From the NCBI GenBank assembly GCA_964465205.1, contig CAYXJO010000007.1, positions 5,228 to 69,227 on the forward strand: a stretch of DNA of 64,000 nt. Direction: 5' to 3'. This document shows positions 1 to 64,000 of the stretch, piece by piece. The position numbers were made by a program, and so were the translations under genes. The notes beneath the pieces are model-generated. The model saw only the letters and a list, made by a program, of their open reading frames with translations, searched no databases and was not told where the DNA came from. The stretch is from an uncultured Gammaproteobacteria bacterium. Its GTDB lineage: Bacteria; Patescibacteriota; Patescibacteriia; Magasanikbacterales; GWA2-37-8. Positions within the stretch are counted from its first letter, which is position 1. The number at the start of each line of letters is the position of its first letter.

Positions 1-232
1 CGCTGATCAATATCTCGTCAAGGTGCTGTTGCCCGCGCGCCCGCACCTCGGGAGCATCGAGCTCCTTGGAATAGGGCGTATAGACAACTTCCGAAAAACT
101 TTTGCCGTCTTTGATGGCGCGTTTGATCGCCAAGACGACGTAGCCTTTCGGGACCGTGACGTCGAATTCGGAATTCACGCCGTTATGGGATTCTTGGCGT
201 ACCTTGAATCCGACTTTGTCGGCGCGACCCTT
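1..232 (-). CDS. Partial ORF (runs off window start) continuing in the same frame immediately after the TAA stop of the 233..661 ORF; C-terminal extracytoplasmic part of a membrane-anchored protein
   Basis: Hand translation of the minus strand from 232 to 1 gives KGRADKVGFKVRQESHNGVNSEFDVTVPKGYVVLAIKRAIKDGKSFSEVVYTPYSKELDAPEVRARGQSHLDEILIS with no stop and no internal Met. The plus-strand ORF 23..601 is an F/R/H-rich antisense shadow. Confidence 0.3.
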
Positions 233-661
233 TTAGTCGATGGTGATTTTTTCGATCGTACCCGTCTCCTCGTTCACCACCGCCAGCAGCGTGTTGAAAC
301 TGCACAGCGATTTCGCCGTATAGGTTCTCAGCACGCGCTTTTTGCCCGTTTTTTTCGCCACCATTTTTTTGCCGTGTTTGTCTTTTTTGCTTTTGGTGGC
401 CACGACTTTTTTGGTGGTTTTCGTGCAGACTTGGAAGCCAGCTTCCTGGTCTTCCAGCAGGTCCTTTGCTTCGGCGATTTTGTCGATCACATCGAAGTTG
501 GTGAACTTCGGCGTAATCTTTTTGGTCTCGACTTTCACGGTCGGCAATGTCGGGCCAACCGGAGTCGGGCGAGAGTTGTGAAACACGATGCCCGCGACTA
601 GCGCGATCATCAGCACAGCGGCCACAGCGGCCACGACCAACAGTTTCTGCTTCTTTTTCAT
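233..661 (-). CDS. Hypothetical signal-anchored, Lys-rich protein (N-terminal TM helix), ends at an in-frame TAA
   Basis: Starts MKKKQKLLVVAAVAAVLMIALVAGIV (signal or TM), with a Lys-rich linker. The ORF continues in frame after the TAA. Confidence 0.45.
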   Translation of the reverse strand: MKKKQKLLVVAAVAAVLMIALVAGIVFHNSRPTPVGPTLPTVKVETKKITPKFTNFDVIDKIAEAKDLLEDQEAGFQVCTKTTKKVVATKSKKDKHGKKMVAKKTGKKRVLRTYTAKSLCSFNTLLAVVNEETGTIEKITID

Positions 662-852
662 CTATTTTTACCTCGTTTGTATGGGTTTCTGGATCACTTT
701 CCTGGGAGCGAAAATAGGCAGAGTGCCTACTTTTGTCCGCAGGAAAGTTTTTGTAAAGAACAGCTAAATAACCAATCAGTATAGCACAAAAATGGGGTTT
801 TGTCAAGGGTTTTGGCCATTGTTAGCCAAAAAATAGAGTTTGGCAAATAAAA

Positions 853-950
853 AAGAACAGTATATACAATTTTGGCGCCTTATGAGTCCACATCGATCCA
901 ATAATTAATATTCGGACGAGCTGGGCAACAAAATTGTATATACTGTTCTT
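853..950 (-). terminator. Perfect 22-bp inverted repeat (aagaacagtatatacaattttg / caaaattgtatatactgttctt) around a 54-nt loop, followed by a T-run on the minus strand; giant-loop intrinsic terminator for the 958..2832 gene
   Basis: Arms at 853-874 and 929-950 are perfectly complementary. The minus-strand RNA has TTTTTATTT right after the stem. It sits 8 nt after the stop at 958. Confidence 0.5.
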
Positions 951-957
951 GAGTTAT

Positions 958-2832
958 TTATAGCGCAATCTCATCACCCATAAAGTCTATACTTTGCCCG
1001 GTAACAGTATCATCGGCCGTCACATGTACTTTACCCACCACCATATTTTGAGTAGGATTTTTCTTGTTGAGCACCACATTCAATGGTAGTGCCAATACAT
1101 CTACTCCTTCCGGCATTTCCGGCACGGTCCAAGTAATCTTCTTTTCTGCGTCATCGAATTTTACTTCGCCGGCCGGGACATTTTGGGGGGTAGTAAAAGT
1201 AGTGTCGCCATAGATGTTTGCCGACAATTTTATATTTTTTAGCGCGTGAAAATTATTGGTGATAATCCACTTGATATCATAGGCGTCTTTTCCGTCCGCG
1301 CTGTTTACGCTGTGGCGATTTTCAAACTTTAGATCCGAATTCAAGGTGACAGTAATCGGCGCCGCGTTGATTGTTTGGTTCGCACCCGTACCATCGGTGT
1401 AATTGATTTTTGCGCCAATAACTACTTTGGATTCGACAAAATCCGACAATGTGGCAGTGTCGGCGTCTTTGATTGGCAAGCTAAAGTCAATGTTTATCTC
1501 GTTGCCGGGTATTATTTTGGCGAGTTCGGGTACTTTGCTGGTGTTCCAAATTATTTGCCCGCGTCGCACAGTATCACTTAATTGTTGCCCGATGATGTCG
1601 GCGTCATATTTATCATTGATCGCTTTCCAGTTCAGCAAACTTTGATTTTTTAGCGACGGCGCGTCGATATTTATTTTTACTTGTGCTTTTTTCATGTCAG
1701 TTTCGCCGGTGTTTTTTATATTGAGTGTGAAGTTCAAAGTATCACCGGGTTGTGTGGAGAAGTCTTTCAGATTACCGTTTATGGCTACACTAAAATTGGT
1801 TACATTATTTACCAGCGCGATCGGCAAATTATTTTCCGCGATTTTGAATTCCTGATCCAATAATTTTATGGGCAAAGACAAGGCCGCGCGCATAGGTTCG
1901 GTCGAAGATGTGGAACTATCGGAATAAGTGCCGCGCAAAGTAAATTTATAGCCAGACAATGGCGGCGTGCTTGTACTATTTGGGTTGAGTATTACTGTCC
2001 AGCGATTTTTTTCCAATTTGGGACTAGAAGTAACCAAATGAAAATTGGTCGGCAGTACCGGATCTAAATATAAATTTTCCGGTATCCAGTTGCCGGAATT
2101 TTCTAACGCGAAAGTATATTCCACTTCACTGCCAACCGTGGCTTTGTCCGGGCCGGTAATTTTTACGGCTAATGGCGACTTATCCATTTGGAGGTTGAGT
2201 ATGGCTGTTTTTTGTAATTCGGAATTAAAGTTTTCCGGTTGATAGTTCAAAAACACGCGCCAAGAACTCGCCTGTTCGGAAGCGCCATACATTTTGCCGG
2301 TGATAGTAATAGAATTTTTTTTGTAAGGCACTAGAGTGCCCAGGTCCCATTCGGTATGGCCGCCGTTTTTGGCGGGGATGGAGCTGTCGATAAATACAAA
2401 CCCATCGGGATAACGTATGCTTAGTGAGGCGTTCTTTAGATTAATGTTTTGATTGTTGCGGTAGTCGATTTTATAGGTGGTGGTAGCGCCCATGGTCGCG
2501 TTCACAGGTCCGTCGACCGTCAGCATCACTTGTGAGTCAGAGAATTTGTTGCTAGTGGGTAAAATAAAAAATCCAACCCAGGCTGCGGCTGCTAGTACCC
2601 CGCTCAAGATCAACAGAGAAGCAAAAAACCTAACTACAGGATGATTTTGTTGTTTATCTATTTTTTTCATATTGGGCAATCGACCGGCATCGTCTTGATA
2701 AATGGCGTTAATCGCGCGGTTGATTTCCGGGGCGTTGGAGGTTTTCTTGACAGCTGGCTTTCGGGGCGCGCGTTTTTTTGGCTTTGGCTCTGGAGCAATA
2801 TCTTGAGTAGAGAATTCAGGTGTGTCTGGCAT
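958..2832 (-). CDS. Hypothetical membrane-anchored cell-surface protein (basic cytoplasmic tail, one TM, large extracellular beta-rich CARDB/DUF11-like region)
   Basis: A 624-aa ORF with ATG start, TM segment VVRFFASLLILSGVLAAAAWVGFFIL, and a long T/N/S-rich extracellular part typical of CPR surface proteins. Confidence 0.6.
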   Translation of the reverse strand: MPDTPEFSTQDIAPEPKPKKRAPRKPAVKKTSNAPEINRAINAIYQDDAGRLPNMKKIDKQQNHPVVRFFASLLILSGVLAAAAWVGFFILPTSNKFSDSQVMLTVDGPVNATMGATTTYKIDYRNNQNINLKNASLSIRYPDGFVFIDSSIPAKNGGHTEWDLGTLVPYKKNSITITGKMYGASEQASSWRVFLNYQPENFNSELQKTAILNLQMDKSPLAVKITGPDKATVGSEVEYTFALENSGNWIPENLYLDPVLPTNFHLVTSSPKLEKNRWTVILNPNSTSTPPLSGYKFTLRGTYSDSSTSSTEPMRAALSLPIKLLDQEFKIAENNLPIALVNNVTNFSVAINGNLKDFSTQPGDTLNFTLNIKNTGETDMKKAQVKINIDAPSLKNQSLLNWKAINDKYDADIIGQQLSDTVRRGQIIWNTSKVPELAKIIPGNEINIDFSLPIKDADTATLSDFVESKVVIGAKINYTDGTGANQTINAAPITVTLNSDLKFENRHSVNSADGKDAYDIKWIITNNFHALKNIKLSANIYGDTTFTTPQNVPAGEVKFDDAEKKITWTVPEMPEGVDVLALPLNVVLNKKNPTQNMVVGKVHVTADDTVTGQSIDFMGDEIAL

Positions 2833-2862
2833 AAATAAAAATAATTTTTATAATTAATTAAG

Positions 2863-5490
2863 TTATTTATTTTGAGCGAGCAGGCTCCAAATATAATCTT
2901 TGTCCAGATTCATGTTTTCAATGGCTACGCCGTTGGCGGCGATTTTGATATTATGGCCGTCTTGCCAAATCGGTTGCCAGCCGGTGGGTAAAATTATCTG
3001 GCTTTCAAAAGTGCTATTCGCGCCCGATTGATTTTGGGTTACCAGTTGATATTTCAAAGCGGTCTTTAGCTCGTTCCCCAAAAATAAATTTTGCCAACCA
3101 GCCGCCGGTGTATCAGCAGAATAAATTTTGGCTTTGAATGGCAGGCGATAGACGAAATGCACTTGGGTGGTTTGGCCCGGTTCGGTGATCACCCAATTGC
3201 CAAAAGCGGTTTTACCGAATTCATTGGTGATGCGCGTGCCACTTTTGTTGTCGATGCTAGTCTCCTTTTCGATTTGCGCCAAATCCGCGTCTTTTTTGGC
3301 CCATTTATCAGGAGCACGGAAATGACTTTCGTCTGGCCAAGTGAACCCGCTGGCTTCTATTAGTTCGCTGTTGGCCGGTACATAGATTCGTAAATAATCC
3401 ACATTGTTTACTCCGTATAAATCTTCGTTCGTGTTACCCGTGTGGGCACGAGTGATAATTACCGTGTCGGTAATACTACCGTCGTCATTGATAACCGCTT
3501 GATGACTAATGGTTTGGTTTATGCGGGCGTCGCTTTTTTGTCCACCGATGTTAGTGTTGACTACCATCAGATAATCTTGCTCGGAGTTAGTGTCCGCAAT
3601 TTCTCCGCCCCAGCCGTATTTTTTGATTGTTTGTTCCGTATCGTAATCGGTAAAATAAGCTTGGATATCTTTTTGGCGCAAAGCATCTTGTAAATTGGTG
3701 AGAATTGGTACGATATATTCCGGTTTAATATTTTGAAAATATTCCAAAAATTGCGGTGCCAAATCCGCGATAATTTGTTTGGGCTTTTTGGTAGCGCGTG
3801 TAGAAGTACTTTCTACTTCTTGTTGAATAGTGTCGAGAGCATTGTCGGCAGAAATAGTGATATCTCGTTTTTCATCTTGAATCGGACCAATGATGCCGAG
3901 CAGTCGTTCCAGCACCGAAGCGTTTATGGCCACTACGCCATCCACTGTGATTTCGCGGCTTTTACGATAGAACCACATCATTTTCTGGGCGCTTTTGGGG
4001 AAATCTGGATACCAGTTACTGTCTTGAAACTGCCATTTATCATTGATAAGTAGTAGTGGGGTTGGCGGTTCAAGTCGTTCGCTTAGTTGTCCTTTTAGAT
4101 CATAAGATCCGCCCGGCGGTATGCTCATATTGATAATTTTGCCGTCGCGTACTTCTAGTAAAGCAAAGCTTCCCACAAAACCACCGGTCGGCCGTAGCTC
4201 GCTGGGATTTTGGAAGACCAGCAAATAACGACGCAAACCTTGGCCGCCAAATATTTCTTTTACGGTTTTACCCAACTCGGATAAATTTTGTAAGTCATCT
4301 AAAACAGTAGTAAATAGAACCTTGAAATCTTTAAATGGCGCTTGATACTCTAGTGGTAGTGTGTCTTCATCTACGGTGCCGAGGTCCTTGAGAGCCGCAT
4401 GATAATTTGGCAGTGCGGCATCCAAATGCTTGATTACCAGATCCAGTCGATCTGTCATTTTGCCGTTGTTTTCTTTTTGGCTTTCAGATAATCCTTTGAT
4501 CAGGTAAGTGTTACCCAAAGCAATTTTTTGTCCAGCCAAGATTAGTTGTTGGCGACTAGTCACTTCGTTGCCAATCATTGGGATGGCCGAAGTCATTTTT
4601 TGTAGCCATTGGTGCTTGGTCTCCATGGTGTCGATGGCGCCGGCAAATTTATTGAGAGCGGTATTAAGAGAATTCTGTGCTCCGTTGATATCGGCATGTA
4701 ATATGGCTGCGGTGGATTCTTGCAACGACATGAAACCTGTCCGACCATCGGACGCGATTTTTTCGGTGGTGAGACGGACGTTGCGATAATAAGAATTGGC
4801 TTGAAATGGGGCGATTAGTATAAGCGCTAAAGCTGCGATAGCGAAGGCGATTTTTTTCCAAGGCAGATTATGTAATGTATTGGTGACAGTAGTCGTGATC
4901 CAGTTTTGAATAATTGTGACGGCTCGGCCGGATAGGGGTTTAAATTCAATGTGTTTTTTGACAGGTTGCACGCTCGGCAGTTCGTTATTGTGTTCGAAAA
5001 CATTGGTGGCGGGTATGCTGTCACGAAAAACAACTTCGTGGGGAGTGAACTGTTCATCTGTGTCCACCCAATTGGTGTGGCGATGCACGTTGATGGTGGA
5101 TTCGACTGGTGGCGATACTGGGATAGATGGTTTGGCCAGGGGAGTTTGGCACGGAAATACCCGGTTTGGTTTTTCGGCTGTTGTTTTGGTCGGTGCCTCT
5201 GGTTTGGATTGATGATACGAATGATAAAGCGATTCGGTCTCGTTGGGTGCAAATGACGCGATTTTTTCTAGCAGATCTATTTTTGGTTTTTTGAGATCCA
5301 AGACATGAGGGGACTGGTGTGGTTCGTGCGCTACGTGATGAATATAAAAATTTAGCCCAGTCTTGGGTGGTTGGACGGTATTGTTTTGAGTTTGTAGAGA
5401 CGAAAATTTTACCGGACAAGTAGATCTGTTGTGTCCGGGCTTGTTACAAACGGAACAAACACGAAGTTGTGCTCGTTTTGTCTTGGGCAT
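2863..5490 (-). CDS. DUF4012 family membrane protein with N-terminal CCHC zinc-knuckle motif
   Basis: An 875-aa ORF. N-terminus CSVCNKPGHNRSTC fits CX2CX4HX4C. Has a TM helix IAFAIAALALILIAPF. Contains the DUF4012 hallmark LVFQNPSELRPTGGFVGSFALLEVRDGKI. Confidence 0.7.
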   Translation of the reverse strand: MPKTKRAQLRVCSVCNKPGHNRSTCPVKFSSLQTQNNTVQPPKTGLNFYIHHVAHEPHQSPHVLDLKKPKIDLLEKIASFAPNETESLYHSYHQSKPEAPTKTTAEKPNRVFPCQTPLAKPSIPVSPPVESTINVHRHTNWVDTDEQFTPHEVVFRDSIPATNVFEHNNELPSVQPVKKHIEFKPLSGRAVTIIQNWITTTVTNTLHNLPWKKIAFAIAALALILIAPFQANSYYRNVRLTTEKIASDGRTGFMSLQESTAAILHADINGAQNSLNTALNKFAGAIDTMETKHQWLQKMTSAIPMIGNEVTSRQQLILAGQKIALGNTYLIKGLSESQKENNGKMTDRLDLVIKHLDAALPNYHAALKDLGTVDEDTLPLEYQAPFKDFKVLFTTVLDDLQNLSELGKTVKEIFGGQGLRRYLLVFQNPSELRPTGGFVGSFALLEVRDGKIINMSIPPGGSYDLKGQLSERLEPPTPLLLINDKWQFQDSNWYPDFPKSAQKMMWFYRKSREITVDGVVAINASVLERLLGIIGPIQDEKRDITISADNALDTIQQEVESTSTRATKKPKQIIADLAPQFLEYFQNIKPEYIVPILTNLQDALRQKDIQAYFTDYDTEQTIKKYGWGGEIADTNSEQDYLMVVNTNIGGQKSDARINQTISHQAVINDDGSITDTVIITRAHTGNTNEDLYGVNNVDYLRIYVPANSELIEASGFTWPDESHFRAPDKWAKKDADLAQIEKETSIDNKSGTRITNEFGKTAFGNWVITEPGQTTQVHFVYRLPFKAKIYSADTPAAGWQNLFLGNELKTALKYQLVTQNQSGANSTFESQIILPTGWQPIWQDGHNIKIAANGVAIENMNLDKDYIWSLLAQNK

Positions 5491-5520
5491 TTGAGGTAAA
5501 AATTGTTTTTTCCACTTATA

Positions 5521-6648
5521 TTATACACCTTTTTGATAAATCTCCCAAGTAATTTTGGCGGTATTTTCCCAAGAGTAGTTGTGGATAACTTTTTGAGCGT
5601 TTTCTCCTAGTTTTTGACGTAAATTTTGATCAGTAAGGGCACGGTCAATCGTTTCAGCCATTTGGGGGTAGTTTTTGGGGTCGAAATATGCGGCGGCATC
5701 TTGTAAAATTTCTGGTAAACAAGTGTAATTTGAAGAAGCTACCGGCACTTTTTGAGCCATAGCCTCTAATGGCGGTAGGCCAAAACCTTCATAAAGGCTA
5801 GGAAAAACGTATAATGCTGCATTATGAAACAAGTTGGGCAAATCAGTGTCTGGCACAAAATCGGTAAAGACTACTGCGTCTCCCAAATTAGCAGCCAGTT
5901 CACTTTTGGCCAGGGTTTCGTAGAAATAATTTTTCTTACCAGCCAGAACTAGTTGGTATTTGTCGCTGTATTTGGCGAGGAAGATTTTCCAGGCCCGCAA
6001 CAATCCGTCTAAATTTTTGTGCGGGAAAGCCACACCTACATAGAGTACGTATGGTTTTGTAATGTGGTATTTGGCTCCGATGTCGGTGTTGGTTGATGCG
6101 GGTAAATTAGAAAGCCCTAACAATGACACGGTAATCTGGTTGGCCGGTACCGCTAATGTTTTGATAATGTCTGCCTTGGTAAACTCGCAAGGCGCTAAAA
6201 TGTGTGTGGCCCGACGTACGGCATGTTGCAAAACTAATTTAAATGCTAAATTTTTGAACCAATAAGTGAATGGTCCAAGGCGACTGGCGGCACGAGTAGG
6301 GTAGTGGAGCAGTAGTAAATCATGAATAGTTACCACAAATGGATCGTTGTAAAAAAACGGTACGTTCCAATGCGGAAAATGCATCAGGTCAATTTTGGCC
6401 GATTTAATTATTTTTTTGAAAGAAATTTGTTCACGCCAACCATACCACGGAATATCAGCGAGAACTTTTTGGAAGCTAGGATTAGCGGGCGAATATTCAT
6501 CCCAGTTGTTTTTTCGTAAAAAAATAATAAATTCAAAATCCGGCCGAGCTTCGGTCAGTTGTTCGAGGTGTTTAATTAGCTGCTCAATGTAACGTCCCAG
6601 GCCGCCTTGGCGCGGGCCATACATGCGGGCGTCGATACCGATGCGCAT
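5521..6648 (-). CDS. Glycosyltransferase family 4 (GT-B, GT4/GT1)
   Basis: A 375-aa ORF. C-terminal FPSLYEGFGLPPLEAMA (EX7E motif) and overall GT4 architecture. Confidence 0.85.
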   Translation of the reverse strand: MRIGIDARMYGPRQGGLGRYIEQLIKHLEQLTEARPDFEFIIFLRKNNWDEYSPANPSFQKVLADIPWYGWREQISFKKIIKSAKIDLMHFPHWNVPFFYNDPFVVTIHDLLLLHYPTRAASRLGPFTYWFKNLAFKLVLQHAVRRATHILAPCEFTKADIIKTLAVPANQITVSLLGLSNLPASTNTDIGAKYHITKPYVLYVGVAFPHKNLDGLLRAWKIFLAKYSDKYQLVLAGKKNYFYETLAKSELAANLGDAVVFTDFVPDTDLPNLFHNAALYVFPSLYEGFGLPPLEAMAQKVPVASSNYTCLPEILQDAAAYFDPKNYPQMAETIDRALTDQNLRQKLGENAQKVIHNYSWENTAKITWEIYQKGV

Positions 6649-6654
6649 ATTAGT

Positions 6655-7722
6655 TTACATGCCGGAATAAGCTTCAAAATCGTAATAAAGTTTGTCCTTT
6701 TTACCAGTTTCAGTTCGGTACTTTTCGGTAGCGGATATTATTTTTTTGGCTACCGATATAGTATATGCCGGTCTAGATTCAAACCCTGTTTCTCGGCAGA
6801 ACATTATACCAGAAGCTCCGTCGAGTACTATATTAGTTAAATCAAGTATGTCAGAGCGAGTAGGAGTATAGTTGTGAATGGTGCTTTCTAGGATTTGTGT
6901 AGATACAATAGTGGGTTTACCATACTTACGCGTGTTTTCTAATAAGATTTTTTGTTGTATGCCAGTCTGTTCAAATGGGGTGTTAACGCCCATTTCACCC
7001 CTGTCGATCAAAACATAATCATAGAACTTATCTTGCACAATTTCTTTAATATCATCAACACCCTTTTGGTTTTCTATTTTAATAATAATTTTAGGGTACG
7101 AATTGTCTACTTTAAACTTAAATAATTTTTTTATTTCTTCGTTTGTTTCTTGATTTACGTATGAAAAGGCGTAATAGTCGGGGTTGTGCTCCTTTACCCG
7201 GTCAATTATCTGTCGGTATTGTTCGATGGTGTTAGTAGTATTTATACGATGGCCGGTATTCAACGTCTTTAAGTATTGTATGATGCCGTTATTCAAGATT
7301 TTGACTTTCACAGTGCTTTCGTCGATTATTTCAATCACCTGCAAAGCTATTTCACCATCACCAATTGTTACAGTTTGATCAACTACTAGCTCATCACCTA
7401 ATCTAGGTATTTGTATGGGTATAAACTGGTTGCAATCCGGTGAGTACGATGCTGACTTGCAGATAAATTCTTCCCCCTCTCTCACAGAGAAAGTTTTTCC
7501 GTCAAAATCGCCCAAACGTGCTTTGTTTATGGGCAAATCAATGAGAATTTTAGTTTGCGAGTTTAAGTCGTTGATTACTCCTTGTATGATTTTTACGTAT
7601 TCGATATTTTCGTTTATATTACGACGAGAAAAATTAATACGAACAACATTGGCGCCGGCCAGGATAATTTTACGAGCTTTTTGTTCGGTAGTATTTTGGC
7701 CAATGGAGGCTATTATTAACAT
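6655..7722 (-). CDS. pyk: Pyruvate kinase, short form (A and B domains only, no C-terminal allosteric domain)
   Basis: MLIIASIGQ..ANVVRINFS matches the PK N-terminus and NFSHG motif. LIDRGEMGV matches MVARGDLGVE. STQILEST..PTRSDILDLTNIVLDGASGIMFCRETG matches ATQMLESM..PTRAE..DG.D.VMLSGETA. The listed start at 7731 is TTG; the ATG at 7722 is used. Confidence 0.6.
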   Translation of the reverse strand: MLIIASIGQNTTEQKARKIILAGANVVRINFSRRNINENIEYVKIIQGVINDLNSQTKILIDLPINKARLGDFDGKTFSVREGEEFICKSASYSPDCNQFIPIQIPRLGDELVVDQTVTIGDGEIALQVIEIIDESTVKVKILNNGIIQYLKTLNTGHRINTTNTIEQYRQIIDRVKEHNPDYYAFSYVNQETNEEIKKLFKFKVDNSYPKIIIKIENQKGVDDIKEIVQDKFYDYVLIDRGEMGVNTPFEQTGIQQKILLENTRKYGKPTIVSTQILESTIHNYTPTRSDILDLTNIVLDGASGIMFCRETGFESRPAYTISVAKKIISATEKYRTETGKKDKLYYDFEAYSGM

Positions 7723-7736
7723 ACGTAACAAGGGGG

Positions 7737-8909
7737 TTAATCAAATAGTTCTTTTATTATAGTGCCGTTGGCGATTGTTTTTAAACGAAAATTGTAATTG
7801 ATCGTTTGGCCCAGATCCGCAAAAGTTTTTCTTTGACCGAGCCATATTTTTTGTTTATTACTTTTGGAAAAAGCAATCAGCGGTACACGCTCACGACTGT
7901 GACCGCGAGTGAATACAGTCGGATCACAGCCGTGGTCGGCAGTGAGTATCAGCAAGTCGCTTGTGGTGAGATTTTTTATAATATTGCTTAGGTATTTATC
8001 AATTTCTTGTAGTTTTTGTCCATATCCGATTACGTTATTATAATGTCCTAACATATCAAACTCGCGTAAGCAGAAAATCATGACGCTTTGTTTGGTGTTA
8101 TTAATAATAGTTTTATTGATTTTTTTGAGTAAGGGTAAATTTTCTATGTGATCCTCTATTGATTGAATATAGTTATCATCACCGAGCAAGCTTTTGATAT
8201 GCGCAGTAGTAATTATTTTGATCTTTTTTTGTTTGATGTAATTGAGCACCGATCGATTAAAGAATTTTTTACCAACCAATACAAAGTATTTTCCTCGTTT
8301 GCGTTGGAAGTTGCCTAGTTTGCCTACAAACGGACGAGTGATGATGCGAATTATCCCAAATGGCAGAAGTTCCTTGGCCAGTTCTTTTCCGATCGCATGT
8401 AATCTTGTGGCTGGGATAATTTTCTCGTGCGCGGCCAACAAAGCCACTCCGTCTTTATCAAAATAGATAATTGGTCCGCGTTTTTGAACATGTAAGTTAT
8501 AGTATTTATTAATTGCTTGGACGCCGGATATATATTCGTTCCCAACCAGTGGAACGCCTAATCTTTTTTCGATCTCTTTAAGTTTTCTTTGTGGCAATCC
8601 GCAAGTATCACTACGAAAACGTTTTTTGAAGACAACGCCCAACATCTCCCACAGACCTGCCATTGTGTCGTTGCCCGCGGTACGCGCATTCATATTACCG
8701 CAACAATAAGGGCGAGGTGCTTCTTTGTCGAAGAGGATCTTTTTCAGACCCATACGTTCTAGTAATGGCAACTTAAAATTACGATTATGTTTATAAACGT
8801 TTAACAAGGTATTGCAAGTGTGTGGGTGGAATTTTTTATAGTCCTTTTGCACTCCACACCCCACACTGTCCATGATTAGAATTATGACGCGTTTGTATTT
8901 GCGGTACAT
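7737..8909 (-). CDS. deoB: Phosphopentomutase
   Basis: VIILIMDSVGCG, TRPFVGKLGNFQRK, LLILTADHGCDPT and RKTFADLGQT match DeoB motifs (ARPFIGxxGNFQRT, ILTADHGCDPT, RETFADIGQT). The 390-aa length fits. Confidence 0.85.
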   Translation of the reverse strand: MYRKYKRVIILIMDSVGCGVQKDYKKFHPHTCNTLLNVYKHNRNFKLPLLERMGLKKILFDKEAPRPYCCGNMNARTAGNDTMAGLWEMLGVVFKKRFRSDTCGLPQRKLKEIEKRLGVPLVGNEYISGVQAINKYYNLHVQKRGPIIYFDKDGVALLAAHEKIIPATRLHAIGKELAKELLPFGIIRIITRPFVGKLGNFQRKRGKYFVLVGKKFFNRSVLNYIKQKKIKIITTAHIKSLLGDDNYIQSIEDHIENLPLLKKINKTIINNTKQSVMIFCLREFDMLGHYNNVIGYGQKLQEIDKYLSNIIKNLTTSDLLILTADHGCDPTVFTRGHSRERVPLIAFSKSNKQKIWLGQRKTFADLGQTINYNFRLKTIANGTIIKELFD

Positions 8910-8949
8910 AATGCATAAACACCCCTGACAGTATCAAGGGTGTTTCAGT

Positions 8950-9627
8950 TTAGTTTTCGCTGATTTTGATGGCCGGGCCCATGGTGGAACAGAGTACCAA
9001 GTTTTGAATGTAGGTGCCCTTGGCGGAGTTCGGTTTGGCTTTCTTAAGAGCTTCGAGAAAAGCTGCCAGATTATCTTTCAGATTGGCTTCGGAGAAGCTC
9101 ATCTTGCCGATCATCTGGTGCACATTAGAAGTATCGTCGTTTTTAAAAGTGATTTTACCCTTTTTTAGTTCTTCGATCATTTTTTTGATGTTTGGACTCA
9201 CCGTCTCTGTTTTCGGGTTAGGCATCAATCCTTTTGGACCTAACACTTTGGCGATCGCGGCGAGCTTTGGCATCATGTCAGGGGTGGTTACCGCCAACTC
9301 GAAGTCGATTTTACCGGAGTCTTTAATTTTTTTGATATCTTCTTCGCCGTAGACAAGGTCAGCGCCCGCTTCTTTGGCTTCTTTCTCTTTGTCAGCAGCT
9401 ACGAAAGCAGCGATTTTTTTGGTCTTACCGGTGCCGTGGGGGAGTACCACCGTAGCACGAATTTGCTGTTCGCCTTTTTTCGGATCGATACCGAGTTTGG
9501 CGTGCACTTCTACGCTGGCGTCAAATTTTACACCAGATGTTTCCTTGACCAATTTAATAGCTTCGTCCCAAGAATAGGTCTTGTTCTTGTCCACTTTGGC
9601 TGCCGAGGCAGTCAGTCTTTTTGACAT
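8950..9627 (-). CDS. rplA: 50S ribosomal protein L1
   Basis: MSKRLTASAAKVD...VHAKLGIDPKKGEQQIRATVVLPHGTGK is a clear L1 match. Start moved to the ATG at 9627, since the first 17 aa of the listed ORF are non-L1. There is no rplK next to it. Confidence 0.9.
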   Translation of the reverse strand: MSKRLTASAAKVDKNKTYSWDEAIKLVKETSGVKFDASVEVHAKLGIDPKKGEQQIRATVVLPHGTGKTKKIAAFVAADKEKEAKEAGADLVYGEEDIKKIKDSGKIDFELAVTTPDMMPKLAAIAKVLGPKGLMPNPKTETVSPNIKKMIEELKKGKITFKNDDTSNVHQMIGKMSFSEANLKDNLAAFLEALKKAKPNSAKGTYIQNLVLCSTMGPAIKISEN

Positions 9628-9803
9628 AAAATTAATAATTTTCGTGGTACAAACTCCCGAATGGTCGGGATCCCACAATAATTGAATGTAGTGCGCACTT
9701 TAACACAGAATCAGCAGATTGTCAAGCCAATTGTTGACTAATTTTATTATAACACAAAGCCCAAGCCGCCACAAGCCGCAATTTGGGCCATAAATAGCGA
9801 AGT

Positions 9804-10868
9804 TTAGCCCAGATTTTGTTGTCCGATATATTCTTGCACACGACGTTTTTTGATGATGCTATACCCGAGTAACATGAGCGGTATGGTGACCCAAATAGCC
9901 TTAGCCTGTGGGAACCATAGCCACATTGTGAAATCAATCACTAACCACTGCAGTATGTATATGCTCAAAGTATTGTCGCCCCAGAATCGAATTAGAGCTA
10001 ATATTTTTTTGACTAATGGATTTTTTATTTTTTCCAAACCGGTAAAAACATAGATGAAGAAATAAATATATGCCACTCCAAAAATTATATAATACAAAGT
10101 GAGAGGATACATGTAATCGTGATGTGGGATGAAAAGAAAGTGGGTGGTGTGGAGTCCAAGTGCGCATAATATAGTTAAGGCGACAGAAAATATTAGGGCT
10201 TTAAATTTTATTTTTTCCAAACCCAGCATGGCCAGATAGAATCCAACCAAAAATGCGAGTAGCCATAGTGCTGGAGGAAATAGAATGTTATTTTTGGCAA
10301 AAATGAAATTTGTGAACCAGTTGGCAGAGTGGTCGAAGGCATAATTGTATCCAGCGAGCAAAATGATGAGCCCCAGTATGGTATTGTTTGGTTGTTTAAC
10401 TTTTTTGATAACCCACAAAAATATCGGGGATACAATAAGACACAATCCAATAGTGAGTATGATGGATATGGGGGTGGAAAAAGAATGCAAAGTTAGGATA
10501 TTGGCTATGGTAAATTTTCCGTTGTAGACAAACTGATCGTAAAATGGCTCTTGTTTGAAGTTGTAGATGAAAAATTTGAAAATGTTGTATAAAAAATATA
10601 TACCAACTAGTTGTGCACCACGGGTAATAAGGCGGCGGGTTGCGAGGTGCAGATCATCGTAACGACTATAGGCGTAATACGTGACCGCGCCACCAGTGGA
10701 TAAAAATAGAAATACGGCTGGGTAAAAGAATTCTCGCAACCGAAATACAGCGGTAGTGATTTCGATGTTAGACCATTCGATCAAGTGAACGACAATGATA
10801 CCGATGAGGGCCAGGCCTTTGAGATAAGAAAGGTAAAAATTACGTTTTTTTGCGATAGGGGTGACCAT
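9804..10868 (-). CDS. Acyltransferase family 3-like integral membrane protein (OatA-like O-acyltransferase)
   Basis: About 10 TM helices. N-terminus KKRNFYLSYLKGLALIGIIVVHLI resembles the Acyltransf_3 start (R..lDglRglailgVvl.H). ATG at 10868. Confidence 0.4.
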   Translation of the reverse strand: MVTPIAKKRNFYLSYLKGLALIGIIVVHLIEWSNIEITTAVFRLREFFYPAVFLFLSTGGAVTYYAYSRYDDLHLATRRLITRGAQLVGIYFLYNIFKFFIYNFKQEPFYDQFVYNGKFTIANILTLHSFSTPISIILTIGLCLIVSPIFLWVIKKVKQPNNTILGLIILLAGYNYAFDHSANWFTNFIFAKNNILFPPALWLLAFLVGFYLAMLGLEKIKFKALIFSVALTILCALGLHTTHFLFIPHHDYMYPLTLYYIIFGVAYIYFFIYVFTGLEKIKNPLVKKILALIRFWGDNTLSIYILQWLVIDFTMWLWFPQAKAIWVTIPLMLLGYSIIKKRRVQEYIGQQNLG

Positions 10869-10884
10869 GGTGTATAATAACAAT

Positions 10885-11739
10885 ATGAAAAAGAAACAGA
10901 ATAAAAATAAGAAACGAATAATTTATTTGATTGTGGTGGTGACCGTGATTTTAGCCACGCCGGCGGTGTATTTCGGCTTGCTCAGATTTTTTAGTAGTGC
11001 TGTAGAATATTCGCTACCAGTGTGGCAATCGAATCTTATCAAAAAAAGTCCTGATACGCAAACCGGGGCTGTACATGTGCCGATTTTGATTTATCATCAT
11101 ATCAGTCGGCCGCCGTTTTATATTGCCAAAGAAGGAAAATTTTTATATGTGCGTCCCGAAGTATTTGCCGAGCAGATGAAATACCTCAAAGAGAACGATT
11201 ATAACGTAATTTCGTATTCGCAGTTTTACCAAGCGCTGACGCGCGGCTCTAGTTTACCCGCCAAACCAGTGGTGATTACTTTTGATGATGGTAATTACGA
11301 TCAATACCAAAATGCGATCCCCATTTTACAACAGTATAATTACCCGGCAATGTTTTTTGTCTTCACCAAAGCTGTTGGCGGCTTGGGGTCCATGACTTGG
11401 GCGATGTTGCACAATTTATTAGCAGCAGGAATGGAGATTGGTTCGCATGCTTTGAGTCACTCGCGATTGAGTGCGCTGTCCACAGAGCAAGCAGATTTTG
11501 AGCTGGCGCGCAGCAAACAATTGCTTGAAAATAATTTATTTGTGGATATTCATCATTTTGCTTATCCGTATGGGACATATGATACTTCGACCGTAGAAGC
11601 AGTGATCAACACCGGCTATGAATCGGCCGTTGTGGCTAGTGGTGGTGGGTGGCACGAACGCCAGCAAGGGAATTTTCTTATTTCACGCATTATAGCAACC
11701 GAAGACATGGAATATTTCAAGTGGTTGTTGGAGAATTAA
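10885..11739 (+). CDS. Polysaccharide deacetylase (CE4/NodB domain) with N-terminal TM anchor
   Basis: VVITFDDGNYDQY (TFDDG motif) and H-rich motifs. Starts MKKKQNKNKKRIIYLIVVVTVILA. The listed 10861 start is GTG and would overlap the divergent gene. Confidence 0.8.
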   Translation: MKKKQNKNKKRIIYLIVVVTVILATPAVYFGLLRFFSSAVEYSLPVWQSNLIKKSPDTQTGAVHVPILIYHHISRPPFYIAKEGKFLYVRPEVFAEQMKYLKENDYNVISYSQFYQALTRGSSLPAKPVVITFDDGNYDQYQNAIPILQQYNYPAMFFVFTKAVGGLGSMTWAMLHNLLAAGMEIGSHALSHSRLSALSTEQADFELARSKQLLENNLFVDIHHFAYPYGTYDTSTVEAVINTGYESAVVASGGGWHERQQGNFLISRIIATEDMEYFKWLLEN

Positions 11740-11843
11740 AAAAGCCGTACCACTAATAATTTTTTCGCTTTTCTCGCCCGCGAGGGCTCGAGGTGGTCCT
11801 GTGGGTCCAAACCCGCTCAAAAAATATTAGTGTTACGGCTTTT
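11740..11843 (+). repeat. Structured repeat element copy 1: outer stem aaaagccgtaccactaata/tattagtgttacggctttt enclosing the conserved core TTTTCGC..CGCCCGCGAGGGC..GGTCCTGTGGGTCCAAACCCGCTCAAAA
   Basis: Lies between the convergent deacetylase and trpS genes. Core shares a GCGA-tetraloop hairpin, a second hairpin and AACCCGC with copies at 21972, 24470, 34990 and 52586. A T-run follows the outer stem. Confidence 0.8.
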
Positions 11844-11865
11844 GTGTTTAATTAACTTTAGGCCT

Positions 11866-12840
11866 TTAGACAAATCCAATTTTCTGTTTGACTTCGGATA
11901 ATTTCTTGCTGGCAATCGCGTCGGCTTTTTTGGCGCCACTCGCCAAAATTTCTTTTACATCGGCATCAGAAATTTGGTGGAATTTATTTTGGAAATCGGT
12001 CAAGAATCCTACCATTACTTCGGCCAAACCTTTTTTGAAATCCCCATAGCCGTGGCCAGCGTACTCTTTTTCGATTTCTTTTACCGTTTTGCCCGAGAAG
12101 GAAGAATAGATCATTAGCAGGTTCGACAAGGCTGGTTTGTCGGCACCAGATTTGATTTCGGTGCCAGAATCAGTGACTGCGCGCATGATTTTTTTACGCG
12201 CCACTTCGGGATCGTCCAGTAGTGAAATGTAGTTGGCTGGTGAAGGGGCTGATTTACTCATTTTTTTGCTCGGGTCATCGAGTCCCATCACGCGTGCACC
12301 CTGTTTGCCAATATGTGCTTCGGGTACAATAAATGTTTCGCCAAAAGTCGAGTTAAATTGACGAGCGATAATGCGTGACAGCTCCACATGTTGGGTCTGG
12401 TCGTCGCCTACCGGTACTAGAGCCGTGTCATAAAGCAAGATATCTGCGGCCATAAGCACGGGGTAATCCATGAGCCCCATGTTAATATTTTGTTTGTGTT
12501 GTTTGGCTTTGTCTTTGTATTGGGTCATGCGTTCGAGCTCGGCCACTTTGGTCACGGTATTAAGCACCCAGGCGAGTTCGGCGTGCGCGGACACGCTCGA
12601 TTGTTGAAAAATAATTACGCGATTTGGATCCACGCCCAAAGCCAAATATGTTTTGGCCGCGTCGAGAATGTTTTTGCGTAGGTCATTGGGATCTTGGTGT
12701 ACGGTAATGGCATGCATATCCACCACGCAGTAAATGCAGTCATAATCATTTTGCAAAGCAACCCAGTTTTTGACTGCGCCCAAATAGTTGCCAATATGTA
12801 AGTTGTTGGTCGGCTGAATGCCGGAAAAAATGCGTTTCAT
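11866..12840 (-). CDS. trpS: Tryptophanyl-tRNA synthetase
   Basis: N-terminal FSGIQPTNNLHIGNYLGA (HIGH-type region) and KMSKS are present. 324 aa. Confidence 0.92.
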   Translation of the reverse strand: MKRIFSGIQPTNNLHIGNYLGAVKNWVALQNDYDCIYCVVDMHAITVHQDPNDLRKNILDAAKTYLALGVDPNRVIIFQQSSVSAHAELAWVLNTVTKVAELERMTQYKDKAKQHKQNINMGLMDYPVLMAADILLYDTALVPVGDDQTQHVELSRIIARQFNSTFGETFIVPEAHIGKQGARVMGLDDPSKKMSKSAPSPANYISLLDDPEVARKKIMRAVTDSGTEIKSGADKPALSNLLMIYSSFSGKTVKEIEKEYAGHGYGDFKKGLAEVMVGFLTDFQNKFHQISDADVKEILASGAKKADAIASKKLSEVKQKIGFV

Positions 12841-12917
12841 AAGTTATTATTATCGCGGGTATTTTACCCAATAAAGCCGATTTTGTAAAATGTTTGATTG
12901 TATGTTAAAGAATTAAA

Positions 12918-12956
12918 AACAAAGTAAAAAATACCCGGCCAACAACGATCGGGTGT
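12918..12956 (-). terminator. Intrinsic terminator after rlmH
   Basis: The minus-strand RNA reads aaaacacccgatcgttgttggccgggtattttttac, a roughly 10-bp stem followed by a T-run. Confidence 0.5.
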
Positions 12957-12957
12957 T

Positions 12958-13431
12958 TTAATGATGGTAAGCCCGCTCCGCACTGATCATCTGGGCGCGG
13001 TAAATTTGTTCCCACAATATTACTCGTGCCATTTGATGGGTGAAGGTGAGCGCAGAAAGAGAGAATTTTAGTTGAGCGATTTTTAAGATTGATTCATGCA
13101 ACCCCAGTGGTCCGCCAATGATAAAAGTTATTTTGCTGTTTTGTTCGGCGATAATTCTGTCTAGGTGCAATGCAAATTTTTCCGAAGAAAATTGATTACC
13201 GTTGGGGTCCAATGCGATGATGAAATCGTCTTTTGGCAAAGCCGACAAAATTTTTTTGGCTTCTTTTTCTATTATAACTTCCGGGCTATCTTTTTCGCCA
13301 AAACTTTCTTCACGCAATTCAGTAATTTTTATTTTCGCAAAAGCACCGAGACGTTTGAGGTATTCGGCTTCGGCTTCGCGCCAAAATGTTTCTTTTAATT
13401 TACCCAAACAGATTAAGTGTAAGTGGAACAT
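12958..13431 (-). CDS. rlmH: 23S rRNA (pseudouridine1915-N3)-methyltransferase RlmH (SPOUT)
   Basis: MFHLHLICLGKL..FIIALDPNGNQFSSEKFA..ITFIIGGPLGL..FSLSALTFTHQMARVIL matches RlmH. Start trimmed to the internal ATG. Confidence 0.8.
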   Translation of the reverse strand: MFHLHLICLGKLKETFWREAEAEYLKRLGAFAKIKITELREESFGEKDSPEVIIEKEAKKILSALPKDDFIIALDPNGNQFSSEKFALHLDRIIAEQNSKITFIIGGPLGLHESILKIAQLKFSLSALTFTHQMARVILWEQIYRAQMISAERAYHH

Positions 13432-13454
13432 AGTGGTTGTATGATAGCAAACAT

Positions 13455-13476
13455 TATAAAAAAAGGCCACCGAACG
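13455..13476 (-). terminator. Intrinsic terminator (gccaccgttcggtggc followed by T7 on the minus strand)
   Basis: Perfect 6-bp GC-rich stem plus TTTTTTT, downstream of the small ORF 13509..13697. Confidence 0.6.
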
Positions 13477-13508
13477 GTGGCGTGTGTGATGGTGCTGATT
13501 TGTCAGCG

Positions 13509-13697
13509 TTACTGAAGGTTTTTTATCTCGCCCGTAGTATCAGTTGATTGTGGTCCGAGAATGTGGTTGACGTAGGATTCGGGCAACGGACTCATTATCG
13601 GGAACATGTTCGGTTTGTACATGTGGTATGTGCAAAATTTTATAATACCACTTCCCAATCTCTTGAGTATACGTCGAAACTTGTTCATGTCTCTCAT
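13509..13697 (-). CDS. Small hypothetical protein (62 aa, cationic amphipathic N-terminus) with its own promoter, SD and terminator
   Basis: MRDMNKFRRILKRLGSGIIKF... is preceded by AGGAGA 9 nt upstream. A consensus promoter (TTGACA, 17 nt, TATAAT) lies about 85 nt upstream, and a terminator lies at 13455-13476. Confidence 0.4.
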   Translation of the reverse strand: MRDMNKFRRILKRLGSGIIKFCTYHMYKPNMFPIMSPLPESYVNHILGPQSTDTTGEIKNLQ

Positions 13698-13782
13698 TCT
13701 TTGTCTCCTGGTACGTATTTTTGGGGAACAATTTGGTGCTGTCCCCGGTTAATTAAAGATCAAACTCCAAAGATCGGACTAA

Positions 13783-13811
13783 ATTATATATAAATATTTT
13801 TATTTTGTCAA
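13783..13811 (-). promoter_or_regulatory. Sigma70-type promoter (TTGACA - 17 nt - TATAAT) driving ORF 13509..13697
   Basis: On the minus strand it reads ttgacaaaataaaaatatttatatataat. Confidence 0.55.
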
Positions 13812-13875
13812 GTTGGTATATTATGCCGCGACAATTATGATGTGAGAATATGGAAATATCAAGATAAAAAATAAA

Positions 13876-13903
13876 CCCGGCCATGTGGTCGGGTGGTGTT
13901 GAG
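13876..13903 (-). terminator. Intrinsic terminator (cccgacc acat ggccggg then TTTATTTTTT) ending the 13921..14121 transcription unit
   Basis: Minus-strand hairpin plus a U-run, directly downstream of the small ORF. Confidence 0.55.
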
Positions 13904-13920
13904 CGGGTCGATGATGACGA

Positions 13921-14121
13921 TTAGCCACGTCGCGTCCGTTGGTGGCATTTGCCTTTGAACCGTTTCCGGCCGGTGTCGCGCTGAGTGGTGACGTCGATGT
14001 GTTCGCCGGTGGGCGTATTAGCATCCAACTCAATCTGCCGCACCAGCAGATCGGATGCTTCTTCCGGTTTTAGAGGGAGTACACCAGTGGTCGGCTTGGT
14101 GGGGGAAAGAGCTTTGGGCAT
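13921..14121 (-). CDS. Small basic hypothetical protein (66 aa; MPKALSPTKP...RKRFKGKCHQRTRRG) with its own promoter, SD and terminator; the region is GC-rich
   Basis: ATG at 14121 is preceded by AGAAAGG. Promoter TTGACC-17-TATAGT at 14171-14199. Terminator at 13876-13903. The listed 14172 start is GTG inside the -10 element. Confidence 0.4.
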   Translation of the reverse strand: MPKALSPTKPTTGVLPLKPEEASDLLVRQIELDANTPTGEHIDVTTQRDTGRKRFKGKCHQRTRRG

Positions 14122-14170
14122 TGGTCGGCCTTTCTGTTTAGGGTTATAGTGGCACCTTCGCGCTGGGCTC

Positions 14171-14199
14171 ACTATACCTTATTTTTGACTGTCGGTCAA
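14171..14199 (-). promoter_or_regulatory. Sigma70-type promoter (TTGACC - 17 nt - TATAGT) for ORF 13921..14121
   Basis: The minus strand reads cttgaccgacagtcaaaaataaggtatagt, immediately after the tgt stop. Confidence 0.5.
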
Positions 14200-14211
14200 G
14201 ATGGGGGTGTT

Positions 14212-15339
14212 TTATTTAATAAAATCCGCAAAGCGATCTTCTAGGATAGCTATGCGTGCCGCGCGCATCAAATTCAACATGTAATATATATTATGTAGCG
14301 AAGTGAGTCGCAATCCGGTAATTTCATCGGCCGCAAATAAATGGTGTAAATACGAGCGAGAATAACGCTGACAAGTGGGGCAGTGGCAATTTTCTTCGAT
14401 TGGTCTGCGATCGCGGGCGCAGGCCGCATTGCGAATGTTCAAGCGACCGGTGTTGGTGTACACCATGCCGTGTCGGGCGAGTCGGGTAGGTGCTACACAA
14501 TCAAAAATATCTACGCCATGCGCGACTACAGTAAGTAAGTCTTTGGGGTCGAGACCAACGCCCATAGCATAGTGAGGTTTGTCTGCTGGGATGATCGGCG
14601 TCATCCAATCGAGAATTTCGGCAGTGGCTTCCATATTGTAACCAATACTTTCGCCGCCAATTGCAATACCGTCAAACGGCAATGCCGAAATCGCGCGAGC
14701 AGATTCTTCGCGCAAATGTTTGTGTTTGGCACCTTGAATAATGCCAAATAAAAATTGTTGGTAGCCATGATGACTAGTATTTTTTTGATGTTCATCAATA
14801 CAGCGTTTCGCCCACGCGTGTGTGCGATCCATGGCCGCGCGTGTATATTTTTCATCGGCCGTGTCGGGCGTGCATTCATCGAACGCCATAATAATATCCG
14901 CGCCCAGTTTGTGTTGTATTTCTATCGCTTTTTCCGGAGAGAAAAAATGTTTGGAGCCGTCGATGTGCGAGCGGAATTCTACACCGTCGTCGGTAATTTT
15001 GGTGAGTCCGCTTTGGCCCTTGGCTTCTTTTTGTAATCCCAAAGAGAAAACTTGGAAACCGCCGGAATCAGTGAGGATCGGATGTTGCCAATTCATGAAA
15101 TTGTGCAGGCCGCCCTGCATGTCGATGAGCTCTTCACCGGGACGTAAGTGCAGATGATAAGTGTTGCCCAAAATTATCTGAGCACCCAAGTTTTCTAGAT
15201 CTTTATCATCGAGAGTTTTGACAGTGGCCTGGGTACCGACCGGCATAAAACAAGGGGTAGCAATATCCCCGTGATCGGTGTGGATAATACCAGCGCGTGC
15301 ACCAGTATTTTTGTCGACGTGTTCCAGTTCAAAAAACAT
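14212..15339 (-). CDS. tgt: Queuine tRNA-ribosyltransferase
   Basis: MFFELEHVDKNTGARAGIIHTDHGDIATPCFMPVGTQATVKTL and the C-terminal zinc motif CHCPTC are canonical TGT. 375 aa. Confidence 0.92.
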   Translation of the reverse strand: MFFELEHVDKNTGARAGIIHTDHGDIATPCFMPVGTQATVKTLDDKDLENLGAQIILGNTYHLHLRPGEELIDMQGGLHNFMNWQHPILTDSGGFQVFSLGLQKEAKGQSGLTKITDDGVEFRSHIDGSKHFFSPEKAIEIQHKLGADIIMAFDECTPDTADEKYTRAAMDRTHAWAKRCIDEHQKNTSHHGYQQFLFGIIQGAKHKHLREESARAISALPFDGIAIGGESIGYNMEATAEILDWMTPIIPADKPHYAMGVGLDPKDLLTVVAHGVDIFDCVAPTRLARHGMVYTNTGRLNIRNAACARDRRPIEENCHCPTCQRYSRSYLHHLFAADEITGLRLTSLHNIYYMLNLMRAARIAILEDRFADFIK

Positions 15340-15455
15340 ATGGCGCTATCATAGCGGATTTTTGGCTTAAAATCAAGGTGGTCGCGGGATATAGACTTTT
15401 GGGTCAAAATATGGTATAATATAGATGTAAGTTTGTAGTTTTTAACCATAATTAT

Positions 15456-15659
15456 ATGGCCGAAAAAATGGAAAAGCCAGTGGGAGAAAATTTTTGTGAC
15501 CAGTGCGGCAATCGTTTGCCGGGGCATATGCCCGGGTGTGCCAAATCCCCACGCGAACCAGGGAGACACGATGTAGTATTGGATATGAAAGCCATGCCAG
15601 ACAATACACCTTCTGTTCCGAAACGCCCTCGTGGTGAATTTCCGCAAATGCAGGCGTAA
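15456..15659 (+). CDS. Small putative zinc-ribbon protein (67 aa; CDQCGN...C), GC-rich
   Basis: An extended -10 (TGgTATAAT) lies about 35 nt upstream. CxxC plus further Cys/His. A strong terminator hairpin follows at 15676-15712. No clear SD. Confidence 0.3.
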   Translation: MAEKMEKPVGENFCDQCGNRLPGHMPGCAKSPREPGRHDVVLDMKAMPDNTPSVPKRPRGEFPQMQA

Positions 15660-15675
15660 AATAAAAATTGAATAA

Positions 15676-15712
15676 AAAAGAGGACGGTGGCAGCCGTCCT
15701 TTTGTTTTGGTT
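15676..15712. terminator. Bidirectional intrinsic terminator (aggacggtggcagccgtcct flanked by A and T runs)
   Basis: Perfect 8-bp stem with T-runs on both strands. Lies between convergent ORFs 15456..15659 and 15742..16710. Confidence 0.6.
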
Positions 15713-15741
15713 TGTTTTTGCCCACTGCCATGGGGCACAAG

Positions 15742-16710
15742 TTAGTTGGTCGTCGGGCATTCCAGGGCAACACATTCTTTGTCGGAGATGTTGTCGCACC
15801 AGAACGACTGCGGTTGATCATCGATCGCGGGGTCGATGGACATGTCTCCCGAATTCCAGATGAAATCCGGCGCGTCAGTGTCTTGGAAATCTGTGCAATT
15901 GCCGGCGTCCCAGACGATGTCGGCGACGCGGAGCACTTGGTGATCTACACCAAACTCAATGGCGTAGGTGGCGCAGGGCGTGCCATTGATATTGACCACC
16001 ACCGTGACTTCGTACGGGACAGTGAAGTCTCCTTTGAGGTCGTTGCTGTCGTAGTAGGCTACCGCGACGCGCAGTCGCATACCAACTTCCGGTTCAGCGC
16101 GCACGATAATTGTTTCTTCGTGCACGTCATTGGGACAGCCGCTTGTTTCCTGACAGCCGACGTTGTCCATATCCTTTTCGCACCAGGAAGTTTGATCGTT
16201 GTCTGTTCCGCACGAATCGTCGTGCGCATCATTGCTGTGATAGGTACAATATTGTACCTTGGTCTTTTTGTCCCATCCCTCGCTTACTTCAAATTCGGAG
16301 CAGAAATTGCCGTTCGGGCAATCACTGTCCGATTCGCATTTTATACGACGATCTTCCGGGTCGACCAAAGTCGGAGTCCCTGGCGTGTCGCCGTATCCAG
16401 CGTTGACTCCCCAGCTGCCGCATGGGCGGTGCTTGGTGAGGGAGATGTCTAGGTCTGGCATGCCTCTCCACGTGAGTGTGACTTCGATCGGGTGGGCCGG
16501 TTTGCCCTCGGCTTCTTCCTCCGCGGCTACATCTTCGTCACTGTCACCGTCCGTCGAGTTGTCGCCATCAACACTTTCGTCGCCGTCGACCGAAAGATTT
16601 TCGTATCCGCCGACTATAGTCGTGCCGCAGGCGGCAAAAAAGCAGGAAAGGGCCAGAATGATCAGGGTTGCAATGGCTTTGAAATTCAGAATGGCTTTGA
16701 AATTCAGCAT
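15742..16710 (-). CDS. Cys- and Asp-rich secreted lipoprotein-like protein (signal peptide ending FFAAC); markedly GC-rich
   Basis: ATG at 16710 has AAGGAG 8 nt upstream. MLNFKAILNFKAIATLIILALSCFFAACGTT is followed by D/G-rich repeats (DGDESVDGDNSTDGDSDED) and many Cys. GC is around 55 percent against about 42 percent genome-wide. The plus-strand ORF 15712..16452 is an antisense shadow. Confidence 0.5.
   Translation of the reverse strand: MLNFKAILNFKAIATLIILALSCFFAACGTTIVGGYENLSVDGDESVDGDNSTDGDSDEDVAAEEEAEGKPAHPIEVTLTWRGMPDLDISLTKHRPCGSWGVNAGYGDTPGTPTLVDPEDRRIKCESDSDCPNGNFCSEFEVSEGWDKKTKVQYCTYHSNDAHDDSCGTDNDQTSWCEKDMDNVGCQETSGCPNDVHEETIIVRAEPEVGMRLRVAVAYYDSNDLKGDFTVPYEVTVVVNINGTPCATYAIEFGVDHQVLRVADIVWDAGNCTDFQDTDAPDFIWNSGDMSIDPAIDDQPQSFWCDNISDKECVALECPTTN
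16672..16707. repeat. Perfect tandem duplication (2 x 18 bp, aatggctttgaaattcag) inside the signal-peptide coding region
   Basis: Encodes LNFKAI twice. A candidate slipped-strand variable site. Confidence 0.6.
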
Positions 16711-17024
16711 GATCCGTGCTCCTTTGCGGTATGTTCCCATTCGGGTCACCGCATGATTGATCTGTCAGCTAACTTGGTTTGTAACGAGCATGGCTTTTTA
16801 TGGCCAAAATTAGATTTTTGTGAAAAAGTCCAATTTTTGCCTTAAAAAGCAGAAAACTCCCAGATTGAAGAGAGTCTTTAAATATTTTTGGCTAAAATAA
16901 GCCTAATTTGTGGTTGTGCATAATGCTCTCTCTTCATTATTTACAACTGATTATTATAGCACATTTTTGCCCTTTTGTCAAGAGGATGATATAATATGGA
17001 TGTTTTTAGAAAAAAATTAAAACT

Positions 17025-18089
17025 ATGGGAAATATTAATTTTTCTTACTTCGGTTTAGTGATTGCAATTGTGGCGGTGTTGATTTATTTAGCGGTAAAAA
17101 ACAAGAAAGGCGGATTGCCAAAATTGAGCGGTGGCAGTACGCCTTTTTTAGATTCTTATGCTACGGATTTCACAGCGATGGCGCGTCAAGGACGGCTTGA
17201 TCCGGTAGTGGGGCGTGAAGAAGAAGTACGCAAGTTAGCTCAGACACTTTCTCGTAGAGAAAAAAATAATGCGATTCTTATCGGAGCGCCGGGCGTGGGC
17301 AAGACTGCGATTGTGGAGGCATTAGCTTTGCGAATAGTATCGCACGATGTTCCGGACGAACTGTGGAACAAGCGCGTGCTAGCGCTGGATGTTGCGACTT
17401 TGCTTTCCGGTACGAAATATCGCGGTGAATTTGAAGAGCGAGCAAAAAAAATCGTGGCCGAAATCGGCGCTTCCAGTCGTACTATTATTCTGTTTATCGA
17501 TGAAGTACATGCGGTGGTGCAGTCGCATGGTACCGAAGGCGCGGTAAATTTTTCGGATATTTTGAAACCTGCCCTCGCGCGCGGTGATTTGCAAATGGTG
17601 GGAGCTACTACTACGGCCGAGTATGAGAAATATATCAAGACCGATTCGTCGCTTGAGCGCCGCTTCCAACCTATAGAAGTGAGCGAGCCGACCGAAGAAC
17701 AGACCATTGGAATTTTGAAAGGCGTGAAAGACAAGTATCGCGAGTATCACAAAGTAGAGTTTACCGATGCGGCTTTGGCTACGGCGGTAAAATTGTCTTC
17801 TGAGTTGGTGAAAAATAGGAAGCTGCCTGACAAGGCGCTTGACGCGCTCGATGAATCGGGTGCGATGGTAAAAGTTTCGCATGTACACACCAGTATTCCC
17901 TTGGTGCTTTATCAGGTGGCGGCGGAAAAACATCCCGAAGCGGCTGATATTTGGAAAAAAATTCAAGAGTTAGATGCGAGTGGTGCGAACGAGGAACGCG
18001 AAAAGCTGGAAGCTGATCTGGAAAAATTGGGTGTGGTGACGGTGGATAGCGCCGACGTGGAGAAGGTGATACGGGATTGGAAAGAATAG
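17025..18089 (+). CDS. Membrane-anchored AAA+ protein: a Clp/Hsp100 (ClpB/ClpC-like) first nucleotide-binding domain only
   Basis: N-terminal TM helix FGLVIAIVAVLIYLAV, then LDPVVGREEEVRKLAQTLSRREKNNAILIGAPGVGKTAIVEALA...ILFIDEVH...ARGDLQMVGATT, nearly identical in pattern to ClpB NBD1. Ends ...VTVDSADVEKVIRDWKE, which resembles the segment just before NBD2. No NBD2 follows. Confidence 0.7.
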   Translation: MGNINFSYFGLVIAIVAVLIYLAVKNKKGGLPKLSGGSTPFLDSYATDFTAMARQGRLDPVVGREEEVRKLAQTLSRREKNNAILIGAPGVGKTAIVEALALRIVSHDVPDELWNKRVLALDVATLLSGTKYRGEFEERAKKIVAEIGASSRTIILFIDEVHAVVQSHGTEGAVNFSDILKPALARGDLQMVGATTTAEYEKYIKTDSSLERRFQPIEVSEPTEEQTIGILKGVKDKYREYHKVEFTDAALATAVKLSSELVKNRKLPDKALDALDESGAMVKVSHVHTSIPLVLYQVAAEKHPEAADIWKKIQELDASGANEEREKLEADLEKLGVVTVDSADVEKVIRDWKE

Positions 18090-18267
18090 GGTGTACATAA
18101 TTAAAATTGTTGGGAGGGCGCAAGTGTGGTATAATATAAACGATTTAAAAATTTGGAGAAAGTTTTAAATTTCTCCGTAATCATATTATAATGGGCTTTG
18201 CCCGTGTATTCTCATTCGTTTGGAAAAGATTAACCACATTTAATCTTTTCTCTCACTCATTTCTAAT

Positions 18268-19776
18268 ATGGTGGAAACACTCACCAAAGTGGCCACGAAA
18301 AGTATCACGAGTACCAAACTCGCGATTGCCACACTCGCTGCACTCGCGGCGGGAGGAGCGGCGTTTGCCGTGGCTCCCCCGGTTTTTTTAACCGGACCGG
18401 ATTTGATCGTGTCCGATATAGTTTTTGACAATGCTGCCAAGAAAGCCACGGTTACTGTGAAAAATATTGGCAAAACAAAATTAAATACTGCTGAAGTTGC
18501 CACTGCCTGGTCTACGACTATCATCCCAAACAGCAAGCCTCGTTTGGTGAGTGGTTTAAATCCCGGGGTGGCTGTTAATTTCGTTTTACCATATCCGGCT
18601 AGAATTCCTTCTGCTTTAACAGCGACGATTGATCCTAACAATAAAGTAAAAGAGATGAGAGAGAATAATAATACCTTGACTAAGACCTTACCGTCTTTTT
18701 GTTCCGATTCTGATAACGGTTTAGATACTACCGTCGTCGGTACTATGAGAGGATGTCAGTTTGAAGATTGTGCGACCATTATGTCGCATACTGATTGTTG
18801 TACTGTTCTTACTAGTGTTGGTACCACTGGATGTACTGCTACGGGCACGCATTTGTTGGAGGGTACTTGTACTGGTAATGTAGGGATGGTTCCATTAGTT
18901 GAATGTAAGAATGGTTGTGCAAATGGTGTTTGTTTAGATTTGCCAGATTTAACTATTTCTGACGTAGCCTTCAATTCTTATCCGACTGAACCAATTGTTG
19001 TGACTATCAAAAATATTGGTAATGGAAATTATGATCCTACAATTAGCACCTGTGCTACTACTAAGGTATATTTTTTGGATAAGAATTTTGCCGTGTTGGG
19101 TGAAGCGGTACCAAACATTCAAGGGGGATGCCAATTATTTGTTGCTTTAACACCCAACAGTAGTGATGCTGTTGGGTATGTGCTAGACGGAGTAGATTAT
19201 CTAGATAACGTTGAGTGGGTTAAGGTGGTCATTTCAAGCCCCTACAATCACGTGGTGGAATTAAGAGAAGATAACAACGAGAGTGTCGTGCGTTTACCTA
19301 AGGATCGATTAAACACGATTAGGCTTCGAGCAGAAGTAGACCAACCGCGATCTGTGCAGTATGGGGCCAATCAGACTTTAGCTATATTTGATTCCGAAGG
19401 GGCCAATGGTTCGGATGCCTATCCTTTTAATGATGACAACAATAATCCAGACCTACGTAGTCTGGTGGTGACAGTTCTAACCAATATCCCCAATCAGTTG
19501 AATAATTGGAAGTTGGTGAATGGCGGTCGAATATTTTCCGGATCTTGGGACGAAACCAAGCAGCGAATTATTTTCCGCAATCTAGATGGAGACAGGTTGG
19601 GAATGTCACAGTTTACAATAGCGGCGGATATTATGATGGTAAGTAGTACGTTTTCCGATGCCAAAGTACAATTGTTAATTGCGTCGCCTGGTGACTTGAC
19701 TACTGATGCCATAGCAACAGAGTTCATTGATACAATTTTCCCGGTTACGGCCAGAGAGATGAATCCCCAACCATAA
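18268..19776 (+). CDS. Secreted or surface protein with signal peptide, CARDB-like repeats and a Cys-rich central region
   Basis: KLAIATLAALAAGGAAFAVA signal. Motifs VKNIGKTKLNTAEV and VTIKNIGNGNY are CARDB-like. Has its own promoter (TGgTATAAT) upstream. Confidence 0.55.
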   Translation: MVETLTKVATKSITSTKLAIATLAALAAGGAAFAVAPPVFLTGPDLIVSDIVFDNAAKKATVTVKNIGKTKLNTAEVATAWSTTIIPNSKPRLVSGLNPGVAVNFVLPYPARIPSALTATIDPNNKVKEMRENNNTLTKTLPSFCSDSDNGLDTTVVGTMRGCQFEDCATIMSHTDCCTVLTSVGTTGCTATGTHLLEGTCTGNVGMVPLVECKNGCANGVCLDLPDLTISDVAFNSYPTEPIVVTIKNIGNGNYDPTISTCATTKVYFLDKNFAVLGEAVPNIQGGCQLFVALTPNSSDAVGYVLDGVDYLDNVEWVKVVISSPYNHVVELREDNNESVVRLPKDRLNTIRLRAEVDQPRSVQYGANQTLAIFDSEGANGSDAYPFNDDNNNPDLRSLVVTVLTNIPNQLNNWKLVNGGRIFSGSWDETKQRIIFRNLDGDRLGMSQFTIAADIMMVSSTFSDAKVQLLIASPGDLTTDAIATEFIDTIFPVTAREMNPQP

Positions 19777-19790
19777 TAATTGATTTTGTC

Positions 19791-19832
19791 CACCCCGCCA
19801 CTCGCGGGGTGGTTTTGTTTTTGTTGTTAAAT
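19791..19832 (+). terminator. Intrinsic terminator (ccaccccgccactcgcggggtgg then T-run)
   Basis: Hairpin immediately after the stop at 19776, followed by ttttgtttttgtt. Confidence 0.6.
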
Positions 19833-19910
19833 ATGGAGTATTTGAGTGGGTTTTTATTTTTATCAAAGTGTGATAGAATGTGCCTACTGGTTTCAAAAAA
19901 TAAAATTTTT

Positions 19911-21968
19911 ATGTCGATTGATTTCCAAAAAGAATTAAATAAAGAACAATTGGATGTGGTGCTCCACGGTGATGGGCCGTGTTTGGTTTTGGCGGGTGCT
20001 GGCAGTGGCAAAACACGTACCATTACCTATCGGGTGGCGTATTTGTTGGAGCAAGGCGTCGCTCCGGAGAATATACTTCTCGTGACTTTTACCAACAAAG
20101 CCGCCGCCGAGATGGTAGAACGCATGCAACATCTCACCGGTCGTAGTGAAAAGTTGCCGTGGGCCGGCACGTTCCACAGTATTGGTCACCGTATTTTGCG
20201 TCAACACGCGCGCGAGTTGGGATATGAAAATAATTTTTCTATTTTGGATAGCGACGACAGCGAATCGATCGTCAAACTTTGCGCCAAAGATTTTTCTGAC
20301 GGCGCGGGCGGCAAGAAGTTTGGCAAATTTCCCTCGACCAAAGTACTGCAGGGGATAATTTCTTTTGCTCGCAATGCCGAGACCACTATCGCCGATGTGC
20401 TTGATGCGCGTTATTCGCAGTTTGGCATGTGGGAAGAGGCGATTACCCAAGTGGTGCGTGAATACGAAGAAAAGAAAAAAGCCGCCAATTCTATGGACTT
20501 TGATGATCTGTTAGTAAACTGGTTGCGCCTACTCAACAATCCGGGAATCTTGAAAAAATATTCCGAACAGTTCAAATATATTTTGGTAGACGAATACCAA
20601 GACACCAACAAAATTCAGGCGTCGATCGTGTGCAAGCTCGCCCAAGCTCATCAAAATATTTTGGCAGTGGGGGATGATGCTCAGAGTATTTATTCTTTCC
20701 GGGCGGCGGATATCGAAAATATTTTACGATTCGAAAAAGTTTTTCCCAAAGCAAAAATTTTTAAGTTGTTGACCAATTATCGTAGTAGTCAAGAGATTCT
20801 GTCAGTGGCCAATTCAGTGATTGCCAACAATCCCAAACAATACAAAAAGGATTTAAAAACTATAATTAAAACCGGGGTGAAGCCGGAATTACGCCCGTTT
20901 GGTGAGGGGGCAGAAGAAGCCAACGCCATTGCCGAAAAGATTGCTTCGCTCATTCGTGGCGGAGTGCCACACAAAGAAATTGCGGTGCTATTCCGCGCGG
21001 CGCACCATAGCCAGCAGTTGGAGTTGGAACTGATGCGTTACGGTATTGATTATGATTATCGCGGTGGTCTGCGGTTTTTTGAACGTTCGCATGTAAAAGA
21101 CGTGTTGGCTTATTTGCGAGTATTAAATAATCTAGCCGACAGTGCCGCCTGGATGCGCGTATTGCTTTACGAAGATGGTATTGGCCCAGCGGCCGCCGGG
21201 AAAATTATCGAACACATTCAGGGTGTAAATAATATTGACGAAGTGCGCGCCGCCGGTGGCAGCTTGAGCGACAAAGCGCGCTCGGGTTGGAATAATTTTT
21301 TACAGATTTGGGATGGTATGTTAGAAATTGGCAAAGGTTCGCCTTCGAAATTAATTTTGCATATTGTCGATTCGCCCTATCGCGAATATTTGACTGCCGA
21401 ACGCATGGACGCCGATGATCGTATAGACGATATCAAGCAGTTGGCGGTATTTGCCGGTAAGTATGATAATTTGGAGGATTTCTTGGCCGAAGCGGCGTTG
21501 CAGGAGGCGTTTACCATTCAAAATAAAAAGAAAAGCGCCGATAAAATTAAAGATGAAAAAATAATTTTGTCGACCATTCATCAATCCAAGGGGTTGGAAT
21601 GGAGCGCGGTGTTTATAATCAATTTGGTGAACGGAGCTTTTCCGCATAGTCGGGCGTTGTCCGAAGAGAATGGAGTCGAAGAAGAGCGTAGGTTGTTTTA
21701 TGTGGCGGTAACTCGTGCTAAAAAATATTTGTATTTTTCGTACCCAATGCAGAGTGGTAAGAATGGTTGGGGAGAGGCGGTATTCCAAGGCCAGAGTCAA
21801 TTTTTGGACGAAATTGGCCCGGAGCTATTAAATGATAAATCGCTTTTGTCCAATCCCACGACTGTACTGCGCGGCGAACTCACTTACGAACCAGATGAAC
21901 AGTCGTATGGTGACAAGCCTCTAAATATTAAGCCCGGAAGTTTTTTGCGGAGCGTGGAGGATTTGTAG
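19911..21968 (+). CDS. pcrA: ATP-dependent DNA helicase, UvrD/PcrA/Rep family (SF1)
   Basis: LNKEQLDVVLHGDGPCLVLAGAGSGKTRTITYRVAYLL (motif I), DEYQDTN (motif II), and YRSSQEIL. Start set at ATG 19911 (MSIDFQKELN). The upstream part of the listed ORF is implausible. Confidence 0.9.
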   Translation: MSIDFQKELNKEQLDVVLHGDGPCLVLAGAGSGKTRTITYRVAYLLEQGVAPENILLVTFTNKAAAEMVERMQHLTGRSEKLPWAGTFHSIGHRILRQHARELGYENNFSILDSDDSESIVKLCAKDFSDGAGGKKFGKFPSTKVLQGIISFARNAETTIADVLDARYSQFGMWEEAITQVVREYEEKKKAANSMDFDDLLVNWLRLLNNPGILKKYSEQFKYILVDEYQDTNKIQASIVCKLAQAHQNILAVGDDAQSIYSFRAADIENILRFEKVFPKAKIFKLLTNYRSSQEILSVANSVIANNPKQYKKDLKTIIKTGVKPELRPFGEGAEEANAIAEKIASLIRGGVPHKEIAVLFRAAHHSQQLELELMRYGIDYDYRGGLRFFERSHVKDVLAYLRVLNNLADSAAWMRVLLYEDGIGPAAAGKIIEHIQGVNNIDEVRAAGGSLSDKARSGWNNFLQIWDGMLEIGKGSPSKLILHIVDSPYREYLTAERMDADDRIDDIKQLAVFAGKYDNLEDFLAEAALQEAFTIQNKKKSADKIKDEKIILSTIHQSKGLEWSAVFIINLVNGAFPHSRALSEENGVEEERRLFYVAVTRAKKYLYFSYPMQSGKNGWGEAVFQGQSQFLDEIGPELLNDKSLLSNPTTVLRGELTYEPDEQSYGDKPLNIKPGSFLRSVEDL

Positions 21969-21971
21969 AAT

Positions 21972-22085
21972 AAAAATAAAATACGGGAAGTAATTTCTCT
22001 TGAGCGGGTTATGCGCCCACAGGCGCATCCTCGAGCCCTCGCGGGCGAGAAAAGCGAAAGAGATTTTACTTCCCGTATTTTATTG
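21972..22085 (-). repeat. Structured repeat element copy 2 (reverse orientation): outer stem aaaataaaatacgggaagtaa/ttacttcccgtattttatt enclosing the conserved core
   Basis: Minus-strand core TTTCGCTTTTCTCGCCCGCGAGGGCTCGAGGATGCGCCTGTGGGCGCATAACCCGCTCAA. Its second hairpin ATGCGCC/GGCGCAT is compensatory relative to other copies. Lies between convergent pcrA and ORF 22091..22687. Confidence 0.8.
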
Positions 22086-22090
22086 TGTGT

Positions 22091-22687
22091 TTACACTCCT
22101 TTTCCACTATACAACGCCGATTTGTTGGCGCTCAATTTTTCTTGCATTTTTTTGTACACATCGTACGGGTTTTTGATATTATCGAAACGGTCGTAAACCA
22201 CCTGGGTGCTGTTGCCACTTTTGTTGTTGGTTGATTGCATTTTGCCGGTATCAATCATGATGGAACCGGTACTAAATATTTTGCCGAGCACACCCACATT
22301 CACAAAGATATTGCGTACCTGATCATAATAGAGAGTAACAATATCTGCACCTACGAATCCGGATTTGATAATTAATCTTTTGCCGGTGATTATGTAATTC
22401 GTGACTTTATATCTCCAATAAGTAAAAATTGGAGTGAGCACTGCCAGTGCGAAAAATACGTAAGATGCAATTCGCGCATAACCAGCGCATTCTGATATTG
22501 GACGCGTCACGCCATTTACTGTGCACGTACCGGTGGTACTGCCGCCCACTTTGTAAAAAATCACCCCGACTACCACCATGATAATAATACCTACGATGCC
22601 CGATACCATAGCGGTGGTAGCATCTTGTTTGCCTTCCCACTCCACGGACTCACTTTGTTCCAATATTTTTTGGATTGTTGCGTCCAT
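22091..22687 (-). CDS. Membrane protein with bacterial PH domain (bPH_2 / YdbT-like)
   Basis: Two TM helices followed by YKVTNYIITGKRLIIKSGFVGADIVTLYYDQVRNIFVNVGVLGKIFSTGSIMIDTG, typical of bPH_2. Confidence 0.5.
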   Translation of the reverse strand: MDATIQKILEQSESVEWEGKQDATTAMVSGIVGIIIMVVVGVIFYKVGGSTTGTCTVNGVTRPISECAGYARIASYVFFALAVLTPIFTYWRYKVTNYIITGKRLIIKSGFVGADIVTLYYDQVRNIFVNVGVLGKIFSTGSIMIDTGKMQSTNNKSGNSTQVVYDRFDNIKNPYDVYKKMQEKLSANKSALYSGKGV

Positions 22688-22795
22688 AATATTAGATTAA
22701 TTAAATTACGAACAGTATTATATCATTTTTTGAGTTTGGTGGTAAAGCGTCGGAGTGGTTGGCAAGTGGGCGCTTTTTTGTTAAGATAAAGCCAT

Positions 22796-23440
22796 ATGCT
22801 TGATACTCGTCGCAAATATTTGCAGATTGCTTACAACGAAAGTATCGCGGCCGCCACCCGTGGTATTTTGGCATTGCCCAAATCCGACAAAATTATCGTA
22901 GAAGTGGGCACAGCCCTAATCAAACAAAAAGGCGAAGAGGCAATTCGAGAGATTAGAAATATTTGGGGTGGCTATCTGGTGGCGGATATCAAATGTATGG
23001 ACCGGGGTGGGGCCGAGGTGGCGATGGTGCGCGATGCGGGCGCGAACGCGGCGACGTGTTTGGGTTGGGCTCCGATCCCAACTATCGATGCTTTTATTTT
23101 CGAGTGCGCACAGCAGGGTGTGGATTCCATGGTGGACATGATGAATATTAAATTCCCGTTTGAGATTTTATCGAAATTAAAAAAGTTGCCAACAGCAGTG
23201 GTGTTGCATCGCGGAGTGGATGAGGGCGAGGGCGGCGCAAAAACGATTCCTTATGCAGATATCACTCGTATTCGCGGTAGTTACAATATTTTGATTTCAG
23301 TAGCGGGTGGAGAAACCGGTCGCGAAGTTATGCGCGCCCATTTCAATGGCGCTAATATCGCTGTAGCTTGGCGCGAATTTAATCCGTTATCAGACGAGGG
23401 CCGAAAAATAATCGCGGAGTTTTTACGTAAAACCAGATAA
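22796..23440 (+). CDS. 3-hexulose-6-phosphate synthase / KGPDC-family (OMPDC-fold) enzyme, paralog 1
   Basis: VEVGTALIK, LVADIKCMD (D-x-K-x-x-D) and AGANAATCLGWA match HPS/KGPDC signatures (vEiGTPlik, vaDlKtmD). Confidence 0.55.
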   Translation: MLDTRRKYLQIAYNESIAAATRGILALPKSDKIIVEVGTALIKQKGEEAIREIRNIWGGYLVADIKCMDRGGAEVAMVRDAGANAATCLGWAPIPTIDAFIFECAQQGVDSMVDMMNIKFPFEILSKLKKLPTAVVLHRGVDEGEGGAKTIPYADITRIRGSYNILISVAGGETGREVMRAHFNGANIAVAWREFNPLSDEGRKIIAEFLRKTR

Positions 23441-23441
23441 T

Positions 23442-24470
23442 ATGAAGATTGACGGTATTTTTGATAATATTTTTGAAATCGCCTTTTGGGCTTTTGTTAT
23501 TTTTTCTATTTTTCGTAAAAAAAAGAAAAAGTTCGATTTGGCCAGTGGCAAAACTGCACAGCAACTTGCTGACGAGGAATATGGGTTGGTGACAAATGAG
23601 GTGAAGAATCAGGAAACACAAAATGTTTCTACCCCGACTGTGTCGACACCGACTGCCACCACCATCGTGAGCGACAGAATAGAAATTGGTGGGCTGTTAG
23701 GGGCGATAGTGAATTCTCCGGCGGTGAGACAGGCAATACAGCAGGCGCAGAGCAGTAACCAGATGATGCAATTACAGAGTGCTTTCGCGGTGTCCACAGC
23801 GAGTGCCAAGGCGACGCCACTCGACAAAAAACAAAAATATTTACAGATTGCTCTAAATAATACGATTGAAGACGCCAAGCAAATTTTGGGACAATTACCA
23901 AATGCGGATCGTATTTTGGTGGAGGCCGGAACGCCACTTATCAAAAAATATGGATTGGATGTTATTCGTACTATTAAAATGCACAGCAGACGCAGTGCCT
24001 ATGTGGTAGCTGATCTCAAAACAGCGGATATGGGTGAACGCGAAGTGCGGCTCGCGGCGACAGCTGGTGCAGATGGTGTGGTTGCATTGGGTGTGGCGCC
24101 GATTGAAACCCTCGACGCGTTTATTGCTGAATGCCAAAAACAGAAAGTTGACGCCATGATCGATATGATGAATGTGGCTAGTCCACTCGAGATTTTGCAA
24201 AAATTAAAATTATTGCCACAGGTAGTAATTTTACATCGTGGGGTAGACGAAACCGATGCGGATAAAACCAAGTTTATTCCGTATTATCAAATCAATCAGA
24301 TTAAGGGCATGTATAATGTCATGATTGCGGTGGCGGGCGGAGATTCCGAGAAAGATATCGAAAGTGCCGTTTTCAACGGTGCTAATATCGTAGTGTTGTG
24401 GAAACATTTCTACAAATTTGACGGCAACGTCGGTGCTTTAGCACAAGAATTTCTGCAAGAAGTAAAATAA
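23442..24470 (+). CDS. HPS/KGPDC-family enzyme, paralog 2, with about 110-aa N-terminal extension (TM helix plus T/S/Q-rich linker)
   Basis: The C-terminal 230 aa (VEAGTPLIKKYG, VVADLKTADMG, AGADGVVALG) parallel the upstream paralog at around 45 percent identity. N-terminus IFEIAFWAFVIFSIF then KKKKK is a membrane anchor. The start codon abuts the upstream stop. Confidence 0.55.
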   Translation: MKIDGIFDNIFEIAFWAFVIFSIFRKKKKKFDLASGKTAQQLADEEYGLVTNEVKNQETQNVSTPTVSTPTATTIVSDRIEIGGLLGAIVNSPAVRQAIQQAQSSNQMMQLQSAFAVSTASAKATPLDKKQKYLQIALNNTIEDAKQILGQLPNADRILVEAGTPLIKKYGLDVIRTIKMHSRRSAYVVADLKTADMGEREVRLAATAGADGVVALGVAPIETLDAFIAECQKQKVDAMIDMMNVASPLEILQKLKLLPQVVILHRGVDETDADKTKFIPYYQINQIKGMYNVMIAVAGGDSEKDIESAVFNGANIVVLWKHFYKFDGNVGALAQEFLQEVK

Positions 24471-24575
24471 AAAACACGGGGGATAACATCTTTTTCGCTT
24501 TTTTCGCCCGCGAGGGCGAAAGGTGGGCCTAATGGCCCAAACCCGCTCAAAAGAAATTATCCCCCGTGTTTTATT
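24470..24575 (+). repeat. Structured repeat element copy 3: outer stem aaaaacacgggggataa/ttatcccccgtgttttt enclosing the core TTTTTCGCTTTTTTCGCCCGCGAGGGCGAAAGGTGGGCCTAATGGCCCAAACCCGCTCAAAAG
   Basis: Clean 10-bp hairpin UUUUUCGCCC-GCGA-GGGCGAAAGG and second hairpin TGGGCC-TAAT-GGCCCA. Lies between convergent HPS-2 and the SPFH gene. Confidence 0.85.
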
Positions 24576-24583
24576 TTAAATAT

Positions 24584-25339
24584 TTATTGCTTTCTACCCG
24601 CACTCAACGCCTTGATGCCGTCCATGATTTCGATCGGCAATGCGAAGATGGTCATCTTGCTCGGATCAGGTTGTAGCTTCTCCATAGTTTGGAGGGTACG
24701 CAGTGAGAGTGCGCCCGGAGTGCGCTGGAGTAGGTCCGCAGCTTTGGCGATGTTTTCCGCAGCCTGAATTTCACCCTGTGCTTTGATAATGATAGCGCGA
24801 CGTTCGCGTTCGGATTCGGCTTGTTTGGCCATGGCGCGTTTCATATCAGCGGGAATTTCAATGTCTTGGATTTTTACATCAGACACATCCACACCCCAAT
24901 TGGTAGTTACTTTGTCGATAATGATTTTGATCTCGGTCGCTATTTTTTCGCGAGCAGTGAGCAGTTCGTCTAATTCTACGCCGCCAATTACATCGCGCAG
25001 TGCGGCCATGGAATATTGGGAAATAGCATAAGTAAAATCGCGTACTTTGAGGGTGGCGTCTTCGGCTTTTTCTACAGTGAAGTACACTACGGCATTGATC
25101 CCTACCGGCACATTGTCTTTGGTAATCACTTCTTGTTGTGGGACATCCACGGTATTCACGCGAATATCTACTTTGTTCATATACTGAATACCTGGAAATA
25201 ACCAGGTGAGACCCGGAGTGCGGGTGCTGGTATATTTACCGAGTGTCAGTACGACTCCGCGTTCATATTGTTTGACCACGCGCAAACCGATGATCACAAA
25301 TACACCAATGATAATCAAGATAATATATATGATAGGCAT
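24584..25339 (-). CDS. SPFH/band-7 (stomatin/prohibitin-like) membrane protein
   Basis: N-terminal TM, then RVVKQYERGVVLTLGKY...VDIRVNTVDVPQQEVITKDNVPVGINAVVYF, a classical SPFH domain. 251 aa. Confidence 0.88.
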   Translation of the reverse strand: MPIIYIILIIIGVFVIIGLRVVKQYERGVVLTLGKYTSTRTPGLTWLFPGIQYMNKVDIRVNTVDVPQQEVITKDNVPVGINAVVYFTVEKAEDATLKVRDFTYAISQYSMAALRDVIGGVELDELLTAREKIATEIKIIIDKVTTNWGVDVSDVKIQDIEIPADMKRAMAKQAESERERRAIIIKAQGEIQAAENIAKAADLLQRTPGALSLRTLQTMEKLQPDPSKMTIFALPIEIMDGIKALSAGRKQ

Positions 25340-25466
25340 ATTAATTTAAATTATTAATAATTATTAGTATTATAGCGCAAGCTATTTGATCTGGCAACTA
25401 CGGTTGTATGTCTTTTTGCTTGTGACAAAATTTGCTATAATACCCGCGTATTAATTAATCAATTAT

Positions 25467-27578
25467 ATGTACTATACACAAGTGCGAAAAATATCGGTAA
25501 CCTGGCTGGTTTTGGCCATTATAGTCGGGTTGGTGGGAGGTTTTTATCCTGGCAGTATCAATTCGGTAAACGCCGCTACCGCCAAGCCTGTATCCAAAAC
25601 AGTGGTAAAAAAACCAGCGACCACCAAAAAAGTTGTCTCTACCAAAAAACCAGCGACCACTTTTAAACAAATCAAAAAGTTTACTTCGGCCAATGATTTC
25701 AAAAATTATGTCATGAAAGGACTCGCCCTGCAGTCCAATTCGTATTCCATGGGGCGAATGAATTTTTCACAGACGACTGCCGAAGTGGCTTTATCTGCAG
25801 CACCGACTATCAATGCAATTAGTGAAAGTGATTTGGGTTTGTCGTCTGGTGCCAAAACCGGTCTGGCCATGAGCCCAAATCCGGCATCAGATTATTCGTC
25901 CACCAATGTACAAGTTTTGGGTATTGATGAGCCGGATATTATCAAAAATAATGGCAAAGAAATTTTTTATTCTACTTGGAGCGTGACACCGGTGGTGAAG
26001 CCGGACAGCTCATCGTCTTTGGCGGTGGCACGACCGGATTATTGGCGTCAATCTGGCGAGACCAAGGTGATCAACGCTTTCCCGCCGGAAGATTTAAAAA
26101 TGATTACGACGATTGATTTAAAAGGAGATTTACTTTTGAGCGGTAACAATTTGGCGGTGTTTACCTATGATAAAATTGTGGGTTATGACATCACCGATCG
26201 CACGAATCCCAAAGCCAAGTGGACGATAAAATACGAAAATAACAACAGACTGGTGGGGGCGCGTTTGTATCAGGGTAAAATATATTTTGTCACTCGACAA
26301 GATATTAATGTGGAAAATCCGTGTCCGATACGACCACTATCTGTGAATGGTATGACCACCGAAATCGTTTGTGCCAATATTTATCACCCCACTGCTTTTG
26401 CTCCGGTGTCCAATGTATTTTCGGTGTTTAGTTTGGATATGAATACGGGCGCAGTGCTCAACAAAAATTCTTTTGTCGGCACCGACAGCTATCAATCGGT
26501 GTTGTATTTTTCGCCTAATGCGATTTATGTAACGTATTATACCGCCGGCAGTGTGTTTGAACGTAATTATTTATTCTTGACCGAAAATGCCGACATGTTA
26601 CCGGCCGGAATAGTAGAAAAATTAAAAAAGTTACGCGGTTATGACATCAGCGACCAAGCCAAGTTATACGAAATGGAATACTTATTGCAGACTTGGGCGT
26701 ATAGTTTGGATCAGAATAGTAACAAAGATGCCAAATTAAAATTGGAAAATGATTTGAACAATCGCGTAGATAAATTTTATGCGCGCCATTTGCGTGAATT
26801 CGAAAAAACCGGAATTGTGAAAATTGGCTTGGATGGTTTGCAGGTGGTGGCGGTAGGGGAAGTGCCGGGGCAATTGTTGAATCAGTTTTCTCTGGATGAA
26901 TATGGTGGTAATTTGCGCGCCGCCGTGACGGTGGGGCAGCGCGGTATGTTGATTTTTGACAACTGGAATAGCCAAAATACCCGTAATGATGTTTATGTGT
27001 TAAATGGCAGTATGCAAACGGTGGGTAGTGTGAAAGATCTGGGCAAAACTGAACGGATCTATTCGGCGCGATTTGTAGGTGATAGGGGATATCTGGTCAC
27101 ATTTCGCCAAACTGATCCATTCTATGTGTTGGATTTGTCCGTGCCTAACAAACCAGTGGTAAAGGGTGAACTCAAGATCCCCGGATATTCTTCTTACCTA
27201 CATCCATTGGGCGAACATCGCGTGTTGGGTATTGGCAAAGAGGACAACAAAGTAAAGGTATCATTGTTTGATGCGAGCGACCCCGCCAATCCAACCGAGC
27301 TCTCTAAATATATTCTAAATGAATATTGGTCGGAGGCGATTAATAATCATCACGCGTTTCTATCCGACAGTCGCCATCAAGTATTCTTCTTGCCTGGTTC
27401 GCAGGGTGGATACATATTCTCGTATGCCAATGGTGAATTGAAGTTGTCCAAGGCCGTGAGCGATATCAATCCAACCCGAGCATTATATATGGACAATTAT
27501 CTATATATTGTGGCCGAAGATAAAATGGTGGTGCTAAATGAGCTTACTTGGGAAAAGGTAAACGAGTATTCGTTCTAA
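25467..27578 (+). CDS. Large secreted protein with C-terminal beta-propeller-like domain (Beta_propel/PF09826-like)
   Basis: Signal-anchor VTWLVLAIIVGLVGG. C-terminal YLVTFRQTDPFYVLDLSVPNKPVVKGELKIPGYSSYLHPLG resembles the YL.TF..DPLFVIDLS.P....GEL...G.S.YLHP signature. Confidence 0.45.
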   Translation: MYYTQVRKISVTWLVLAIIVGLVGGFYPGSINSVNAATAKPVSKTVVKKPATTKKVVSTKKPATTFKQIKKFTSANDFKNYVMKGLALQSNSYSMGRMNFSQTTAEVALSAAPTINAISESDLGLSSGAKTGLAMSPNPASDYSSTNVQVLGIDEPDIIKNNGKEIFYSTWSVTPVVKPDSSSSLAVARPDYWRQSGETKVINAFPPEDLKMITTIDLKGDLLLSGNNLAVFTYDKIVGYDITDRTNPKAKWTIKYENNNRLVGARLYQGKIYFVTRQDINVENPCPIRPLSVNGMTTEIVCANIYHPTAFAPVSNVFSVFSLDMNTGAVLNKNSFVGTDSYQSVLYFSPNAIYVTYYTAGSVFERNYLFLTENADMLPAGIVEKLKKLRGYDISDQAKLYEMEYLLQTWAYSLDQNSNKDAKLKLENDLNNRVDKFYARHLREFEKTGIVKIGLDGLQVVAVGEVPGQLLNQFSLDEYGGNLRAAVTVGQRGMLIFDNWNSQNTRNDVYVLNGSMQTVGSVKDLGKTERIYSARFVGDRGYLVTFRQTDPFYVLDLSVPNKPVVKGELKIPGYSSYLHPLGEHRVLGIGKEDNKVKVSLFDASDPANPTELSKYILNEYWSEAINNHHAFLSDSRHQVFFLPGSQGGYIFSYANGELKLSKAVSDINPTRALYMDNYLYIVAEDKMVVLNELTWEKVNEYSF

Positions 27579-27593
27579 AATTATAACAAAAAA

Positions 27594-27625
27594 ATCACCG
27601 GTGTTGAGCCGGTGGTTTTTTATTT
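27594..27625. terminator. Bidirectional intrinsic terminator (caccggtgttgagccggtg flanked by A and T runs)
   Basis: Lies between convergent genes ending at 27578 and 27624. Confidence 0.55.
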
Positions 27626-28256
27626 AAGTTTTAGATTGTGATTGTACAAATTCGTAAAATTGTAAAAAATCTTTGACGATTATGGTCGGATTTTCTCTTT
27701 TCAGGTTTTCTTCATTTTGGTATCCACCCAGGATGCCGACAATAGTTTCGATGCCAGCTTCTTTAGCCTCTATCATGTCGCCGGTGGAGTCGGTGATAAA
27801 AATAACATCTTTTGGATCGATGTGGTATTTCTCAAACAGTAAACGAAACTTTTTTACTTTGCTAGCATGGATTTCATTGCCTAGTATTTCTTTAAAACAA
27901 GATAGTATCTGATGTTTGCGCAGATAGGTTCGGATAATGTCGCTGGTGGTGCTAGATATAATAAAAAGCGGAAAACGTTCGGATAGTTTTTGGATGATCA
28001 GTTGCTTTTGTTCATCGATGTCTAGTTTTTCAAAACGCTTGCCATATTCTTCAAAAAAATTTACTTTGGGACCAAATTCTTCTTCGGATTTGGTTTCGTT
28101 GATATTGCCGTTGAAAAATGATTGGTATTTTTCCAAAGTAAGACTTGGTTTGGATATTTTGTTTATCTCAAAAGCGATTGATAGGGAATCGGCGATTACT
28201 CCGTCGAAGTCAAAGAAAATGCAAACTCTCGTTCCTGTCTTGGGTCTGTTTTCCAT
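27624..28256 (-). CDS. HAD-superfamily hydrolase (phosphatase)
   Basis: VCIFFDFDGVIADS is HAD motif I (DxDGx). Downstream IFITDSTGDMIEAKEAG is motif III/IV-like. ATG at 28256. Confidence 0.75.
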   Translation of the reverse strand: MENRPKTGTRVCIFFDFDGVIADSLSIAFEINKISKPSLTLEKYQSFFNGNINETKSEEEFGPKVNFFEEYGKRFEKLDIDEQKQLIIQKLSERFPLFIISSTTSDIIRTYLRKHQILSCFKEILGNEIHASKVKKFRLLFEKYHIDPKDVIFITDSTGDMIEAKEAGIETIVGILGGYQNEENLKRENPTIIVKDFLQFYEFVQSQSKT

Positions 28257-28294
28257 ATAAAATAAAGATTGTAACAACAAATAAAAAATACCGT

Positions 28295-28792
28295 TTATGG
28301 CTTGGATAAATTATTTAGTATATCTTTAATGGCTTCATCTAAACTTCGGCTGACATCAATATTGGTTCCGTAATCAAACCGGGTAACGAGTCCAAAAACT
28401 GCCACTGTCGCACCTTCACCATATGTTTTGGAACGTTTACTGTCCCTTTCAATACAAACTTCTAGTGGTATTTTGAGCGTAAATATATAGTGCGGAAACG
28501 GCAAATTTTGGATGAGGTGTTCAATAACTTCTTTATGATAAAAGCAAGCGTCAAAAATGATTATTTTGCCGCCCGACAATTTTTCTCTTGCCGCTGGGAT
28601 AACCAGCTCATTTGCTTTTATAAAATTCTCTACTGAAATACAAGGTGCGTTGGGCGGCATTTTATCCAATCCATTTTTTTCGAGTACCTCATCCATTCCA
28701 ATACATTCCGCATCAAGTTTTTGGGCGAGCGTCTCGGCGATAGTAGATTTGCCAGACCCAAGTGGTCCGCGAATTATTATATAGTAGCTCAT
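28295..28792 (-). CDS. P-loop NTPase, small kinase-like protein (AAA_33/zeta-like fold)
   Basis: MSYYIIIRGPLGSGKSTIAETLAQKL is a Walker A. About 165 aa. ATG at 28792. Confidence 0.55.
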   Translation of the reverse strand: MSYYIIIRGPLGSGKSTIAETLAQKLDAECIGMDEVLEKNGLDKMPPNAPCISVENFIKANELVIPAAREKLSGGKIIIFDACFYHKEVIEHLIQNLPFPHYIFTLKIPLEVCIERDSKRSKTYGEGATVAVFGLVTRFDYGTNIDVSRSLDEAIKDILNNLSKP

Positions 28793-28951
28793 GTTATTTT
28801 TTAGTAATTTGCCCAAGCCCCAGTTTAATATGCACTTCTCATTTTTCGCCAGATATACCGTGTTAGGCGAGGGCTTAATTAATTACATTATTGATTATAT
28901 ATAAAGAGCAAATAAGAGCGCGGCGCCCCCCGAAGCGTTTGCGAACATACC

Positions 28952-29509
28952 TTATTTCAATAATAATTTAATTGCTTCGTATTTAGGTCTGACAATCTCT
29001 CTGGACTCATCAAAATTTAGTTGTTTCCACTTATTTTCTAGTTTTCGTTTAACAGAATCTTTTGCTTCTTTTCTTGATAGTTTTTCATAATAAAACGCGC
29101 ACTGAAAAAGGCCAGCAATATCGTTAAAAGCACTTAGAGTATCAGCCTCAATCAATATTTTAGCTTCCAATGTTTTAGGTAAAATTTGTTGAGAGCCCCG
29201 GTGCGAAATTATACAGTCCTTAACCCTTTCAATTTTTTCTGGGGGATACCCAAGTTCAGATAATTTTTCTTCTGCAATTTTCGCACCGGTGAGATGATGA
29301 TTTTCTCTACCACAAACAATAGACCCGATATCGTGGAGCCAAGCAGCAATTATCACAATTTCTTTGTCGGCGCCTAATTTATCCGCTAATGCTTCAGAAT
29401 ATTCTACAACTGGAATAAAATGATAAAGAAATGGATCATATCCATAATTGCTGCTTGGCTTTTTGCACTCGCTCTCAACAAATTTTTTAATTTTTTCGAT
29501 TATGTTCAT
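28952..29509 (-). CDS. HD-domain phosphohydrolase
   Basis: IIAAWLHDIG (HD motif) and further His/Asp residues. About 185 aa. Confidence 0.65.
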   Translation of the reverse strand: MNIIEKIKKFVESECKKPSSNYGYDPFLYHFIPVVEYSEALADKLGADKEIVIIAAWLHDIGSIVCGRENHHLTGAKIAEEKLSELGYPPEKIERVKDCIISHRGSQQILPKTLEAKILIEADTLSAFNDIAGLFQCAFYYEKLSRKEAKDSVKRKLENKWKQLNFDESREIVRPKYEAIKLLLK

Positions 29510-29651
29510 ATTTAATAGTAAAAAGCACACTCGTTAATGTCGCTGAATATTTCGGTATATATGAAGTCCTGAGTACTCGGAATTTGGGTGAAGGCTCTTG
29601 AAAGAGCCGCAGCCAGATATGCCGCGTTAGACGATGTATTTTTTAAAACAA

Positions 29652-30050
29652 TTATCTTATTAATGAAAAAATTTTATCTTTTATGGCATCTCGTACCTTT
29701 CGGGTTTCATCAAGGGTCGCCTCGAAAGGATCGGCAACGTTCCAAAAAATTATTTTCTTCGATTTAAGTAAATAGTCCGGACATTGTTTTTCTTCACACA
29801 TAACTATAATCCTTTCGCTCCCATCTATTATTTTTTGATTAATAGTTTTCACTGTTGCTTGTGAGATATCAATGCCTAATTCAAGCATAGTTTCAACTAT
29901 AATTGGGGCAGGATTTTTATATTTTACCGGCGTATCTTCTTGTATTCCGGCACTCCATGAATTGCTTGAATTTGTGAAATTGTTATAAAAAGCCTCAGCC
30001 ATTTGACTTCTTCCAACATTGCCGTAACAGACGAATAAAAATTTTTTCAT
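29652..30050 (-). CDS. Low-molecular-weight protein tyrosine phosphatase / ArsC-type (LMWPc)
   Basis: MKKFLFVCYGNVGRSQMAEAFY contains the CX5R P-loop. 132 aa. Confidence 0.82.
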   Translation of the reverse strand: MKKFLFVCYGNVGRSQMAEAFYNNFTNSSNSWSAGIQEDTPVKYKNPAPIIVETMLELGIDISQATVKTINQKIIDGSERIIVMCEEKQCPDYLLKSKKIIFWNVADPFEATLDETRKVRDAIKDKIFSLIR

Positions 30051-30097
30051 ATCATTTCGAACGTTGTTTGTTTTAAAAAATATTTCACCTAACGTAT

Positions 30098-30279
30098 CCG
30101 AGTATGCGAAGTTCGCTTTTCGGATTTATTAGTTAATTTTGTTAATTGGCTTGAGTCTATTTTATCGCACTATTCTTTAAATTGCCACCCAACGGAGAAA
30201 AGTGAATTTGGGTCGAAAAAGTTTTGCACTCCTTGATTTAAAAGTCTAATAACGCAAAACTTTTGAGCCGCATACTCGG
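30098..30279. repeat. Nested inverted repeats: outer 11-bp inverted repeat ccgagtatgcg/cgcatactcgg (30098-30108, 30269-30279) and inner 11-bp inverted repeat aaaagttttgc/gcaaaactttt (30217-30227, 30254-30264)
   Basis: Both pairs are perfect. The region shares the 10-mer gaatttgggt and tactcgg with 29571-29590 on the other side of the LMW-PTP gene. Confidence 0.55.
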
Positions 30280-30423
30280 TGTTGTCTGATGTAAATTTTT
30301 ATCTTCGTCTTTACTAGTTTAAACTTTGTTTATCGTATAGAAAATTCAAATTTTTAAATTAAAAGTTTTTGTTTTGCCTAAAGGCAAAACGATTATTTGG
30401 GGGCAATTTTATTTTTTATTTTT

Positions 30424-31464
30424 TTAAATTGGCGATTTTTGCGACTGCTCAATTGCGTGTTTTACCGCTTCGCTTGCCAGTAAAGAACTATCATATTTTC
30501 CCGCATTTTGCTCAAGCCAGCTTGCGATGTTTTTCGCAACTAAGTCGGAGAAACTGGTATCTTTTGAGTCGGCTGCTATTTTTGTTCTTCCCATTTCTCT
30601 TGGCGATTCATGAATACTGTTCGCCTGCATCCAAGAATTTAAAATCCCCAAAATTTTATCCCCATTTTCTTTTTTCTTGAAATGGATAACTATTGAATCA
30701 TTGTGGGACATAAACCCACTCAGGCTCTCGGGGATTTTAACTTGTATGATATCATCGCTTTCAAGAGCAAGCTGGCGCAATTCTTTCGCGAGTTTGGGAA
30801 TATGCTGAATGAAAGCATACTCAGCAGAGGGAATGGTTGTGTATGCCTTGATGTTTATTCCTTCTCTTTTTCCAGCTTCTGGTCTTGTATTAATTCCGAA
30901 CCACCCCGGATTACTATCCCATTTAAATTCACCGCTTGAGTCAATCGATTTTTCCAATGCTCCACGAGTATTTCTATACCATTCCATCTGCGGTTTTAGA
31001 TTTTTCATTAAATCGGCAACATCTTTTCCTGCACCATCAGTATTTTTCACAAACTCGCTCCTGCGTGTAAGCATTTCATAAATCATTCTCTTGGCGCGGT
31101 CGGAAAAATCGCCAACACCCTGATTATTTTCCAGTAAAGATTTTAATTTTTCTTCGCACAGTTTCACATTCGGCAAGTCTTTATAATTTTCTGCGTCTTT
31201 CGGCTTTTCTTGTTTTTGATCAATGTGTCCCGCAATCTCTTGTCTAATTCTTTCGATTTCGCTTTGGTCTTTTTCTGCTTGAGCTGTTTTCATTTTTTCC
31301 CACGATTCCTCTCGTTCTTTTCTATAATCTTCCATTGTTTCATCAACACGCATAGCACGCCCAGTCATGTGCATATCTTTTTTTGCTTCCTCTATTTCTT
31401 CTTGCGTTGGTGTATCACTTGCCGTCTCTTGCGTATTTGTAGGTTTTATATCTTCGAAGCCCAT
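30424..31464 (-). CDS. Hypothetical acidic protein (346 aa), no recognisable domain
   Basis: Long ORF with ATG start, co-directional with the phosphatase/kinase cluster, AT-rich like its neighbours. Confidence 0.4.
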   Translation of the reverse strand: MGFEDIKPTNTQETASDTPTQEEIEEAKKDMHMTGRAMRVDETMEDYRKEREESWEKMKTAQAEKDQSEIERIRQEIAGHIDQKQEKPKDAENYKDLPNVKLCEEKLKSLLENNQGVGDFSDRAKRMIYEMLTRRSEFVKNTDGAGKDVADLMKNLKPQMEWYRNTRGALEKSIDSSGEFKWDSNPGWFGINTRPEAGKREGINIKAYTTIPSAEYAFIQHIPKLAKELRQLALESDDIIQVKIPESLSGFMSHNDSIVIHFKKKENGDKILGILNSWMQANSIHESPREMGRTKIAADSKDTSFSDLVAKNIASWLEQNAGKYDSSLLASEAVKHAIEQSQKSPI

Positions 31465-31733
31465 AGAATTAAAAAAATAAAAAATAAAATTGCCCCCAAA
31501 TAATCCGCGAAGCGGAAAAACTTTTAATTTAAAAATTTGAATTTTCGTCTTTGTTCAACGCACTAAAGCTTGAAATTACCACAAAGATAAAAATTTATTT
31601 CAGACAACTACCTTTATCACAACTCGTAGCCAAAATGGCTAAAATATAATAAAATTTTGGTTGAAAATAGGTTATACCCCCTGGGGGTATGAATACATAT
31701 AATAATACCATCCACACGGACAACGTCAACCAC

Positions 31734-31762
31734 TTGACAAATTCCCCAACTATATATATAAT
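31734..31762 (+). promoter_or_regulatory. Consensus sigma70 promoter (TTGACA - 17 nt - TATAAT), likely for the rpsL-rpsG-fusA operon, with about 210-nt leader
   Basis: cacTTGACAaattccccaactatataTATAATgtcc. It overlaps the listed 68-aa ORF 31595..31801, which is therefore rejected. Confidence 0.6.
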
Positions 31763-31974
31763 GTCCTCAGAATGTAATTTCCCCAAAAACACGAGTTGCA
31801 ACAGTGTTCCGGGGATTAAAAAGTTGGCTGATCATAGGTCAGTCTTTTATTTTCTCGCAAAGTGAGAGAAAAAGAAATTTATTTCTTTTTCCGAGCGAAG
31901 CGCAGAAAACATGCCCGAAGGGCTTATTTAAAGAAATTTTTAATAAAGTAACGAATATCGTTACGAAATAACTT

Positions 31975-32403
31975 ATGCCTACTCTAAGCCAAATCATGCG
32001 CAAGGGTCGCCATCCAAAAGTGACGAAGAGCAAATCTCCGGCACTCATGGCTGGTATCGACAACTTGCATCGTCGCAAGACCACGTTTGATCGCGGTTGC
32101 GCTTTCAAACGCGGCGTGTGTACCAAAGTGTACACTACCACTCCGAAGAAACCGAACTCGGCTCTTCGTAAAGTCGCCAAGGTTCGTCTTTCCAATGGTA
32201 TGGAAGTAATCGCCTACATCCCAGGTGAAGGTCACAATTTGCAAGAGCACTCCATCGTGCTTATTCGTGGTGGCCGTGTAAAAGATCTTCCGGGTGTACG
32301 CTATCACATTGTTCGTGGTGTATATGATGCGCAAGGTGTCGAAGCGCGTCGCCGCGGTCGTAGTGTGTACGGCGCCAAACGTCCGAAAGCTGCTAAGAAA
32401 TAA
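31975..32403 (+). CDS. rpsL: 30S ribosomal protein S12
   Basis: [23 protein letters not shown]...[19 protein letters not shown] is canonical. It carries an about 15-aa insertion ([20 protein letters not shown]) relative to E. coli. Confidence 0.92.
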
Positions 32404-32414
32404 TCTGTAATTTT

Positions 32415-32891
32415 ATGCGTGGAAAACAAGCAAAAAGACGCGACATTAAACCCGATGCCAAATACGGCAGCGTAGTTCTTGCTCGCTTTATCAACTGTGT
32501 AATGTTAAATGGTAAAAAGACGGTTGCCCAAGATATTGTTTATACTGCTTTGGACAAAATGTCCGAGACTCTCAAAAAAGAGCCGGTCAAAGCATTCGAA
32601 GAAGTGATTCGTACCGTCGCCCCTCAGGTGGAAGTTCGCTCCCGCCGTGTGGGTGGTGCCAACTACCAAGTACCGATGCCGGTGCGCGGTGATCGCCAAT
32701 ATGCGCTCGCTTTTCGTTGGATTATTGGTGCCGCGCGCGCTCGCAAAGGTCAACCGATGGCCAATAAATTGGCCCAGGTTTTGATTGATACCCTCAATGG
32801 CGTGGGTGATGCTATTCGCAAACGCGACGATGTTCATCGTATGGCCGAAGCCAACAAGGCTTTTGCTCACTTTGCTCGCTTCGCTAAATAA
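32415..32891 (+). CDS. rpsG: 30S ribosomal protein S7
   Basis: 158-aa ORF in the conserved position. Matches an S7-like N-terminus and the C-terminal KAFAHFARF. Confidence 0.9.
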
Positions 32892-32905
32892 TTATCATTA
32901 TATAT

Positions 32906-34984
32906 ATGCCCCGTGAATATTCATTAGACAAAACTCGCAACTTTGGTATTGCCGCTCACATTGATGCCGGCAAGACCACTACTACGGAGCGCGTGCTTTT
33001 TTACACCGGTAAAAAATACAAAATCGGCGAGGTGCACGAAGGTGCGGCCGAAATGGATTGGATGGAACAAGAAAAAGAGCGCGGTATTACTATTACTTCC
33101 GCCGCGACTACTTGTTTTTGGAAAGATCATCGCATGAATATCATCGACACTCCTGGCCACGTAGATTTTACCGTCGAGGTGGAGCGCTCGCTCCGTGTAC
33201 TCGATGGTTCGGTCACTGTATTCGATGGTTCTCAAGGTGTGGAGCCGCAGTCCGAAACTGTCTGGCACCAAGCCGACAAATATAATGTCCCGCGTGTTTG
33301 TTTCATCAACAAGATGGACAAAATGGGTGCGGATTTCTACATGAGTCTTGCTTCCATTCACGAACGTCTCTCCAAAAATGCTTTTGCTATTCAACTTCCG
33401 ATTGGCGCCGAGTCCACTTTTTCTGGCCTCGTTGATTTGATCGAAGAAAAAGCTTACAAATTCGAAGGTAAAAACGGTGAGAACATTATTGAGATTCCGA
33501 TTCCGGAAGATATGAAGGATCAAGTAAAAGATTATCGCGCCAAAATGATTGAAAAAGTTGCCGAAGCCAACGACGCGACCATGACCAAATATCTCAATGG
33601 TGAAAATTTTACTGTTGATGAAATTCGCAAAGCTATTCGCGAACTTACTATTTCCGGCCGCGCTTACGCGGTTATCTGTGGTTCCGCTTTGGGTAATATT
33701 GGTGTGCAGTTCATGTTGGATTCGGTGGTGTGGTATTTGCCGGCTCCGACCGATTTGCCAGAAACCAAAGGCACTGACCCGAATAATGAAGATGCCCCGA
33801 TTACCCGCAAAGCCAGCGATGAAGAACCGTTTTCCGCTTTGGCTTTCAAGGTGACCACCGATCCGTTTGTGGGTAAATTGGTTTTCTTCCGCGTGTATTC
33901 CGGCAAGGTCTCCGCTGGTAGTTATGTGTACAATTCTTCTACTGGTGAAAAAGAACGTTTGGGCCGCGTAGTGCGCATGCATGCCAATCATCGCGAAGAT
34001 GTAACCGATGTGTACGCCGGTGAAATCGCCGCCGCCATTGGTTTCAAAAATGTGCATACCGGTGATACTTTATGTGATGAGAATAAACCGATCGTTTTGG
34101 AAAAAATTGTGTTCCCGGAACCGGTTATCTCGATCGCCATCGAACCCAAGACCAAGGCTGACCAAGAAAAAATCGGTTTGGCTATGCAGAAATTGGCCGA
34201 AGAGGATCCAACCTTCCGCGTACATACTGACGAAGAGACTTTGCAGACTATTATTTCCGGTATGGGCGAATTACACCTCGACATTATCGTGGATCGCATG
34301 AAACGCGAATTCAAAGTGGAGGCCAATGTGGGCAATCCGCAAGTCGCGTACAAAGAAGCGATCAAAGCTAGTGCCGAAGCCGAAGGCAAATATATCAAAC
34401 AGTCCGGCGGTCGTGGTCAGTACGGCCATTGTTATTTGCGCGTTGAACCGAATGAACATGGTAAGGGCCTGGAATTCATTGATGAGATCAAAGGCGGTGT
34501 GGTCCCGCGCGAGTATGTACCAGCTATCGAAAAAGGTGTGAAAGAAGCCGTGTCTCGTGGTATCCTCGCCGGCTACGAAGTGGTGGATATCAAAGTCACT
34601 TGTTTCGATGGTTCCTACCACGAAGTGGACTCTTCCGAAATTGCCTTTAAGATGGCGGCTATCATGGCTTTCCAAGCTGCCTGTAAGAAGGCTAGCCCGG
34701 TAATCCTCGAGCCGATTATGAAAGTTGAAGTTCTGACTCCAGAGCAGTACATGGGCGAAGTTATTGGTGACCTGAATTCCAAACGTGGTCAGATTCAAGA
34801 AATGACTGATCGCGGTAGTATGAAAGTGGTACGCGCGATGGTACCTTTGGCCAGCATGTTTGGTTATGTCACTTCCTTGCGTTCCATGAGTCAGGGTCGT
34901 GCTAGTTCCAGTATGGAATTTGATCACTATTCTGATGTGCCGAATAATGTAGCGACGCAGATTATTGAAGGAAAGAAGAAGTAA
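32906..34984 (+). CDS. fusA: Elongation factor G
   Basis: [26 protein letters not shown] and full five-domain length (692 aa). The antisense ORFs 32924..34057 and 34271..35005 are shadows. Confidence 0.95.
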
Positions 34985-34989
34985 ATTTT

Positions 34990-35100
34990 TAAAAAGCCGG
35001 CACAACTGATATTTTTTCGCTTTTTTCGCGCGCGAGCGCGAAAGGATGATCCGGTGGGATCATAACCCGCGAAAAAGCATCAGTTGTGCCGGCTTTTGTT
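34990..35100 (+). repeat. Structured repeat element copy 4: outer stem aaaaagccggcacaactgat/atcagttgtgccggctttt enclosing the core TTTTTTCGCTTTTTTCGCGCGCGAGCGCGAAAGGATGATCCGGTGGGATCATAACCCGCGAAAAAG
   Basis: Hairpin 1 stem is CGCGC/GCGCG rather than CGCCC/GGGCG (compensatory), with the GCGA loop kept. Hairpin 2 is ATGATCC/GGATCAT (compensatory). AACCCGC is conserved. Sits directly after the fusA stop. Confidence 0.85.
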
Positions 35101-35339
35101 TTTGCTGTGGAGTGGGGGTATAAAAATGTATTCATTCTCTTTTTTTGTTGGGCGAAGAGTGTGCGAATGTAAATCCGATCGGAAGTAATCATACCGTATC
35201 TTTTTGTTGACAAAATCTGTAATAAGTAGTTTATTATATACTCAAGCGCTCTTTACAAAGCAATATCCGTGAGCGCGAGAAACTGACAGGTGTCGGTTTT
35301 TTGTTTCATGGGTATTTAAAATCAAACAGGAGGTGGGCC

Positions 35340-36731
35340 GTGACTAAATTGAAAGAAGAATGTGCGGTATACGGTGTATGCGGTTATCATAATGCGGTCA
35401 ATCCTGTGGTTGAAGGACTGTATTCTCTGCAACATCGCGGGCAAGAAGGGAGCGGAATCGCAGTGGTGGCTCCAGATAGCCAATTGATCGTGGTGAAAAA
35501 GCCCGGGTTGGTGAGCGACTCTTACGGAGAATTAGAACGCCGGAAGTTGGCTGGTAAGGTGGCCATTGGCCACACCCGCTATTCGACTGCCGGCGGCTTG
35601 TCGCTTCTCAACCCCCACCCCTTTGTGGTGAACAACCCGCCCTTGGCCGGTTGTTGGAATGGCAACATTCCGCGCCCCACCTATGATTACTGGCGAGATT
35701 ACCTCAAAGATAAGTGGTGCGATTTCGACACCGAGAACGACGGCGAGTTGTTGGTGCGCCTGTTGGCACACCGACTGTACTCTGGCGACGACATGGTCGC
35801 CGCCGTGCGTTGGCTGTTCCAAAACGTGACTGGTGCTTACTCCGGTCTACTGCTCCATGACGGCAAAATGTACGCCGTACGCGACCCGCTCGGTTACCGG
35901 CCGTTGGTCTTTGGTGACCGCGGCAAATCTTGGGTGGTCTCTTCAGAGACGGTCGGGCTCGACATTATCAAAGCCCGGCATCACCAAGAAGTGCAACCCG
36001 GCGAACTCGTGGAATTCGCGGTTGGGCAAAAGCCGATACACTACCAATTGGCCCAGAGCGACCTGCGTCGATTCTGCATCTTCGAATTGATCTATTTCGC
36101 TCGGCCCGATTCGGTCGTGTTCAACATTCCGGTGGGGCATGGCTTTCGTCGTGCACTCGGTAAACGCATGTACCATCAGTACGGATGCGATCTGGATATC
36201 GACGTGGTCATCCCGGTGCCAGACTCGGCCAACGATTTTGCACTCGGCTATCACGAGGCCTCGGGAGTACCGCTCGGCTTTGGTCTGCGTCGCAACCATT
36301 ATGTCGGACGTACCTTCATCGAGCCCAAGAAAAAACGCGCGCCCAAAGTGCGCCGCAAGCTCAACCCAGATCGCGCCGTGATCGCTGGTAAACGCGTGCT
36401 GATTATTGACGATTCGATCGTTCGTAGTACCACGATGCTCAAAATCGTGCGCATGCTACGTCGCAACGGTGCCAAAGAGGTGCATGTGCTTATCGGTTCG
36501 CCGCTAATCACTCATTCGTGTTATTTTGGTGTCGATACACCAGATCGCGATGAATTGGTGGCGGCTCAAAATGATGTCGATGGCATCCGTCGTCTGATCG
36601 AGGCGGATACGTTGCAATATGTCACCATTCAAGATTTACGCAGTACCGTGCTTGATTTGGGTGCAAAGCCTGATCATTTCTGCGGTGCGTGCTTTAGCGG
36701 CGACTACCATCCGACGCCGGTTCCAGGCTAA
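35340..36731 (+). CDS. purF: Amidophosphoribosyltransferase (glutamine PRPP amidotransferase)
   Basis: Ntn Cys in EECAVYGVCG after a short propeptide, then LQHRGQEGSGIAV, and the PRTase motif VLIIDDSIVRSTT. GTG at 35340 has AGGAGG 6 nt upstream. The listed ATG 35301 is in frame as an alternative. Confidence 0.8.
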   Translation: MTKLKEECAVYGVCGYHNAVNPVVEGLYSLQHRGQEGSGIAVVAPDSQLIVVKKPGLVSDSYGELERRKLAGKVAIGHTRYSTAGGLSLLNPHPFVVNNPPLAGCWNGNIPRPTYDYWRDYLKDKWCDFDTENDGELLVRLLAHRLYSGDDMVAAVRWLFQNVTGAYSGLLLHDGKMYAVRDPLGYRPLVFGDRGKSWVVSSETVGLDIIKARHHQEVQPGELVEFAVGQKPIHYQLAQSDLRRFCIFELIYFARPDSVVFNIPVGHGFRRALGKRMYHQYGCDLDIDVVIPVPDSANDFALGYHEASGVPLGFGLRRNHYVGRTFIEPKKKRAPKVRRKLNPDRAVIAGKRVLIIDDSIVRSTTMLKIVRMLRRNGAKEVHVLIGSPLITHSCYFGVDTPDRDELVAAQNDVDGIRRLIEADTLQYVTIQDLRSTVLDLGAKPDHFCGACFSGDYHPTPVPG

Positions 36732-36757
36732 ACCACCCGTTAGATAAGGAGTAAAAC

Positions 36758-36795
36758 TCTCCCGGCAGGCGTTCGCGCTTGCCGGATTTTTTAAA
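36758..36795 (+). terminator. Intrinsic terminator after purF (ccggcaggcg ttcg cgcttgccgg then T-run)
   Basis: 10-bp stem with one G-U pair, followed by attttttaaaattt. Confidence 0.55.
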
Positions 36796-36902
36796 ATTTG
36801 ACGCCATTTTTTTCGTTTGATATAATCCCAGACGATAAGTCGGGCTTAGATTGTTCCAGTTTTATAAACTAAACCCGCGTCCTATTTTTCAACTATTTTT
36901 TT

Positions 36903-37400
36903 ATGAAAGAAAAACAGCTTAATAGAATCATGCGTTTGGTGCGCAATACCGGTGATCGATTAGTGATTTTGGATCGCGAGTCAGACGAAACCATGGTAAT
37001 GATGAATCTGGATGAATATGAAAATTTGTTAGAAGGCGGATGTGATTGTGGCTGTGATGATGGCAATGACGATTGGGGGCGAGAAGATGATGAGGTTGAA
37101 ATTAACAATGATTGGGTAGAGCATGAAGAAAAGATTAATCATCCAGATGCTTCGTTAGATGACTCTATTTCTGCACCAGATGCAGAAATAGATCTGCCAA
37201 CAGATTATGCAGAGCCGGACGTTCCACCGGCGGAAGAACCAACCATATCGCCGTTGCCAGACACAATTATAAAATCCGAAGTAAGACCGTTGCGTTCTGG
37301 TAGTATGGACAGTATTGGGGCTATTTTAAACGAAGAACCTTTGAGCGATGTGCCCCATGAAGAAGCCGAAGAGCCATTTCTCCTCGAACCGGTGGAATAA
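36903..37400 (+). CDS. Acidic hypothetical protein with Phd/YefM-antitoxin-like N-terminal segment and a long D/E-rich tail
   Basis: RLVRNTGDRLVILDRESDETMVMMNLDEYENLLE resembles the YefM/Phd fold start. CDCGCDDGNDDWGREDDE and an acidic tail follow. No toxin partner is adjacent. Confidence 0.4.
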   Translation: MKEKQLNRIMRLVRNTGDRLVILDRESDETMVMMNLDEYENLLEGGCDCGCDDGNDDWGREDDEVEINNDWVEHEEKINHPDASLDDSISAPDAEIDLPTDYAEPDVPPAEEPTISPLPDTIIKSEVRPLRSGSMDSIGAILNEEPLSDVPHEEAEEPFLLEPVE

Positions 37401-37419
37401 TCCACAATCTATCCCCAAA

Positions 37420-37455
37420 GCCGCCCTTGACAAATCGGGCGGTTTTGTTATAATA
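37420..37455 (+). promoter_or_regulatory. Terminator hairpin (gccgccc...gggcgg then T-run) with an embedded consensus promoter (TTGACA - 16 nt - TATAAT) for tuf
   Basis: aaagccgcccTTGACAaatcgggcggttttgtTATAATaatc. The -35 element lies in the hairpin loop. Confidence 0.55.
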
Positions 37456-37582
37456 ATCACGCTGTCAAAAGCAAAATTTTTGTTTAATACAAAGATCGGT
37501 CATTTTTGGTCGATCAAAATTACGCGGCTGGACAACAAATCTTGCCCGACCACTCGGGGAAGTGCCGTGAACATTTAACACT

Positions 37583-38773
37583 ATGGCTGAGTTTCAACGA
37601 ACAAAGCCCCATGTTAATGTAGGTACCATTGGTCACGTCGATCATGGTAAAACAACATTGACTGCTGCAATTTTGCAGACTTTGAACGCCCGTGGTGGCG
37701 TCGCCCAGAAAAAGGGTGTAGATGATTTGGATAAAGCTCCTGAGTCCAAGGCGCGTGGTATTACTATTTCCACCGCTCACGTGGAGTACGAGACTGACGG
37801 TCGCCATTATGCGCACGTCGATTGTCCCGGTCATGCCGATTATGTAAAAAACATGATCACTGGTGCTGCTCAGATGGATGGCGCTATCTTGGTTGTTTCT
37901 GCCGCTGATGGCCCAATGCCGCAGACTCGCGAACACATCGTGCTCGCTCGTCAGGTGGGCGTGCCTTATATCGTGGTATTTTTGAACAAAGTTGATCAAG
38001 TTTCCGATCCGGAGCTTGTAGACTTGGTAGAATCCGAAGTACGCGATTTGCTCAAAAAATATAAATTCCCTGGTGATACTACCCCGATTATCCGTGGTAG
38101 CGCTTTGCAAGCTTTGCAAAACCCGACCGATGAAGCGGCCACCAAACCGATCATGGAACTCCTCAAAACTTTGGATGAATATATTCCTCAGCCAGAGCGT
38201 GCAGTGGACAAGCCGTTCCTCATGCCGGTGGAAGATGTGTTCTCTATTGAGGGCCGTGGTACCGTAGTAACTGGTCGTATTGAACGTGGTATGATCAAAC
38301 TCAACGACGAAGTTGAAATCGTCGGTTTGAAAGAAGATGTTCAAAAGACCGTAGTAACCGGTATTGAAATGTTCAACAAATCTCTCAAAGAAGGTCAAGC
38401 TGGTGATAACGCCGGTCTCTTGCTTCGTGGTACCAAAAAGGAAGATGTGGAACGTGGTATGGTTTTGGCCAAACCGGGTTCTATTACTCCTCACACCGAA
38501 TACGAAGCTAATGTGTATATCTTGACCAAAGAAGAGGGTGGTCGTCATAAACCGTTTTTCGCTGGTTATAAACCGCAGTTTTATATTCGTACCACCGATG
38601 TTACTGGTGAAGTGACTTTGCCGGCCGGCACCGAAATGGTTATGCCTGGCGACACTGTCAATATCACTATCAAACTCATCGCTCCGGTTGCCTTGGAAGA
38701 CAAGATGAACTTCGCTATTCGCGAAGGTGGCCGCACCGTTGGTGCTGGTGTAGTAACTAAAATTATTAAATAA
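37583..38773 (+). CDS. tuf: Elongation factor Tu
   Basis: [25 protein letters not shown], 396 aa. The antisense ORF 37520..39082 is a shadow. Confidence 0.97.
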
Positions 38774-38783
38774 ACGGATAAGT

Positions 38784-38815
38784 AGAGACGCCCCGAGTAG
38801 GGGCGTCTCTACTGC
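38784..38815 (+). other. Strong stem-loop (gtagagacgcccc gagt aggggcgtctctac) between tuf and rpsJ
   Basis: Perfect 13-bp stem with a 4-nt loop. Only a weak U-tract follows. Probably an attenuator or stabiliser rather than a full terminator. Confidence 0.5.
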
Positions 38816-38839
38816 TTCCGGGTTCCTTTGTGTTCCTTT

Positions 38840-39181
38840 ATGACTAATGCAAATCAACAACCAAAAAAAGAAGAAGGAGTAAATCGTATTCGCATCAAAA
38901 TTCGCGCTTACGATAATCGTATCATTGATCAGGCCGCCAAGACTATTATTGAAACTGCCGAGCGCAATGATGCCAAAGTAATTGGTCCAGTACCGCTTCC
39001 GACCGAGAAAACCAAATTCACCGTGAATCGTTCTACGTTTATTCACAAGAATGCTCGCGAACAATTCGAAATGCGCGTGCATAAACGTTTGATTGATATT
39101 ATGGGTGCGACTCCGAAATGTGTCGACGCTCTTATGAGTTTGAATTTGCCGGCTGGTGTGGATATTGAGATCAAAATGTAA
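38840..39181 (+). CDS. rpsJ: 30S ribosomal protein S10
   Basis: [72 protein letters not shown]. Start trimmed to MTNANQQ. Confidence 0.9.
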
Positions 39182-39245
39182 GTAGGTAATTTTTAGCTGA
39201 TTTTAGCTAAAAAAAGGTTGTCTAGGTATATGGCCTGGGCACTCC

Positions 39246-39281
39246 TTGACAAAGTTTAAGTTTTGTGCTAATATTAGCACA
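39246..39281 (+). promoter_or_regulatory. Consensus promoter (TTGACA - 17 nt - TAATAT) whose -10 is embedded in a perfect 18-bp palindrome tgtgctaat|attagcaca (39264-39281), a putative operator
   Basis: ccTTGACAaagtttaagttttgtgcTAATATtagcaca. The palindrome has 9-bp half-sites, a typical repressor operator geometry, inside the unusually long rpsJ-rplC spacer. Confidence 0.55.
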
Positions 39282-39443
39282 AGTTTTGCCATTGATTTTC
39301 GGGTAAATAAGATCTAGTTAGAAAACATTTACGAGAAAGCAAAATGGCATTGGGAGAAAAATATTGAAAATACATAAAAACAAAGCCTATTAAATCCGAT
39401 TTTTCGGATTGTGTCTGCGCATCCATTGGATGTGTGGAAGAGG

Positions 39444-39494
39444 CTAGAAGCGAGAATGACGAGAAACCTCGGTATTTTCACTTCTAGTTTTTTG
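39444..39494 (+). promoter_or_regulatory. Leader attenuator / terminator-like hairpin (ctagaag...cttctag then TTTTTTG) in the about 260-nt leader upstream of rplC
   Basis: 7 to 8-bp stem closing a 28-nt structured loop, followed by a U-run. Further hairpins are nearby (aatccgattttttcggatt, ctccgtt...aacggag). Analogous to the L4-controlled S10 leader. Confidence 0.45.
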
Positions 39495-39561
39495 TTAAAT
39501 AATTTTTAATTCGTTATCTCCGTTTACTTTTGGGATGGGAACGGAGCAATGACAAATTTAT

Positions 39562-40266
39562 ATGAAGTTTATTCTAGGACAAAAACTCGGCATGACCCAG
39601 GTGTTCATGGCGGATGGCACAGTGGTGCCAGTGACACGCGTACAGGCTGGACCTTGCGCTATCGTACAAATTAAGGACGGGACCAAAGATAATGCCAAAG
39701 CAATTCAGGTTGGTTTTGGCGATATCCGCGAATTTCGTTTAAATAAACCGCAAACCGGCCATTTGAAAGATCTGTCTCCGGTGCGTTGGTTGCGCGATTT
39801 TTCTGTAGAAACTACTGAAAATCTTGATCGCGGCGACTTAATTACAGTCGATACATTTGCCAATGGTGATGTAGTAGAGGTGATTGGCGTGAGCAAGGGC
39901 AAGGGTTTTGCCGGTGTGGTAAAACGTCATCATTTTCGTGGTGGTCCTGCTTCTCACGGTCATAAAGACAATTTGCGTGCCCCAGGTTCTATTGGCGCCG
40001 GTGGCGTTCAGCGCGTATTCAAAGGTATGCGCATGGCCGGACGTATGGGCGGTGATCAGGTGACTGTAAAAAATTTGAAAATTGTTGAAGTTCATCCGGA
40101 AACCAACGAGATTTATGTGAAAGGTGCCGTGCCGGGCGCTCGCAATGGTATGCTCATGATAATCGGTAATGGTGAATTAAAAATCCAAAAAAAGAATATC
40201 AAAAAGGAAGAGCCTGTGGTCGAGGCCGCTCCGGTAGAAACTAAAACCGAAGAGGCTGCCGCTTAA
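39562..40266 (+). CDS. rplC: 50S ribosomal protein L3
   Basis: MKFILGQKLGMTQVF..., with Gly-rich loop GGPASHGHKDNLRAPGSIGAGG. 234 aa. Confidence 0.93.
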   Translation: MKFILGQKLGMTQVFMADGTVVPVTRVQAGPCAIVQIKDGTKDNAKAIQVGFGDIREFRLNKPQTGHLKDLSPVRWLRDFSVETTENLDRGDLITVDTFANGDVVEVIGVSKGKGFAGVVKRHHFRGGPASHGHKDNLRAPGSIGAGGVQRVFKGMRMAGRMGGDQVTVKNLKIVEVHPETNEIYVKGAVPGARNGMLMIIGNGELKIQKKNIKKEEPVVEAAPVETKTEEAAA

Positions 40267-40294
40267 TTGCGTTACGCTTTTCTATCCTATTTAT

Positions 40295-40921
40295 ATGAAA
40301 ACAAAAGTATATAATCTCGAAGGTAAGGCTGTAAGTGATATCGAATTGTCCGATAAAGTTTTTGGTGTAAAAATAAAACCGGAAGTAGTGCACCAAGTAT
40401 TTGTACAACAGACCAACAACCAGCGCGAACCTTGGGCTGACACCAAAAGCAAAGGCGAAGTGAGCGGTGGTGGTAAAAAACCTTGGAAACAGAAGGGTAC
40501 TGGCCGCGCTCGTCACGGATCTTCTCGCTCTCCGATTTGGAAAGGTGGCGGTGTAGTATTTGGTCCGCGCACTGATCGCAATTATAAAACCAAAATCAAT
40601 AAAAAAACTCGCCAATTGGCGATTCGTATGTGTTTGTCTGACAAGGCTCAAACCAACCATTTGTTGGTGATAGAGAATTTGTCATTTGATGCTCCGAAAA
40701 CTAAATTATTGACCACCTTGCTCAAATCTTTGCCCAAGTTCAAGAATCTTTTGATTCTTACTTCCGGCAAGAACGAAATGATTATGCGCATGGCGGAAAA
40801 TATTTCAAAGGTCAAAGTGTGGCGTGCCGAAGATGTGAATGTGATGGAATTGCTGGCCAAAGATACCGTACTCACCACCAAAGACGGTGTGCTTAAATTG
40901 GAACAAACTTTTGCCAAATAA
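40295..40921 (+). CDS. rplD: 50S ribosomal protein L4
   Basis: 208-aa ORF between rplC and rplW. GGGKKPWKQKGTGRARHGSSRSPIWKGGGVVFGP is L4-like. Confidence 0.9.
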   Translation: MKTKVYNLEGKAVSDIELSDKVFGVKIKPEVVHQVFVQQTNNQREPWADTKSKGEVSGGGKKPWKQKGTGRARHGSSRSPIWKGGGVVFGPRTDRNYKTKINKKTRQLAIRMCLSDKAQTNHLLVIENLSFDAPKTKLLTTLLKSLPKFKNLLILTSGKNEMIMRMAENISKVKVWRAEDVNVMELLAKDTVLTTKDGVLKLEQTFAK

Positions 40922-40924
40922 TTT

Positions 40925-41413
40925 TTGAAACATATGGGAATATTAGATCGCTGGACAAAAAAGAATGAGCAAGAAAAATTGAAGGATTTGGACAAGAGAA
41001 GTGACAAACCGGTCAAATCTACTAAAGTTACCAAATCTACCAAGAAAACTACAGCCGCTTCGGTTACGGAAAAATCTGCTGAAAAAACTGTGACCACTTC
41101 GGTAGCAAAAAAAGCAGTAAAACCAGAAGGTATTGCTTATAAAATTTTGATTCGTCCTTTGGTTACCGAAAAATCCGCAGTAATGGAAAGTTATAATAAA
41201 TATAGTTTTATCGTGAGCCGTGGTGCTACTAAAGATCAGGTGAAACAGGCGGTTGCCGAGGCTTATGGTGTTCGTCCGACTACGGTCAACATGATCAATG
41301 TAGATGGTAAAAATGTGCGTTTCGGTCGTGGTTATGGTCGTCGTAGTGACTACAAAAAGGCCATTATTACTTTGGCATCCGGTCAAACGATCGCTATTCA
41401 CGAAGGTGTTTAA
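40925..41413 (+). CDS. rplW: 50S ribosomal protein L23 with about 65-aa Lys-rich N-terminal extension
   Basis: Core YKILIRPLVTEKSAVMESYNKYSFIVSRGATKDQVKQAVAEAYGVRPTTVNMI matches L23. The N-terminal extension is K/T/S-rich. Confidence 0.85.
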   Translation: MKHMGILDRWTKKNEQEKLKDLDKRSDKPVKSTKVTKSTKKTTAASVTEKSAEKTVTTSVAKKAVKPEGIAYKILIRPLVTEKSAVMESYNKYSFIVSRGATKDQVKQAVAEAYGVRPTTVNMINVDGKNVRFGRGYGRRSDYKKAIITLASGQTIAIHEGV

Positions 41414-41434
41414 AATTATTTTGCCTTTATACAT

Positions 41435-42277
41435 ATGGGAATTAAAATATACAAACCAACCAGCCCCGGTCGTCGCAAATCCAGTGTGGATGATTTTTCC
41501 GATATCACCAAATCCAAGCCAGAGAAATCTTTGGTTACTATTTTGCAACCGAAATCTGGCCGCAACAACCAAGGCGTAATCACCGTTCGTCATCAAGGTG
41601 GCGGGGTGAAAAAATTCTATCGTTTGGTAGATTTCAAACAACAAAAGTTTAATATTGAAGCCGAGGTGATCGCCATCGAATACGATCCGAATCGCAGTCC
41701 ACGCATCGCTTTGATTCGCTATACCGATAATACCAAAGCATATATTCTTTGTCCGACCAGCATGAAAGTAGGGGACAAAGTTATGTTTTCTGATAAAGCT
41801 ATCGAAGCCAAAAATGGCTGCCGCATGCCACTAGAATTTATTCCAGTCGGTTTGTTTGTCCACAACATTGAAATGACACCAGGTAAGGGTGGTCAAATTG
41901 TGCGTAGTGCTGGCCTCGGAGCTCAACTCTCTGGTTTTGAAGGCAAATATGCTCAGATTCGTTTGCCGTCCGGTGAAATTCGTTCAATTCTAAAAGAATG
42001 TGCCGCCTCCATTGGCATGCTCGGCAACGCCGATCATCGTTTGGTGCGTTATGGTAAAGCCGGTCGCCGACGTCACATGGGTATTAAGCCGCGCGTCAAA
42101 GGTAAAAATATGAACCCGGTTGATCACCCGCATGGTGGTGGTGAGGGCCATTCTCCTATTGGTCAGAAACGTGGTCCGCAAACTATTTATGGTAAGACCG
42201 CTATGGGTGTCAAGACTCGCAAACCGAGTAAATGGAGCGATAAATTTATTATTAAATCCAGACGTAATAAAGTTTAA
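41435..42277 (+). CDS. rplB: 50S ribosomal protein L2
   Basis: [16 protein letters not shown]...[24 protein letters not shown], 280 aa. Confidence 0.95.
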
Positions 42278-42282
42278 AACAT

Positions 42283-42606
42283 ATGTCCAGAAGCTTAAAA
42301 AAAGGACCTTATCTCGACCCGCGCGTACTCGCTAAAGTTGCCAAAGTGAAAACTTCCGGCAAACGCGAGAATATTAAAACTTGGTCACGCGCCTGTGTAA
42401 TCGCGCCAGAAATGGTAGGTTTGACTTTTGCTGTGCACAATGGCAAAGAGTTCTTGAATGTATTCGTAGAAGAAAATATGGTCGGACATCGTTTGGGTGA
42501 GTTTGCTCCTACCAAGAAATTTATTGTTCACGGTGGTAAGATGGCCAAAGAACAAGAGGCCGCTGCTGCTGCCAAAGCTGCTGCTCCGGCTGCTGCCAAA
42601 AAATAA
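42283..42606 (+). CDS. rpsS: 30S ribosomal protein S19 with Ala/Lys-rich C-terminal tail
   Basis: [16 protein letters not shown]...[30 protein letters not shown]. Confidence 0.93.
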
Positions 42607-42628
42607 TCGCACCTAATTTTCATATTTT

Positions 42629-43024
42629 ATGACCAAAGAAATAACCGCTAAACTAAGCTATCTCAAAATCGGTCCGCGCAAGGTGCGTTTGGTGGCTGAT
42701 CTTATTCGTGGCCGTAGTGTTTTGCGCGCTACCGCCGCTTTGTCGCTACTCAATAAGCACGCTGCTTTGCCGATGCTCAAATTGTTGAATTCTGCCGTGG
42801 CCAACGCCAAGCATAATTTTCAGATTGAAAAAGAACATTTGAAAGTGGCCAAAGTGACTGTTGATGGTGGTCCGGTTTTGAAACGCTGGATGCCCAAGGC
42901 CCATGGTCGTGCCACTCCGATTCGTGAACGTACCAGCCATATTAATTTGACACTGGTCGAAGTGCCGTTCGTGGAGAGAAAAGCCAAAGTCAAGAAGGCT
43001 GATAAAAAAACCGATAAAAAATAA
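42629..43024 (+). CDS. rplV: 50S ribosomal protein L22
   Basis: LKIGPRKVRLVADLIRGRSVLRATAALSLLNKHAA...KRWMPKAHGRATPIRERTSHI. Confidence 0.92.
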   Translation: MTKEITAKLSYLKIGPRKVRLVADLIRGRSVLRATAALSLLNKHAALPMLKLLNSAVANAKHNFQIEKEHLKVAKVTVDGGPVLKRWMPKAHGRATPIRERTSHINLTLVEVPFVERKAKVKKADKKTDKK

Positions 43025-43035
43025 TTTTCAAATCT

Positions 43036-43734
43036 ATGGGTCACAAAGTACATCCAATTATCCACCGTACCCCGTTTATTTTTAACTGGGATTCACGCTG
43101 GTTTGCTCGCGGCAAGGATATGCCGAAATTTTTGCAACAGGAAGTAGCTGTGCGAAAATTAGTGGCAAAAAAATTCAAAGAAGCTGGAGTAGATGCTGTT
43201 AGTGTCGAACGTACGCCCAAAGAAGTGGTCGTGACTATTATTGCTGCCAAACCGGGTGTTATCATTGGTCGCAGTGGTCAAGGTTTGGAAGTCGTGCGTA
43301 AAGAAATCGAGAAGAACATTTTGCAATTTAAATCCAAAGTCAAAATAAATATTCAAGCTTTGAAACAACCGGCATTATCGGCACAAGTGGTAGCCCAGAG
43401 CGCTGCCGATGAAATCGAGCGTCGTATACCGTTTCGTCGTGTGATGAAACAAGCGATTGAGAAAGTAATGTCAGCCGGAGCTCAAGGTGTGAAGATTAAA
43501 ATGGCCGGACGTCTCAATGGCGTAGAAATTGCTCGTCGTGAAGTATTGTCTGCCGGCAAAATGTCTTTGATCACTTTGCGTTCGCATGTTGATTATGCTT
43601 TTGTGGAAGCCAATACTATTTATGGTAAAATCGGTGTTAAAGTTTGGATCTATTTAGGTGAAGCTTTTGGTCGTCGTGATAAATTTGAAAAGAAAGAAGA
43701 GGGCGAACAAGACACTCACACTAAACGTAAATAA
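43036..43734 (+). CDS. rpsC: 30S ribosomal protein S3
   Basis: MGHKVHPIIHRTPFIFNWDSRWFA (KH domain start). 232 aa. Confidence 0.93.
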   Translation: MGHKVHPIIHRTPFIFNWDSRWFARGKDMPKFLQQEVAVRKLVAKKFKEAGVDAVSVERTPKEVVVTIIAAKPGVIIGRSGQGLEVVRKEIEKNILQFKSKVKINIQALKQPALSAQVVAQSAADEIERRIPFRRVMKQAIEKVMSAGAQGVKIKMAGRLNGVEIARREVLSAGKMSLITLRSHVDYAFVEANTIYGKIGVKVWIYLGEAFGRRDKFEKKEEGEQDTHTKRK

Positions 43735-43751
43735 AATAATTTTGCAAATAT

Positions 43752-44165
43752 ATGTTGTTACCGAAAAAAGTTAAACATCGTAAATGGCAAAAGGGCCGCA
43801 AACGCGGGTTGGGTGTAGCCCAACGCACGAATGCTGTCAGTTTTGGAGAATTCGGGCTTAAAAGCGAAACTCACGGTTGGGTTACTAGCCGTCAAATCGA
43901 AGCTGTCCGTCGTGTTTTGACTCGTTATGTTCGTCGTGGTGGCAAAATTTGGATTCGCGTCTTCCCAGATCGTCCAGTAACTATGAAAGGTAATGAAACC
44001 CCAATGGGTGGCGGCAAGGGAAGTCCGGATCATTATGTTGCCGTACTTAAACCGGGCACCGTGTTATTTGAAATGGGCGGTATTACCAAAGAATCCGCTT
44101 CTGAAGCAATGAAGTTGGCCGGTTATAAATTGGGTATCAAGACTAAATTTGTAGTGAAACAATAA
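43752..44165 (+). CDS. rplP: 50S ribosomal protein L16
   Basis: [19 protein letters not shown]...[18 protein letters not shown]. Confidence 0.93.
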
Positions 44166-44181
44166 TTCTAATCAAACAAAT

Positions 44182-44376
44182 ATGGATTTTGCCGATATCA
44201 AAAATAAATCAATCAAAGAATTACGCGAACTCATCGACATTACTCGCGAGGAGTTGCGTGGTTTACGTTTCAAAGCGCACAGTCGCCAATTGAAGCAGGT
44301 AAAACAATTGACTGCCGCCAAACAGATAGTTGCTCGCGCTCAGATGGTATTGGCTCAGAAATTAAAACAGCAATAA
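44182..44376 (+). CDS. rpmC: 50S ribosomal protein L29
   Basis: 64-aa helical protein in the conserved position after rplP (ELRELIDITREELRGLRFKA). Confidence 0.85.
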   Translation: MDFADIKNKSIKELRELIDITREELRGLRFKAHSRQLKQVKQLTAAKQIVARAQMVLAQKLKQQ

Positions 44377-44395
44377 TTTTTTGTAAATATTTAAT

Positions 44396-44674
44396 ATGGT
44401 TAAAAAATCTGAAAACAAACCAGTGGTTAAAACCAAAGCTGTTGAGCGCGTCTTCTCTGGATTGGTGCTCTCTACTGCTATGGCAAAAACCATTGTGGTG
44501 CGCGTTGATCGCATGAAGAATAACAGCAAATACCAGAAAGCAACACGTGTGAGCCGTAAGTATCATGTGCATGATGAAAAAGACTTGGCCAAAGTAGGCA
44601 ATACCGTGCGTTTTGTAGAGTGCCGACCGCTTTCTCGTACCAAACGTTGGCGCTTAAAAGAAATTGTCAAATAA
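44396..44674 (+). CDS. rpsQ: 30S ribosomal protein S17
   Basis: [42 protein letters not shown]. Confidence 0.9.
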
Positions 44675-44684
44675 TACTCCCCAT

Positions 44685-45056
44685 ATGATTCAACATCGTT
44701 CAATGTTAACTGTGGCTGATAATTCTGGCGCGAAGTTACTGCAATGTATTCGCGTGTTGGGTGGCTACAAAAAACGTTATGCCCAAATTGGTGATATTAT
44801 CACCTGTGCCGTGAAAATGGCTGCTCCGCGCGGTATGGTAAAAAAAGGTGAAGTAGTACACGCGGTGATTGTACGTCAACATAAAGAAATTCGTCGTACT
44901 GACGGTACCTATATCCGTTTTGATGAGAATGCAGCGGTAGTAGTGGATAAGGCTTCAAAAGAACCCAAAGGAACTCGTATTTTTGGTCCGGTTGCGCGTG
45001 AATTGCGTACCAAGGGTTTTCAGAAGATTATTTCCTTGGCACCGGAAGTTTTGTAA
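44685..45056 (+). CDS. rplN: 50S ribosomal protein L14
   Basis: [27 protein letters not shown]. Start set at MIQ. Confidence 0.93.
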
Positions 45057-45078
45057 ATAATTGTTTATCTCTTACTAT

Positions 45079-45387
45079 ATGAAAATCAAAACTAACGACC
45101 GTGTCAAAATTTTAAGCGGCAAAGATAAAGGCAAAGAAGGCAAAGTGATTCAGGTTTTCCCCGAGCGCGGAAAGGTGGTAGTAGAGGGCGCCGGTATCAT
45201 GAAGAAACATTTGCGCACTCGTAAACAGGGTGAAAAAGGCCAAGTGATTGAGCTCGCGGCTCCGCTTGCTGTAGCCAAAGTGCAGCTTTTGTGTCCAAAA
45301 TGCAATCGCGCGTCTCGTACCGGATATAAATTGGAAGCCGGCAAGAAAAAACGTGTTTGCTGTAAGTGTAAGGAAGTAATTGATTAA
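45079..45387 (+). CDS. rplX: 50S ribosomal protein L24 (KOW) with C-terminal Cys4 motif
   Basis: MKIKTNDRVKILSGKDKGKEGKVIQV. C-terminus is CPKCN...CCKCK. Confidence 0.88.
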   Translation: MKIKTNDRVKILSGKDKGKEGKVIQVFPERGKVVVEGAGIMKKHLRTRKQGEKGQVIELAAPLAVAKVQLLCPKCNRASRTGYKLEAGKKKRVCCKCKEVID

Positions 45388-45444
45388 GCCAATTTGTTTT
45401 TCATATATAAAGATATAATTTCATTCGTTCGATAATCAACCAAT

Positions 45445-45987
45445 ATGAATCTGAATTTATTAAAAAAATACAAAGACACCGTAGTCCCAGCCATGATGAA
45501 AGAATTTGGGTACAAAAATGTGATGCAAGTACCAAAAGTCGCTGGAGTAGTGGTGAATGTGGGTTATGGTCGCAATATCAAAGAGGCTAATTTTGCCGAT
45601 AATGTCGCCAAGACCCTTACCAAAATCACTGGTCAAAAACCGGTCCACACCAAATCCACGAAGTCTATTTCCAACTTCAAGATTCGTGAAGGCCAAGAAA
45701 TTGGTGCTATGGTTTCCTTGCGTGGTCCACGTATGTATCAGTTTTTGGAGAAATTACTCAATATTACTTTTCCGCGTGTTAAAGACTTCCGCGGCATCTC
45801 TGATAAAAGTTTTGACCGTCAAGGCAACTATACCATTGGTTTCAAAGAAAATTTGGCTTTTCCGGAAGTAAAAGTAGAAGAATTGGAAAAAATGCATGGT
45901 TTGCAAGTGATTGTAAAAACTACTGCTCGCAACCAAGCCGAAGGTCGTGCTTTGCTTAAACATTTAGGATTTCCATTTCAAAAATAA
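45445..45987 (+). CDS. rplE: 50S ribosomal protein L5
   Basis: MNLNLLKKYKDTVVPAMMKEFGYKNVMQVPKV...RGPRMYQFLEKLLNITFPRVKDFRG. Confidence 0.93.
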   Translation: MNLNLLKKYKDTVVPAMMKEFGYKNVMQVPKVAGVVVNVGYGRNIKEANFADNVAKTLTKITGQKPVHTKSTKSISNFKIREGQEIGAMVSLRGPRMYQFLEKLLNITFPRVKDFRGISDKSFDRQGNYTIGFKENLAFPEVKVEELEKMHGLQVIVKTTARNQAEGRALLKHLGFPFQK

Positions 45988-45997
45988 TATTTAGATT

Positions 45998-46183
45998 ATG
46001 GCTACTCAATCGCAAATCGCAAAATCAAATCGCAAACCAAAATTTTCTACCCGCGTTGTCCGACGTTGTTGGAAATGTGGACGTGTACGTGGCTATATGG
46101 GCGAGTTTGGCTTGTGCCGCATCTGTTTTAGAGAACTAGCTAACAATGGCAAGATTCCGGGCGTGCGTAAATCTAGTTGGTAA
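45998..46183 (+). CDS. rpsN: 30S ribosomal protein S14 type Z (zinc-binding)
   Basis: [39 protein letters not shown]. 61 aa. Confidence 0.93.
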
Positions 46184-46234
46184 TAATTTAATTAATAAAT
46201 TCTTAATTACATATTCTTAAACTAAATTTCTATG

Positions 46235-46621
46235 ATGACTGATCCTATTGCTGACATGCTCACTAGAATTCGCAATGCCTCATTGGTACACAAAAAAGAG
46301 GTGTCGGTGCCTTTTTCTAAAATCAAGTTAGCTATCGCCAATATTTTGGTGCGCACTGGTTATTTGGAAAAAGTAGAAGAGAAAAAAGATGGTCATGCCT
46401 ATCTTTTGTTAACTTTGAAATATGAATCACGCGCCGGTGTAATTCACAGCATCAAACGTATTAGTACTCCGGGGCATCGTAAATATGTCAAAGCGGACGC
46501 TATCAGTAAAGTGTTGAACGGCTTTGGCGTGGCGATTTTGTCTACTCCGAAAGGCATTATGAGTGATGCCGAAGCTATCCAAAATAAGGTAGGCGGAGAA
46601 TTGATTTGCGAAGTCTACTAA
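46235..46621 (+). CDS. rpsH: 30S ribosomal protein S8
   Basis: MTDPIADMLTRIRNA. Confidence 0.93.
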   Translation: MTDPIADMLTRIRNASLVHKKEVSVPFSKIKLAIANILVRTGYLEKVEEKKDGHAYLLLTLKYESRAGVIHSIKRISTPGHRKYVKADAISKVLNGFGVAILSTPKGIMSDAEAIQNKVGGELICEVY

Positions 46622-46648
46622 ATTTTAATCAATAAATTTGTTAAATAT

Positions 46649-47197
46649 ATGTCGCGTATTGGTAAAAAAGTCAGACCGATCCCTGCCGGCGTCACTGCGG
46701 ATGTCAAAAATGATGTGTTGGTGATCAAAGGCCCAAAAGGTGAGTTGCGTCAAACATTACACCCGCATGTAACCGTGGTTATCGAAGGTGGTAATATCAG
46801 TGTGCGTGTAAAAGACGAAGAAAATAAAAAAGATCGCGCGCTTTGGGGCACTACTTCCAGTATTATTGAAAATATGATTGATGGTGTTACCAAAGGTTTC
46901 AAAAGAGATTTGGAGATTAATGGTGTGGGTTATAAGGTTGCTATGAAAGGCGCCAATTTGTCATTGGATGTTGGTTTTAATAATCCTGTAGAGTTGAAAC
47001 CATTAAGCGGTGTGAAATTTTCTGTCGATAAAAATATTATTACTATTGAAGGCATTGATAAGCAGTTAGTGGGGGAGATGGCCGCTCAATTACGTCGTGT
47101 CCGCAAACCAGAACCATACAAGGGCAAAGGTATTAAATACGCGGAAGAAACTATCCGTCGCAAGGCCGGCAAGACTGCTTCGAAAGCCGCCTCTTAA
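46649..47197 (+). CDS. rplF: 50S ribosomal protein L6
   Basis: MSRIGKKVRPIPAGVTADVKNDVLVIKGPKGEL. Confidence 0.93.
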   Translation: MSRIGKKVRPIPAGVTADVKNDVLVIKGPKGELRQTLHPHVTVVIEGGNISVRVKDEENKKDRALWGTTSSIIENMIDGVTKGFKRDLEINGVGYKVAMKGANLSLDVGFNNPVELKPLSGVKFSVDKNIITIEGIDKQLVGEMAAQLRRVRKPEPYKGKGIKYAEETIRRKAGKTASKAAS

Positions 47198-47275
47198 AAA
47201 TGATATATAATATATAATCTCATTCGTTCGGAAATGAATAAACACATTTGTTCATTTCCCTCACTCATATCGATT

Positions 47276-47650
47276 ATGAAAAGACTTACTAACAAGACCA
47301 AGAATTCTCTGCGCCAAGTGCGTCACGCGCGCGTGCGCGCCAAATTGGTGGGCACGGCGGCGGCCCCGCGCTTGTCGGTGTTTCGCAGTTTGCGCGGTAT
47401 GACCCTCCAGTTGATTGACGATGTGGCTGGCAAAACTTTGTGCCATGCCAACTCTTCCGAAATTAAGGATGGTAAAACCGACAACAAATCCGGCAAAGTA
47501 GCCAAGAGCTTTTTGCTCGGTAAATTACTGGCCGAAAAAGCCAAGGCTAAGAAAATTGAAACAGTAGTATTTGATCGTGGTGGTTACAAATATCATGGTC
47601 GTGTTCAGGCCGTGGCCGACGGAGCGCGCGAAGGTGGTTTGAAATTTTAA
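47276..47650 (+). CDS. rplR: 50S ribosomal protein L18
   Basis: [34 protein letters not shown]. Start trimmed to MKRL. Confidence 0.9.
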
Positions 47651-47672
47651 TTGTTTTTGAATAATATTAAAT

Positions 47673-48302
47673 ATGATGAACAAACCAAATAATAATCGCG
47701 GACGCGGCGGCAATCGTCGTGAACAGGAGAAATCTGAATTTGATCAATATATTTTGGACTTGGCGCGTGTAACTCGCGTGACCGAAGGCGGAAAACATTT
47801 GAGCTTCCGAGCTTGTGTGGTAATTGGTGATCGTGCCGGGCGCGTGGGCTTCGGTGTTTCCAAAGGAAAAGATGTCCAGTTGGGTGTAGAGAAAGCTGTG
47901 CGTCAAGCGAGAAAGAATATTATTCGCGTACCGATTTTGAAAGAAACCATTCCGCATCCTGTGTATAAAAAATTCAAAGCGGCGGCAGTCATGCTCAAAC
48001 CGGCTCCGCGCGGTTCCGGTATTATCGCTGGCGGTGCTGTGCGTGCAGTGTTGGAGTTGGCGGGTGTACCGAATGTATCTACAAAAATTTTGGGCAAAAC
48101 TAAAAATAAAATTACCGTAGTCAAAGCTACTTTTGAAGCACTGCAGATGTTCAAAGTCAAAGCCAAAGAGAAAGTAGCAGTAGTGCCGGATGCGATTAAA
48201 GTCGCAGTACCGGAACTCGCAACTGACAAAGATCGTGTTGCTCCGGTTGCCGCAAAAAAAATAATTGCCGCAAAAAAAGATGTTAAAAAGGAAATCAAGT
48301 AA
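47673..48302 (+). CDS. rpsE: 30S ribosomal protein S5 with N- and C-terminal extensions
   Basis: VTRVTEGGKHLSFRACVVIGDRAGRVGFG. rplO follows directly, so there is no rpmD (L30). Confidence 0.93.
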   Translation: MMNKPNNNRGRGGNRREQEKSEFDQYILDLARVTRVTEGGKHLSFRACVVIGDRAGRVGFGVSKGKDVQLGVEKAVRQARKNIIRVPILKETIPHPVYKKFKAAAVMLKPAPRGSGIIAGGAVRAVLELAGVPNVSTKILGKTKNKITVVKATFEALQMFKVKAKEKVAVVPDAIKVAVPELATDKDRVAPVAAKKIIAAKKDVKKEIK

Positions 48303-48313
48303 TCATATCGTTT

Positions 48314-48754
48314 ATGACTTTAAGCATACATACAATTAAAGCGTCAGTCGGCTCTCGTCGTGCTACCAAAAAGCGAGGTCGCGGTAACGCTTCGGGCCAT
48401 GGCAATTACAGTGGTCGTGGTGGCAAAGGCCAGACCGCACGCAGTGGCGGACAACGCGGTTTGCGTCTCAAAGCTTTCAAAAATTTGTATCAAGCTACTC
48501 CGAAGTTGCGCGGTTTCAAATCTCTGCAGGCCAAAGCGGCGGAAGTGCGTTTGTCGGACTTGGAAAAATATTTTAAATCCGGTGAACAAGTGAACTTGGC
48601 CACTTTGCAAGAAAAGAGAATTGTTGGCACGAATGTTAAGACTGCGAAAATTTTGAATACCGGCGAGATCACCATAAAATTGACCGTAGTAGGTATCAAA
48701 TGTACCAAGGTTGCCAAAGAAAAAATAGAAAAAGCAGGAGGAGAAGTGAAATAG
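48314..48754 (+). CDS. rplO: 50S ribosomal protein L15
   Basis: GRGNASGHGNYSGRGGKGQTARSGG. Confidence 0.92.
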   Translation: MTLSIHTIKASVGSRRATKKRGRGNASGHGNYSGRGGKGQTARSGGQRGLRLKAFKNLYQATPKLRGFKSLQAKAAEVRLSDLEKYFKSGEQVNLATLQEKRIVGTNVKTAKILNTGEITIKLTVVGIKCTKVAKEKIEKAGGEVK

Positions 48755-48783
48755 TAATCAAACCAAGTCAAAAGTAATTACTT

Positions 48784-50085
48784 TTGACTTTTGGCTTTAA
48801 ATTTAAACCTATGTGGGACAAAATCCTTCAAGTGTGGAAAATCAAGGATGTACGTAATAAAATTTTATATGTTATCGCCATGCTGATTGTATTCCGCTTG
48901 GTGGCACATATTCCGATGCCGGGTGTGAATTTGGATAGTTTGCGTAATTTCTTATCCGGTAACCAAGTGCTGGGCATGTTGAATTTGTTCTCGGGTGGCA
49001 CTATCAAAAATTTCTCCATGGTAATGTTGGGTGTAGCGCCGTATATTACCGCTTCAATTATTATCCAGTTGCTCACCATGATTGTGCCAAGCATGGAAGA
49101 GTTGTCCAAAGAAGGGGAGCAGGGCCAACACAAAATCAGTATGTACACCAGATTGTTGGCCGTGCCGCTTGCTTTTTTGCAATCATATGGCATGATCAAA
49201 ATTCTCAGCCAATCAGGTCGTAATATTTTAGGTACGCTGACTCCGATGAATATGTTCATCATGATGTGTACTATCACTGCCGGCACAATGTTTTTGGTGT
49301 GGATTGGTGAGTTGATTTCCGAACAAAAAGTGGGCAACGGCATTTCTTTGCTTATCTTTGCCGGTATCGTCGCTGGTTTGCCATCAACCGTTCGTACGGC
49401 TCTGGTGAACTATACGTCTGCTGACTTTTATACTTTCGTTTTGTTTGTCATTATCGGTATTTTGACGGTTGTAGGCGTGGTATTTATCAATGAAGGCCAA
49501 CGCAATATTCCGGTAAATTATGCCAAGCAAGTACGTGGCAATCGCGTGTACGGTGGTAGTAATACCCATTTGCCGCTACGTGTGAATATGGCTGGTGTGA
49601 TCCCGATTATCTTTGCCATTTCTTTGATTTTATTTCCGCCGATGATTGCACAATTTTTTGTGCATGCCCAATCTGCGTTTATTGCCAAAGCGGCTGTGTG
49701 GATAATTCAAGTATTTCAAGGACAATTATTTTACGCTATTGCTTACTTCTTGCTAGTATTTGGGTTTACTTACTTTTATACTGCGGTAATTTTTCATCCT
49801 CAGAAGATTGCCGAGAATTTACAACGTCAAGGCGGCTTTATTCCAGGTATTCGTCCTGGTAAAGAGACCGAGTCGTATTTGAAAAGAACGATGAATCGCG
49901 TGAATTTGATCGGTGCTTGTTTCTTGGGTGCCATTGCCGTGTTGCCTTTGGTCGTGCAAGGTGCGATGGGTACGCAGAGTCTGGCAATTGGCGGTACGTC
50001 ACTTCTGATCGTGGTAGCCGTGTGTATTGAAACAGCCAAACAAATTGATGCGCAGGTGACGATGCATGAGTACGATAAGGTGTAA
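48784..50085 (+). CDS. secY: Preprotein translocase subunit SecY
   Basis: 10-TM protein of 433 aa in the canonical position. The listed start is TTG; ATG MWDKIL at 48811 is the alternative. Confidence 0.93.
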   Translation: MTFGFKFKPMWDKILQVWKIKDVRNKILYVIAMLIVFRLVAHIPMPGVNLDSLRNFLSGNQVLGMLNLFSGGTIKNFSMVMLGVAPYITASIIIQLLTMIVPSMEELSKEGEQGQHKISMYTRLLAVPLAFLQSYGMIKILSQSGRNILGTLTPMNMFIMMCTITAGTMFLVWIGELISEQKVGNGISLLIFAGIVAGLPSTVRTALVNYTSADFYTFVLFVIIGILTVVGVVFINEGQRNIPVNYAKQVRGNRVYGGSNTHLPLRVNMAGVIPIIFAISLILFPPMIAQFFVHAQSAFIAKAAVWIIQVFQGQLFYAIAYFLLVFGFTYFYTAVIFHPQKIAENLQRQGGFIPGIRPGKETESYLKRTMNRVNLIGACFLGAIAVLPLVVQGAMGTQSLAIGGTSLLIVVAVCIETAKQIDAQVTMHEYDKV

Positions 50086-50095
50086 AAATAAAACA

Positions 50096-50165
50096 AAACT
50101 AACTAACAAAACCGCTTACAACAAGCGGTTTTGTTAGTTAAAAAAGCCGCCCGGGTAGGGCGGCG
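50096..50165. terminator. Two convergent intrinsic terminators: aaaaccgctt-acaac-aagcggtttt (+, for secY) and gccgccc-gggta-gggcggc with T6 on the minus strand (for ORF 50192..50533)
   Basis: 10-bp and 7-bp perfect stems, each followed by T-runs on its own strand. Confidence 0.6.
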
Positions 50166-50191
50166 TGATGCACTGTGGCTTCTTTTTCTTT

Positions 50192-50533
50192 TTACCCCGG
50201 AACGAGTCCGGCTGCCTCGCGCATCTTTTGGATTGCGTCGTTCCACAACTGGTGGGTGACGCTGTAGTCTATGCCCGCACTTTTATCAGTTATCCGGAAC
50301 AGTGCGCATGGCATGAGGTCGTAAAATGCACAAGTTATTTCGATTTCATCCATTACCTTTTTTGGAACAATAGTCTGTCCCATTGAAGAGGATACGAACA
50401 TTGCATCTTTGCGTTCGCCATCCTGATCAAGCACGCAGATGGCCGTGATGGTGAAATCGGGCCAGCGATAGATTACCGGCCGGTCGATTTTGCTATAAAT
50501 ATCTACACTTCCGAAATTTTGTGTTTGCAACAT
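50192..50533 (-). CDS. Hypothetical protein (113 aa) inserted in reverse orientation between secY and adk; no recognised family
   Basis: Perfect consensus promoter (TTGACA-17-TATAAT) about 95 nt upstream on the minus strand, strong SD (AAGGGGAAG), and its own terminator. Appears more GC-rich than its flanks. Confidence 0.5.
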   Translation of the reverse strand: MLQTQNFGSVDIYSKIDRPVIYRWPDFTITAICVLDQDGERKDAMFVSSSMGQTIVPKKVMDEIEITCAFYDLMPCALFRITDKSAGIDYSVTHQLWNDAIQKMREAAGLVPG

Positions 50534-50625
50534 GATCTTCCCCTTCTTTTTTTCTTGTAATTTGTTATTATCGTTTGCTTTAAAAAGAGCGTAAAAGTAC
50601 TATAAAACTTTTTTTTCAACTAATC

Positions 50626-50676
50626 ATTATACCATAATATCACACTATTGTCAAGGCAATGGGTTTGTGATATACT
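50626..50676. promoter_or_regulatory. Face-to-face divergent promoters with overlapping -35 hexamers (ttgtcaa read on both strands): minus-strand TTGACA-17-TATAAT for ORF 50192..50533, plus-strand TTGTCA-17-TATACT for adk
   Basis: Minus promoter is -35 at 50649-50654 and -10 at 50626-50631. Plus promoter is -35 at 50648-50653 and -10 at 50671-50676. Confidence 0.55.
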
Positions 50677-50718
50677 ATTTTTGTGTAATATTAGCCAAAA
50701 AAATAATTTTTTAACTTC

Positions 50719-51387
50719 ATGAAACCAATTATCGTACTATTGGGAGCTCCCGGTTCCGGTAAAGGTACACAAGCCAAAAGAATGGCAAAAAAATATAATT
50801 ATCGCCAAATTTCTACCGGTGATCTTTTTCGGGCTTTGCTTGCAGAAAATAAAGTGGCCGAAAAAGATCGTAAGATTATCGCTGGTATCAAAGATGGCAA
50901 AATGGTGCCCGATGAATTTGTATACAAGTTGGTTTTTGCGGCCATAGAAGAAGCAATGTCACTCGGCCACAAAGTCGTGCTAGATGGGGTAATACGCAAT
51001 GTGAATCAAGCCAAAGAGTTTTGGAAATATTTCAAGCAACACAAATTAACCGACGATGTGGTGTTTGTGGAGATTGCTATTACCGACCGCGAATCATTCG
51101 TACGTCTGATGCACCGTCGCGTATGTGTCAAATGTGGCAATATCATACCGTGGACCCCAGAAACCACTGATTGGAACCATTGCCCCAAATGTGGCGGTGA
51201 TCTCCAAAATCGTGCGGACGACACAGTGGAGGCAGTGCGTGCTCGTCTCAAGGCGCAAGGTAATTCGATAATTCAGCCAATTATTAAATATTTACAAAAA
51301 GTCGCGCCGGTGAAAAGTATAAATGGCATGGAAGAGATTTCTTTGATCGCGCGTGAATTGGAGCAGGTGGTTAAAAGAACAATATAG
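50719..51387 (+). CDS. adk: Adenylate kinase (long form with Zn-binding lid CxxC...CxxC)
   Basis: IVLLGAPGSGKGTQAK. Lid CVKCGNI...CPKCGG. Confidence 0.93.
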   Translation: MKPIIVLLGAPGSGKGTQAKRMAKKYNYRQISTGDLFRALLAENKVAEKDRKIIAGIKDGKMVPDEFVYKLVFAAIEEAMSLGHKVVLDGVIRNVNQAKEFWKYFKQHKLTDDVVFVEIAITDRESFVRLMHRRVCVKCGNIIPWTPETTDWNHCPKCGGDLQNRADDTVEAVRARLKAQGNSIIQPIIKYLQKVAPVKSINGMEEISLIARELEQVVKRTI

Positions 51388-51388
51388 T

Positions 51389-52201
51389 ATGCTTATTAAG
51401 ACTAGACAAGATATCGCTCAAATAGCCAAAAGCGGAAGAATACTCGGCGATATTTTGAGCAAGGTGGCGAAAATGGCTGCGCCCGGAGTTTCTACTTTTG
51501 AAATTGATAAAATGGCGGAAAAATTGATTACCAAAGCGGGTGGCCGACCATCGTTTAAAGGGTACATGTCACATCATTATGATCCACCATTTCCTTGTAC
51601 TATTTGCGCGTCGCGCAATCATGAGCTGGTACATGGGATTGCAAGCAAAGATATAATTTTACAAGATGGCGATAATTTTAGTATTGATATTGGCATGGAG
51701 TGGCCATACAAAAAAGGCGTGCGTGGGTTTTTTACCGATACCGCCATTACCGTGGCTGTAGGTAGTGTCGATCCAGAAAACCGCGAACTGATGCGAGTAA
51801 CCAGACAATCGTTGGAAGCGGGTATAAAAGCGGTAAAGCCTGGTAGGCCTTTGTCTGATATCGGCAAAGCAGTGGAGGATTATGTGAAATCACAAGGTAA
51901 ATACAGCATTATTCGTGATTTGGTCGGCCACGGCGTTGGCCACGAAGTACACGAGCAGCCGGCTATTCCAAATTACTACGATAAAAATTTGGATAAATTT
52001 ATTATGCGTCCCGGCATGGTGTTGGCTATTGAACCCATGGTGTCGTTGGGTGATTGGCGCGTGCGAGTCTCAGACGATGGTTGGACTATAGAAATGGCTG
52101 ATGGCAGTCTGTGTGCGCATTATGAGCATACGGTGGTGGTGACATCGCGTGGCCACGAGGTTGTGACCCGTCGACCCGGAGAAAAAAATGAAAAGCCATA
52201 A
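51389..52201 (+). CDS. map: Methionine aminopeptidase type I
   Basis: MLIKTRQDIAQIAKSGRILGD...HGVGHEVHEQP...AIEPM. Confidence 0.9.
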   Translation: MLIKTRQDIAQIAKSGRILGDILSKVAKMAAPGVSTFEIDKMAEKLITKAGGRPSFKGYMSHHYDPPFPCTICASRNHELVHGIASKDIILQDGDNFSIDIGMEWPYKKGVRGFFTDTAITVAVGSVDPENRELMRVTRQSLEAGIKAVKPGRPLSDIGKAVEDYVKSQGKYSIIRDLVGHGVGHEVHEQPAIPNYYDKNLDKFIMRPGMVLAIEPMVSLGDWRVRVSDDGWTIEMADGSLCAHYEHTVVVTSRGHEVVTRRPGEKNEKP

Positions 52202-52210
52202 TTGTGTTTT

Positions 52211-52597
52211 ATGAATATTCTAGCGCTAGATTTTGGCACAAAAAATATTGGTTTGGCTTGGTGTGAGACTGGGATAGGTGCGGTTTTGCCGTATGGAAAA
52301 TTAGACGCTCAGAAGTGGAGAACAGAACTGGTAAAATTGATAAAAGAAGAACGAATTGAACGATTGATAGTTGGTATGCCAATGGGTGTGGGCGGCAGCG
52401 GAGAAAAGAATGTTACGCGTGTACAGAATTTCGTCACAGAATTAAAAAGCATGATAGATGTGCCGGTAGAATTTTTTGATGAACGGTTCTCGAGCCAGCA
52501 AGCCGATCGCACTCCGGGCGGTGTGTCGCGCGACGAGAAATCTGCTATGATAATTTTGGAGGGATATCTTATTTTCCAAAAACGCAAAGGTAATTAA
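52211..52597 (+). CDS. ruvX: Holliday junction resolvase-like protein YqgF/RuvX
   Basis: MNILALDFGTKNIGLAWCE...RLIVGMPM. Confidence 0.85.
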   Translation: MNILALDFGTKNIGLAWCETGIGAVLPYGKLDAQKWRTELVKLIKEERIERLIVGMPMGVGGSGEKNVTRVQNFVTELKSMIDVPVEFFDERFSSQQADRTPGGVSRDEKSAMIILEGYLIFQKRKGN

Positions 52598-52671
52598 CTT
52601 TTTACTTTCCTCGCCCGCGAGGGCTCAGGGTGGGCCTGTGGGCCCAAACCCGTAAAAAATTAATTACCTTT
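52586..52671 (+). repeat. Structured repeat element copy 5 (shortened 5' part): outer stem aaggtaattaactttttac/gtaaaaaattaattacctt enclosing CTCGCCCGCGAGGGCTCAGGGTGGGCCTGTGGGCCCAAACCCGTAAAAAA
   Basis: The 5' outer arm overlaps the last codons of ruvX. Both hairpins are conserved (GCGA loop; TGGGCC-TGTG-GGCCCA). Confidence 0.75.
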
Positions 52672-52682
52672 GCGCTAAAATT

Positions 52683-53312
52683 ATGCAATCAATTATCCTA
52701 TCCCGGCGCGATATTCGTGAATACGATCAAATGATAACGCTCTATACCCGCGAACTTGGGAAAATAGACGTGTTGGCGCGTGGAGTAAAGAAAGTATTAA
52801 GTAAAAATTCGGCTTTTTTGGAGCCGTTTTGTTTTGTGGAAGCGGAAGTAATTCCAGGCAAAGATTTTGCGCATTTGGGAAGTGTGGTACCAATAGATAT
52901 TTTTAAACATATTCGGAACGACCTATTCGCCAGTTTGTCTGCAAGTTATGTGATGAATGTGTTAAATAGTCACATCCCAACAGGTGATCCGGATAAGCGT
53001 ATTTTTGATATGTTATGTAGTTGGCTGACATGGCTCAATGATGGTATGACTAACAAAAAATTCATTCATATTCACGGCGTAGCATCAGCTGTAACGGTTT
53101 TTATGGTAAAATTTTTAGCTCTGCTCGGCTTTAATCCCGCATCAGCCGACACTATCCACCGCCAATCTTTGCATATTTTATTGCGCAGTAGTTGGCACTC
53201 AGTTGACATAATTGATATAGATAATGACGAATTAACACGATTACAAAGAGTGTTGTATCAATTTGCGACTACGCATTTTGAGCGTAAAATTAGTGATTGG
53301 AGTATTTTTTAG
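52683..53312 (+). CDS. recO: DNA repair protein RecO
   Basis: N-terminal OB-fold pattern MQSIILSRRDIREYDQMITLYTRELGKIDVLARGVKK...LEPFCFVEAEV. 209 aa. Confidence 0.7.
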   Translation: MQSIILSRRDIREYDQMITLYTRELGKIDVLARGVKKVLSKNSAFLEPFCFVEAEVIPGKDFAHLGSVVPIDIFKHIRNDLFASLSASYVMNVLNSHIPTGDPDKRIFDMLCSWLTWLNDGMTNKKFIHIHGVASAVTVFMVKFLALLGFNPASADTIHRQSLHILLRSSWHSVDIIDIDNDELTRLQRVLYQFATTHFERKISDWSIF

Positions 53313-53450
53313 ACTAAAGCAACAGAAGTTTGGGGGCAATAATACTGTTTAATTTATGTTTACTAGTTGAGATTGCGGGATGGTATTGCTTGCCAATTTG
53401 TTTAAAATTTGTTAAATTATCTAAGATTTTAAGCTGTAAACTATACAATT

Positions 53451-54743
53451 ATGAAGGTTTTTATTAAGGATTTTGTGAACAAAGTCGGAGAAGAAGTGAA
53501 GGTTTTGGGATGGTTATACAATATGCGCTCTTCCGGGCCGATTGCGTTTTTGGAGTTACGCGATGGCACTGGTTGGACTCAGGCCGTAGCGGTGAAAAAA
53601 GACCTACCTGACACCATTTGGGCCGAAGTAGAGAGGGTGGGGCAAGAAGCGTCCGTGGAAGTAGTGGGTGTCGTATCAAAACATCCCAAAAAAGATAATG
53701 TGTTTGAGTTACAACTTAAAGATTTTAAAATTTTACAAAATGCGGTAGATTATCCGATTGCGCTCAAAGATCACGGTCCGGATTTTTTGTTGGACAATCG
53801 TCATTTGTGGTTGCGCAGCAAGAAGCAATGGGCAATTATGCGCGTGCGAGACGCGATTATTACTGCCATAAATGATTATTTGCATCAAGAAAATTTTATT
53901 CGTACAGACAGTCCTATTCTTACCCCCAATGCTTGCGAGGGGACAACCACATTATTCCCGGTTCCGTATTTTGATTTGGGAACGGCGTATTTATCCCAGA
54001 CCGGTCAATTATATATTGAAGCCGCCATCGCTTCCGTTGGGCGTTGTTATGATTTTGGTCCGGTATTCCGCGCGGAAAAGTCCAAAACCAAGCGCCATCT
54101 CACCGAGTTTTGGATGATGGATGCTGAAGGCGCGTTTGTCGAACATGAAGAAAACTTGAACATCCAAGAAGGATTGGTGCGACACATTATTCGCCATTGT
54201 TTGGCCAACTGTTTGGACGAACTGGCTATTTTGGAACGTGACGTAGAAAAATTGAAAAAAGCAGACGCGCCTTTTAAGCGCTATACTTACGACGAAGCAA
54301 TACCAAAATTGCATGAACTCGGAAGCGATATTAAGTACGGTGATGATTTGGGAAATGATGATGAGGGGTTGTTGACCAAAGATAGTGATGTGCCGGTATT
54401 TATCGAGAAGTGGCCCAAAACAATCAAACCGTTTTACATGAAACGCGACCCGGAAAATTCCGATCGTGTGCTCAACGATGATTTGATCGCGACTGATGGC
54501 GGAGGAGAGTTGATTGGCGGCAGCCAACGTGAGGATAATTATGATTTTTTGCTGGAACGTATCAAGGCGGAGGGATTGAATGTTTCTGACTACGAGTGGT
54601 ATTTGGATTTACGTAAATACGGCAGTGTGCCACATTCCGGATTTGGTATCGGCCTCGAACGTGCGGTGCGTTGGATCTGTGGCATTGAACATGTGCGTGA
54701 ATGCATACTTTTTCCGCGCACGATTGGCAGATTACGGCCATAA
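53451..54743 (+). CDS. asnS: Asparaginyl-tRNA synthetase (class IIb; could alternatively be an archaeal-type non-discriminating AspRS)
   Basis: FRAEKSKTKRHLTEFWMMDAE (motif 2), GGSQREDNYDFLLERIKAEGLNVSDYEWYLDLRKYGSVPHSGFGIGLER (motif 3 region, AsnRS-like YxWYxDLRxYG). 430 aa. Confidence 0.65.
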   Translation: MKVFIKDFVNKVGEEVKVLGWLYNMRSSGPIAFLELRDGTGWTQAVAVKKDLPDTIWAEVERVGQEASVEVVGVVSKHPKKDNVFELQLKDFKILQNAVDYPIALKDHGPDFLLDNRHLWLRSKKQWAIMRVRDAIITAINDYLHQENFIRTDSPILTPNACEGTTTLFPVPYFDLGTAYLSQTGQLYIEAAIASVGRCYDFGPVFRAEKSKTKRHLTEFWMMDAEGAFVEHEENLNIQEGLVRHIIRHCLANCLDELAILERDVEKLKKADAPFKRYTYDEAIPKLHELGSDIKYGDDLGNDDEGLLTKDSDVPVFIEKWPKTIKPFYMKRDPENSDRVLNDDLIATDGGGELIGGSQREDNYDFLLERIKAEGLNVSDYEWYLDLRKYGSVPHSGFGIGLERAVRWICGIEHVRECILFPRTIGRLRP

Positions 54744-54765
54744 TATTCGTTATAAAAACCGCAGG

Positions 54766-55794
54766 TTACTCCTGCGGTTTTAAATTTACCATTACTATTT
54801 CTGGCAGTGTCCAAAATCTTACCGCACCACCACTTTCTCCCAAGCCGACAGTAGTGTATATCGGTGTGTTGTTATAATGATTTAATCCACGATAAAATTG
54901 ATCTGGCAAATTGATTCCCGCTTCACCCAGTGGTCCGACTATGGGTAAATACACCTGCCCGCCATGAGTGTGCCCAGCGAGTACTAGGTCGGGTTGTTTT
55001 GTGTTAGTTGGCCAAGATATGATCGCGTCCGGATTATGCGTGAGTAATATTATGGGCGATATTTGATCCCATTTATTTAAATTGGTGTATTCGACAGTCG
55101 CGCCCCATGGGTCATCGGCTCCGTATATGCAAATTATTTGTTGTTTTATTTTGGGACAGACAATTTCGTTTCGAAGTAGAGGAATACTGATTTTTTGGAA
55201 CCGCTCAATTAGCTCGCGCGAGCGATCGCCCAGCCAATATCTCGGGTCATCTTTTACTTGATTGCCTATCCCGTATTCGTGATTGCCCAATACAGCATAG
55301 ATTGGATATTTCTCGGCTAGAGCTTGAAGAGGTTCCAAATATACACTCTCGTCTTCTGGGTTGCCTTCATTGTCAATTTGGTCGCCGCCCAACAAAATCA
55401 GGTCGGGCCTTTCTTGATTTATCCGCTCAACAATTTTTTCTACCCAAGCGGATTTTTTGTGGTTACCAACCTGGATATCGGAAATAAAAGCGATTTTTAT
55501 TGATTGAGATAACTTGGAAGAGGTGATTTTTGTAGTCGTAGTTTTTATGGTCCATGGTTCTATTAAATGGGCGTTAAATGCCGCCAGAATTCCAGTTGTC
55601 ATTATAATAACCGCGATATATGATAGTAATTTATGGCGATTAAAAAAAATACCAGTGATTTTAATGTCGCGGGCAATGATAAAAATTAGATATCCGGCTA
55701 GCAGTATATAGCCGTAGATTACAATAGAATAATAATTCATAGTCACGGTATTAATTGTATCATTTTTTATTGTTATTGCCAATTTTATGAACAT
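54766..55794 (-). CDS. Membrane-anchored metallophosphoesterase (calcineurin-like)
   Basis: N-terminal TM helices, then GDQIDNEG, GNHEY, GHTHGGQ. Confidence 0.85.
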   Translation of the reverse strand: MFIKLAITIKNDTINTVTMNYYSIVIYGYILLAGYLIFIIARDIKITGIFFNRHKLLSYIAVIIMTTGILAAFNAHLIEPWTIKTTTTKITSSKLSQSIKIAFISDIQVGNHKKSAWVEKIVERINQERPDLILLGGDQIDNEGNPEDESVYLEPLQALAEKYPIYAVLGNHEYGIGNQVKDDPRYWLGDRSRELIERFQKISIPLLRNEIVCPKIKQQIICIYGADDPWGATVEYTNLNKWDQISPIILLTHNPDAIISWPTNTKQPDLVLAGHTHGGQVYLPIVGPLGEAGINLPDQFYRGLNHYNNTPIYTTVGLGESGGAVRFWTLPEIVMVNLKPQE

Positions 55795-55886
55795 ACACCA
55801 ACTGTTTTGTAGGCTTGTTTAGGCTAGGCGGATTATAAGTTATTTGCTATAATAATATGGATATTAGCTATTATTTTTAGTTTTAT

Positions 55887-56759
55887 ATGCCGCCAGATAA
55901 ATATACAGCCACGTGGGTTTCGCATAGTTCAATGAGTGATTTTTTGGGATGTCCGCGGGCGTATTTTCTCAAGAATATATACAAAGATCCGAAAACTGGT
56001 CATAAAATAAAACTCATGTCGCCTGCGTTGGCGTTGGGTAGCGCAGTGCATGAGGTCTTGGAATCATTGTCTGTTTTGCCGAAAGGCACTCGTTTTGATG
56101 AGCCACTAATTGAAAAATTTGATCGAGTGTGGAATAAGTTTTCTGGCAAACGAGGTGGTTTTGATAGCGAAGAGACGGAATACGCCTTCAAGCAGCGCGG
56201 TCAAGCGATGTTGCGCATGGTCTATAATCATCAAGGTCCGATTTCTGGATTGGCAGTCAAAATACAAATGGATTTGCCATATTATTGGTTGTCTGAAGAT
56301 GATAATATAATTTTATGCGGCAAAATTGATTGGTTGGAATATTTGCCAGAAAGCGATAGTGTTCATATTATTGATTTTAAAACCGGAAAAAATGAAGAAG
56401 CCGAAGATTCTTTACAATTGCCAATTTATCATTTGTTGGTGCATAATTGTCAAAAACGTAAAGTGACTAAAGCCAGCTACTGGTATTTGGAGACCAGTGA
56501 TATGCCGATTGAAAAACAGTTGCCGGATTTGGCTGATTCGGAATCCAAGGTGCTGTCTGTAGCCAAACAAATTAAATTGGCGCGGCAAATTGGCCGATTC
56601 AAATGTCCGCATGGTGAAGATGGCTGTGGGGCGTGCCGCACATACGAAGCGATTGTTCGCGGCGGTGGGGAGTTGGTGGGGCAGGATGACTTTGGGGCTG
56701 ATATTTATGTTCTAAAACACGCAGAATCAACTGAAGACAGAGAAGGATTGCTGCTTTAA
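55887..56759 (+). CDS. PD-(D/E)XK nuclease superfamily protein (Cas4/RecB-like) with C-terminal Cys cluster
   Basis: GCPRAYFLKNIY, KIDWLEY...HIIDFKTGK (PD-(D/E)XK core), C-terminal CPHGEDGCGAC. Confidence 0.6.
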   Translation: MPPDKYTATWVSHSSMSDFLGCPRAYFLKNIYKDPKTGHKIKLMSPALALGSAVHEVLESLSVLPKGTRFDEPLIEKFDRVWNKFSGKRGGFDSEETEYAFKQRGQAMLRMVYNHQGPISGLAVKIQMDLPYYWLSEDDNIILCGKIDWLEYLPESDSVHIIDFKTGKNEEAEDSLQLPIYHLLVHNCQKRKVTKASYWYLETSDMPIEKQLPDLADSESKVLSVAKQIKLARQIGRFKCPHGEDGCGACRTYEAIVRGGGELVGQDDFGADIYVLKHAESTEDREGLLL

Positions 56760-56767
56760 AATAAACA

Positions 56768-56796
56768 AAAAAACCGTATAAATACGGCTTTTTTGT
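56768..56796 (+). terminator. Intrinsic terminator (ccgtata aa tacgg then T-run)
   Basis: Follows the nuclease stop. The T-run abuts the tRNA 3' end on the other strand. Confidence 0.5.
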
Positions 56797-56802
56797 TACC
56801 TG

Positions 56803-56884
56803 TGGGCGGGGTGGGAATCGAACCCACACTCCCGAAGGAACACGATTTTGAGTCGTGCGCGTCTACCAATTCCGCCACTCGCCC
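56803..56884 (-). tRNA. tRNA-Leu (anticodon CAA), class II with long variable arm
   Basis: Minus strand reads GGGCGAGTGGCGGAATTGGTAGACGCGCACGACTCAAAATCGTGTTCCTTCGGGAGTGTGGGTTCGATTCCCACCCCGCCCA. Anticodon loop is CTCAAAA, T-arm is GTGGGTTCGATTCCCAC, and the variable arm is 13 nt. There is one A-C mismatch in the acceptor stem, and CCA is not encoded. Confidence 0.75.
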
Positions 56885-56912
56885 GATTTTGGTGTATTCA
56901 TTATATATTATC

Positions 56913-56942
56913 TTGGCACAGTTGTCAATTGTGTGTTATAAT
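56913..56942 (+). promoter_or_regulatory. Promoter for parAB (TTGGCA - 18 nt - TATAAT with extended -10 TGn)
   Basis: tcTTGGCAcagttgtcaattgtgtgtTATAATaac, 10 nt upstream of the parA ATG. Confidence 0.5.
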
Positions 56943-56951
56943 AACATCGCT

Positions 56952-57722
56952 ATGCCTACTGTAATATCTGTGGTTAACCAAAAAGGCGGGGTGGGGAAGA
57001 CTACTACCGCCGTAAATTTGGCTGCCGGGCTTTCTGAAGCCGGCAAATTTGTTTTGTTGGTAGATTTGGATCCGCAGGCAAATGCCACTTCGGGTTTGGG
57101 AGTAAAACATTTAGAATTAGATAAAGGCTTGTACCACGCCATCATTGGCGCCAATCGATTGCATGATGTGGTGAACAATACCGCGCACGCTGGGTTACGT
57201 GTGGCACCAGCTACACCCGATTTGGCGGGGGCCAATGTAGAGTTGGTGAGTGTAGATGGGCGCGAGCAAAAATTATCCGACATTTTGGCAGAAGTGAAAC
57301 ACGCTTACGACTATATCATTATCGACTGTCCGCCGTCACTTGGAATTTTGACGCTCAATGGTCTCGTAGCTGCCGATCACATACTTATTCCAGTGCAGGC
57401 AGAATATTATGCTTTGGAAGGTTTGGGACAATTGCTCAAAACAATTGAATTGGTGCGCGATAATATCAAACCAAATTTAAATGTATTGGGTGCGGTGCTT
57501 ACTATGTTCGATAGTCGCAATCGTTTGTCTGAAGAAGTTCTCCATGAATTATACAAATATTTTCCAAATAATATTTTTCGATCAGTAATTCCGCGTACTG
57601 TACGTTTGGCCGAGGCACCCAGTTTTGGTAAAAGTATTTTTCATTATGAACCGCGAGGTAAGGCGGCGCGCTCTTACGAACGTTTGGTGCGTGAATTATT
57701 AGATCATTTTGAACAACAATAA
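56952..57722 (+). CDS. parA: Chromosome partitioning ATPase ParA/Soj
   Basis: MPTVISVVNQKGGVGKTTTAVNLAAGL. The listed ORF start at 56793 is TTG reading through the tRNA and is rejected. Confidence 0.92.
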   Translation: MPTVISVVNQKGGVGKTTTAVNLAAGLSEAGKFVLLVDLDPQANATSGLGVKHLELDKGLYHAIIGANRLHDVVNNTAHAGLRVAPATPDLAGANVELVSVDGREQKLSDILAEVKHAYDYIIIDCPPSLGILTLNGLVAADHILIPVQAEYYALEGLGQLLKTIELVRDNIKPNLNVLGAVLTMFDSRNRLSEEVLHELYKYFPNNIFRSVIPRTVRLAEAPSFGKSIFHYEPRGKAARSYERLVRELLDHFEQQ

Positions 57723-57726
57723 TTTT

Positions 57727-58587
57727 ATGTCATTAGGTAGAGGTTTGGGAGCGTTAATCACTCCTGTTGGACGTCAGACAAAACAATATAATACTTCGGC
57801 TAATACTAATACCAATACCACACCCCAAAAAGTTTGGAGTATTCCTATTACCGAGATTGTCACCAATATCAATCAGCCGCGTAAAACTTTTAGACCAGAA
57901 GAACTGACCGAATTATCAAATTCCATTAAAGAGCATGGTGTTTTGCAACCGGTTTTAGTTACCGAAAAATCAGATGGCGGTTATGAACTTATCGCCGGCG
58001 AACGACGTTTGCGTGCCAGTAAAATGGCCGGACTCGCCACAATCCCGGCGATCATCAAAGATTTGGCGGATCAACAGAAAGTAGAAATTGCTTTGATAGA
58101 AAATATTCAACGCGAAGACCTCAATCCAATCGAAGAAGCTTTCGCGTATAAACGTCTAATTGATGAATTTAATTTAACACAACAAGAAGTGGCCGATAAA
58201 GTGGGCAAGAGTCGTCCAGCTGTAGCCAATAGTGTGCGTTTATTAGATCTGCCTGCCGAAATTCAAGAAGCTTTGATTGAAGACAAAATCAATACCGGCC
58301 AAGCTCGTGCACTGCTTAGTTTGGAGGATAAGACAAAACAATTAGAAGTGTTGTCGTCGATGTTGGGGGAAAAAATTAGTGTGCGGGAAATTGAACGCCA
58401 AGTTGCCGGCAGTCGTGATCCACAAAAATCGCGTCGCGATCCAAATTTATTGTTTTTGGAAAATAAATTACGTGAAACACTGGGGACAAAAGTAACGATT
58501 ACTCAAAAAGGCGAACGTGGTACGGTAGTGATAGATTATTTTTCGAAAGAAGAGTTGAAACGGTTGTTGGATCAGATTACTAAGTAG
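57727..58587 (+). CDS. parB: Chromosome partitioning protein ParB/Spo0J
   Basis: MSLGRGLGALI..., LIENIQREDLNPIEEA, HTH. The listed 57709 start is TTG. Confidence 0.9.
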   Translation: MSLGRGLGALITPVGRQTKQYNTSANTNTNTTPQKVWSIPITEIVTNINQPRKTFRPEELTELSNSIKEHGVLQPVLVTEKSDGGYELIAGERRLRASKMAGLATIPAIIKDLADQQKVEIALIENIQREDLNPIEEAFAYKRLIDEFNLTQQEVADKVGKSRPAVANSVRLLDLPAEIQEALIEDKINTGQARALLSLEDKTKQLEVLSSMLGEKISVREIERQVAGSRDPQKSRRDPNLLFLENKLRETLGTKVTITQKGERGTVVIDYFSKEELKRLLDQITK

Positions 58588-58589
58588 AT

Positions 58590-58628
58590 TAAAAATCTCC
58601 GCTTAACGCGGAGATTTTTAATGATGGT
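58590..58628. terminator. Bidirectional intrinsic terminator (aaaaatctccgc ttaa cgcggagattttt)
   Basis: Perfect 12-bp stem with A and T runs, between convergent parB and rel. Confidence 0.65.
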
Positions 58629-58633
58629 TTGTT

Positions 58634-60133
58634 TTATTTTTTCTTCCCTGGCAATATGCCTTGCAGCCATTCGTTCACGCGTGATTTTGTCAAATTATTT
58701 TTTATATGCGTTTTGGCAGTATGCGTTTTGGCAATTTTAAGCCAATCAGGGCTAGGGCCTTTGCGATTTTTATCGGAAACTATCTCGACTACATCACCAC
58801 TTTTGAGCGGTGTGTCTAGACTGACTAGTTGATCGTTCACTTTGGCTCCATTACAATGATTGCCGATTTCAGTGTGAATGTGATAAGCAAAGTCAATCGG
58901 TGTAGAATCTTCCGGTAAATCGATAACATCACCCTTGGGAGTGAATACGAAAATATGATTATGAAAAAATTCTACTTTCATCACTTCTAGATCAGAAATA
59001 TTATTGAGTATATCCTTTTGAAGTTCGGCCAATTCTTTGGCCCAGATTACATCTTTGGCCGGTAAGCGCATACCGCGTTCGTCATAATGCCAATGTGCCG
59101 CCACACCGTATTCGGCATCGTCGTGCATGAATTGAGTGCGGATTTGAAATTCCACAATACGACCGCCGTCAGCAAACACAGTAGTGTGCAAGGATTGGTA
59201 GCCGTTGGGTTTTGGTTGGGCGATGTAATCTTTGATCCGACCCTTGAGTGGGTGCCACATCTGATGTATTACACCCAAGGTGGCATAGCAATCGGTGATA
59301 TCTTTTACAATTACGCGCATGGCTACTACATCATAAATTTTGTCTATCTCCCAATTTTTCTTTAACAATTTTTGATAAAGGCTGTATAATTGCTTTTCTC
59401 GTCCGTAGGCCTCAAAAAAATTAATTTTAGCCAAGCGCAGTTCATCTTGTACTTGACTAATGATAATTGGCAAATAATCGGTGTTGGTGGCCAATACTTG
59501 TTCTCGTATTTGTTTGACCCGTTCATATTCTTTGGGGTAAACGTACTTGAACGACAAATCTTCAAGTAATTCCTTGAATTCATTCATGCCCAATCGATTC
59601 GCAATTGGAGCATAAATTTCTAGGCTTTCCAGTGCGATGCGATAACGTTTGTTGGGCGGGTGAGCGTCTAGGGTCATGAGGTTGTGTGAGCGGTCGGCGA
59701 ATTTGATAATCATCACACGTACATCCTCGGCCATAGCCACAAACATTTTGCGTAAGTTTTCTATATATCTTTCTACTCCGCGATATTTTAATACGCTTAA
59801 CTTGGTGATTCCGCGTATCATGGAGGCTACATCGGGACCAAAATTTTTTTCAATTATCTCCAAACTGATTTCAGTGTCTTCGGGCACATCATGTAATAGG
59901 GCCGCGACAATAATATTTATATCGATACGCATTTGCGCCAGAATATGTGCTGTGGCCAGTGGGTGGTTGATATACAATTCACCCGATTTCCTAGTTTGAT
60001 TGCCGTGGGCGCGAGCGGCAAAATCATAAGCCAAACGCACCAAATCAAGGTCTTTTTGGCGACTGTATTTTTTGATTTCAGCAATCAATTCGTCGATGGT
60101 GGTATTTTGTGGATCGACGATGTGGTGAGACAT
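58634..60133 (-). CDS. rel: Bifunctional (p)ppGpp synthetase/hydrolase Rel/SpoT (HD, synthetase and TGS domains; no ACT)
   Basis: HD-domain HDVPEDT, synthetase region RVIVKDITDCYATLGVIHQMWHP, and a TGS-like C-terminus. 499 aa. Confidence 0.85.
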   Translation of the reverse strand: MSHHIVDPQNTTIDELIAEIKKYSRQKDLDLVRLAYDFAARAHGNQTRKSGELYINHPLATAHILAQMRIDINIIVAALLHDVPEDTEISLEIIEKNFGPDVASMIRGITKLSVLKYRGVERYIENLRKMFVAMAEDVRVMIIKFADRSHNLMTLDAHPPNKRYRIALESLEIYAPIANRLGMNEFKELLEDLSFKYVYPKEYERVKQIREQVLATNTDYLPIIISQVQDELRLAKINFFEAYGREKQLYSLYQKLLKKNWEIDKIYDVVAMRVIVKDITDCYATLGVIHQMWHPLKGRIKDYIAQPKPNGYQSLHTTVFADGGRIVEFQIRTQFMHDDAEYGVAAHWHYDERGMRLPAKDVIWAKELAELQKDILNNISDLEVMKVEFFHNHIFVFTPKGDVIDLPEDSTPIDFAYHIHTEIGNHCNGAKVNDQLVSLDTPLKSGDVVEIVSDKNRKGPSPDWLKIAKTHTAKTHIKNNLTKSRVNEWLQGILPGKKK

Positions 60134-60136
60134 AGA

Positions 60137-62389
60137 TTAGGGCTTGTATTGGCACTCTTTATTACCACATTTAATTTTGCCTTTGGTGCCATATTCAACT
60201 AAAGGTGCGCCACAGTCTGGGCATTTTTCGCCGGTGGGCTTACCAGGAAGTATGGTTTTGCAATCTGGATAACGATTGCAGGCGTAGAATGGTCCACGGC
60301 GTGATCTTTTCATGACAATTTCGCCCTGCCCGCAGGTGGGGCACTTAATTCCGGTGGAATTATTTTGCTCTACAATGTTAACAATATTTTTGCATTTGGG
60401 ATAACCGGTACATGCCAAGAATGGTCCGTAGCGGCCAACTTTTACTGCCATATCTGATCCACATTTTTCACATTTTGCTCCAGCATGTTTTTCTTTGAGC
60501 GCTTTAATCTGCTCGCTGTCTGCCTGGCCGTCTTTGTCGCGATCAGTGCCAGGCATGGATTTGATGTTTTTACATTCTGGATATCCAGAGCAAGCGAGAA
60601 ATTTACCGTAACGTCCCATTTTGATAATCATTGGCTTGCCACATTTATCGCAAATCTCATCGGATTTTTCTTCGGTTAAATCTTTTTTGTTTAATTCTTT
60701 GTCTTTGGCCATCAGATTATCTTTGAATGGGTCGTAGAATTCAGCAATCAGTTCCTTCCATTTTTCTTCACCGCGCGCTACTTTATCGAAATTTTCTTCC
60801 ATTTGAGCGGTAAATTCCAGATCCACTATCTGTGGAAAGTGCGCGACTAACAAATCGTTGACCACAAAAGCTATTTCTTTGGGCGCTAAACGTTTTTGTT
60901 CGTTGCGTTCTACATATCCACGTTCTTCGATGGTGGCGATGGTGGGGGCGTATGTAGAAGGTCGGCCAATACCGTATTCTTCTAATGCTTTTACTAAAGT
61001 GGCGTCATTGTAGCGTGCCGGCGGTTCGGTGAAATGTTGTTCTGGCTTGAGCTCTTGGCACTCTATTGCCGTACCGGTTGTGAGTGCTGGTAAAATATTT
61101 TCTTTGGATTTATCTGGATATAGTTTGAGAAAACCGTCAAAAACAATTGTTTGTCCCGTCGCACGGAAGGTATATTTATTTTCGCTTTCGATTTCGATAG
61201 TAGTCGCGTTGATTTCCGCTGGGGCCATTTGAGTGGCCATCGCGCGACGCCAGATAAGATCGTATAGACGTAATTGGTTTTTTTCCAAAAAGGGTGCAAC
61301 GTCGTCGGGAGTACGAGCGGCTTCGGTAGGGCGGATGGCTTCATGGGCTTCTTGTGCGTTTTTGCTTTTGTTTTTATAAGTACGGGGTGCATTGAGGGTG
61401 TATTTATCGCCAAATTCTTTTTTGATGGTATCATTTGCCTCGCCCAAAAATTTATCGGATAAGTTTACCGAATCAGTACGCATGTAGGTGATAAGACCGA
61501 CCGAGCCTTCGGATCCGAGTTCGATACCTTCGTAAAGTTGTTGGGCCAATCGCATCGTTTGTTTAGCCGAAAAGCCGAGGCGATTGTTGGCGTCTTGTTG
61601 TAAATATGAAGTGGTAAACGGGGGTGATGGGAAACGTTTAGTATTTTTGGAATCAACCGCGGCGACTGTATATTTAACTTTGTCTAAATCTGCCAAGATT
61701 TTATCTACCTGTTCTTTGTTTTTTATGTCTAGTTTATCTAATTTTTTACCGGCAATCGTATGTAGTTTGGCGGAAAAATTTTCAATTTTTTTAATTTCAG
61801 AAAAAATGCCTTCAATGCTCCAGTATTCGTCGGATTTAAAATTTTGAATTTCGCGTTCGCGTTCCACAATCAAACGTACTGCTACAGATTGAACCCGGCC
61901 AGCCGATAGTCCTTTGGCAATTTTGCGCCAGAGAAAAGGGGAGAGTTCGTAGCCGACCAAGCGATCCAATATGCGGCGCGCTTGTTGAGCGTCTACTAAT
62001 TTGAGATCCAGTGGTCGTGGGTGTTTGAGTGCTTCATCGATAGCATGTTTGGTGATTTCGTGAAACACAATTCTTTTGACGGTTTGAGGGTCAATGTTTA
62101 AAATATTGGCGAGATGCCAAGAAATAGCCTCACCCTCGCGGTCCTCATCGGTAGCGAATAGTACTTCGTCGGCTTTTTTGGCACTGTCTTTGAGCTCCTT
62201 GGCCACTGCCGCTTTATCGCGACTTACTATGTATTGTGGCTCAAAATCATTCTCGATATCTATACCCATTTTGCTTTTGGGTAGATCGCGCACATGCCCA
62301 AAAGAAGACTTCACTACAAAGCCACGGCCTAGGAATTTGGTGATGGTTTTGGCCTTGGTGGGGGATTCTACGATGACTAGTTTGGACAT
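60137..62389 (-). CDS. topA: DNA topoisomerase I with C-terminal zinc ribbons
   Basis: MSKLVIVESPTKAKTI (TOPRIM), catalytic YMRTDS, four C4 zinc-ribbon repeats at the C-terminus. 750 aa. Confidence 0.95.
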   Translation of the reverse strand: MSKLVIVESPTKAKTITKFLGRGFVVKSSFGHVRDLPKSKMGIDIENDFEPQYIVSRDKAAVAKELKDSAKKADEVLFATDEDREGEAISWHLANILNIDPQTVKRIVFHEITKHAIDEALKHPRPLDLKLVDAQQARRILDRLVGYELSPFLWRKIAKGLSAGRVQSVAVRLIVEREREIQNFKSDEYWSIEGIFSEIKKIENFSAKLHTIAGKKLDKLDIKNKEQVDKILADLDKVKYTVAAVDSKNTKRFPSPPFTTSYLQQDANNRLGFSAKQTMRLAQQLYEGIELGSEGSVGLITYMRTDSVNLSDKFLGEANDTIKKEFGDKYTLNAPRTYKNKSKNAQEAHEAIRPTEAARTPDDVAPFLEKNQLRLYDLIWRRAMATQMAPAEINATTIEIESENKYTFRATGQTIVFDGFLKLYPDKSKENILPALTTGTAIECQELKPEQHFTEPPARYNDATLVKALEEYGIGRPSTYAPTIATIEERGYVERNEQKRLAPKEIAFVVNDLLVAHFPQIVDLEFTAQMEENFDKVARGEEKWKELIAEFYDPFKDNLMAKDKELNKKDLTEEKSDEICDKCGKPMIIKMGRYGKFLACSGYPECKNIKSMPGTDRDKDGQADSEQIKALKEKHAGAKCEKCGSDMAVKVGRYGPFLACTGYPKCKNIVNIVEQNNSTGIKCPTCGQGEIVMKRSRRGPFYACNRYPDCKTILPGKPTGEKCPDCGAPLVEYGTKGKIKCGNKECQYKP

Positions 62390-62451
62390 ACAATATTATA
62401 TATATGCTATTCATACTACCCAAAAGCCGAAGAAAAGTCAATTTTGTTGGT

Positions 62452-63540
62452 TCAAATTACCAAAGTATATCTCATGGCACCAATATTTTGAACTTGTTTT
62501 TTCATTTCCATAATTGTGAGCGTGCTCATTACGGTTGGTCCGGGCAGGCCACTAGTTTTGATTATTTCGTCAATATGGCAAGGTTCGCGCGATAAAGCGG
62601 CCAGGATGACAGCTTCTTGAGGTGTATTGGGTGTGGGTAGGTGGGGTTGGATCAGTTTTTGATTGGCCTGTAGATTGAGAGATTCTAGAATATCTTCTGG
62701 TTTGGTGATAGCTCTGGCGCCCAGTTTGAGTAGATTGTTATTCCCAGTACCGGCTAGACTAGTAATAGGGTGTGGCACAGCCATTACTTCACGGTTATAA
62801 TCCAAAGCTACTTGCGCAGTAATTAGTGCGCCCGATTCTTCTGGAGCTTCTATCACCAATGTGCCAAGTGATAATCCAGCGATGATGCGGTTGCGAGCGG
62901 GGAAAGAATAGCTGGTAGGTTCAAATCCGGGCGGATATTCGGAGATGAGCGCTCCACCGGACGAAATAATTTGTTCTGCAAGCGACCGATGACTGGTTGG
63001 ATACACATTGTCTCGATTGACACCCGAACCAAGTACGCCCAAAGTAATACCATGCCCGGCCAAAGCTGATTCGTGCGCGATACCATCGATACCTAGCGCC
63101 AGGCCGCTTACAATGACTACACCCGAATGAGCTAGAGGTTCAACCAAACGCCTGCAGACCAATCGGCCATAATCGGTAAATTTACGCGTACCTACAACCG
63201 CCAATGTGGGGGTGGTATTGGCTGGCATTTGTCCACGTATAAATAATGTAATTGGTGGATCGTTAATTTCGGCAAGTAATTTGGGATAAGCCGGCTCGCC
63301 CAATGATATGACAGTGATTTTTTCTTTGGCCAAACGTTCAGCGATTTTTTCGGAAGGGTTTTTTTCACGCCATTCGATAAATTCATGTGCGATTTCTGGT
63401 TCGATACCGGCAGCTACTAGATCAGGAAGTTCGGCCTGCTCGATATTTTTTAAATCAGAAAAATAAGCCCGCATTTTTTGCCAGCGGGCACGAGTGATCT
63501 TGGGGAAGTGGGCGATATTGGAAGTAGGGCTTGATGACAT
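62452..63540 (-). CDS. dprA: DNA processing protein DprA/Smf
   Basis: GLALGIDGIAHESALAGHGITLGVLGSGVNRDNVYPTSHRSLAEQIISSGGALISEYPPG. Sits immediately upstream of topA, a conserved pairing. Confidence 0.9.
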   Translation of the reverse strand: MSSSPTSNIAHFPKITRARWQKMRAYFSDLKNIEQAELPDLVAAGIEPEIAHEFIEWREKNPSEKIAERLAKEKITVISLGEPAYPKLLAEINDPPITLFIRGQMPANTTPTLAVVGTRKFTDYGRLVCRRLVEPLAHSGVVIVSGLALGIDGIAHESALAGHGITLGVLGSGVNRDNVYPTSHRSLAEQIISSGGALISEYPPGFEPTSYSFPARNRIIAGLSLGTLVIEAPEESGALITAQVALDYNREVMAVPHPITSLAGTGNNNLLKLGARAITKPEDILESLNLQANQKLIQPHLPTPNTPQEAVILAALSREPCHIDEIIKTSGLPGPTVMSTLTIMEMKKQVQNIGAMRYTLVI

Positions 63541-63554
63541 TTGGTGGTGAATAA

Positions 63555-64000
63555 TTATTCACGCAGTAATGAATCAGTAATTTTGGTGATTGTTTCATTT
63601 AAAACTTTCATTTCCTCCTGCGAAAACTTGCCCAGCACAAAATCTGCTTTGTCATCGTATTTTTCCATCTCGGGCGTGGCGATACCGATGCGAATGCGAC
63701 GGAAATTTTGCGTGCTTAAGTGTTCGATGATAGATTTAATACCATTGTGTCCGGCAGCACTACGATCAATTTGGTCGCGATATTCACCCAAGGGGATGTC
63801 TTTGTCGTCGTGAATGATAATAGTATTTTCTGGTTTGAGCTTATAAAAATCAACTAGCGTCCGAACCGCCACGCCCGACTCATTCATAAATGTTTGTGGT
63901 TTGGCTAAAATAATTTCAGTATTTTTCGCTGTCTCCGCTTTCATTTTTTTGTCTAATTTGAGCTTTAGGTTTAAGTTTTTGGCCAATTGATCCATGCATA
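63555..64000 (-). CDS. pth: Peptidyl-tRNA hydrolase (5' end lies beyond the window)
   Basis: QTFMNESGVAVRTLVDFYKLKPENTIIIHDDKDIPLGEYRDQIDRSAAGHNGIKSIIEHLSTQNFRRIRIGIATP matches Pth. The ORF is open to the window edge. Confidence 0.85.
   Translation of the reverse strand, partial: CMDQLAKNLNLKLKLDKKMKAETAKNTEIILAKPQTFMNESGVAVRTLVDFYKLKPENTIIIHDDKDIPLGEYRDQIDRSAAGHNGIKSIIEHLSTQNFRRIRIGIATPEMEKYDDKADFVLGKFSQEEMKVLNETITKITDSLLRE

Follow-up and report, generated by a model that had tools for sequence, protein, structure and literature searches.

A repeat family seated at the apexes of palindromic hairpins in a subclade of Candidatus Magasanikbacteria

Introduction

REP/BIME elements and REPINs are short, multicopy extragenic palindromic repeats that stand at gene 3′ ends in both orientations, and their structure is kept by compensated changes. 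These traits are shared by the repeat family described here, which is carried by a few uncultured bacteria from groundwater, members of a subclade of Candidatus Magasanikbacteria (Patescibacteria/CPR). In REPs and REPINs, however, the stem is conserved and the spacer varies, whereas the present element has a conserved apex on a basal stem peculiar to each locus. It is also a three-way junction of 65-85 nt instead of a REP hairpin of 20-40 nt, and neither a GTAG motif nor a RAYT gene was seen. Landing of mobile DNA specifically inside palindromic hairpins has precedent in IS1397, ISKpn1, IS621 and ISPpu9/10 (PMC1525189, PMC3116915, PMC3333891). Unlike those of the REP-targeting insertion sequences, the palindromes targeted by the present element have unrelated sequences, so that recognition would be by shape.

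The bacterial MITEs Correia, ERIC/YPAL, RUP, BOX and SPRITE are likewise non-coding, about 100 nt long, bounded by inverted ends and located between genes or at gene 3′ ends, where they give stable transcript hairpins. SPRITE acts as a terminator or mimics one, and some of these MITEs nest in each other or invert (PMC10969869, PMC3049150). The element differs from them in that its junction and loops, not its termini, are best conserved, in its constant seat at the dyad of the host palindrome and in its host, a CPR bacterium whose genome is tiny. Correia and IS630-type elements duplicate TA; paired TA steps where the element is inferred to end are compatible with this, but a duplication is unproven and a partner insertion sequence was not found.

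Integron attC sites, IS200/IS605 ends and PATE derivatives resemble the element in the structure recognition proposed for it, in conserved unpaired bases, in Watson-Crick covariation and in a position after gene 3′ ends. The attC layout is the opposite one, with conserved outer R/L boxes and a variable centre, and attC sites stand in a single orientation in cassette arrays, whereas the neighbours of the element are housekeeping genes. It also differs from attC and IS200/IS605 in that neither an integrase nor a Y1 gene was seen, nor any strand bias. Bidirectional intrinsic terminators share the A-tract, GC-rich stem and T-tract right after stop codons; their ordinary loop has 3-8 nt, while here its place is taken by an insert of 65-85 nt that is both conserved and structured, and about half of the element copies lack the T-tract. 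Class C group II introns insert just downstream of a terminator hairpin, which they recognise through its structure and not its sequence; they exceed 600 nt, are divided into six domains and in most cases code for a reverse transcriptase. They are mobile and target terminator hairpins, as is proposed for the element, but nothing of the intron kind was present and the Rfam intron models were unmatched.

Results

A preliminary description had reported five structured repeats in the window, i.e. the whole stretch of 64,000 nucleotides under analysis. All five lie where it had placed them, and covariance model R1 recovered these five and no others, all at 92-97 bits; the next-best unrelated match in the window scored 20 bits. 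The copies are not all in one orientation, since four are on the plus strand and one, c2, is their reverse complement. A core pattern fitting three of the copies recovered exactly those three in the window, with 0 expected from 100 shuffles, and all five full hairpins folded far better than shuffled sequences (z -6.4 to -11.4).

The hairpin of copy c1 (11740-11843, plus strand, 93.4 bits) holds the conserved element at 11760-11824 between outer arms at 11740-11759 and 11825-11843. It begins 0 nt after the stop codon (11737-11739) of a polysaccharide deacetylase gene and faces a convergent class-I tRNA synthetase gene ending at 11866. Copy c2 (21972-22088, minus strand, 92.2 bits; element 21997-22062, perfect outer arms 21975-21993 and 22066-22084) lies between the convergent genes pcrA (stop 21966-21968) and bPH_2 (end 22091), about 3-6 nt away on both sides. 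Copy c3 (24466-24577, plus strand, 97.3 bits; element 24490-24553, perfect arms 24471-24486 and 24557-24572) stands at 0 nt from the stop (24468-24470) of an OMPdecase/HUMPS gene, opposite a convergent Band_7 gene that ends at 24584. Copy c4 (34992-35097, plus strand, 91.9 bits; element 35012-35077, arms 34992-35011 and 35078-35097) follows the fusA stop by 7 nt, and a PurF-like gene lies on that strand 200 nt further downstream. The 5′ arm of copy c5 (52583-52674, plus strand, 96.6 bits; element 52599-52659, arms 52583-52598 and 52660-52674) is formed by the final ruvX codons together with the stop, so that this stop lies inside the stem; recO starts at 52683. The closeness to stop codons and the gene names given earlier agreed with these positions and with Pfam (polysaccharide deacetylase, UvrD/PcrA, OMPdecase/HUMPS, EF-G and RuvX). 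A Pfam scan of 20 window ORFs revealed no transposase or other mobilising gene.

Further copies, for which the preliminary description had proposed a search, occur in relatives. The family comprises 56 distinct copies from one MAG and from metagenome contigs of related Magasanikbacteria; at least 11 are in MAG JBAYHH01, which also holds a second, unrelated repeat of like build, with a conserved apex and a locus-specific base. Decayed copies occur (L055/L001 at 46 bits, and L030 4243), and a public contig breaks off within copy c2, an ending typical of assemblies at repeats. No Rfam family matched at gathering or E-value level, in line with the earlier remark that no described RNA family was recognised; hammerhead, twister, twister-sister, pistol, hatchet and every other Rfam model gave no match even at E up to 10. 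Repeats of such kind in CPR bacteria were not found described in the literature searched. The element behaves like a small mobile repeat and not like an RNA gene, and no described family matches it.

All copies share a three-way junction of helices P1, P2 and P3. The conserved unit, about 65-85 nt (~80 bases) and non-coding, pairs its AT-rich ends as P1, which is closed by the locus-unique stem, and its interior forms the hairpins P2, with an invariant GCGA loop of the GNRA type (54 of the 56 copies), and P3, whose loop varies and is often UNCG-like (TGCG, n=16; TTCG, n=9). AACCC is present in 56/56 copies. The bounds of the conserved unit are sharp: at least seven JBAYHH01 copies have ATAATCTTTTCGC...GCTCAAAGAATAT in common while their outer stems differ. 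Between copies the outer arms are alike in nothing except A-runs, and mean pairwise identity is 0.37 in the outer stems vs 0.73-0.85 in the core. Locus-unique outer stems, as first described, were thus found throughout; the T-run said to end each of them is missing after the stem of c5. Likewise the shared TTTTCGC...AACCCGC core holds for four copies, whereas c5 has TTTTTAC...GTAAAAA and AACCCGT, a compensated change in P1.

Unpaired junction and loop columns are the best conserved part, 16/26 being at least 95% conserved (mean pairwise identity 0.85 vs 0.73 at paired positions), so that a sequence-specific function of the element is possible. The compensatory changes noted before, in hairpin 1 (CGCCC/GGGCG vs CGCGC/GCGCG) and hairpin 2 (TGGGCC, ATGATCC and ATGCGCC), were confirmed, and in the five window sequences both sides were altered in 17 of 31 pairs, vs 6.8 in shuffles. 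Across copies, stem pairs numbered 1433 Watson-Crick, 8 G.U and 41 A.C; the avoidance of G.U is hidden in the five-copy sample. The preliminary description had taken the compensatory changes to argue for selection on RNA structure. In that form this conclusion found no support, because almost all the changes are Watson-Crick swaps with G.U depleted, copies occur in both orientations and tracts accompany only about half of them. Nearly exclusive Watson-Crick changes with depletion of G.U fit palindromy at the DNA level or folding of both strands.

Gene contexts of the copies were convergent in 17 cases, sense-tandem in 16, antisense-tandem in 10 and divergent in 6. No orientation bias was seen relative to GC skew or replication strand (15 vs 24). 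At one site, the ruvX-recO junction, the element is on the plus strand in the window and on the minus strand in L078. Terminator-like A/T tracts accompany only about half of all copies; A tract and T tract are both present in 13/17 copies between convergent genes and absent from the antisense-tandem copies, which means that some host hairpins are not evident terminators. In most well-resolved cases the host site would be, judged by its sequence, a long A-tract/T-tract bidirectional intrinsic terminator after a stop codon.

Orthologous sites were compared between genomes that are all 66-88% identical, among which no near-identical pair gave a clean filled/empty contrast. The element is absent from L076, a closer relative (PcrA 86% amino acid identity; 76-84% nucleotide identity). 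Its fusA gene is followed by a plain palindromic terminator, AAAAAGACGGTAC-TGCCAT/ATGGTA-T-GTACCGTCTTTTT, to which the base of the outer stem of window copy c4, AAAAAGCCGGCAC...GTGCCGGCTTTT, is identical at 11/13 and 10/12 positions, both differences being compensated. Its pcrA gene is followed by a plain terminator with the stem ACGGG/CCCGT, which is the base of the c2 stem. These orthologous terminators without the core, which the preliminary description had thought informative, indicate that the palindromes existed before the element came to occupy their apexes. At the ruvX stop, the site of c5, a plain TAATTAAC/GTTAATTA palindrome is present in L079, and long perfect palindromes with loops of 0-6 nt are common across the genomes examined.

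The window itself contains such plain hairpins. The perfect palindrome at 50100-50140 (18-bp stem, 5-nt loop) is the kind of hairpin that the element occupies elsewhere. A palindromic bidirectional terminator with 16-bp arms lies at 56764-56797 between a PDDEXK_1-type gene and a tRNA, where the relative L009/L056 carries an element-bearing hairpin in the corresponding intergenic region. The terminator at 58588-58622 (15-bp stem, 5-nt loop) is plain in the window, and L005/L063 and L061 bear an element hairpin at the orthologous position. Empty orthologous sites were found in L054, L055, L031 and L061; two empty sites have no palindrome whatever. Among relatives the ruvX-recO junction is empty, remnant-like or occupied by an inverted copy; in L072 only the 5′ arm and TTTTTTGCTTT are left, as expected of a deletion between short repeats. 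The pattern is consistent with loss by deletion.

Discussion

The plain terminators of L076, the presence and absence of the element at orthologous sites and the unrelated outer stems bear out the earlier suggestion of a MITE/REP-like element in terminator loops. The repeats are probably a non-autonomous REP/MITE-like family that settles at hairpin apexes and preserves the host hairpin. Each copy would be an insertion at the apex (dyad) of a palindromic hairpin already present; the compact three-way junction would lengthen this hairpin without opening it, leaving the host palindrome able to close on either strand. Movement, now or formerly, may have been in trans by a putative enzyme acting on folded or palindromic DNA, candidates being a DDE transposase that targets TA and a single-strand DNA enzyme specific for structure. 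The helices may be kept because unfoldable copies would disable the host hairpin, because the enzyme recognises the fold, or both. The distance of the paired TA step from the CGC anchor peaks at 10 or 13 nt, but the step belongs to the conserved (A)TAAT end; no target-site duplication was proven, no direct one was evident, and about 400 kb contained neither solo halves nor longer elements sharing the ends of this one. The conserved unpaired junction and loop bases count against this explanation, as simple MITEs do not show such a pattern.

That conservation, together with covarying helices and the GNRA- and UNCG-type loops, would suit a host-selected module of structured nucleic acid rather than mainly selfish DNA; in such a module the junction would cap terminator or 3′-UTR hairpins as a sequence-specific binding or tertiary-folding unit. 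It might bind a protein, obstruct 3′ exonucleases or act as a processing signal, spreading rarely and being selected locus by locus. The paired A and T tracts of most convergent-context copies and the orthologues L040/L057 and L061/L063, which differ by compensated changes only while their flanks are about 68-75% identical, favour such a module. We nevertheless regard it as unlikely. Orientation relative to transcription is unfixed (sense and antisense copies, and opposite ones at a single junction), which makes a strand-specific RNA role in mRNA unlikely; near-absence of G.U is unusual for RNA under structural selection; presence varies between relatives at the same housekeeping genes, and some copies have decayed. 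The same objections of G.U depletion and a transcribed strand that may be either, besides the lack of a conserved promoter and of any match to ribozyme or other Rfam models, make a small catalytic or autonomous RNA (an sRNA gene or a self-cleaving ribozyme of a new class, with the locus-specific stem merely as closing helix) very improbable, even though the element, a compact junction of three helices with stable tetraloops and about 16 unpaired nucleotides that are invariant, resembles no known family and is multicopy, as repeat-associated ribozymes often are.

In a specific version of the apex-insertion explanation, an HUH (Y1) transposase, e.g. RAYT, would move a REP/REPIN- or IS200/IS605-type element in the form of folded single-stranded DNA, with the junction as the recognised DNA structure and apexes targeted as single strands. 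Watson-Crick-only covariation with conserved unpaired bases, as in DNA hairpin recombination sites, extragenic copies at gene 3′ ends in either orientation, palindrome-apex insertion and the want of an evident direct duplication agree with it. It is doubtful in view of the unbiased orientation relative to GC skew and replication strand, the size and build of the junction, which has no GTAG-like conserved 5′ tetranucleotide beside a simple hairpin, and the lack of a Y1 transposase in a very limited search. The outer stems could instead have been made at or after insertion, through inverted copying of one flank by template switching or palindrome extension. In favour of this, the 5′ arm of c5 is coding and encodes a KRKGN-stop tail to which homologues have similar ones, no 3′ arm is present in L072 and L061, the empty sites of L054 have no palindrome, and stems are near-perfect even in old copies. 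The homology of the L076 terminators to the c4 and c2 outer stems, the plain palindrome at the L079 ruvX stop and the frequency of long plain palindromes in the genomes examined render this origin improbable.

A further point counts against the apex-insertion explanation. L040 and L057 have a rare P1 variant in common although their flanks are 68% identical, and orthologous copies seem to persist over deep divergence, which argues for a function in resident copies.

Copies of the element in the window and their predicted fold

All five stretches named in the preliminary description were present in the window (11740-11843, 21972-22088, 24466-24577, 34992-35097 and 52583-52674; c1 to c5), and a core of about 65 nt could be aligned between them. 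The alignment of the five copies (A2; also aligned as A1) had 38 invariant columns out of 88. Four copies lie on the plus strand and c2 is a reverse complement; with five copies in 64 kb, the element occurs roughly once per 13 kb. A core pattern fitting three copies matched those three, none being expected in shuffled sequence. The five copies, given a three-way-junction structure, served to build a covariance model (R1), which was searched with filters off. Over the 64-kb window, R1 recovered exactly five copies with 92-97 bits, the next, unrelated match scoring 20 bits, and it also recovered further copies elsewhere. Folding of each complete hairpin against its own shuffles gave z-scores between -6.4 and -11.4, with about equally good folding of the reverse strands.

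The outer stem is specific to each locus and runs on into an AT-rich inner helix, P1 (TTTTCGC / GC-TC-AAAA). P1 is followed by a junction strand, TTT(C/T)(C/T)T, and by hairpin P2, whose loop is GCGA; a short strand rich in purines and ending in GG then leads to hairpin P3 with its 4-nt loop, which the strand (T)AACCC connects back to P1. The conserved unit is 65-85 nt long, non-coding and multicopy, as a MITE is in size and copy number.

Pfam searches bore out the gene names first assigned to the neighbours, namely polysaccharide deacetylase, UvrD/PcrA, OMPdecase/HUMPS, EF-G and RuvX. Copies c1 to c3 lie between convergent genes, and c4 and c5 between genes on the same strand. By its layout (hairpin with T-tract, A-tract upstream, position after the stop codon), each of c1 to c4 could be a putative intrinsic terminator, whereas c5 does not fit; the ruvX stop codon falls within the c5 stem. 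The last five codons of ruvX together with the stop (R-K-G-N-stop, 52583-52597) double as the 5' arm of the c5 hairpin, and related RuvX proteins have similar Lys/Arg-rich tails (KRKSN, KRKDN).

Distribution of the family

The search for further copies in relatives and metagenomes brought the family to 56 distinct copies confirmed by the model, all sources taken together. When one genome per species was scanned with a pattern, at least 11 copies emerged in JBAYHH01 (a Candidatus Magasanikiibacteriota MAG), and a looser pattern yielded 53 loci on metagenome contigs. No copy was found on viral contigs, and pattern matches in Acidobacteriota and similar phyla were dismissed as chance, the model not matching them. 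Some copies had decayed (46-51 bits). Judged by RuvX and PcrA similarity, the relatives of the window are Magasanikbacteria. One copy (69 bits) was located on a contig labelled as an uncultured Gammaproteobacteria bin (L016, CAYZHG010000095.1); this contig is syntenic with, and 76-88% identical to, an element-bearing contig (L054), a comparison that makes it a probable Patescibacteria contig placed in the wrong bin. Exact-protein look-up for near-identical strains returned, besides the source contig, only a public short-read contig of 1.3 kb (L018, 1257-1317), which is 100% identical to the window and ends in the middle of c2. This assembly break is attributable to the repeat nature of the element.

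A family copy at 857-962 of locus L059 carried a 20-nt palindrome (CCTGCCTACCGGCAGGCAGG) inside hairpin P2, i.e. a nesting within the nesting. A second repeat family of the same build was observed in JBAYHH01 (L044, 1032-1110, and L026, approximately 7905-7975), with a conserved apex, TAATATATTTTTAGC-ACTCTACGAGCGAAGCGAGCTTG-GCTAAAAATATATTA, within locus-specific stems of 12-13 bp. Its copies each lie 25-45 nt downstream of a copy of the element described here.

Pairing and conservation

Over the 56 copies, 86% of the cells in paired columns were paired, compared with 59% after shuffling and 35-48% when the partners were slid. Cells changed on both sides numbered 445, against 130 in shuffles, and compensated change was seen in 25 of 30 pairs. 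Overall pairing in the P1 helix was 84%; the helix contains a conserved 2x2 internal loop, and compensated change affected 18 of its 19 pairs. Its ends, (A)TAAT..TTTTCGC / GC(TC)AAAA..ATTA, are paired with each other in almost every copy, in the manner of terminal inverted repeats.

The pairs comprised 1433 Watson-Crick, 8 G.U and 41 A.C, and in every gene context G.U was the less frequent of the two mismatch-type pairs. Structural selection on an RNA normally leaves many G.U intermediates. In this respect the stems of the element resemble DNA palindromes, or sequences required to fold on both strands. An attempt to read the RNA strand from the G.U and A.C counts was dropped, as they gave no indication of which strand is transcribed. 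Among single stem mismatches in the alignment of all 56 copies (A4), A.C and C.A were five times as frequent as G.U (41 versus 8), whatever the gene orientation; this excess could be a signature of strand-biased mutation or repair.

The unpaired core contained the best-conserved positions, 16 of its 26 columns being at least 95% conserved. GCGA was present in 54 of 56 copies, and GG and AACCC in all 56. Mean pairwise identity was 0.85 in the unpaired core, 0.73 in the paired core and 0.37 in the outer stems.

Outer stems and orthologous sites

The outer arms are unrelated between copies. An origin of the outer stems at the donor site was rejected, since no two non-orthologous copies have an outer stem in common. 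In at least seven JBAYHH01 copies a nearly identical unit, bounded by ATAATC...GAATAT, lies inside unrelated outer arms, which shows that the repeated unit stops where the outer stem starts.

Stem homologies with relatives were read straight from the sequences, automatic MAFFT alignment of the terminator regions being unreliable. Locus L076 (PcrA 86% identical; 76-84% nucleotide identity to the window) had no element in the 16 kb examined. Downstream of fusA it has a plain palindrome, AAAAAGACGGTAC-TGCCAT|ATGGTA-T-GTACCGTCTTTTT, where AAAAAGCCGGCAC-AACTGAT-[element]-ATCAGTT-GTGCCGGCTTTT stands in the window; in the basal arms 11 of 13 and 10 of 12 positions agree, and both differences are compensated. 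Downstream of pcrA, L076 reads AAAAAAAAGG-ACGGG-GGGTG-CCCGT-CC and the window AAAAT-ACGGG-AAGTAA-[element]-TTACTT-CCCGT-ATTTT; a plain terminator also follows pcrA in locus L077 (78% identity). In locus L079, a plain palindrome, AAAAATAATTAAC...GTTAATTATTTTT, spans the ruvX stop and has TAATTAAC/GTTAATTA in common with the upper stem of c5. Many long perfect palindromes with 0-6 nt in the loop occur in the genomes studied; examples in the window lie at 50100-50140, 56764-56797 and 58588-58622. The plain terminators of relatives and the abundance of such palindromes indicate that the element occupies the apex of already existing hairpins. The HUMPS gene beside c3 had no homologue closer than 53%, so that c1 and c3 stand without a close-relative comparison. 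A likeness, turned "inside out", between the outer stem at L050 and a plain terminator at L031 was treated as possibly due to chance.

Filled and plain or empty orthologous sites were found at fusA, pcrA, ruvX, clpP, rpoC and other genes in genomes 66-88% identical. The plain terminators of the window at 56764-56797 and 58588-58622 correspond to element-bearing hairpins in relatives, and several sites that carry the element have an empty counterpart in relatives. Between ruvX and recO, locus L072 (RuvX 82% identical) retains only the 5' arm plus TTTTTTGCTTT, a remnant that would be the expected product of a deletion between short TTT repeats. A similar string in L079 is better read as the 3' arm of that locus's own plain palindrome. 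The copies at L040 and L057 have a rare variant in common (GTTCGC...GCTCACAA), as L061 and L063 have the stem base AAAACAGCC; within both pairs the differences are mainly compensated changes, and the copies look orthologous across deep divergence. Two empty sites in relatives show no palindrome.

A block at 22000-32000 of the window contains genes for two OMPdecase/HUMPS proteins, Band_7, a beta-propeller protein, HAD, kinase, HD and LMWPc, with GC content down to 0.36 and a reversal of GC skew at 28-32 kb. Copies c2 and c3, inverted relative to each other, lie at its left end. The block is missing from L076, where pcrA, a gene of 202 aa (at the position of bPH_2) and SET directly adjoin rpsL. 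An 82-nt tRNA with a long variable arm (56803-56884, minus strand; Rfam, 56 bits) directly adjoins the plain palindromic terminator at 56764-56797. Beside the corresponding tRNA, loci L072 (7472-9731) and L073 (6459-8718) carry a LAGLIDADG_3 gene and a gene for a 410-aa HTH_28/HTH_29 protein, in which no catalytic domain was detected; both genes are absent from the window. A further long hairpin (853-950), with a perfect stem of 22 bp (AAGAACAGTATATACAATTTTG) and a 54-nt loop that bears no relation to the family, was located between two ORFs of the minus strand and had no other copy in any fetched locus.

Orientation and gene context

In a simple ORF model, 17 copies were convergent, 16 sense-tandem, 10 antisense-tandem and 6 divergent in context. 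A/T tracts of the bidirectional-terminator type flanked 13 of the 17 convergent copies and a T-tract followed 8 of the 16 sense-tandem copies, while a matching A-tract was found in none of the 10 antisense-tandem copies. These tract-less copies and the palindrome-free empty sites indicate that some host hairpins are not terminators, or that stems were sometimes built after insertion. Orientation showed no link to GC skew. Single-strand DNA transposition predicts a replication-strand bias; no such bias was seen (15 versus 24).

At the ruvX-recO junction, the element lies on the plus strand in the window and on the minus strand in locus L078 (RuvX 62% identical; 75 bits), and the outer stems are homologous (CGCAAAGGTAATTAA/TTAATTACCTTTGCG in the window, GCGCAAAGATAATTAG/CTCATTATCTTTAAGC in L078). 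The opposite orientations make a strand-specific role in the mRNA unlikely. They may have arisen by two independent insertions into one palindrome, or by flipping of the apex through recombination of the arms. Correia elements can invert (MITE review, PMC10969869).

Comparison with known families and search for mobilising machinery

Rfam 15 at gathering thresholds matched only the tRNA in the whole window, in keeping with the initial statement that no described RNA family was recognised. At E values up to 10, two copies gave only miRNA-precursor models far below threshold, and these matches reflect nothing but a long hairpin. Rfam ribozyme families (hammerhead, twister, twister-sister, pistol, hatchet), intron and sRNA families did not match. 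A tRNA-like structure, a hammerhead and a group II domain V were rejected by eye and by Rfam, since CUGANGA is missing and no AGC triad is suitably placed.

No transposase domain was detected in the 20 window ORFs scanned, and no RAYT (Y1 HUH transposase) was seen in these ORFs or in the called genes of loci L072-L079, which are genome fragments only. Approximately 400 kb contained neither solo halves of the element nor any longer, autonomous element sharing its ends. Paired TA steps peaked 10 and 13 nt from the anchor, but AT and AA/TT gave matching peaks, and the signal is inseparable from the conserved (A)TAAT terminus. We infer, rather than observe, movement of the element.

REPs and REPINs are imperfect palindromes of 20-40 nt with a conserved stem sequence, often arranged as inverted doublets, whereas the conserved part of this element is a three-way-junction apex and its basal stems are unrelated. 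Integron attC sites have conserved outer R''/R' boxes (RYYYAAC / GTTRRRY) around a variable centre and are uniformly oriented in cassette arrays with an integrase; here the layout is the opposite, variable outside and conserved in the centre, and copies lie in both orientations next to housekeeping genes. With MITEs the element shares small size, multiple copies, terminal inverted repeats and presence or absence at orthologous sites, but it has no proven duplication and no partner insertion sequence. Failing defining features of all three, it was filed as a small interspersed palindromic repeat of no named family. Among the closest known things are attC, as a folded-DNA recombination site, the REP/REPIN repeats with insertion sequences landing within them (PMC1525189, PMC3116915, PMC3333891) and the hairpin-forming MITEs Correia, ERIC and SPRITE (PMC10969869, PMC3049150). 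Literature searches on CPR repeats and on MITEs in terminators turned up no account of it. The element is real and well defined and, as far as Rfam and the literature searched show, undescribed.

Discussion

The preliminary description offered two readings, a conserved structured RNA or a MITE/REP-like element in terminator hairpins, and took the compensatory changes as selection on RNA structure. That step is not supported as put, with 8 G.U against 1433 Watson-Crick pairs and a strand that is not fixed relative to transcription. The covariation itself is strong, but the scarcity of G.U, the 16 sense and 10 antisense copies and the occurrence of both orientations at one junction speak against a structured RNA under RNA-level selection, and the evidence leads away from a new RNA gene. 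The other reading is supported: the data are most simply explained by a non-autonomous REP/MITE-like element that occupies the apexes of hairpins formed by palindromes, most of them bidirectional terminators. This accounts for the locus-specific stems, the covariation restricted to Watson-Crick pairs, the free orientation and the turnover between genomes, and also for the assembly break at c2 and the second, unrelated JBAYHH01 repeat of the same build. Because the ends of the element pair and the interior folds into a compact junction, the host hairpin would still close on either strand, and the element would thereby be tolerated.

Between genomes of about 70% identity, the unpaired bases of the junction and loops are conserved beyond what a plain MITE needs. 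This conservation could stem from a mobilising enzyme that recognises the fold, which would parallel folded single-strand DNA sites, from a host factor binding the junction, or from gene conversion among copies. That the three-way junction is functional itself, either as the fold recognised by an undescribed insertion enzyme that targets the apex of any palindromic hairpin by shape and not by sequence, or as a domesticated protein-binding or catalytic module that CPR bacteria add to terminators, seems to us rather improbable, even though it would explain the invariant junction and loop bases in genomes with housekeeping genes of only about 70% identity and the existence of two unrelated repeat families with a conserved apex and a unique base.

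The repeat has an unusual layout among bacterial repeats, a conserved apex in locus-specific palindromes, which points to shape-based targeting of hairpin apexes and is of interest for transposition mechanisms. Terminators with and without the structured cap form a natural set for studying RNA polymerase on branched terminator hairpins. For RNA discovery the family is a caution that strong covariation alone does not equal RNA function, few G.U pairs and free orientation being the tell-tale signs. The genomes of CPR/Patescibacteria are very small and usually described as repeat-poor. The element explains some assembly breaks in CPR MAGs, and a structured interspersed repeat occurring about once per 13 kb would add to the picture of these genomes.

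Follow-up and report, generated by a model that had tools for sequence, protein, structure and literature searches.

Our results show, at the level of gene linkage, that a membrane-anchored ATPase resembling the first half of a ClpC protein and at least one open reading frame (ORF) carrying a short N-terminal module constitute a two-gene module in the CPR/Patescibacteria. The ATPase gene lies in a 64-kb window (the whole stretch of 64,000 nucleotides that was analyzed) and, judging from its sequence, is best explained as a functional member of a family in which a predicted transmembrane (TM) anchor precedes the first nucleotide-binding domain (NBD1) of an Hsp100 protein and the second domain (NBD2) is absent. 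The adjacency of the ATPase and its partner suggests that they belong to an undescribed system for the handling of surface proteins, and the link to the partner module is the most informative clue to the function of the ATPase.

RESULTS

A ClpC-type ATPase consisting of a predicted TM anchor and NBD1

The ATPase gene and the features identified within and upstream of it are as follows.

16967..16995, + strand: promoter-like site (TTGCCC, 17-nt spacer, TG-TATAAT), a pattern match only, from a consensus scan
17025..18089, + strand: gene for a membrane-anchored (predicted), ClpC-type, NBD1-only AAA+ ATPase of 354 aa with an ATG start (ORF, domain, structure, and conservation)
17043..17108, + strand: predicted N-terminal TM anchor, residues 7 to 28 (AF2 helix, hydropathy, and positive-inside statistics)
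17283..17306, + strand: Walker A, GAPGVGKT, residues 87 to 94 (sequence; G87 and G90 to T94 invariant, n = 117)
17415..17426, + strand: pore loop 1, K131-Y132-R133-G134, with the putative substrate-gripping tyrosine (invariant, n = 117; present in 120/120)
17499..17504, + strand: Walker B, D159-E160, within ILFIDEVH (invariant, n = 117)
17658..17663, + strand: arginine fingers R212-R213, within LERRFQ (invariant, n = 117)
17691..17915, + strand: NBD1 lid domain AAA_lid_9, residues 223 to 297 (Pfam, E = 1.2e-21)
17910..18026, + strand: short ClpC-like M-domain coiled coil, residues ~296 to 334 (AF2; ClpC alignment up to residue 454)
18030..18086, + strand: last NBD1 strand and helix, GVVTVDSADVEKVIRDWKE (AF2 strand 338 to 340 and helix 342 to 353, pLDDT of about 87 to 94)

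The promoter-like site is located about 30 nt 5' of the start codon, and no CIRCE heat-shock operator was seen upstream of the gene on inspection by eye. When the 354-aa protein was compared with Pfam, AAA (residues 84 to 197) and AAA_lid_9 (residues 223 to 297) were detected, and Clp_N, AAA_2, and ClpB_D2-small were not found. The original prediction of a near-canonical Hsp100 NBD1 holds, as the Walker A and B motifs, pore loop, sensor, and arginine fingers can all be read from the sequence. The residues assigned to ATP binding, hydrolysis, arginine fingers, and substrate gripping are all invariant; among 117 relatives, this extends to sensor-1 and T195. The arginine fingers R212-R213 point to ATP sites between subunits and thereby imply an oligomeric ring.

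The NCBIfam models for ClpB, ClpA, ClpV, ClpG, and ClpK cover the protein with their NBD1 part only. The ClpB model aligns over profile positions 156 to 445 of 853 with 355 bits (cutoff, 1232) and the ClpA model scores 321 bits (cutoff, 993), both far below the equivalog cutoff. Among solved structures, the top match is ClpC residues 156 to 454 (E = 3.5e-87), and identity to the NBD1 of ClpC/ClpB is 54 to 57%. The AF2 model (pLDDT 86) retrieved ClpC NBD1 plus M-domain in Foldseek with a TM-score of up to 0.75 (E = 1.7e-31), and its M-domain comprises helices 296 to 302, 304 to 319, and 323 to 334. With a short M-domain and with ClpC as the leading match in both PDB and Foldseek, the protein is, by these comparisons, nearest to ClpC and not to ClpB, which corrects the former designation as ClpB/ClpC-like. 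M-domain length differs within the wider family. Searches with the PADLOC defense models gave only weak, generic AAA matches (25 bits or less) for the ATPase and none for the partner.

Residues 1 to 39 consist of the hydrophobic helix and a basic, Gly-rich linker with no Clp_N. Hydropathy and the AF2 helix at residues 7 to 28 bear out the earlier proposal that a predicted TM anchor has replaced the Clp N-domain. KNKK directly follows the helix on its C-terminal side, and the mean numbers of positive charges in 120 relatives are 0.3 N-terminal to the helix and 3.6 in the next 15 residues, a pattern that predicts an N-out, C-in orientation. The predicted arrangement, a single N-terminal TM helix followed by a cytosolic AAA domain, is that of the Msp1/ATAD1 type.

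The protein terminates at the NBD1/NBD2 junction

The C-terminus of the ATPase, VTVDSADVEKVIRDWKE, aligns with the final NBD1 element of full-length Clp proteins, which by alignment places the end of the protein precisely at the border between NBD1 and NBD2, as had been claimed. Within this element, D341 is invariant and W352 is present in at least 90% of the 117 relatives. We confirmed that no NBD2 ORF is encoded nearby: tblastn of the window with four full-length ClpC/ClpB proteins matched NBD1 only, and NBD2 was not found in seven related 21-kb loci, in any frame 3' of the ATPase gene, or among its conserved neighbors. Only 178 nt separate the ATPase gene from the gene that follows, too few for a hidden domain. 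As NBD2 is absent, so is the ClpP-docking loop. A separately assembled Logan contig (L001, SRR11845629) is identical to the window over 16064..18194, and the position of the stop codon is common to all close relatives. The stop at 18089 is real and not an assembly error.

A conserved family in the Patescibacteria

The best 120 protein clusters share the same TM-plus-NBD1 architecture at 56 to 87% identity. Their lengths are 293 to 413 aa, with a median of 368 aa, and nearly all are about 355 to 385 aa. More distant 50%-identity clusters consisting only of TM and NBD1 come from Uhrbacteria, Doudnabacteria, and other Patescibacteria, so the same truncation, which the note had proposed to look for in related CPR genomes, is present in at least 120 clusters as well as in distant CPR lineages. 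The dN/dS values of 0.04 to 0.08 show that strong purifying selection acts on this conserved architecture. In an NJ tree, all 26 TM-type sequences (26/26) form one clade separate from 60 full-length Clp proteins, with weak bootstrap support (22/100) for a single origin. The best explanation is that the family derives from a ClpC-type Hsp100, having retained NBD1 and the short M-domain and acquired a TM helix in place of the N-domain.

Members of the family are currently annotated as "AAA family ATPase," "hypothetical protein," or "ATP-dependent Clp protease ATP-binding subunit ClpC/ClpA," and the last of these labels is wrong. The literature searched gave no account of an Hsp100 in CPR that is anchored in the membrane or reduced to NBD1, and we know of no described example of an NBD1-only Hsp100. 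The sole Magasanikbacteria paper retrieved deals with modular type IV pilins and is unrelated to the ATPase.

The partner gene and its N-terminal module

The features downstream of the ATPase gene are as follows.

18164..18192, + strand: promoter-like site in the 178-nt intergenic gap (consensus scan)
18268..19776, + strand: partner gene, encoding a 502-aa CARDB-domain protein with a predicted N-in signal anchor (ORF, Pfam, and motif HMM)
18268..18381, + strand: conserved N-terminal module of the partner (motif HMM, 59 bits; consensus and geometry)
18397..18684, + strand: CARDB domain of the partner, residues 44 to 139 (Pfam, E = 7.9e-11)
19790..19822, + strand: strong intrinsic-terminator-like hairpin after the partner gene (9-bp stem, 8 GC pairs, T-run)

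The original prediction of a promoter followed by a surface-protein gene agrees with the promoter-like sites and the CARDB protein, but it had missed the conserved module. This consists of a Thr/Lys-rich tail, MVETLTKVATKSITSTK (residues 1 to 17), and an uncharged 19-aa segment, LAIATLAALAAGGAAFAVA (residues 18 to 36), followed by PP; the CARDB domain beyond it is predicted to be extracytoplasmic. The consensus of 32 such modules is M.T.T.T.T.SITNTKLAVAT...AGGLAFA..P, and the geometry is constant: the net-positive tail measures 16 aa (IQR, 15 to 17), the uncharged stretch measures 19 aa (IQR, 19 to 19), and Pro comes next in 34/40 sequences. In 96% of pairs, the N-terminal 38 aa of the partners surpass the body in conservation. 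The bodies are otherwise unrelated, comprising CARDB, beta-helix/NosD, LRR, or Cys-rich regions, or hardly any body at all in proteins of 51 to 80 aa. Such tiny tail-TM partners, sometimes in tandem, adjoin the ATPase gene in several loci (L089, L093, L119 to L121, L129, and L130).

In Pfam/NCBIfam searches with ten partner proteins, only body domains were matched and the module was not. A search of 5.8 billion proteins with a 43-aa motif profile returned 15 short Patescibacteria proteins, with a word prefilter that performs poorly on a low-complexity motif such as this one. We rejected a type IV pilin class III signal, as the consensus is without Gly at -1, Phe/Met at +1, and Glu at +5, and there was no N_methyl match. 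A cleavable Sec signal peptide, which may be another reading of the partner N-terminus, has an h-region of about 7 to 15 aa and then a small-x-small cleavage site. In the module, the conserved A-F is followed by A, I, L, M, or V, and this variability leaves no consistent -1 position for Sec cleavage.

Linkage of the ATPase gene to module-bearing ORFs

The N-terminal motif was shared by neighbors of the ATPase gene in 8/8 loci. Across 40 unique loci, a motif ORF lies within 400 nt and on the same strand as the ATPase gene in 30 and anywhere in the available flanking DNA in 35. No motif ORF was found in L108, L109, and L126, three loci whose flanks were long enough for the search. The density of motif ORFs is 28-fold higher at 3 kb or less from the ATPase gene than farther off, with related loci counted as independent; away from the ATPase gene, there are 2 motif ORFs in 240 kb. 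Within the 64-kb window, which also encodes other secreted proteins, the partner is the only match to the motif HMM. Eighty full-length ClpC/ClpB loci from unrelated phyla served as full-length references and as the negative set for the motif HMM, which scores at least 19 bits in the CPR loci and never exceeds 8.3 bits over about 1.2 Mb of the non-CPR Clp loci. A scan of viral contigs with the family alignment was likewise dominated by full-length Clp genes.

The module accompanies the ATPase through at least nine genomic contexts and across members with only about 45 to 50% identity. In distant ATPase relatives, an ORF with a T/K-rich tail and a TM segment is found immediately downstream in 4/4 cases. 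No neighbor other than the partner is conserved beside the ATPase gene, apart from lineage-level synteny (tgt and uvrD). No strong terminator was found in the 178-nt gap between the ATPase and partner genes, and the strong terminator-like hairpin 3' of the partner gene is consistent with an ATPase-partner transcription unit.

DISCUSSION

A proposed membrane-facing motor

We propose that six ATPase subunits, concentrated by their TM anchors, would form one ring beneath the membrane. As the anchor occupies the position of the N-domain in ClpC/ClpB, the substrate-entry face of this ring would be directed toward the membrane. The tail of the partner would be cytoplasmic and long enough for the KYR pore loops, so that the ring could bind it and, driven by ATP, pull it away from the membrane. 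The geometry would be like that of Msp1/ATAD1 or FtsH, with Hsp100 NBD1 as the motor and no attached protease. Possible outcomes would include turnover, release, quality control at insertion, or a firm cytoplasmic anchoring of the surface proteins. The reading that we prefer, and to which we give slightly less than an even chance of being correct, is that a hexameric, membrane-facing ring grips the cytoplasmic tails and pulls on them, serving this tagged set of membrane proteins as their own dislocase or tension motor. We infer hexamerization, ATPase activity, tail binding, and pulling alike. The idea of a single-ring, membrane-tethered unfoldase, one of the two readings originally offered, fits the architecture, and the invariant pore loop and arginine fingers speak for a threading ring.

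There are counterpoints to this proposal. By analogy with domain-1-only constructs of ClpA, a ring composed of NBD1 only would probably unfold substrates weakly, and the big Cys-rich or beta-helix ectodomains of some partners would be hard to pull across the bilayer. In addition, NBD1 fragments of ClpB and ClpC in isolation oligomerize poorly (compare PMC3527473). TM anchors can promote hexamerization of an AAA ring, as in YME1L (PMC5095350), Msp1 is a single-ring extractase with an N-terminal anchor (PMC12624790), and threading in Hsp100 rings proceeds from the N-domain/NBD1 face to NBD2 (PMC6593972).

Alternative explanations

Adjacency of the genes indicates a functional link without giving its direction: instead of substrates, the tail-TM proteins could represent subunits, adaptors, or regulators. 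One alternative is that the ATPase is an export or assembly factor: the tail would act as a sorting signal and the ATPase would pass unfolded pre-proteins to Sec/YidC, or else the tail-TM proteins would be subunits or adaptors of the ATPase, with the larger paralogs displaying their ectodomains from an ATPase hub. The presence of the same N-terminal module on unrelated bodies is what one sees with sorting signals, a factor gene adjoins a client gene in sortase/exosortase-type systems, and the tiny, sometimes tandem partners fit subunits better than substrates. The scarcity of motif ORFs away from the ATPase gene, extending to a single one in a window with further secreted proteins, nevertheless argues against a general export route, and an entry face at the membrane would, from Hsp100 structures, have the chain threaded into the cytoplasm and not outward. 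We consider this explanation unlikely, though deserving of attention. We find it rather improbable that the ATPase works close to the membrane as a general chaperone or disaggregase in the quality control of the envelope or of membrane proteins, with neighbors that are co-regulated envelope proteins and not specific clients. This would account for the three loci in which no motif ORF was found and would suit both the 54 to 57% NBD1 identity to the general unfoldases ClpC/ClpB and one subgroup (L005 and L088) in which the gene is located beside HSP20 and near ClpP; it leaves unexplained, however, a constrained N-terminal module that persists across so many contexts and in distant members.

The remaining alternatives concern the truncation. 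In a split Hsp100, NBD2 would be encoded elsewhere and join in trans, restoring a ClpC-like machine with two rings that might dock ClpP. The exact termination at the domain junction and the presence of ClpP in related genomes are compatible with this, and our search for NBD2 covered the window and seven related loci. Against this stand the failure to find NBD2 in those regions or among the conserved neighbors, the fact that the partners of split genes are usually adjacent, the predicted TM anchor in place of the N-domain, and a tail-TM gene as the sole conserved partner; we regard a split machine as very unlikely. A decayed clpB/clpC remnant, the other reading originally offered, or a frameshift or assembly artifact of a full-length gene, which had been named as a possible refutation, has the truncation itself in its favor and nothing more. 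The common C-terminus in at least 120 clusters, the invariant catalytic and pore residues, and the low dN/dS values rule out decay, and an artifact is ruled out by the identical second assembly, the relatives that stop alike, and the lack of NBD2-like sequence downstream. The probability that we assign to these explanations is negligible.

Comparison with known systems

The resemblance to ClpC/ClpB comprises the Walker motifs, KYR pore loop, double arginine finger, AAA_lid_9, short ClpC-like M-domain, and a predicted fold that superposes on ClpC NBD1. Unlike those proteins, the ATPase is without the Clp N-domain, NBD2, D2-small domain, and ClpP-docking loop, is predicted to be anchored in the membrane, and has a dedicated gene partner. 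With Msp1/ATAD1 it would share a single N-terminal TM helix, one cytosolic AAA ring (inferred in our case), aromatic pore loops directed toward the membrane, and single-pass clients (putative in our case) with a short cytosolic end, along with the lack of a protease domain. Msp1/ATAD1, however, belong to the classical/meiotic AAA clade, whereas the best matches of the ATPase are ClpC/ClpB NBD1. Msp1 clients are C-terminally tail-anchored and recognized as mislocalized; the putative clients here have their conserved tag at the N-terminus and their genes beside that of the motor.

As proposed for the ATPase, FtsH and the i-/m-AAA proteases form AAA rings that are anchored in the membrane and have the entry pore at its surface. 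FtsH dislocates membrane proteins by pulling on a cytosolic tail some 20 residues long. In this group, TM segments promote hexamerization (PMC5095350). FtsH differs in its two TM helices, its classical AAA domain bearing AAA_lid_3, and its fusion to an M41 peptidase, none of which is present in the ATPase; Pfam found no Peptidase_M41, and the lid is AAA_lid_9. At least one related genome (L087) also has a normal FtsH gene. SKD3 (human CLPB) and the torsins are Hsp100 derivatives that work as one ring, the torsins in association with membranes, but they derive from NBD2, whereas the alignment of the ATPase is restricted to NBD1 positions. Torsins, in addition, do not have the aromatic pore-loop residue or an arginine finger of their own, while the ATPase keeps the full catalytic set.

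Sortase/LPXTG, exosortase/PEP-CTERM, and accessory-Sec KxYKxGKxW systems resemble the present one in that a short terminal module occurs on unrelated surface proteins and the gene for the cognate factor lies beside one or more clients. In our case, the module is N-terminal and predicted to face the cytoplasm, and the factor is an AAA+ motor and not a transpeptidase or a SecA paralog.

Biological implications

In the textbook view, Hsp100 proteins are two-ring machines or single-ring machines of the NBD2 type. If our proposal is true, NBD1 can serve as an autonomous motor, and bacteria would possess an equivalent of the Msp1/ATAD1 extractases of eukaryotes. Through its close genetic coupling to a short, defined cytoplasmic tag, the system would provide both a client and a recognition signal ready for tests in vitro. 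This raises the possibility, which we put forward tentatively and with more doubt than conviction, of a hitherto unrecognized AAA+-driven sorting or dislocation system in CPR in which an anchored, NBD1-only Hsp100 ring and a tag composed of a Thr/Lys tail, a 19-residue TM segment, and Pro control the placement, anchoring, or removal of a small set of surface proteins. CPR/Patescibacteria make up a very large and mostly uncultured share of the bacteria and appear to be host-attached, and the cultivated members are obligate episymbionts. The tagged set of CARDB, beta-helix, LRR, and Cys-rich proteins may include adhesins that episymbionts use on their hosts, and the ATPase-partner module is a candidate piece of surface-protein management in these organisms.

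The ATPase is a membrane-anchored NBD1 without NBD2

Our analysis shows that the ATPase is a conserved NBD1 with a full catalytic set and a membrane anchor at its N-terminus, and that its gene is coupled to genes for proteins that carry a Thr/Lys-rich tail and a transmembrane (TM) segment (tail-TM proteins).

Features of the ATPase (motifs read from the sequence)
17025 to 18089, + strand: ATPase ORF, ATG start, 354 aa
Residues 87 to 94: Walker A, GAPGVGKT
D159 and E160: Walker B
Residues 131 to 134: KYRG pore loop
Residues 212 and 213: RR fingers

Pfam recognizes an AAA core (residues 84 to 197) and an Hsp100-type lid, AAA_lid_9 (residues 223 to 297), with no match in the protein to Clp_N, AAA_2, or ClpB_D2-small. 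The NCBIfam ClpB, ClpA, ClpV, ClpG, and ClpK models align solely via their first ATPase module (ClpB, profile positions 156 to 445 of 853), and the scores are far under the curated cutoffs (355 versus 1232 bits). The top matches among solved structures are ClpC of S. aureus and B. subtilis (residues 156 to 454, E = 3.5e-87). In the AlphaFold2 model (alignment of 117 relatives, pLDDT 86), a helix at residues 7 to 28 and a disordered linker at 27 to 36 precede a complete NBD1, followed by a short helical hairpin (296 to 334) and a last strand and helix (338 to 353); Foldseek aligns this fold with the NBD1 and M-domain of ClpC (TM-score up to 0.75, E = 1.7e-31). The original prediction of a TM helix replacing the Clp N-domain, ahead of a near-canonical Hsp100 NBD1 with Walker A and B, is thus borne out, as is the absence of NBD2 downstream: tblastn of the whole 64-kb window with four full-length ClpC/ClpB proteins matched the ATPase NBD1 alone.

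The same truncation, which was to be looked for in orthologs, is found there. In a search of 5.8 billion proteins, the best 120 clusters are also short (293 to 413 aa, median 368, identity 56 to 87%), their named members being Candidatus Magasanikbacteria or Patescibacteria "AAA family ATPase" proteins. Walker A, Walker B, sensor-1 T195, K131/Y132/R133/G134, and R212/R213 are invariant in the relatives' alignment, and dN/dS against relatives of 81 to 87% identity is 0.04 to 0.08. Positions 16064 to 18194 are identical, stop codon included, to a separately assembled contig (L001), whose reads are possibly not independent of the source assembly. The earlier suggestions of a decayed clpB remnant and of a frameshift or assembly error at the stop are thereby refuted, with practically no probability left to them.

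Nearly all relatives have a hydrophobic N-terminal segment, with a mean of 0.3 positive charges ahead of it and 3.6 within 15 residues behind; this asymmetry predicts an N-out, C-in topology with a cytoplasmic ATPase domain.

Profile searching among 1.84 billion cluster representatives extended the family by at least 12 more clusters, defined at 50% identity, that share this layout (TM helix, NBD1, variable-length M-domain) and end in a "...V(D)..D(I/V)..V...W" element; named sources are Candidatus Uhrbacteria, Candidatus Doudnabacteria, and "Patescibacteria group." In a neighbor-joining tree of the NBD1 core, all 26 TM-type sequences fall into a single clade, separate from the 60 full-length Clp proteins; the bootstrap for its exact monophyly is just 22 of 100, and a single origin is therefore likely rather than established. 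Two cluster representatives from other lineages, P0182 (712 aa) and P0251 (564 aa), are apparent NBD1-only Clp modules fused C-terminally to TM segments and a large extracytoplasmic or multi-pass domain, the ATPase occupying the place held by the Thr/Lys tail in tail-TM partners.

Pairing of the ATPase gene with tail-TM genes

In the first four contexts compared, the next same-strand gene downstream encodes a different body behind a common N-terminus, and four additional loci agree. In the window, this partner gene is followed by a strong terminator.

18268 to 19776, + strand: partner gene, CARDB-domain membrane/surface protein
19790 to 19822: strong terminator

The back-translated family-specific peptide YHKVEFTD (in 95 of 117 members and 0 of 80 ClpC/ClpB loci) retrieved 36 metagenome loci. 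An HMM of the motif, made from 12 partner N-termini, found 45 distinct ORFs at 19 bits or more in loci of the Candidate Phyla Radiation (CPR) and nothing above 8.3 bits across roughly 1.2 Mb of Clp loci from outside the CPR.

Motif ORFs at 40 unique ATPase loci
Within 400 nt, same strand: 30 of 40 (26 downstream, 4 upstream)
Anywhere in available sequence: 35 of 40
None: 5 of 40, 2 of these with <650 nt of downstream sequence

The density of motif ORFs is 28-fold higher up to 3 kb from the ATPase (41 in 175 kb) than at greater distances (2 in 240 kb); the nominal binomial P of 4e-57 is an overstatement, because related loci are not independent. The pair is retained across at least nine different genomic settings, and no other gene family was found conserved beside the ATPase, except for lineage-level synteny with tgt and uvrD. 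All four distant TM plus NBD1-only members placed on contigs adjoin a downstream same-strand ORF with a Thr/Lys-rich tail and TM segment (tail starts, for example, MPNGTTTKTKVATQTKVIIAVGALLLL... and MKTKVKTKLSTKQKVMVGVTAAVLLF...). We are highly confident that the pairing is real.

The motif occurs once in the window, at 18268, despite the other secreted proteins encoded there, which rules out a generic signal peptide of the lineage.

The tail-TM module and its bodies

The module (consensus M.T.T.T.T.SITNTKLAVAT.A.LAAGGLAFA..P) has a tail of 16 aa (IQR 15 to 17; 34% Thr, 17% Lys, net charge +2) and an uncharged stretch of 19 aa (IQR 19 to 19), then Pro in 34 of 40 cases. By its length, that stretch is more in keeping with a membrane-spanning helix than with the core of a signal peptide, and no consistently small residue stands at the would-be -1 position for cleavage; on both grounds we read the module as a putative uncleaved N-in signal anchor. 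Among these motif-selected ORFs, conservation of the N-terminal 38 aa exceeds that of the body in 96% of the 375 pairs compared (50% versus 28% identity).

Bodies range from near-absent (proteins of 51 to 80 aa, sometimes tandem) up to 1060 aa, with CARDB, parallel beta-helix/NosD, LRR, and Cys-rich modules. Tandem arrays of tiny tail-TM proteins (53 to 80 aa) lie on related contigs L089 (11594 to 11836), L120 (1058 to 1498), and L121 (2528 to 3349); in several of these proteins, the C-terminus has a hydrophobic segment of its own and ends in ...EY(S/A)I(L/I)...SK, which suggests two-TM hairpin mini-proteins. Larger partners on L090 (3002 to 4525, - strand), L100, L114, L116, and L088 (12027 to 13373, - strand) have a common C-terminal ending (e.g., ...NGLPL.PKTL.Y or ...GLP...F....LAY), which may be a further conserved element, opposite the N-terminal module.

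Transcription signals and surroundings

No strong terminator separates the ATPase and partner genes in the window. The intergenic RNA (18080 to 18275) folds more stably than shuffles (z = -2.96), into two AT-rich hairpins, both without a trailing U-run. Mechanical ORF calling starts uvrD at GTG 19809, overlapping the terminator; comparison with the ortholog on L002 suggests ATG at about 19911 (MSIDFQKELNKEQLD...) as the true start.

The divergent upstream gene (15742 to 16740, - strand) encodes a 332-aa protein whose N-terminus resembles a lipobox (...LSCFFAACG) and which has many Cys, a highly acidic stretch, and no significant Pfam match; the gene is not kept beside the ATPase in other loci. 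Further large envelope-type proteins (958 to 2829, - strand; 2863 to 5487, - strand; 25467 to 27575, + strand) include DUF11/CARDB, DUF4012 with an N-terminal zinc knuckle, and 703-aa beta-propeller types; all three lack the tail module. Standard rpsL-rpsG-fusA and ribosomal-protein, secY, adk, map clusters (31975 to 50085) and a window GC content of 43% fit a small CPR genome.

In one subgroup (L005, 7052 to 13681; L088, 4712 to 9493), the neighbors of the ATPase are HSP20 and a VanW-domain protein, ClpP lies 2 to 5 kb off, and T4SS-like genes (TraC-like, VirB4/DUF87, PrgI) occur within 10 kb; the ATPase may have a stress or envelope link in this lineage. Genes for 23S rRNA intervening sequence proteins (PF05635) recur in related CPR loci (L088, 4318 to 4674 and 15372 to 15725; L127, 19475 to 19756).

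Discussion

In ClpB/ClpC, substrate enters the NBD1 ring on the side that bears the N-domain and travels from there towards NBD2 (PMC6593972). In the ATPase, a TM helix and a linker of about 12 residues stand where the N-domain would be, so that a ring would have its entry face against the membrane. A 16-residue cytoplasmic tail would be about the length required for reaching the pore-loop tyrosines, and membrane tethering could provide the local concentration for ring formation that is wanting in isolated NBD1 (compare YME1L, PMC5095350; ClpC1, PMC3527473). From this geometry, reach, and tethering, we propose a dedicated motor that would grip the partner tail and pull it into the cytoplasm, a mechanism to which we give somewhat less than an even chance. 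Tiny tail-TM proteins would be mechanically easy to extract in full; where the ectodomain is large and folded, it is more plausible that the motor would work ahead of insertion or while it proceeds, set off turnover, or merely hold the anchor. The ATPase has neither a ClpP-docking loop nor a protease domain, so any degradation would require another enzyme.

Tiny partners are also the best fit to a role in export or assembly, or to tail-TM proteins as subunits or adaptors; such a role fits poorly with the inferred threading direction and with the rarity of tagged ORFs elsewhere, and we put it at about one chance in four. A general membrane-proximal chaperone, which would leave a specific, geometry-constrained tag unexplained, appears unlikely. 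A split Hsp100 with NBD2 encoded elsewhere is without support in the window or the related loci examined, and we consider it quite improbable.

SKD3 and torsins are known single-ring Hsp100 derivatives, of NBD2 origin. The sequence of the ATPase is that of an Hsp100 NBD1, with ClpC nearest, but the protein departs from the class I Hsp100 definition on four counts: N-domain, NBD2, D2-small domain, and equivalog score. Its predicted geometry, with the entry face at the membrane, resembles that of FtsH and Msp1/ATAD1, although it belongs to neither clade. Public annotations of the family are generic or wrong, and in the literature searched we found neither an Hsp100 described as NBD1-only or membrane-anchored nor any account of the tail module. 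There is a realistic chance that the ATPase and its partners point to membrane AAA+ systems of a new type, dedicated to particular clients.

What the first reader, a model, noticed from the sequence alone, without database searches (positions are those of the whole stretch)
27624..31570. AT-rich co-directional cluster of phospho-enzymes with a 346-aa unknown protein
Five minus-strand genes appear to have lower GC than their flanks: an acidic 346-aa hypothetical, a LMW protein-tyrosine phosphatase/ArsC-type, an HD phosphohydrolase, a small P-loop kinase and a HAD phosphatase. They are separated by long AT-rich spacers carrying repeated motifs.

Kinase plus phosphoesterase combinations are the logic of polynucleotide end-healing (Pnkp-like RNA repair) and of some nucleotide-signalling or anti-phage modules. 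None of these ORFs is a housekeeping gene, and the block sits between a terminator and the str operon promoter, like an accessory island.

It may be an undescribed RNA or nucleotide-processing or defence module.
Basis: inference. Interest (0 to 1): 0.55.

Follow-up and report, generated by a model that had tools for sequence, protein, structure and literature searches.

The report
Integron-like gene-cassette array in CPR bacterium
The AT-rich five-gene block is not a phospho-enzyme pathway but a row of independently acquired mobile gene cassettes, each ending in a folded DNA recombination site; it belongs to a widespread, apparently undescribed integron-like system of ultra-small (CPR) bacteria whose recombinase lacks the domain that defines true integron integrases.

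Summary
In detail: five minus-strand genes, GC 0.36 against 0.43, long spacers with repeats. The proposed meaning, a kinase/phosphoesterase RNA-repair or defence module, is not supported. Orthologs of the 346-aa protein and of the kinase lie in unrelated neighbourhoods, and PADLOC finds nothing specific.

The spacer repeats are copies of an 80-220 nt structured element with three covarying helices and ends RYMYAAC...GTTRKRY, close to integron attC core sites. Each element's 5' leader is complementary to the sequence upstream of the preceding ORF, not to its adjacent 3' side. That is the signature of circular cassettes inserted by crossover at G|TT. It holds for the two intact window cassettes and for 73 cassettes in 24 metagenomic arrays (p = 2e-11).

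I validated 270 such elements on 120 metagenome contigs. In 9 of 10 arrays that carry one, a tyrosine recombinase lies divergent and adjacent, behind a conserved attI-like junction. It is closest to an integron integrase but lacks the IntI-specific domain. The window has the attI-like junction, two intact cassettes and decayed ones, but no recombinase (CALIN-like).

The 346-aa cargo protein has a confidently predicted HopA1/LanY/OspF phospho-Ser/Thr-lyase-like fold. I found no prior description of the system.

The parts
31609..31690 (-). attI-like junction at the head of the array (...GAGTTGTGATAAAGGTAG|TT), with an upstream YATAAC motif. No recombinase gene follows; the rpsL promoter region lies where one would be.
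   Evidence: Aligns with the junctions found 80-150 nt from the recombinase start in six loci; AGTT + 4 nt + GAAAT is invariant in all seven sequences. tblastn finds no tyrosine recombinase in the 64-kb window.
31702..31729 (-). Promoter-like site (TTGACG-16-TATTAT with TG) pointing into the array; a possible Pc-type promoter. It is divergent from the str-operon promoter-like site at 31734-31762 (+).
   Evidence: Consensus scan only; function not shown.
30093..31607 (-). Cassette 1 (1515 bp): from TT after the crossover G at 31608 to the ACG that ends element E1. Cargo is the 346-aa HopA1/LanY-like protein.
   Evidence: The homology of the same unit in L007 and L142 begins at window 31607 and 31604. 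Own-cassette leader/trailer score is 20 against 4 for the adjacent trailer. Coordinates.
31469..31608 (-). 5' arm of cassette 1: trailer / outer-stem half (31581-31608, GTTGTCTGAAATAAATTTTTATC), arm A (31516-31546), small hairpin H1 (31505-31516, CCGCttcGCGG) and arm B (31469-31505), ending 4 nt before the ATG.
   Evidence: Inverted repeats I1 (37 nt, 100%), I2 (31 nt, 100%) and I3 (28 nt, 89%). Flank complementarity score 115 against 21+-3 for shuffles. Arms are conserved in L007 and L142.
30424..31464 (-). 346-aa cargo protein: acidic, variable helical N-terminus plus a conserved C-terminal ~250-aa domain with a predicted phospho-Ser/Thr lyase-like (HopA1/LanY/OspF) fold.
   Evidence: AF2 pLDDT 88.4, pTM 0.72. 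Foldseek top hits are LxmY 9dk1_B (E 5.7e-4), HopA1 4rsw/4rsx, LanKC lyase domains and OspF/SpvC. P0044 shares the N-terminal motif and carries a Pfam HopA1 domain. The family has 306 members and no Pfam match.
30281..30427 (-). 3' arm of cassette 1: arm B' (30391-30427, includes the stop codon), hairpin H2 (30371-30390, GTTTTGCCtttaGGCAAAAC), arm A' (30340-30370) and the leader of E1 (30281-30308, ...ACATCAGACAAC).
   Evidence: The circularised junction folds at -108.9 kcal/mol (z = -19) with 92 pairs joining the 3' and 5' arms, against -51.9 (z = -4) for the linear neighbour arrangement.
30073..30293 (-). Element E1: long-form attC-like site with three helices. P1 is CCGAGTATGCGG/CGCATACTCGG; P2 is AAAAGTTTTGC/GCAAAACTTTT; then CCCAAAT; P3; AACTTC; and ATACG|TT.
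   Evidence: Covariance model R1, 201.7 bits. Covariation on 13 and on 110 copies. No Rfam family.
29548..30092 (-). Cassette 2 (545 bp): TTAGGTGAAATATTTTTTAAAACAA..., the LMW-PTP/ArsC-like ORF (29652-30050), then short-form element E2.
   Evidence: 27-nt inverted repeat at 85% flanking the ORF (I4). Own-cassette score 18 against 4 for the adjacent trailer, and top-ranked among 13 trailers. Pfam LMWPc.
29534..29638 (-). Element E2: short form and partly degenerate. The 3' box reads ATA|TT instead of ACG|TT, so it is probably no longer recombinogenic.
   Evidence: R1 hit of 47.4 bits, E 4.9e-9, not in the training set. Sequence; coordinates.
28830..29547 (-). Cassette 3 (decayed): HD-domain ORF (28952-29509), a terminator-like hairpin (28914-28930), and a remnant of a third element (28847-28872: CCTCGCCTAAC-A-CGGTATATCTGG, rest missing).
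   Evidence: Direct repeat D1 (28848-28891 / 29612-29655) and the 19-nt motif with 2 hits against 0.03 expected. Own-cassette score of only 3. Pfam HD.
27624..28792 (-). Distal low-GC genes with no recognisable element: AAA_33 P-loop kinase (28295-28792) and HAD phosphatase (27624-28256), 38 nt apart. They may be a fossil terminal cassette or native genes.
   Evidence: GC 0.39 and 0.36. Pfam. Kinase orthologs elsewhere have no HAD next to them.
27589..27621 (.). Bidirectional terminator-like hairpin closing the block, shared with the convergent beta-propeller gene.

Best explanation
The block is a recombinase-less array of integron-type gene cassettes (analogous to a CALIN) in a Patescibacteria/CPR genome. 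It is not an operon of co-operating enzymes.

Layout, read on the minus strand: an attI-like junction; two intact cassettes (a 346-aa HopA1/LanY-like protein, then an LMW-PTP/ArsC-like protein); then decayed ones (HD, and perhaps kinase plus HAD).

Each cassette is one small ORF followed by a structured site E. The site reads: leader ...ACATC-nnnn-AAC, A, helix P1, hairpin P2, CCCAAAT, helix or insert P3, AACTTC, P1', AWACG|TT-nnnn-GAAAT trailer.

Inferred mechanism: a free cassette is a circle in which leader and trailer pair, so the whole non-coding part forms one long hairpin with E at its tip. A tyrosine recombinase of the Xer/IntI lineage exchanges strands at G|TT between this site and an attI-like or resident E site. 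After insertion the trailer half lies upstream of the ORF and the rest of the site lies downstream. That explains the 'inverted repeats flanking the ORFs'. The cargo genes are unrelated small enzymes acquired one at a time, possibly read from a promoter at the head of the array.

Shown here: the element's structure and covariation, the cassette boundaries, the own-cassette complementarity, relocation of the same cassette between genomes, and the linkage between arrays, recombinase and attI-like junction in related contigs.

Inferred only: that recombination happens as described, that the folded form is single-stranded DNA, which strand is used, and that the recombinase acts in trans on the window's array.
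For: 1. Structured element. Model R1 finds E only in the block within the 64-kb window, and between co-directional ORFs in relatives. On 110 independent copies, 95.8% of cells pair, 28 of 32 pairs have compensatory double changes, and the covariation score is 0.51 against <=0.09 for slid partners; 0 of 500 shuffles reach it.

2. Ends. The consensus boxes are RYMYAAC and GTTRKRY. Against the canonical attC boxes RYYYAAC/GTTRRRY (recalled, not looked up) that is 6 of 7 positions each, and the deviating position is mutually complementary.

3. Own-cassette rule. Leaders match the trailer upstream of their own ORF. Window cassettes score 20 and 18 against 4 and 4 for the adjacent trailer. Across 73 cassettes in 24 metagenomic arrays the means are 14.9 (own), 6.8 (adjacent) and 6.9+-2.1 (other contigs). 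Own beats adjacent in 57 of 73 and is rank 1 of 97 in 38 of 73; Wilcoxon p = 1.8e-11.

4. Mobility. The 346-aa cassette occurs at 87-90+% protein identity in four different contexts (window, L006, L007, L142). Homology starts at the G|TT position, and the 4-nt box covaries: GTCT/AGAC in the window, AGCT/AGCT in L142.

5. Folding prediction. The circularised junction folds at -108.9 kcal/mol (z = -19), against -51.9 (z = -4) for the linear arrangement.

6. Spread. 270 model-validated elements lie on 120 metagenome loci, in same-strand arrays of up to 7 copies with a median gap of 540 nt. The same-strand ORF is the longer one in 71 segments against 13.

7. Platform. A tyrosine recombinase is divergent and adjacent in 9 of 10 arrays that have one. 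Its best PDB match is the integron integrase VchIntIA. A conserved attI-like junction is present in six of those loci and aligns with the head of the window's array.

8. Composition and cargo. Low GC and GC3, with heterogeneous small-enzyme cargo.
Against: - No recombinase lies in the 64-kb window, and the rest of the genome was not available.
- Element E2 has a mutated crossover box, and the third element is a remnant. At most one or two of the window's cassettes could still move.
- The recombinase lacks the IntI-specific domain, so it may be an ordinary Xer whose linkage to arrays has another cause.
- One array (L069) has the recombinase co-directional rather than divergent.
- The own-cassette rule is clear for only about half of the cassettes (39 of 73 above the 99th percentile of background). 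The rest may reflect missed or decayed sites, but this was not resolved.
- Model-fitted alignments lean towards the modelled structure.
- Nothing here shows recombination directly: no circular junction reads and no experiment.
- The kinase and HAD genes have no element and could be native.
Confidence: 0.8

Rival explanations
1. One reading: the five genes form one functional unit, a kinase plus phosphoesterases (and the unknown protein) acting together in RNA end-healing, nucleotide signalling or anti-phage defence.
For: - All five products plausibly handle phosphate esters, and the unknown protein has a phospho-lyase-like fold.
- They are co-directional and could share the promoter-like site at 31702-31729.
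- In L006 and L007 the neighbour of the 346-aa homolog is also a phosphoesterase (2H-SAK, His_Phos_1).
- One distant locus has an AAA_33 kinase 1.4 kb away.
Against: - None of the partners co-localise in 21 loci carrying the 346-aa family or in three kinase contexts.
- Spacers of 142-373 nt carry terminator-like hairpins and recombination-site-like elements.
- The cassette boundaries separate the genes into independent mobile units.
- No ligase, Hen1 or nucleotidyltransferase is present.
- PADLOC finds nothing specific.
- Cargo in other arrays is a random mix of small enzymes, including HD and AAA_33 proteins.
Confidence: 0.06
2. The elements are not recombination sites. They are a lineage-specific intergenic repeat (MITE/REP/Correia-like) or a cis-acting RNA structure (terminator, insulator, processing or stabilising signal), and the ORF-flanking complementarity serves mRNA 5'-3' pairing.
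For: - The elements are always on the gene strand and would be transcribed.
- A G.U pair at the base of P1 is conserved in 104 of 110 copies, which suggests strand-specific folding.
- The internal motifs CCCAAAT and AACTTC are more conserved than I would expect for classical attC sites (recalled, not tested).
- The arms of cassette 1 would pair the 5' and 3' UTRs of the mRNA.
Against: - A pure RNA or MITE model does not predict that a leader pairs with the trailer one ORF upstream rather than its own.
- It does not predict homology breakpoints at G|TT when the same gene sits in different genomes.
- It does not predict near-canonical integron core boxes, or the recurrent divergent recombinase with an attI-like junction.
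- No copy lies outside arrays in the window.
- A dual role (recombination site that also folds in the mRNA) is not excluded.
Confidence: 0.08
3. The architecture is the same, but the enzyme is the host's housekeeping chromosome-dimer-resolution Xer. The cassettes would then be IMEX-like elements that hijack Xer at a dif-like site next to the xer gene (compare CTX-phi folded-ssDNA integration and pdif modules), not the substrates of a dedicated integron-type integrase.
For: - The recombinase is Xer-sized (272 aa) and lacks the IntI-specific domain. It scores nearly as well against XerA as against IntI (NCBIfam 209.8 against 213.8 bits; PDB 143 against 154 bits).
- In L006 it overlaps the end of the housekeeping gene lepA.
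- From my own knowledge, not tested here: single-recombinase Xer systems often have dif next to the gene, and CTX-phi uses a folded single-stranded hairpin as a Xer substrate.
Against: - lepA linkage is absent from the other seven recombinase-bearing loci tested.
- Arrays of up to 7 short single-ORF cassettes are typical of integrons, not of known IMEX elements.
- Whether these genomes carry a second Xer could not be checked.
Confidence: 0.2

Closest known systems
Sedentary chromosomal integrons and CALINs (clusters of attC sites lacking an integron-integrase; IntegronFinder definitions, PMC9024848; archaeal integrons, PMC9668308)
   Same: - Tandem, co-oriented short ORFs, each followed by a structured, sequence-variable recombination site.
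- Terminal boxes close to RYYYAAC and GTTRRRY, with the inferred crossover at G|TT.
- Each cassette start is complementary to the inverse core of its own site.
- In related contigs, a divergent tyrosine recombinase with an attI-like junction next to its start, and occasional ORF-less cassettes.
- AT-rich, heterogeneous cargo, largely of unknown function.
- The window's copy has at least 2 sites and no integrase, as in a CALIN.
   Different: - The associated recombinase lacks the IntI-specific additional domain that defines IntI.
- The sites are 80-220 nt three-helix junctions with invariant internal motifs (TAT..GG in P1, CCCAAAT, AACTTC), not the 57-141 nt R/L-box hairpin I recall for attC.
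- Leader/trailer complementarity runs 20-30 bp (145 bp in cassette 1) beyond the core boxes, reaches the start and stop codons, and contains a conserved 2-nt AC/AA mismatch.
- The hosts appear to be CPR/Patescibacteria, where I found no report of integrons.
Xer-exploiting integrative elements (IMEX; CTX-phi folded-ssDNA attP; Acinetobacter pdif modules). Comparison from my own knowledge; nothing here tests it.
   Same: A Xer-family recombinase without the IntI domain, a hairpin-folded attachment site, and tandem accumulation next to a chromosomal site.
   Different: - No dif-like site of the two-arms-plus-central-region kind was identified.
- The units are single small ORFs, not phages or islands.
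- The site ends match integron core sites.
- The arrays are long and uniformly oriented.
LanY / HopA1 / OspF-SpvC phospho-Ser/Thr lyases (class V lanthipeptide dehydratase lyase subunit CaoY/LxmY, PMC9486802; P. syringae HopA1; Shigella OspF)
   Same: - Predicted fold of the conserved C-terminal domain of the 346-aa protein: all top Foldseek hits come from this one superfamily.
- Invariant Lys, Tyr, His and Arg residues of the kinds these lyases use.
- A relative (P0044) has the same N-terminal module fused to a true Pfam HopA1 domain.
   Different: - No sequence-level match to PF17914 or to any solved lyase, and TM-scores of only 0.30-0.37.
- No APH-type LanK kinase, precursor peptide or other RiPP gene adjacent in the window.
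- It is a stand-alone cassette gene in CPR, so its substrate is unknown.
Pnkp/Hen1-type RNA repair and kinase-phosphatase end-healing modules
   Same: A P-loop kinase and phosphoesterases are present in one gene neighbourhood.
   Different: - No ligase/adenylyltransferase or Hen1 methyltransferase.
- The kinase is a separate small AAA_33 protein whose orthologs are not linked to HD, HAD or PTP genes.
- The genes lie in separate mobile cassettes.

Membership tests
Integron / CALIN | Tandem array of mostly co-oriented short ORFs separated by recombination sites | tested here: met
   In the window, ORFs alternate with E1, E2 and a remnant E3, all on the minus strand. In metagenomic arrays, 85 inter-element segments have a median same-strand ORF of 149 aa, and the same-strand ORF is the longer one in 71 against 13.
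Integron / CALIN | attC-type site: variable in sequence, conserved in secondary structure, with terminal boxes R'' RYYYAAC and R' GTTRRRY | tested here: inconclusive
   Structure is conserved with strong covariation. The boxes are RYMYAAC/GTTRKRY, 6 of 7 positions each, with AAC and GTT at >=96%. However, the architecture is a three-helix junction of 80-220 nt with invariant internal motifs and an extended outer stem, not the classical R/L-box hairpin. The canonical box consensus and the 57-141 nt size range are recalled, not looked up.
Integron / CALIN | Cassette boundary at G|TT, so that the start of a cassette is complementary to the inverse core of its own site | tested here: met
   Window cassettes score 20 and 18 (own) against 4 and 4 (adjacent). 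Across 73 metagenomic cassettes, Wilcoxon p = 1.8e-11. Homology breakpoints fall at 31607 and 31604.
Integron / CALIN | IntI: a tyrosine recombinase carrying the IntI-specific additional domain around patch III (Messier & Roy 2001, as cited in PMC9668308) | tested here: not met
   No tyrosine recombinase lies in the window. The array-linked recombinase of relatives scores 213.8 bits against TIGR02249, below the 265 cutoff, in two pieces that skip profile positions 178-253. Its alignment to VchIntIA 2a3v skips residues ~211-240. tblastn alignments of homologs span 266-274 columns for query residues 1-271, so none has a large insertion.
Integron / CALIN | An attI site next to the integrase gene, at the head of the array | tested here: met
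   A conserved junction TATAAnACYAG|TTAnnnGAAAT lies 80-150 nt from the recombinase start in L006, L130, L111, L044, L022 and L071. The head of the window's array aligns with it. Its function as an attI site is inferred.
Integron / CALIN | Detection by the IntegronFinder attC covariance model and intI_Cterm profile | not testable with these tools
   Neither model is available here. Rfam has no matching family.
Integron / CALIN | CALIN: at least 2 attC sites with no integrase nearby (PMC9024848) | tested here: met
   Two model-supported sites (201.7 and 47.4 bits) plus a remnant, with no recombinase in 64 kb. This holds only if the sites are accepted as attC-like.
LanY / HopA1 / OspF phospho-Ser/Thr lyase superfamily | The lyase fold | tested here: met
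   AF2 model pLDDT 88.4. Foldseek probability is 1.00 and E 5.7e-4 to 3e-3 for LxmY, HopA1 and the LanKC lyase domains, with OspF/SpvC further down the list. TM-scores are only 0.30-0.37.
LanY / HopA1 / OspF phospho-Ser/Thr lyase superfamily | Sequence membership (Pfam PF17914 HopA1, or significant similarity to solved lyases) | tested here: not met
   No Pfam hit for 35 members or for 10 remote members. PDB profile searches return nothing relevant. The only indirect link is P0044, which has the shared N-terminal module plus PF17914.
LanY / HopA1 / OspF phospho-Ser/Thr lyase superfamily | Catalytic set: a Lys base with Tyr, Arg (or Lys) carbonyl activation, an Arg phosphate pocket, and +/- a His acid (CaoY R187/K219/R229/Y236; SpvC K104/H106/K136/R148/Y158; PMC9486802) | tested here: inconclusive
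   Residues of the right kinds are invariant or nearly so: K206, Y208, K243, D256, H261, R289, R293 and D299. Residue-to-residue correspondence could not be made because model coordinates and structural alignments are not exposed.
LanY / HopA1 / OspF phospho-Ser/Thr lyase superfamily | A partner LanK (APH-type) kinase and precursor peptide in the same cluster (class V lanthipeptide systems) | tested here: not met
   No APH-fold kinase lies next to any of the homologs examined. The nearby kinase is a P-loop AAA_33 protein in a different cassette.
Pnkp/Hen1-type RNA repair module | Conserved linkage of a kinase, a phosphoesterase and a ligase or methyltransferase | tested here: not met
   There is no ligase or Hen1 in the block. 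Kinase orthologs are not linked to HD, HAD or PTP genes.
Known anti-phage defence systems (PADLOC-DB v2) | A significant match of the components to defence-system models | tested here: not met
   Only Walker-A-level hits (E 3.7e-5 over 31 residues) and generic Cas3/Cas10 HD similarity.
LMW-PTP / thioredoxin-coupled ArsC | A CX5R(S/T) P-loop; for ArsC, two further redox cysteines and the curated score | tested here: inconclusive
   C8-x5-R14-S15 is present, and Cys85 and Cys90 are present. Pfam LMWPc passes at 47.4 bits against a 23.2 cutoff. The ArsC equivalog models fall far below their cutoffs (72 against 215 bits; 68.7 against 174).
MITE / IS with terminal inverted repeats (considered for the repeats flanking the 346-aa gene) | Multi-copy dispersed element in either orientation, with TIRs, target-site duplication and (for an IS) a transposase | tested here: not met
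   The arms occur only twice in the window. No target-site duplication is visible at the outer ends (sequence). The protein has a lyase-like fold, not a transposase fold. The elements occur only in arrays and always on the gene strand.

The most novel reading that the evidence does not exclude
These arrays are a previously unrecognised sister or ancestral form of the integron, operating across CPR/Patescibacteria. A compact Xer-like recombinase without the IntI-specific domain would capture single-gene cassettes through three-helix, attC-like folded sites. The hairpin of each site extends to the ORF's start and stop codons, which would hint at how cassettes are generated. The 346-aa cargo would found a new branch of phospho-Ser/Thr lyases that acts without a LanK-type kinase.
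Probability: 0.45. Interest if true: 0.88.

Novelty: new variant of a known kind. Interest (0 to 1): 0.78.

Why it matters
Integrons are the classic bacterial gene-capture system, yet the origin of their integrase, of attC sites and of cassettes remains unresolved. From my own knowledge, IntI is thought to derive from Xer by gaining one extra domain.

This system combines integron-type core boxes, a G|TT cassette logic and an attI-like platform with a recombinase that lacks that domain and with a differently built folded site. That gives a concrete comparator for the question. Its components are defined well enough to synthesise: recombinase sequences, a site consensus and an attI-like junction.

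It would also identify a cassette-based route of gene flux in CPR bacteria. Their small genomes are thought to depend heavily on acquired functions, and the literature I could search describes no integrons in them. At least 270 sites on 120 contigs from groundwater, lake and sludge metagenomes suggest the system is common.

In practical terms, annotators should not read such co-directional blocks as operons. The cargo also includes an uncharacterised family of 306 proteins with a phospho-lyase-like fold that is worth biochemical testing.

Tried and rejected
- **IS or MITE with long terminal inverted repeats around the 346-aa gene.** Rejected: the arms occur only twice in the window, there is no target-site duplication, the protein has a lyase-like fold rather than a transposase fold, and the outer repeat proved to be the general leader/trailer of the spacer element.
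- **Invertible segment (whole-gene inverton) between the perfect arms.** No invertase or recombinase lies nearby, and the cassette model explains the arms better. Inversion itself was not tested.
- **mRNA 5'-3' UTR pairing or an RNase III site as the main role of the arms.** Kept only as a possible secondary effect.
- **Known RNA family for the spacer element.** Rfam gives nothing at gathering threshold, and nothing at E <= 5 apart from terminator-type noise. A T-box was considered because of a GGGUGG motif; it has no support.
- **My own regex scan for AAC-stem...stem-GTT architectures.** It gave as many hits on reversed control sequences (72) as on real ones, so I discarded it.
- **Sequence-level link of the 346-aa family to solved structures or Pfam.** None, even with a 65-sequence profile.
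- **Spatial clustering of the invariant residues.** Not possible: model coordinates are not exposed.
- **Looking up the window's own contig by its protein.** Not on record. The source species is also absent from the genome collection, where the best match is 62% identical.
- **lepA as a conserved anchor of the platform.** Seen only in L006.
- **Defence-system membership.** PADLOC negative.

Full report
**1. Checking the observation**

Window 27624-31464 holds five minus-strand ORFs.
- HAD_2 (E 1.5e-16);
- an AAA_33 P-loop kinase (6.9e-14);
- an HD domain (2.4e-14);
- LMWPc, with sub-threshold similarity to thioredoxin-type ArsC (3e-12). It has a CX5R motif and two further cysteines.

The 346-aa protein matches nothing. 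Only its N-terminal 95 residues are acidic (pI 4.8 against 7.2 for the rest).

The compositional dip is real. The block's GC is 0.360 against 0.432 for the window. The five genes have GC3 of 0.26-0.37 against 0.44+-0.06 for 45 other genes (Mann-Whitney p = 2e-5). The spacers are 38, 159, 142, 373 and 510 nt, against a median of 117 nt elsewhere. A terminator-like hairpin (27589-27621) and a perfect sigma-70-like promoter before rpsL (31734-31762) bound the block.

**2.

A repeat search showed that the 346-aa ORF is bracketed exactly by a split inverted repeat. The pairs are 30391-30427 / 31469-31505 (37 nt, 100%), 30340-30370 / 31516-31546 (31 nt, 100%) and 30281-30308 / 31581-31608 (28 nt, 89%). 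A different small hairpin sits at the same place in each arm. The PTP ORF is bracketed by a 27-nt repeat at 85%. A 19-nt motif recurs in two spacers, with 2 hits against 0.03 expected. The flank-to-flank complementarity around the 346-aa gene scores 115, against 21+-3 for shuffled flanks.

**3. The module hypothesis fails its own test**

The 346-aa protein has about 43 close homologs; the few with source names or record titles are from CPR lineages (Parcubacteria/Paceibacterota, Moraniibacteriota, Falkowbacteria, Doudnabacteria and others). Their neighbourhoods are unrelated to one another. tblastn of the window's kinase, HD, PTP and HAD proteins against 21 such loci finds only one distant AAA_33 kinase (27% identity), 1.4 kb away on the opposite strand.

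The kinase belongs to a very widespread small-kinase family, 60-78% identical across CPR and DPANN archaea. Orthologs at 78, 74 and 62% identity have no HAD, HD or PTP neighbours. PADLOC gives only Walker-A and generic HD similarity. No ligase or Hen1-type partner exists in the block. The functional-module reading is therefore not supported.

**4. The spacers carry a structured element**

Part of the 346-PTP spacer matches intergenic sites elsewhere in two related contigs. Aligned copies share invariant blocks (TAT..GG, CCCAAAT, AACTTC, AWACGTT) separated by helices whose sequences differ but remain complementary.

A covariance model built from six copies (R1) recovers five further copies that were not used to build it. 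One is window 29534-29638, in the PTP-HD spacer. It finds none elsewhere in the 64-kb window and none in distant genomes. All copies lie on the gene strand between co-directional ORFs. Rfam has no such family.

On 110 independent metagenomic copies, 95.8% of cells form pairs and 28 of 32 pairs show double compensatory changes. The covariation score is 0.51 against <=0.09 when partners are slid, and 0 of 500 shuffles reach the observed value. The alignment is fitted to the model, which inflates the percentage paired, but the margin is very large.

**5. The elements behave as cassette recombination sites**

Each element has a leader (...ACATC-nnnn-AAC) and a trailer (GTT-nnnn-GAAAT...). The leader of an element is complementary to the trailer upstream of the preceding ORF, not to the trailer next to it. 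Scores for own against adjacent trailers are:
- 20 against 4 and 18 against 4 for the window's two intact cassettes;
- 22, 22, 17 and 19 (out of a maximum of 26) in L007 and L006, each the top match among 13 trailers. All non-own pairs average 3.9+-3.0.

On 73 cassettes from 24 independent metagenomic arrays, the own-cassette trailer scores 14.9, the adjacent one 6.8, and trailers on other contigs 6.9+-2.1. Own exceeds adjacent in 57 of 73 cases and is the single best of 97 trailers in 38 of 73 (Wilcoxon p = 1.8e-11). Integron cassettes show exactly this pattern: crossover at G|TT leaves the last bases of a site at the start of the cassette that carries the rest of it.

The consensus ends are RYMYAAC and GTTRKRY. 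As I recall them, canonical attC core sites are RYYYAAC and GTTRRRY. AAC and GTT are at >=96%, and the single deviating position is complementary between the two boxes.

So the 'inverted repeats flanking the ORFs' are the two halves of each cassette's own site. In cassette 1 the complementarity runs about 145 nt, up to the start and stop codons. When cassette 1 is circularised in silico, its non-coding part folds at -108.9 kcal/mol under DNA parameters (z = -19), with 92 pairs joining the 3' and 5' flanks. The physically adjacent arrangement gives -51.9 (z = -4). One caveat: my junction construct duplicated the TT at the joint by two bases.

**6. Direct evidence that the 346-aa cassette moves**

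The same unit occurs in four contexts:
- window: between the attI-like junction near rpsL and the PTP cassette;
- L007 (89% protein identity): inside an array, followed by a His_Phos_1 gene;
- L006 (87%): in an array after a 2H-SAK cassette, followed by a C39 peptidase;
- L142 (same 90% cluster): after rpoC-pth, followed by an element and then an EcoRV-type restriction-modification pair.

Nucleotide homology with the window begins at 31607 (L007) and 31604 (L142), which is the G|TT position, and runs for 1403 nt at 88% in L142. The variable 4-nt box covaries between cassette start and leader: GTTGTCTG...CAGACAAC in the window, and ATTAGCTG...CAGCTAAC in L142.

**7. The system is widespread and has a platform**

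A metagenome scan used a pattern built only from the invariant blocks. R1 validates 270 elements on them. They form same-strand arrays of up to 7 copies, with a median gap of 540 nt.

The inter-element segments carry short same-strand ORFs, with a median of 149 aa. The same-strand ORF is the longer one in 71 segments against 13. The cargo in a sample of 20 is heterogeneous: three methyltransferases, two MBL hydrolases, an SDR, PIG-L, NUDIX, HD, an AAA_33-like protein, a cyclodipeptide synthase, a serine hydrolase and unknowns.

A 272-aa tyrosine recombinase lies divergent from and adjacent to the array in L006, L044, L022, L071, L052, L055, L130, L111 and L119. L069 is the exception. In six of these loci a conserved junction, TATAAnACYAG|TTAnnnGAAAT, sits 80-150 nt from the recombinase start. 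The head of the window's array (31585-31690) aligns with it.

The window itself has no tyrosine recombinase. Element E2 has a mutated crossover box (ATA|TT), and the third element is a remnant. The window's array is therefore a decaying copy without an integrase.

**8. Is it an integron?**

The recombinase's best NCBIfam model is 'integron integrase', but at 213.8 bits it is below the 265 cutoff, and it matches in two pieces that skip profile positions 178-253. Its best solved relative is VchIntIA (153.7 bits, against XerA 143 and XerD 83). That alignment omits VchIntIA residues ~211-240, and the protein reads through like a Xer. Taking that gap to be the IntI-specific additional domain rests on my recollection of IntI structure. 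That domain is the criterion used to separate IntI from other tyrosine recombinases (PMC9668308, citing Messier & Roy 2001). The criterion is tested here and not met.

The sites also differ from classical attC. They are three-helix junctions with conserved internal motifs. They have a conserved G.U pair closing P1 (104 of 110 copies) and a conserved AC/AA mismatch in a long outer stem.

I therefore describe the system as working like an integron, but I do not file it as one. An IMEX-like use of a housekeeping Xer remains a live alternative for the enzyme.

**9. The 346-aa protein**

An alignment-based AF2 model is confident (pLDDT 88.4, pTM 0.72). The leading Foldseek PDB hits all belong to one superfamily:
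- LxmY, the lyase subunit of the class V lanthipeptide dehydratase (E 5.7e-4);
- P. syringae HopA1;
- the OspF/SpvC phosphothreonine lyases.

TM-scores are low (0.30-0.37).

Independent support comes from P0044. It shares the family's N-terminal motif (hhalign probability 96%) and carries a true Pfam HopA1 domain where our family has its C-terminal domain.

An exhaustive profile search enlarges the family to 306 proteins, none with a Pfam domain. The deep alignment keeps W188, K243, R289, D299 and S304 invariant, and K206, Y208, D256, H261 and R293 nearly so. These are the residue types used by CaoY and SpvC (PMC9486802). I could not map them one to one. No LanK-type kinase or precursor peptide is adjacent. 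I rate the fold relationship as likely (~0.6) and lyase activity as plausible but unproven (~0.35).

**10. Novelty and verdict**

Full-text searches found no description of such arrays. The searches combined integron or attC terms with Patescibacteria, Candidate Phyla Radiation, Parcubacteria and Saccharibacteria. Four papers were also read: the IntegronFinder 2.0 survey, the archaeal-integron paper, a groundwater defensome study that ran IntegronFinder on CPR-containing genomes, and a Patescibacteria HGT study. The library is incomplete, and I could not run IntegronFinder.

The finding as written (a phospho-enzyme module) is not supported. What lies at those coordinates is more interesting: a member of a widespread integron-like cassette system with a distinctive site and a recombinase that lacks the IntI domain. 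I rate it a new variant of a known kind.

Noticed in passing
window 28295-28792 (kinase); L148:5502-5641 and L149:2653-2792: The small AAA_33 kinase family is 60-78% identical across several CPR lineages and also occurs in DPANN archaea (Aenigmarchaeota, Nanoarchaeota), which suggests cross-domain transfer. In a Uhrbacteria genome its ortholog lies after rpsL-rpsG-fusA-tyrS and is followed at once by a weak match to the cassette-site model (18.9 bits, E 0.015). Two of three kinase contexts have a class-Ib aminoacyl-tRNA synthetase gene nearby.
   Followed up: partly
L142:9182-11064: Directly after the element that closes the 346-aa cassette lies an EcoRV-family endonuclease plus a D12-class methyltransferase. 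This may be a restriction-modification system carried as a two-gene cassette; the contig ends before a closing element could be seen.
   Followed up: no
window 31287-31423 (residues 14-59 of the 346-aa protein); P0044 residues 5-50: A conserved N-terminal motif (K[DE]MHMTGRAMRVDET..Y.KERE.SW) is shared by part of the family and by a 505-aa protein with a canonical HopA1 domain. It is missing from many shorter family members, so it behaves as a separable module of unknown role.
   Followed up: partly
all elements; alignment A7 columns 27/320, and 3-4 against 355-356: Two conserved imperfections mark the site. One is a G.U (G.T) pair closing helix P1, present in 104 of 110 copies. The other is a 2-nt AC/AA mismatch in the outer leader/trailer stem, 8-10 bp from the crossover. 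Both are asymmetric between the strands and could set strand choice or mark where the recombinase binds.
   Followed up: no
window 31505-31516 and 30371-30390: The two otherwise 100% identical arms around the 346-aa gene each carry a small hairpin at the same position but with a different sequence (CCGCttcGCGG and GTTTTGCCtttaGGCAAAAC). Both hairpins recur in L007 and L142, where the second has a changed loop. The structure seems to be retained while the sequence is not homogenised; the reason is unknown.
   Followed up: partly
window 31702-31762: Back-to-back promoter-like sites: minus-strand TTGACG-16-TATTAT pointing into the array, and plus-strand TTGACA-17-TATAAT (12/12) pointing to rpsL. 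By eye, none of the five block genes nor rpsL has a recognisable Shine-Dalgarno sequence.
   Followed up: no
window 55887-56759: A 290-aa ORF with weak, sub-threshold similarity to Cas4 (TIGR00372, E 1e-6, 28.7 bits against a cutoff of 65), next to tRNA-Leu(CAA) at 56802-56884. It is probably a PD-(D/E)XK nuclease. No CRISPR array was looked for.
   Followed up: no
L121:3027-3737: One metagenomic cassette encodes a cyclodipeptide synthase-like protein (Pfam CDPS, E 3.7e-11). That is an unusual secondary-metabolite enzyme to find as single-gene mobile cargo in what are presumably CPR genomes.
   Followed up: no
L069:3366-5535: This is the one array in which the recombinase is co-directional with the element rather than divergent, with about 1.1 kb between them. 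It may be a rearranged platform or a different arrangement.
   Followed up: no
L006:7228-9408: Downstream of the 346-aa (LanY-like) cassette lie a C39 bacteriocin-processing peptidase, an element, a 76-aa ORF and a radical SAM enzyme. These genes are RiPP-flavoured, but they sit in separate cassettes and the grouping is not seen in other contexts.
   Followed up: no
window 24474-24573: The intergenic region between the HxlA-like gene and the SPFH gene has perfect 9-nt complementary ends (GGGGGATAA...TTATCCCCC), about 80 nt apart. It came up in a scan that I otherwise discarded. It is probably a terminator or another structured element.
   Followed up: no
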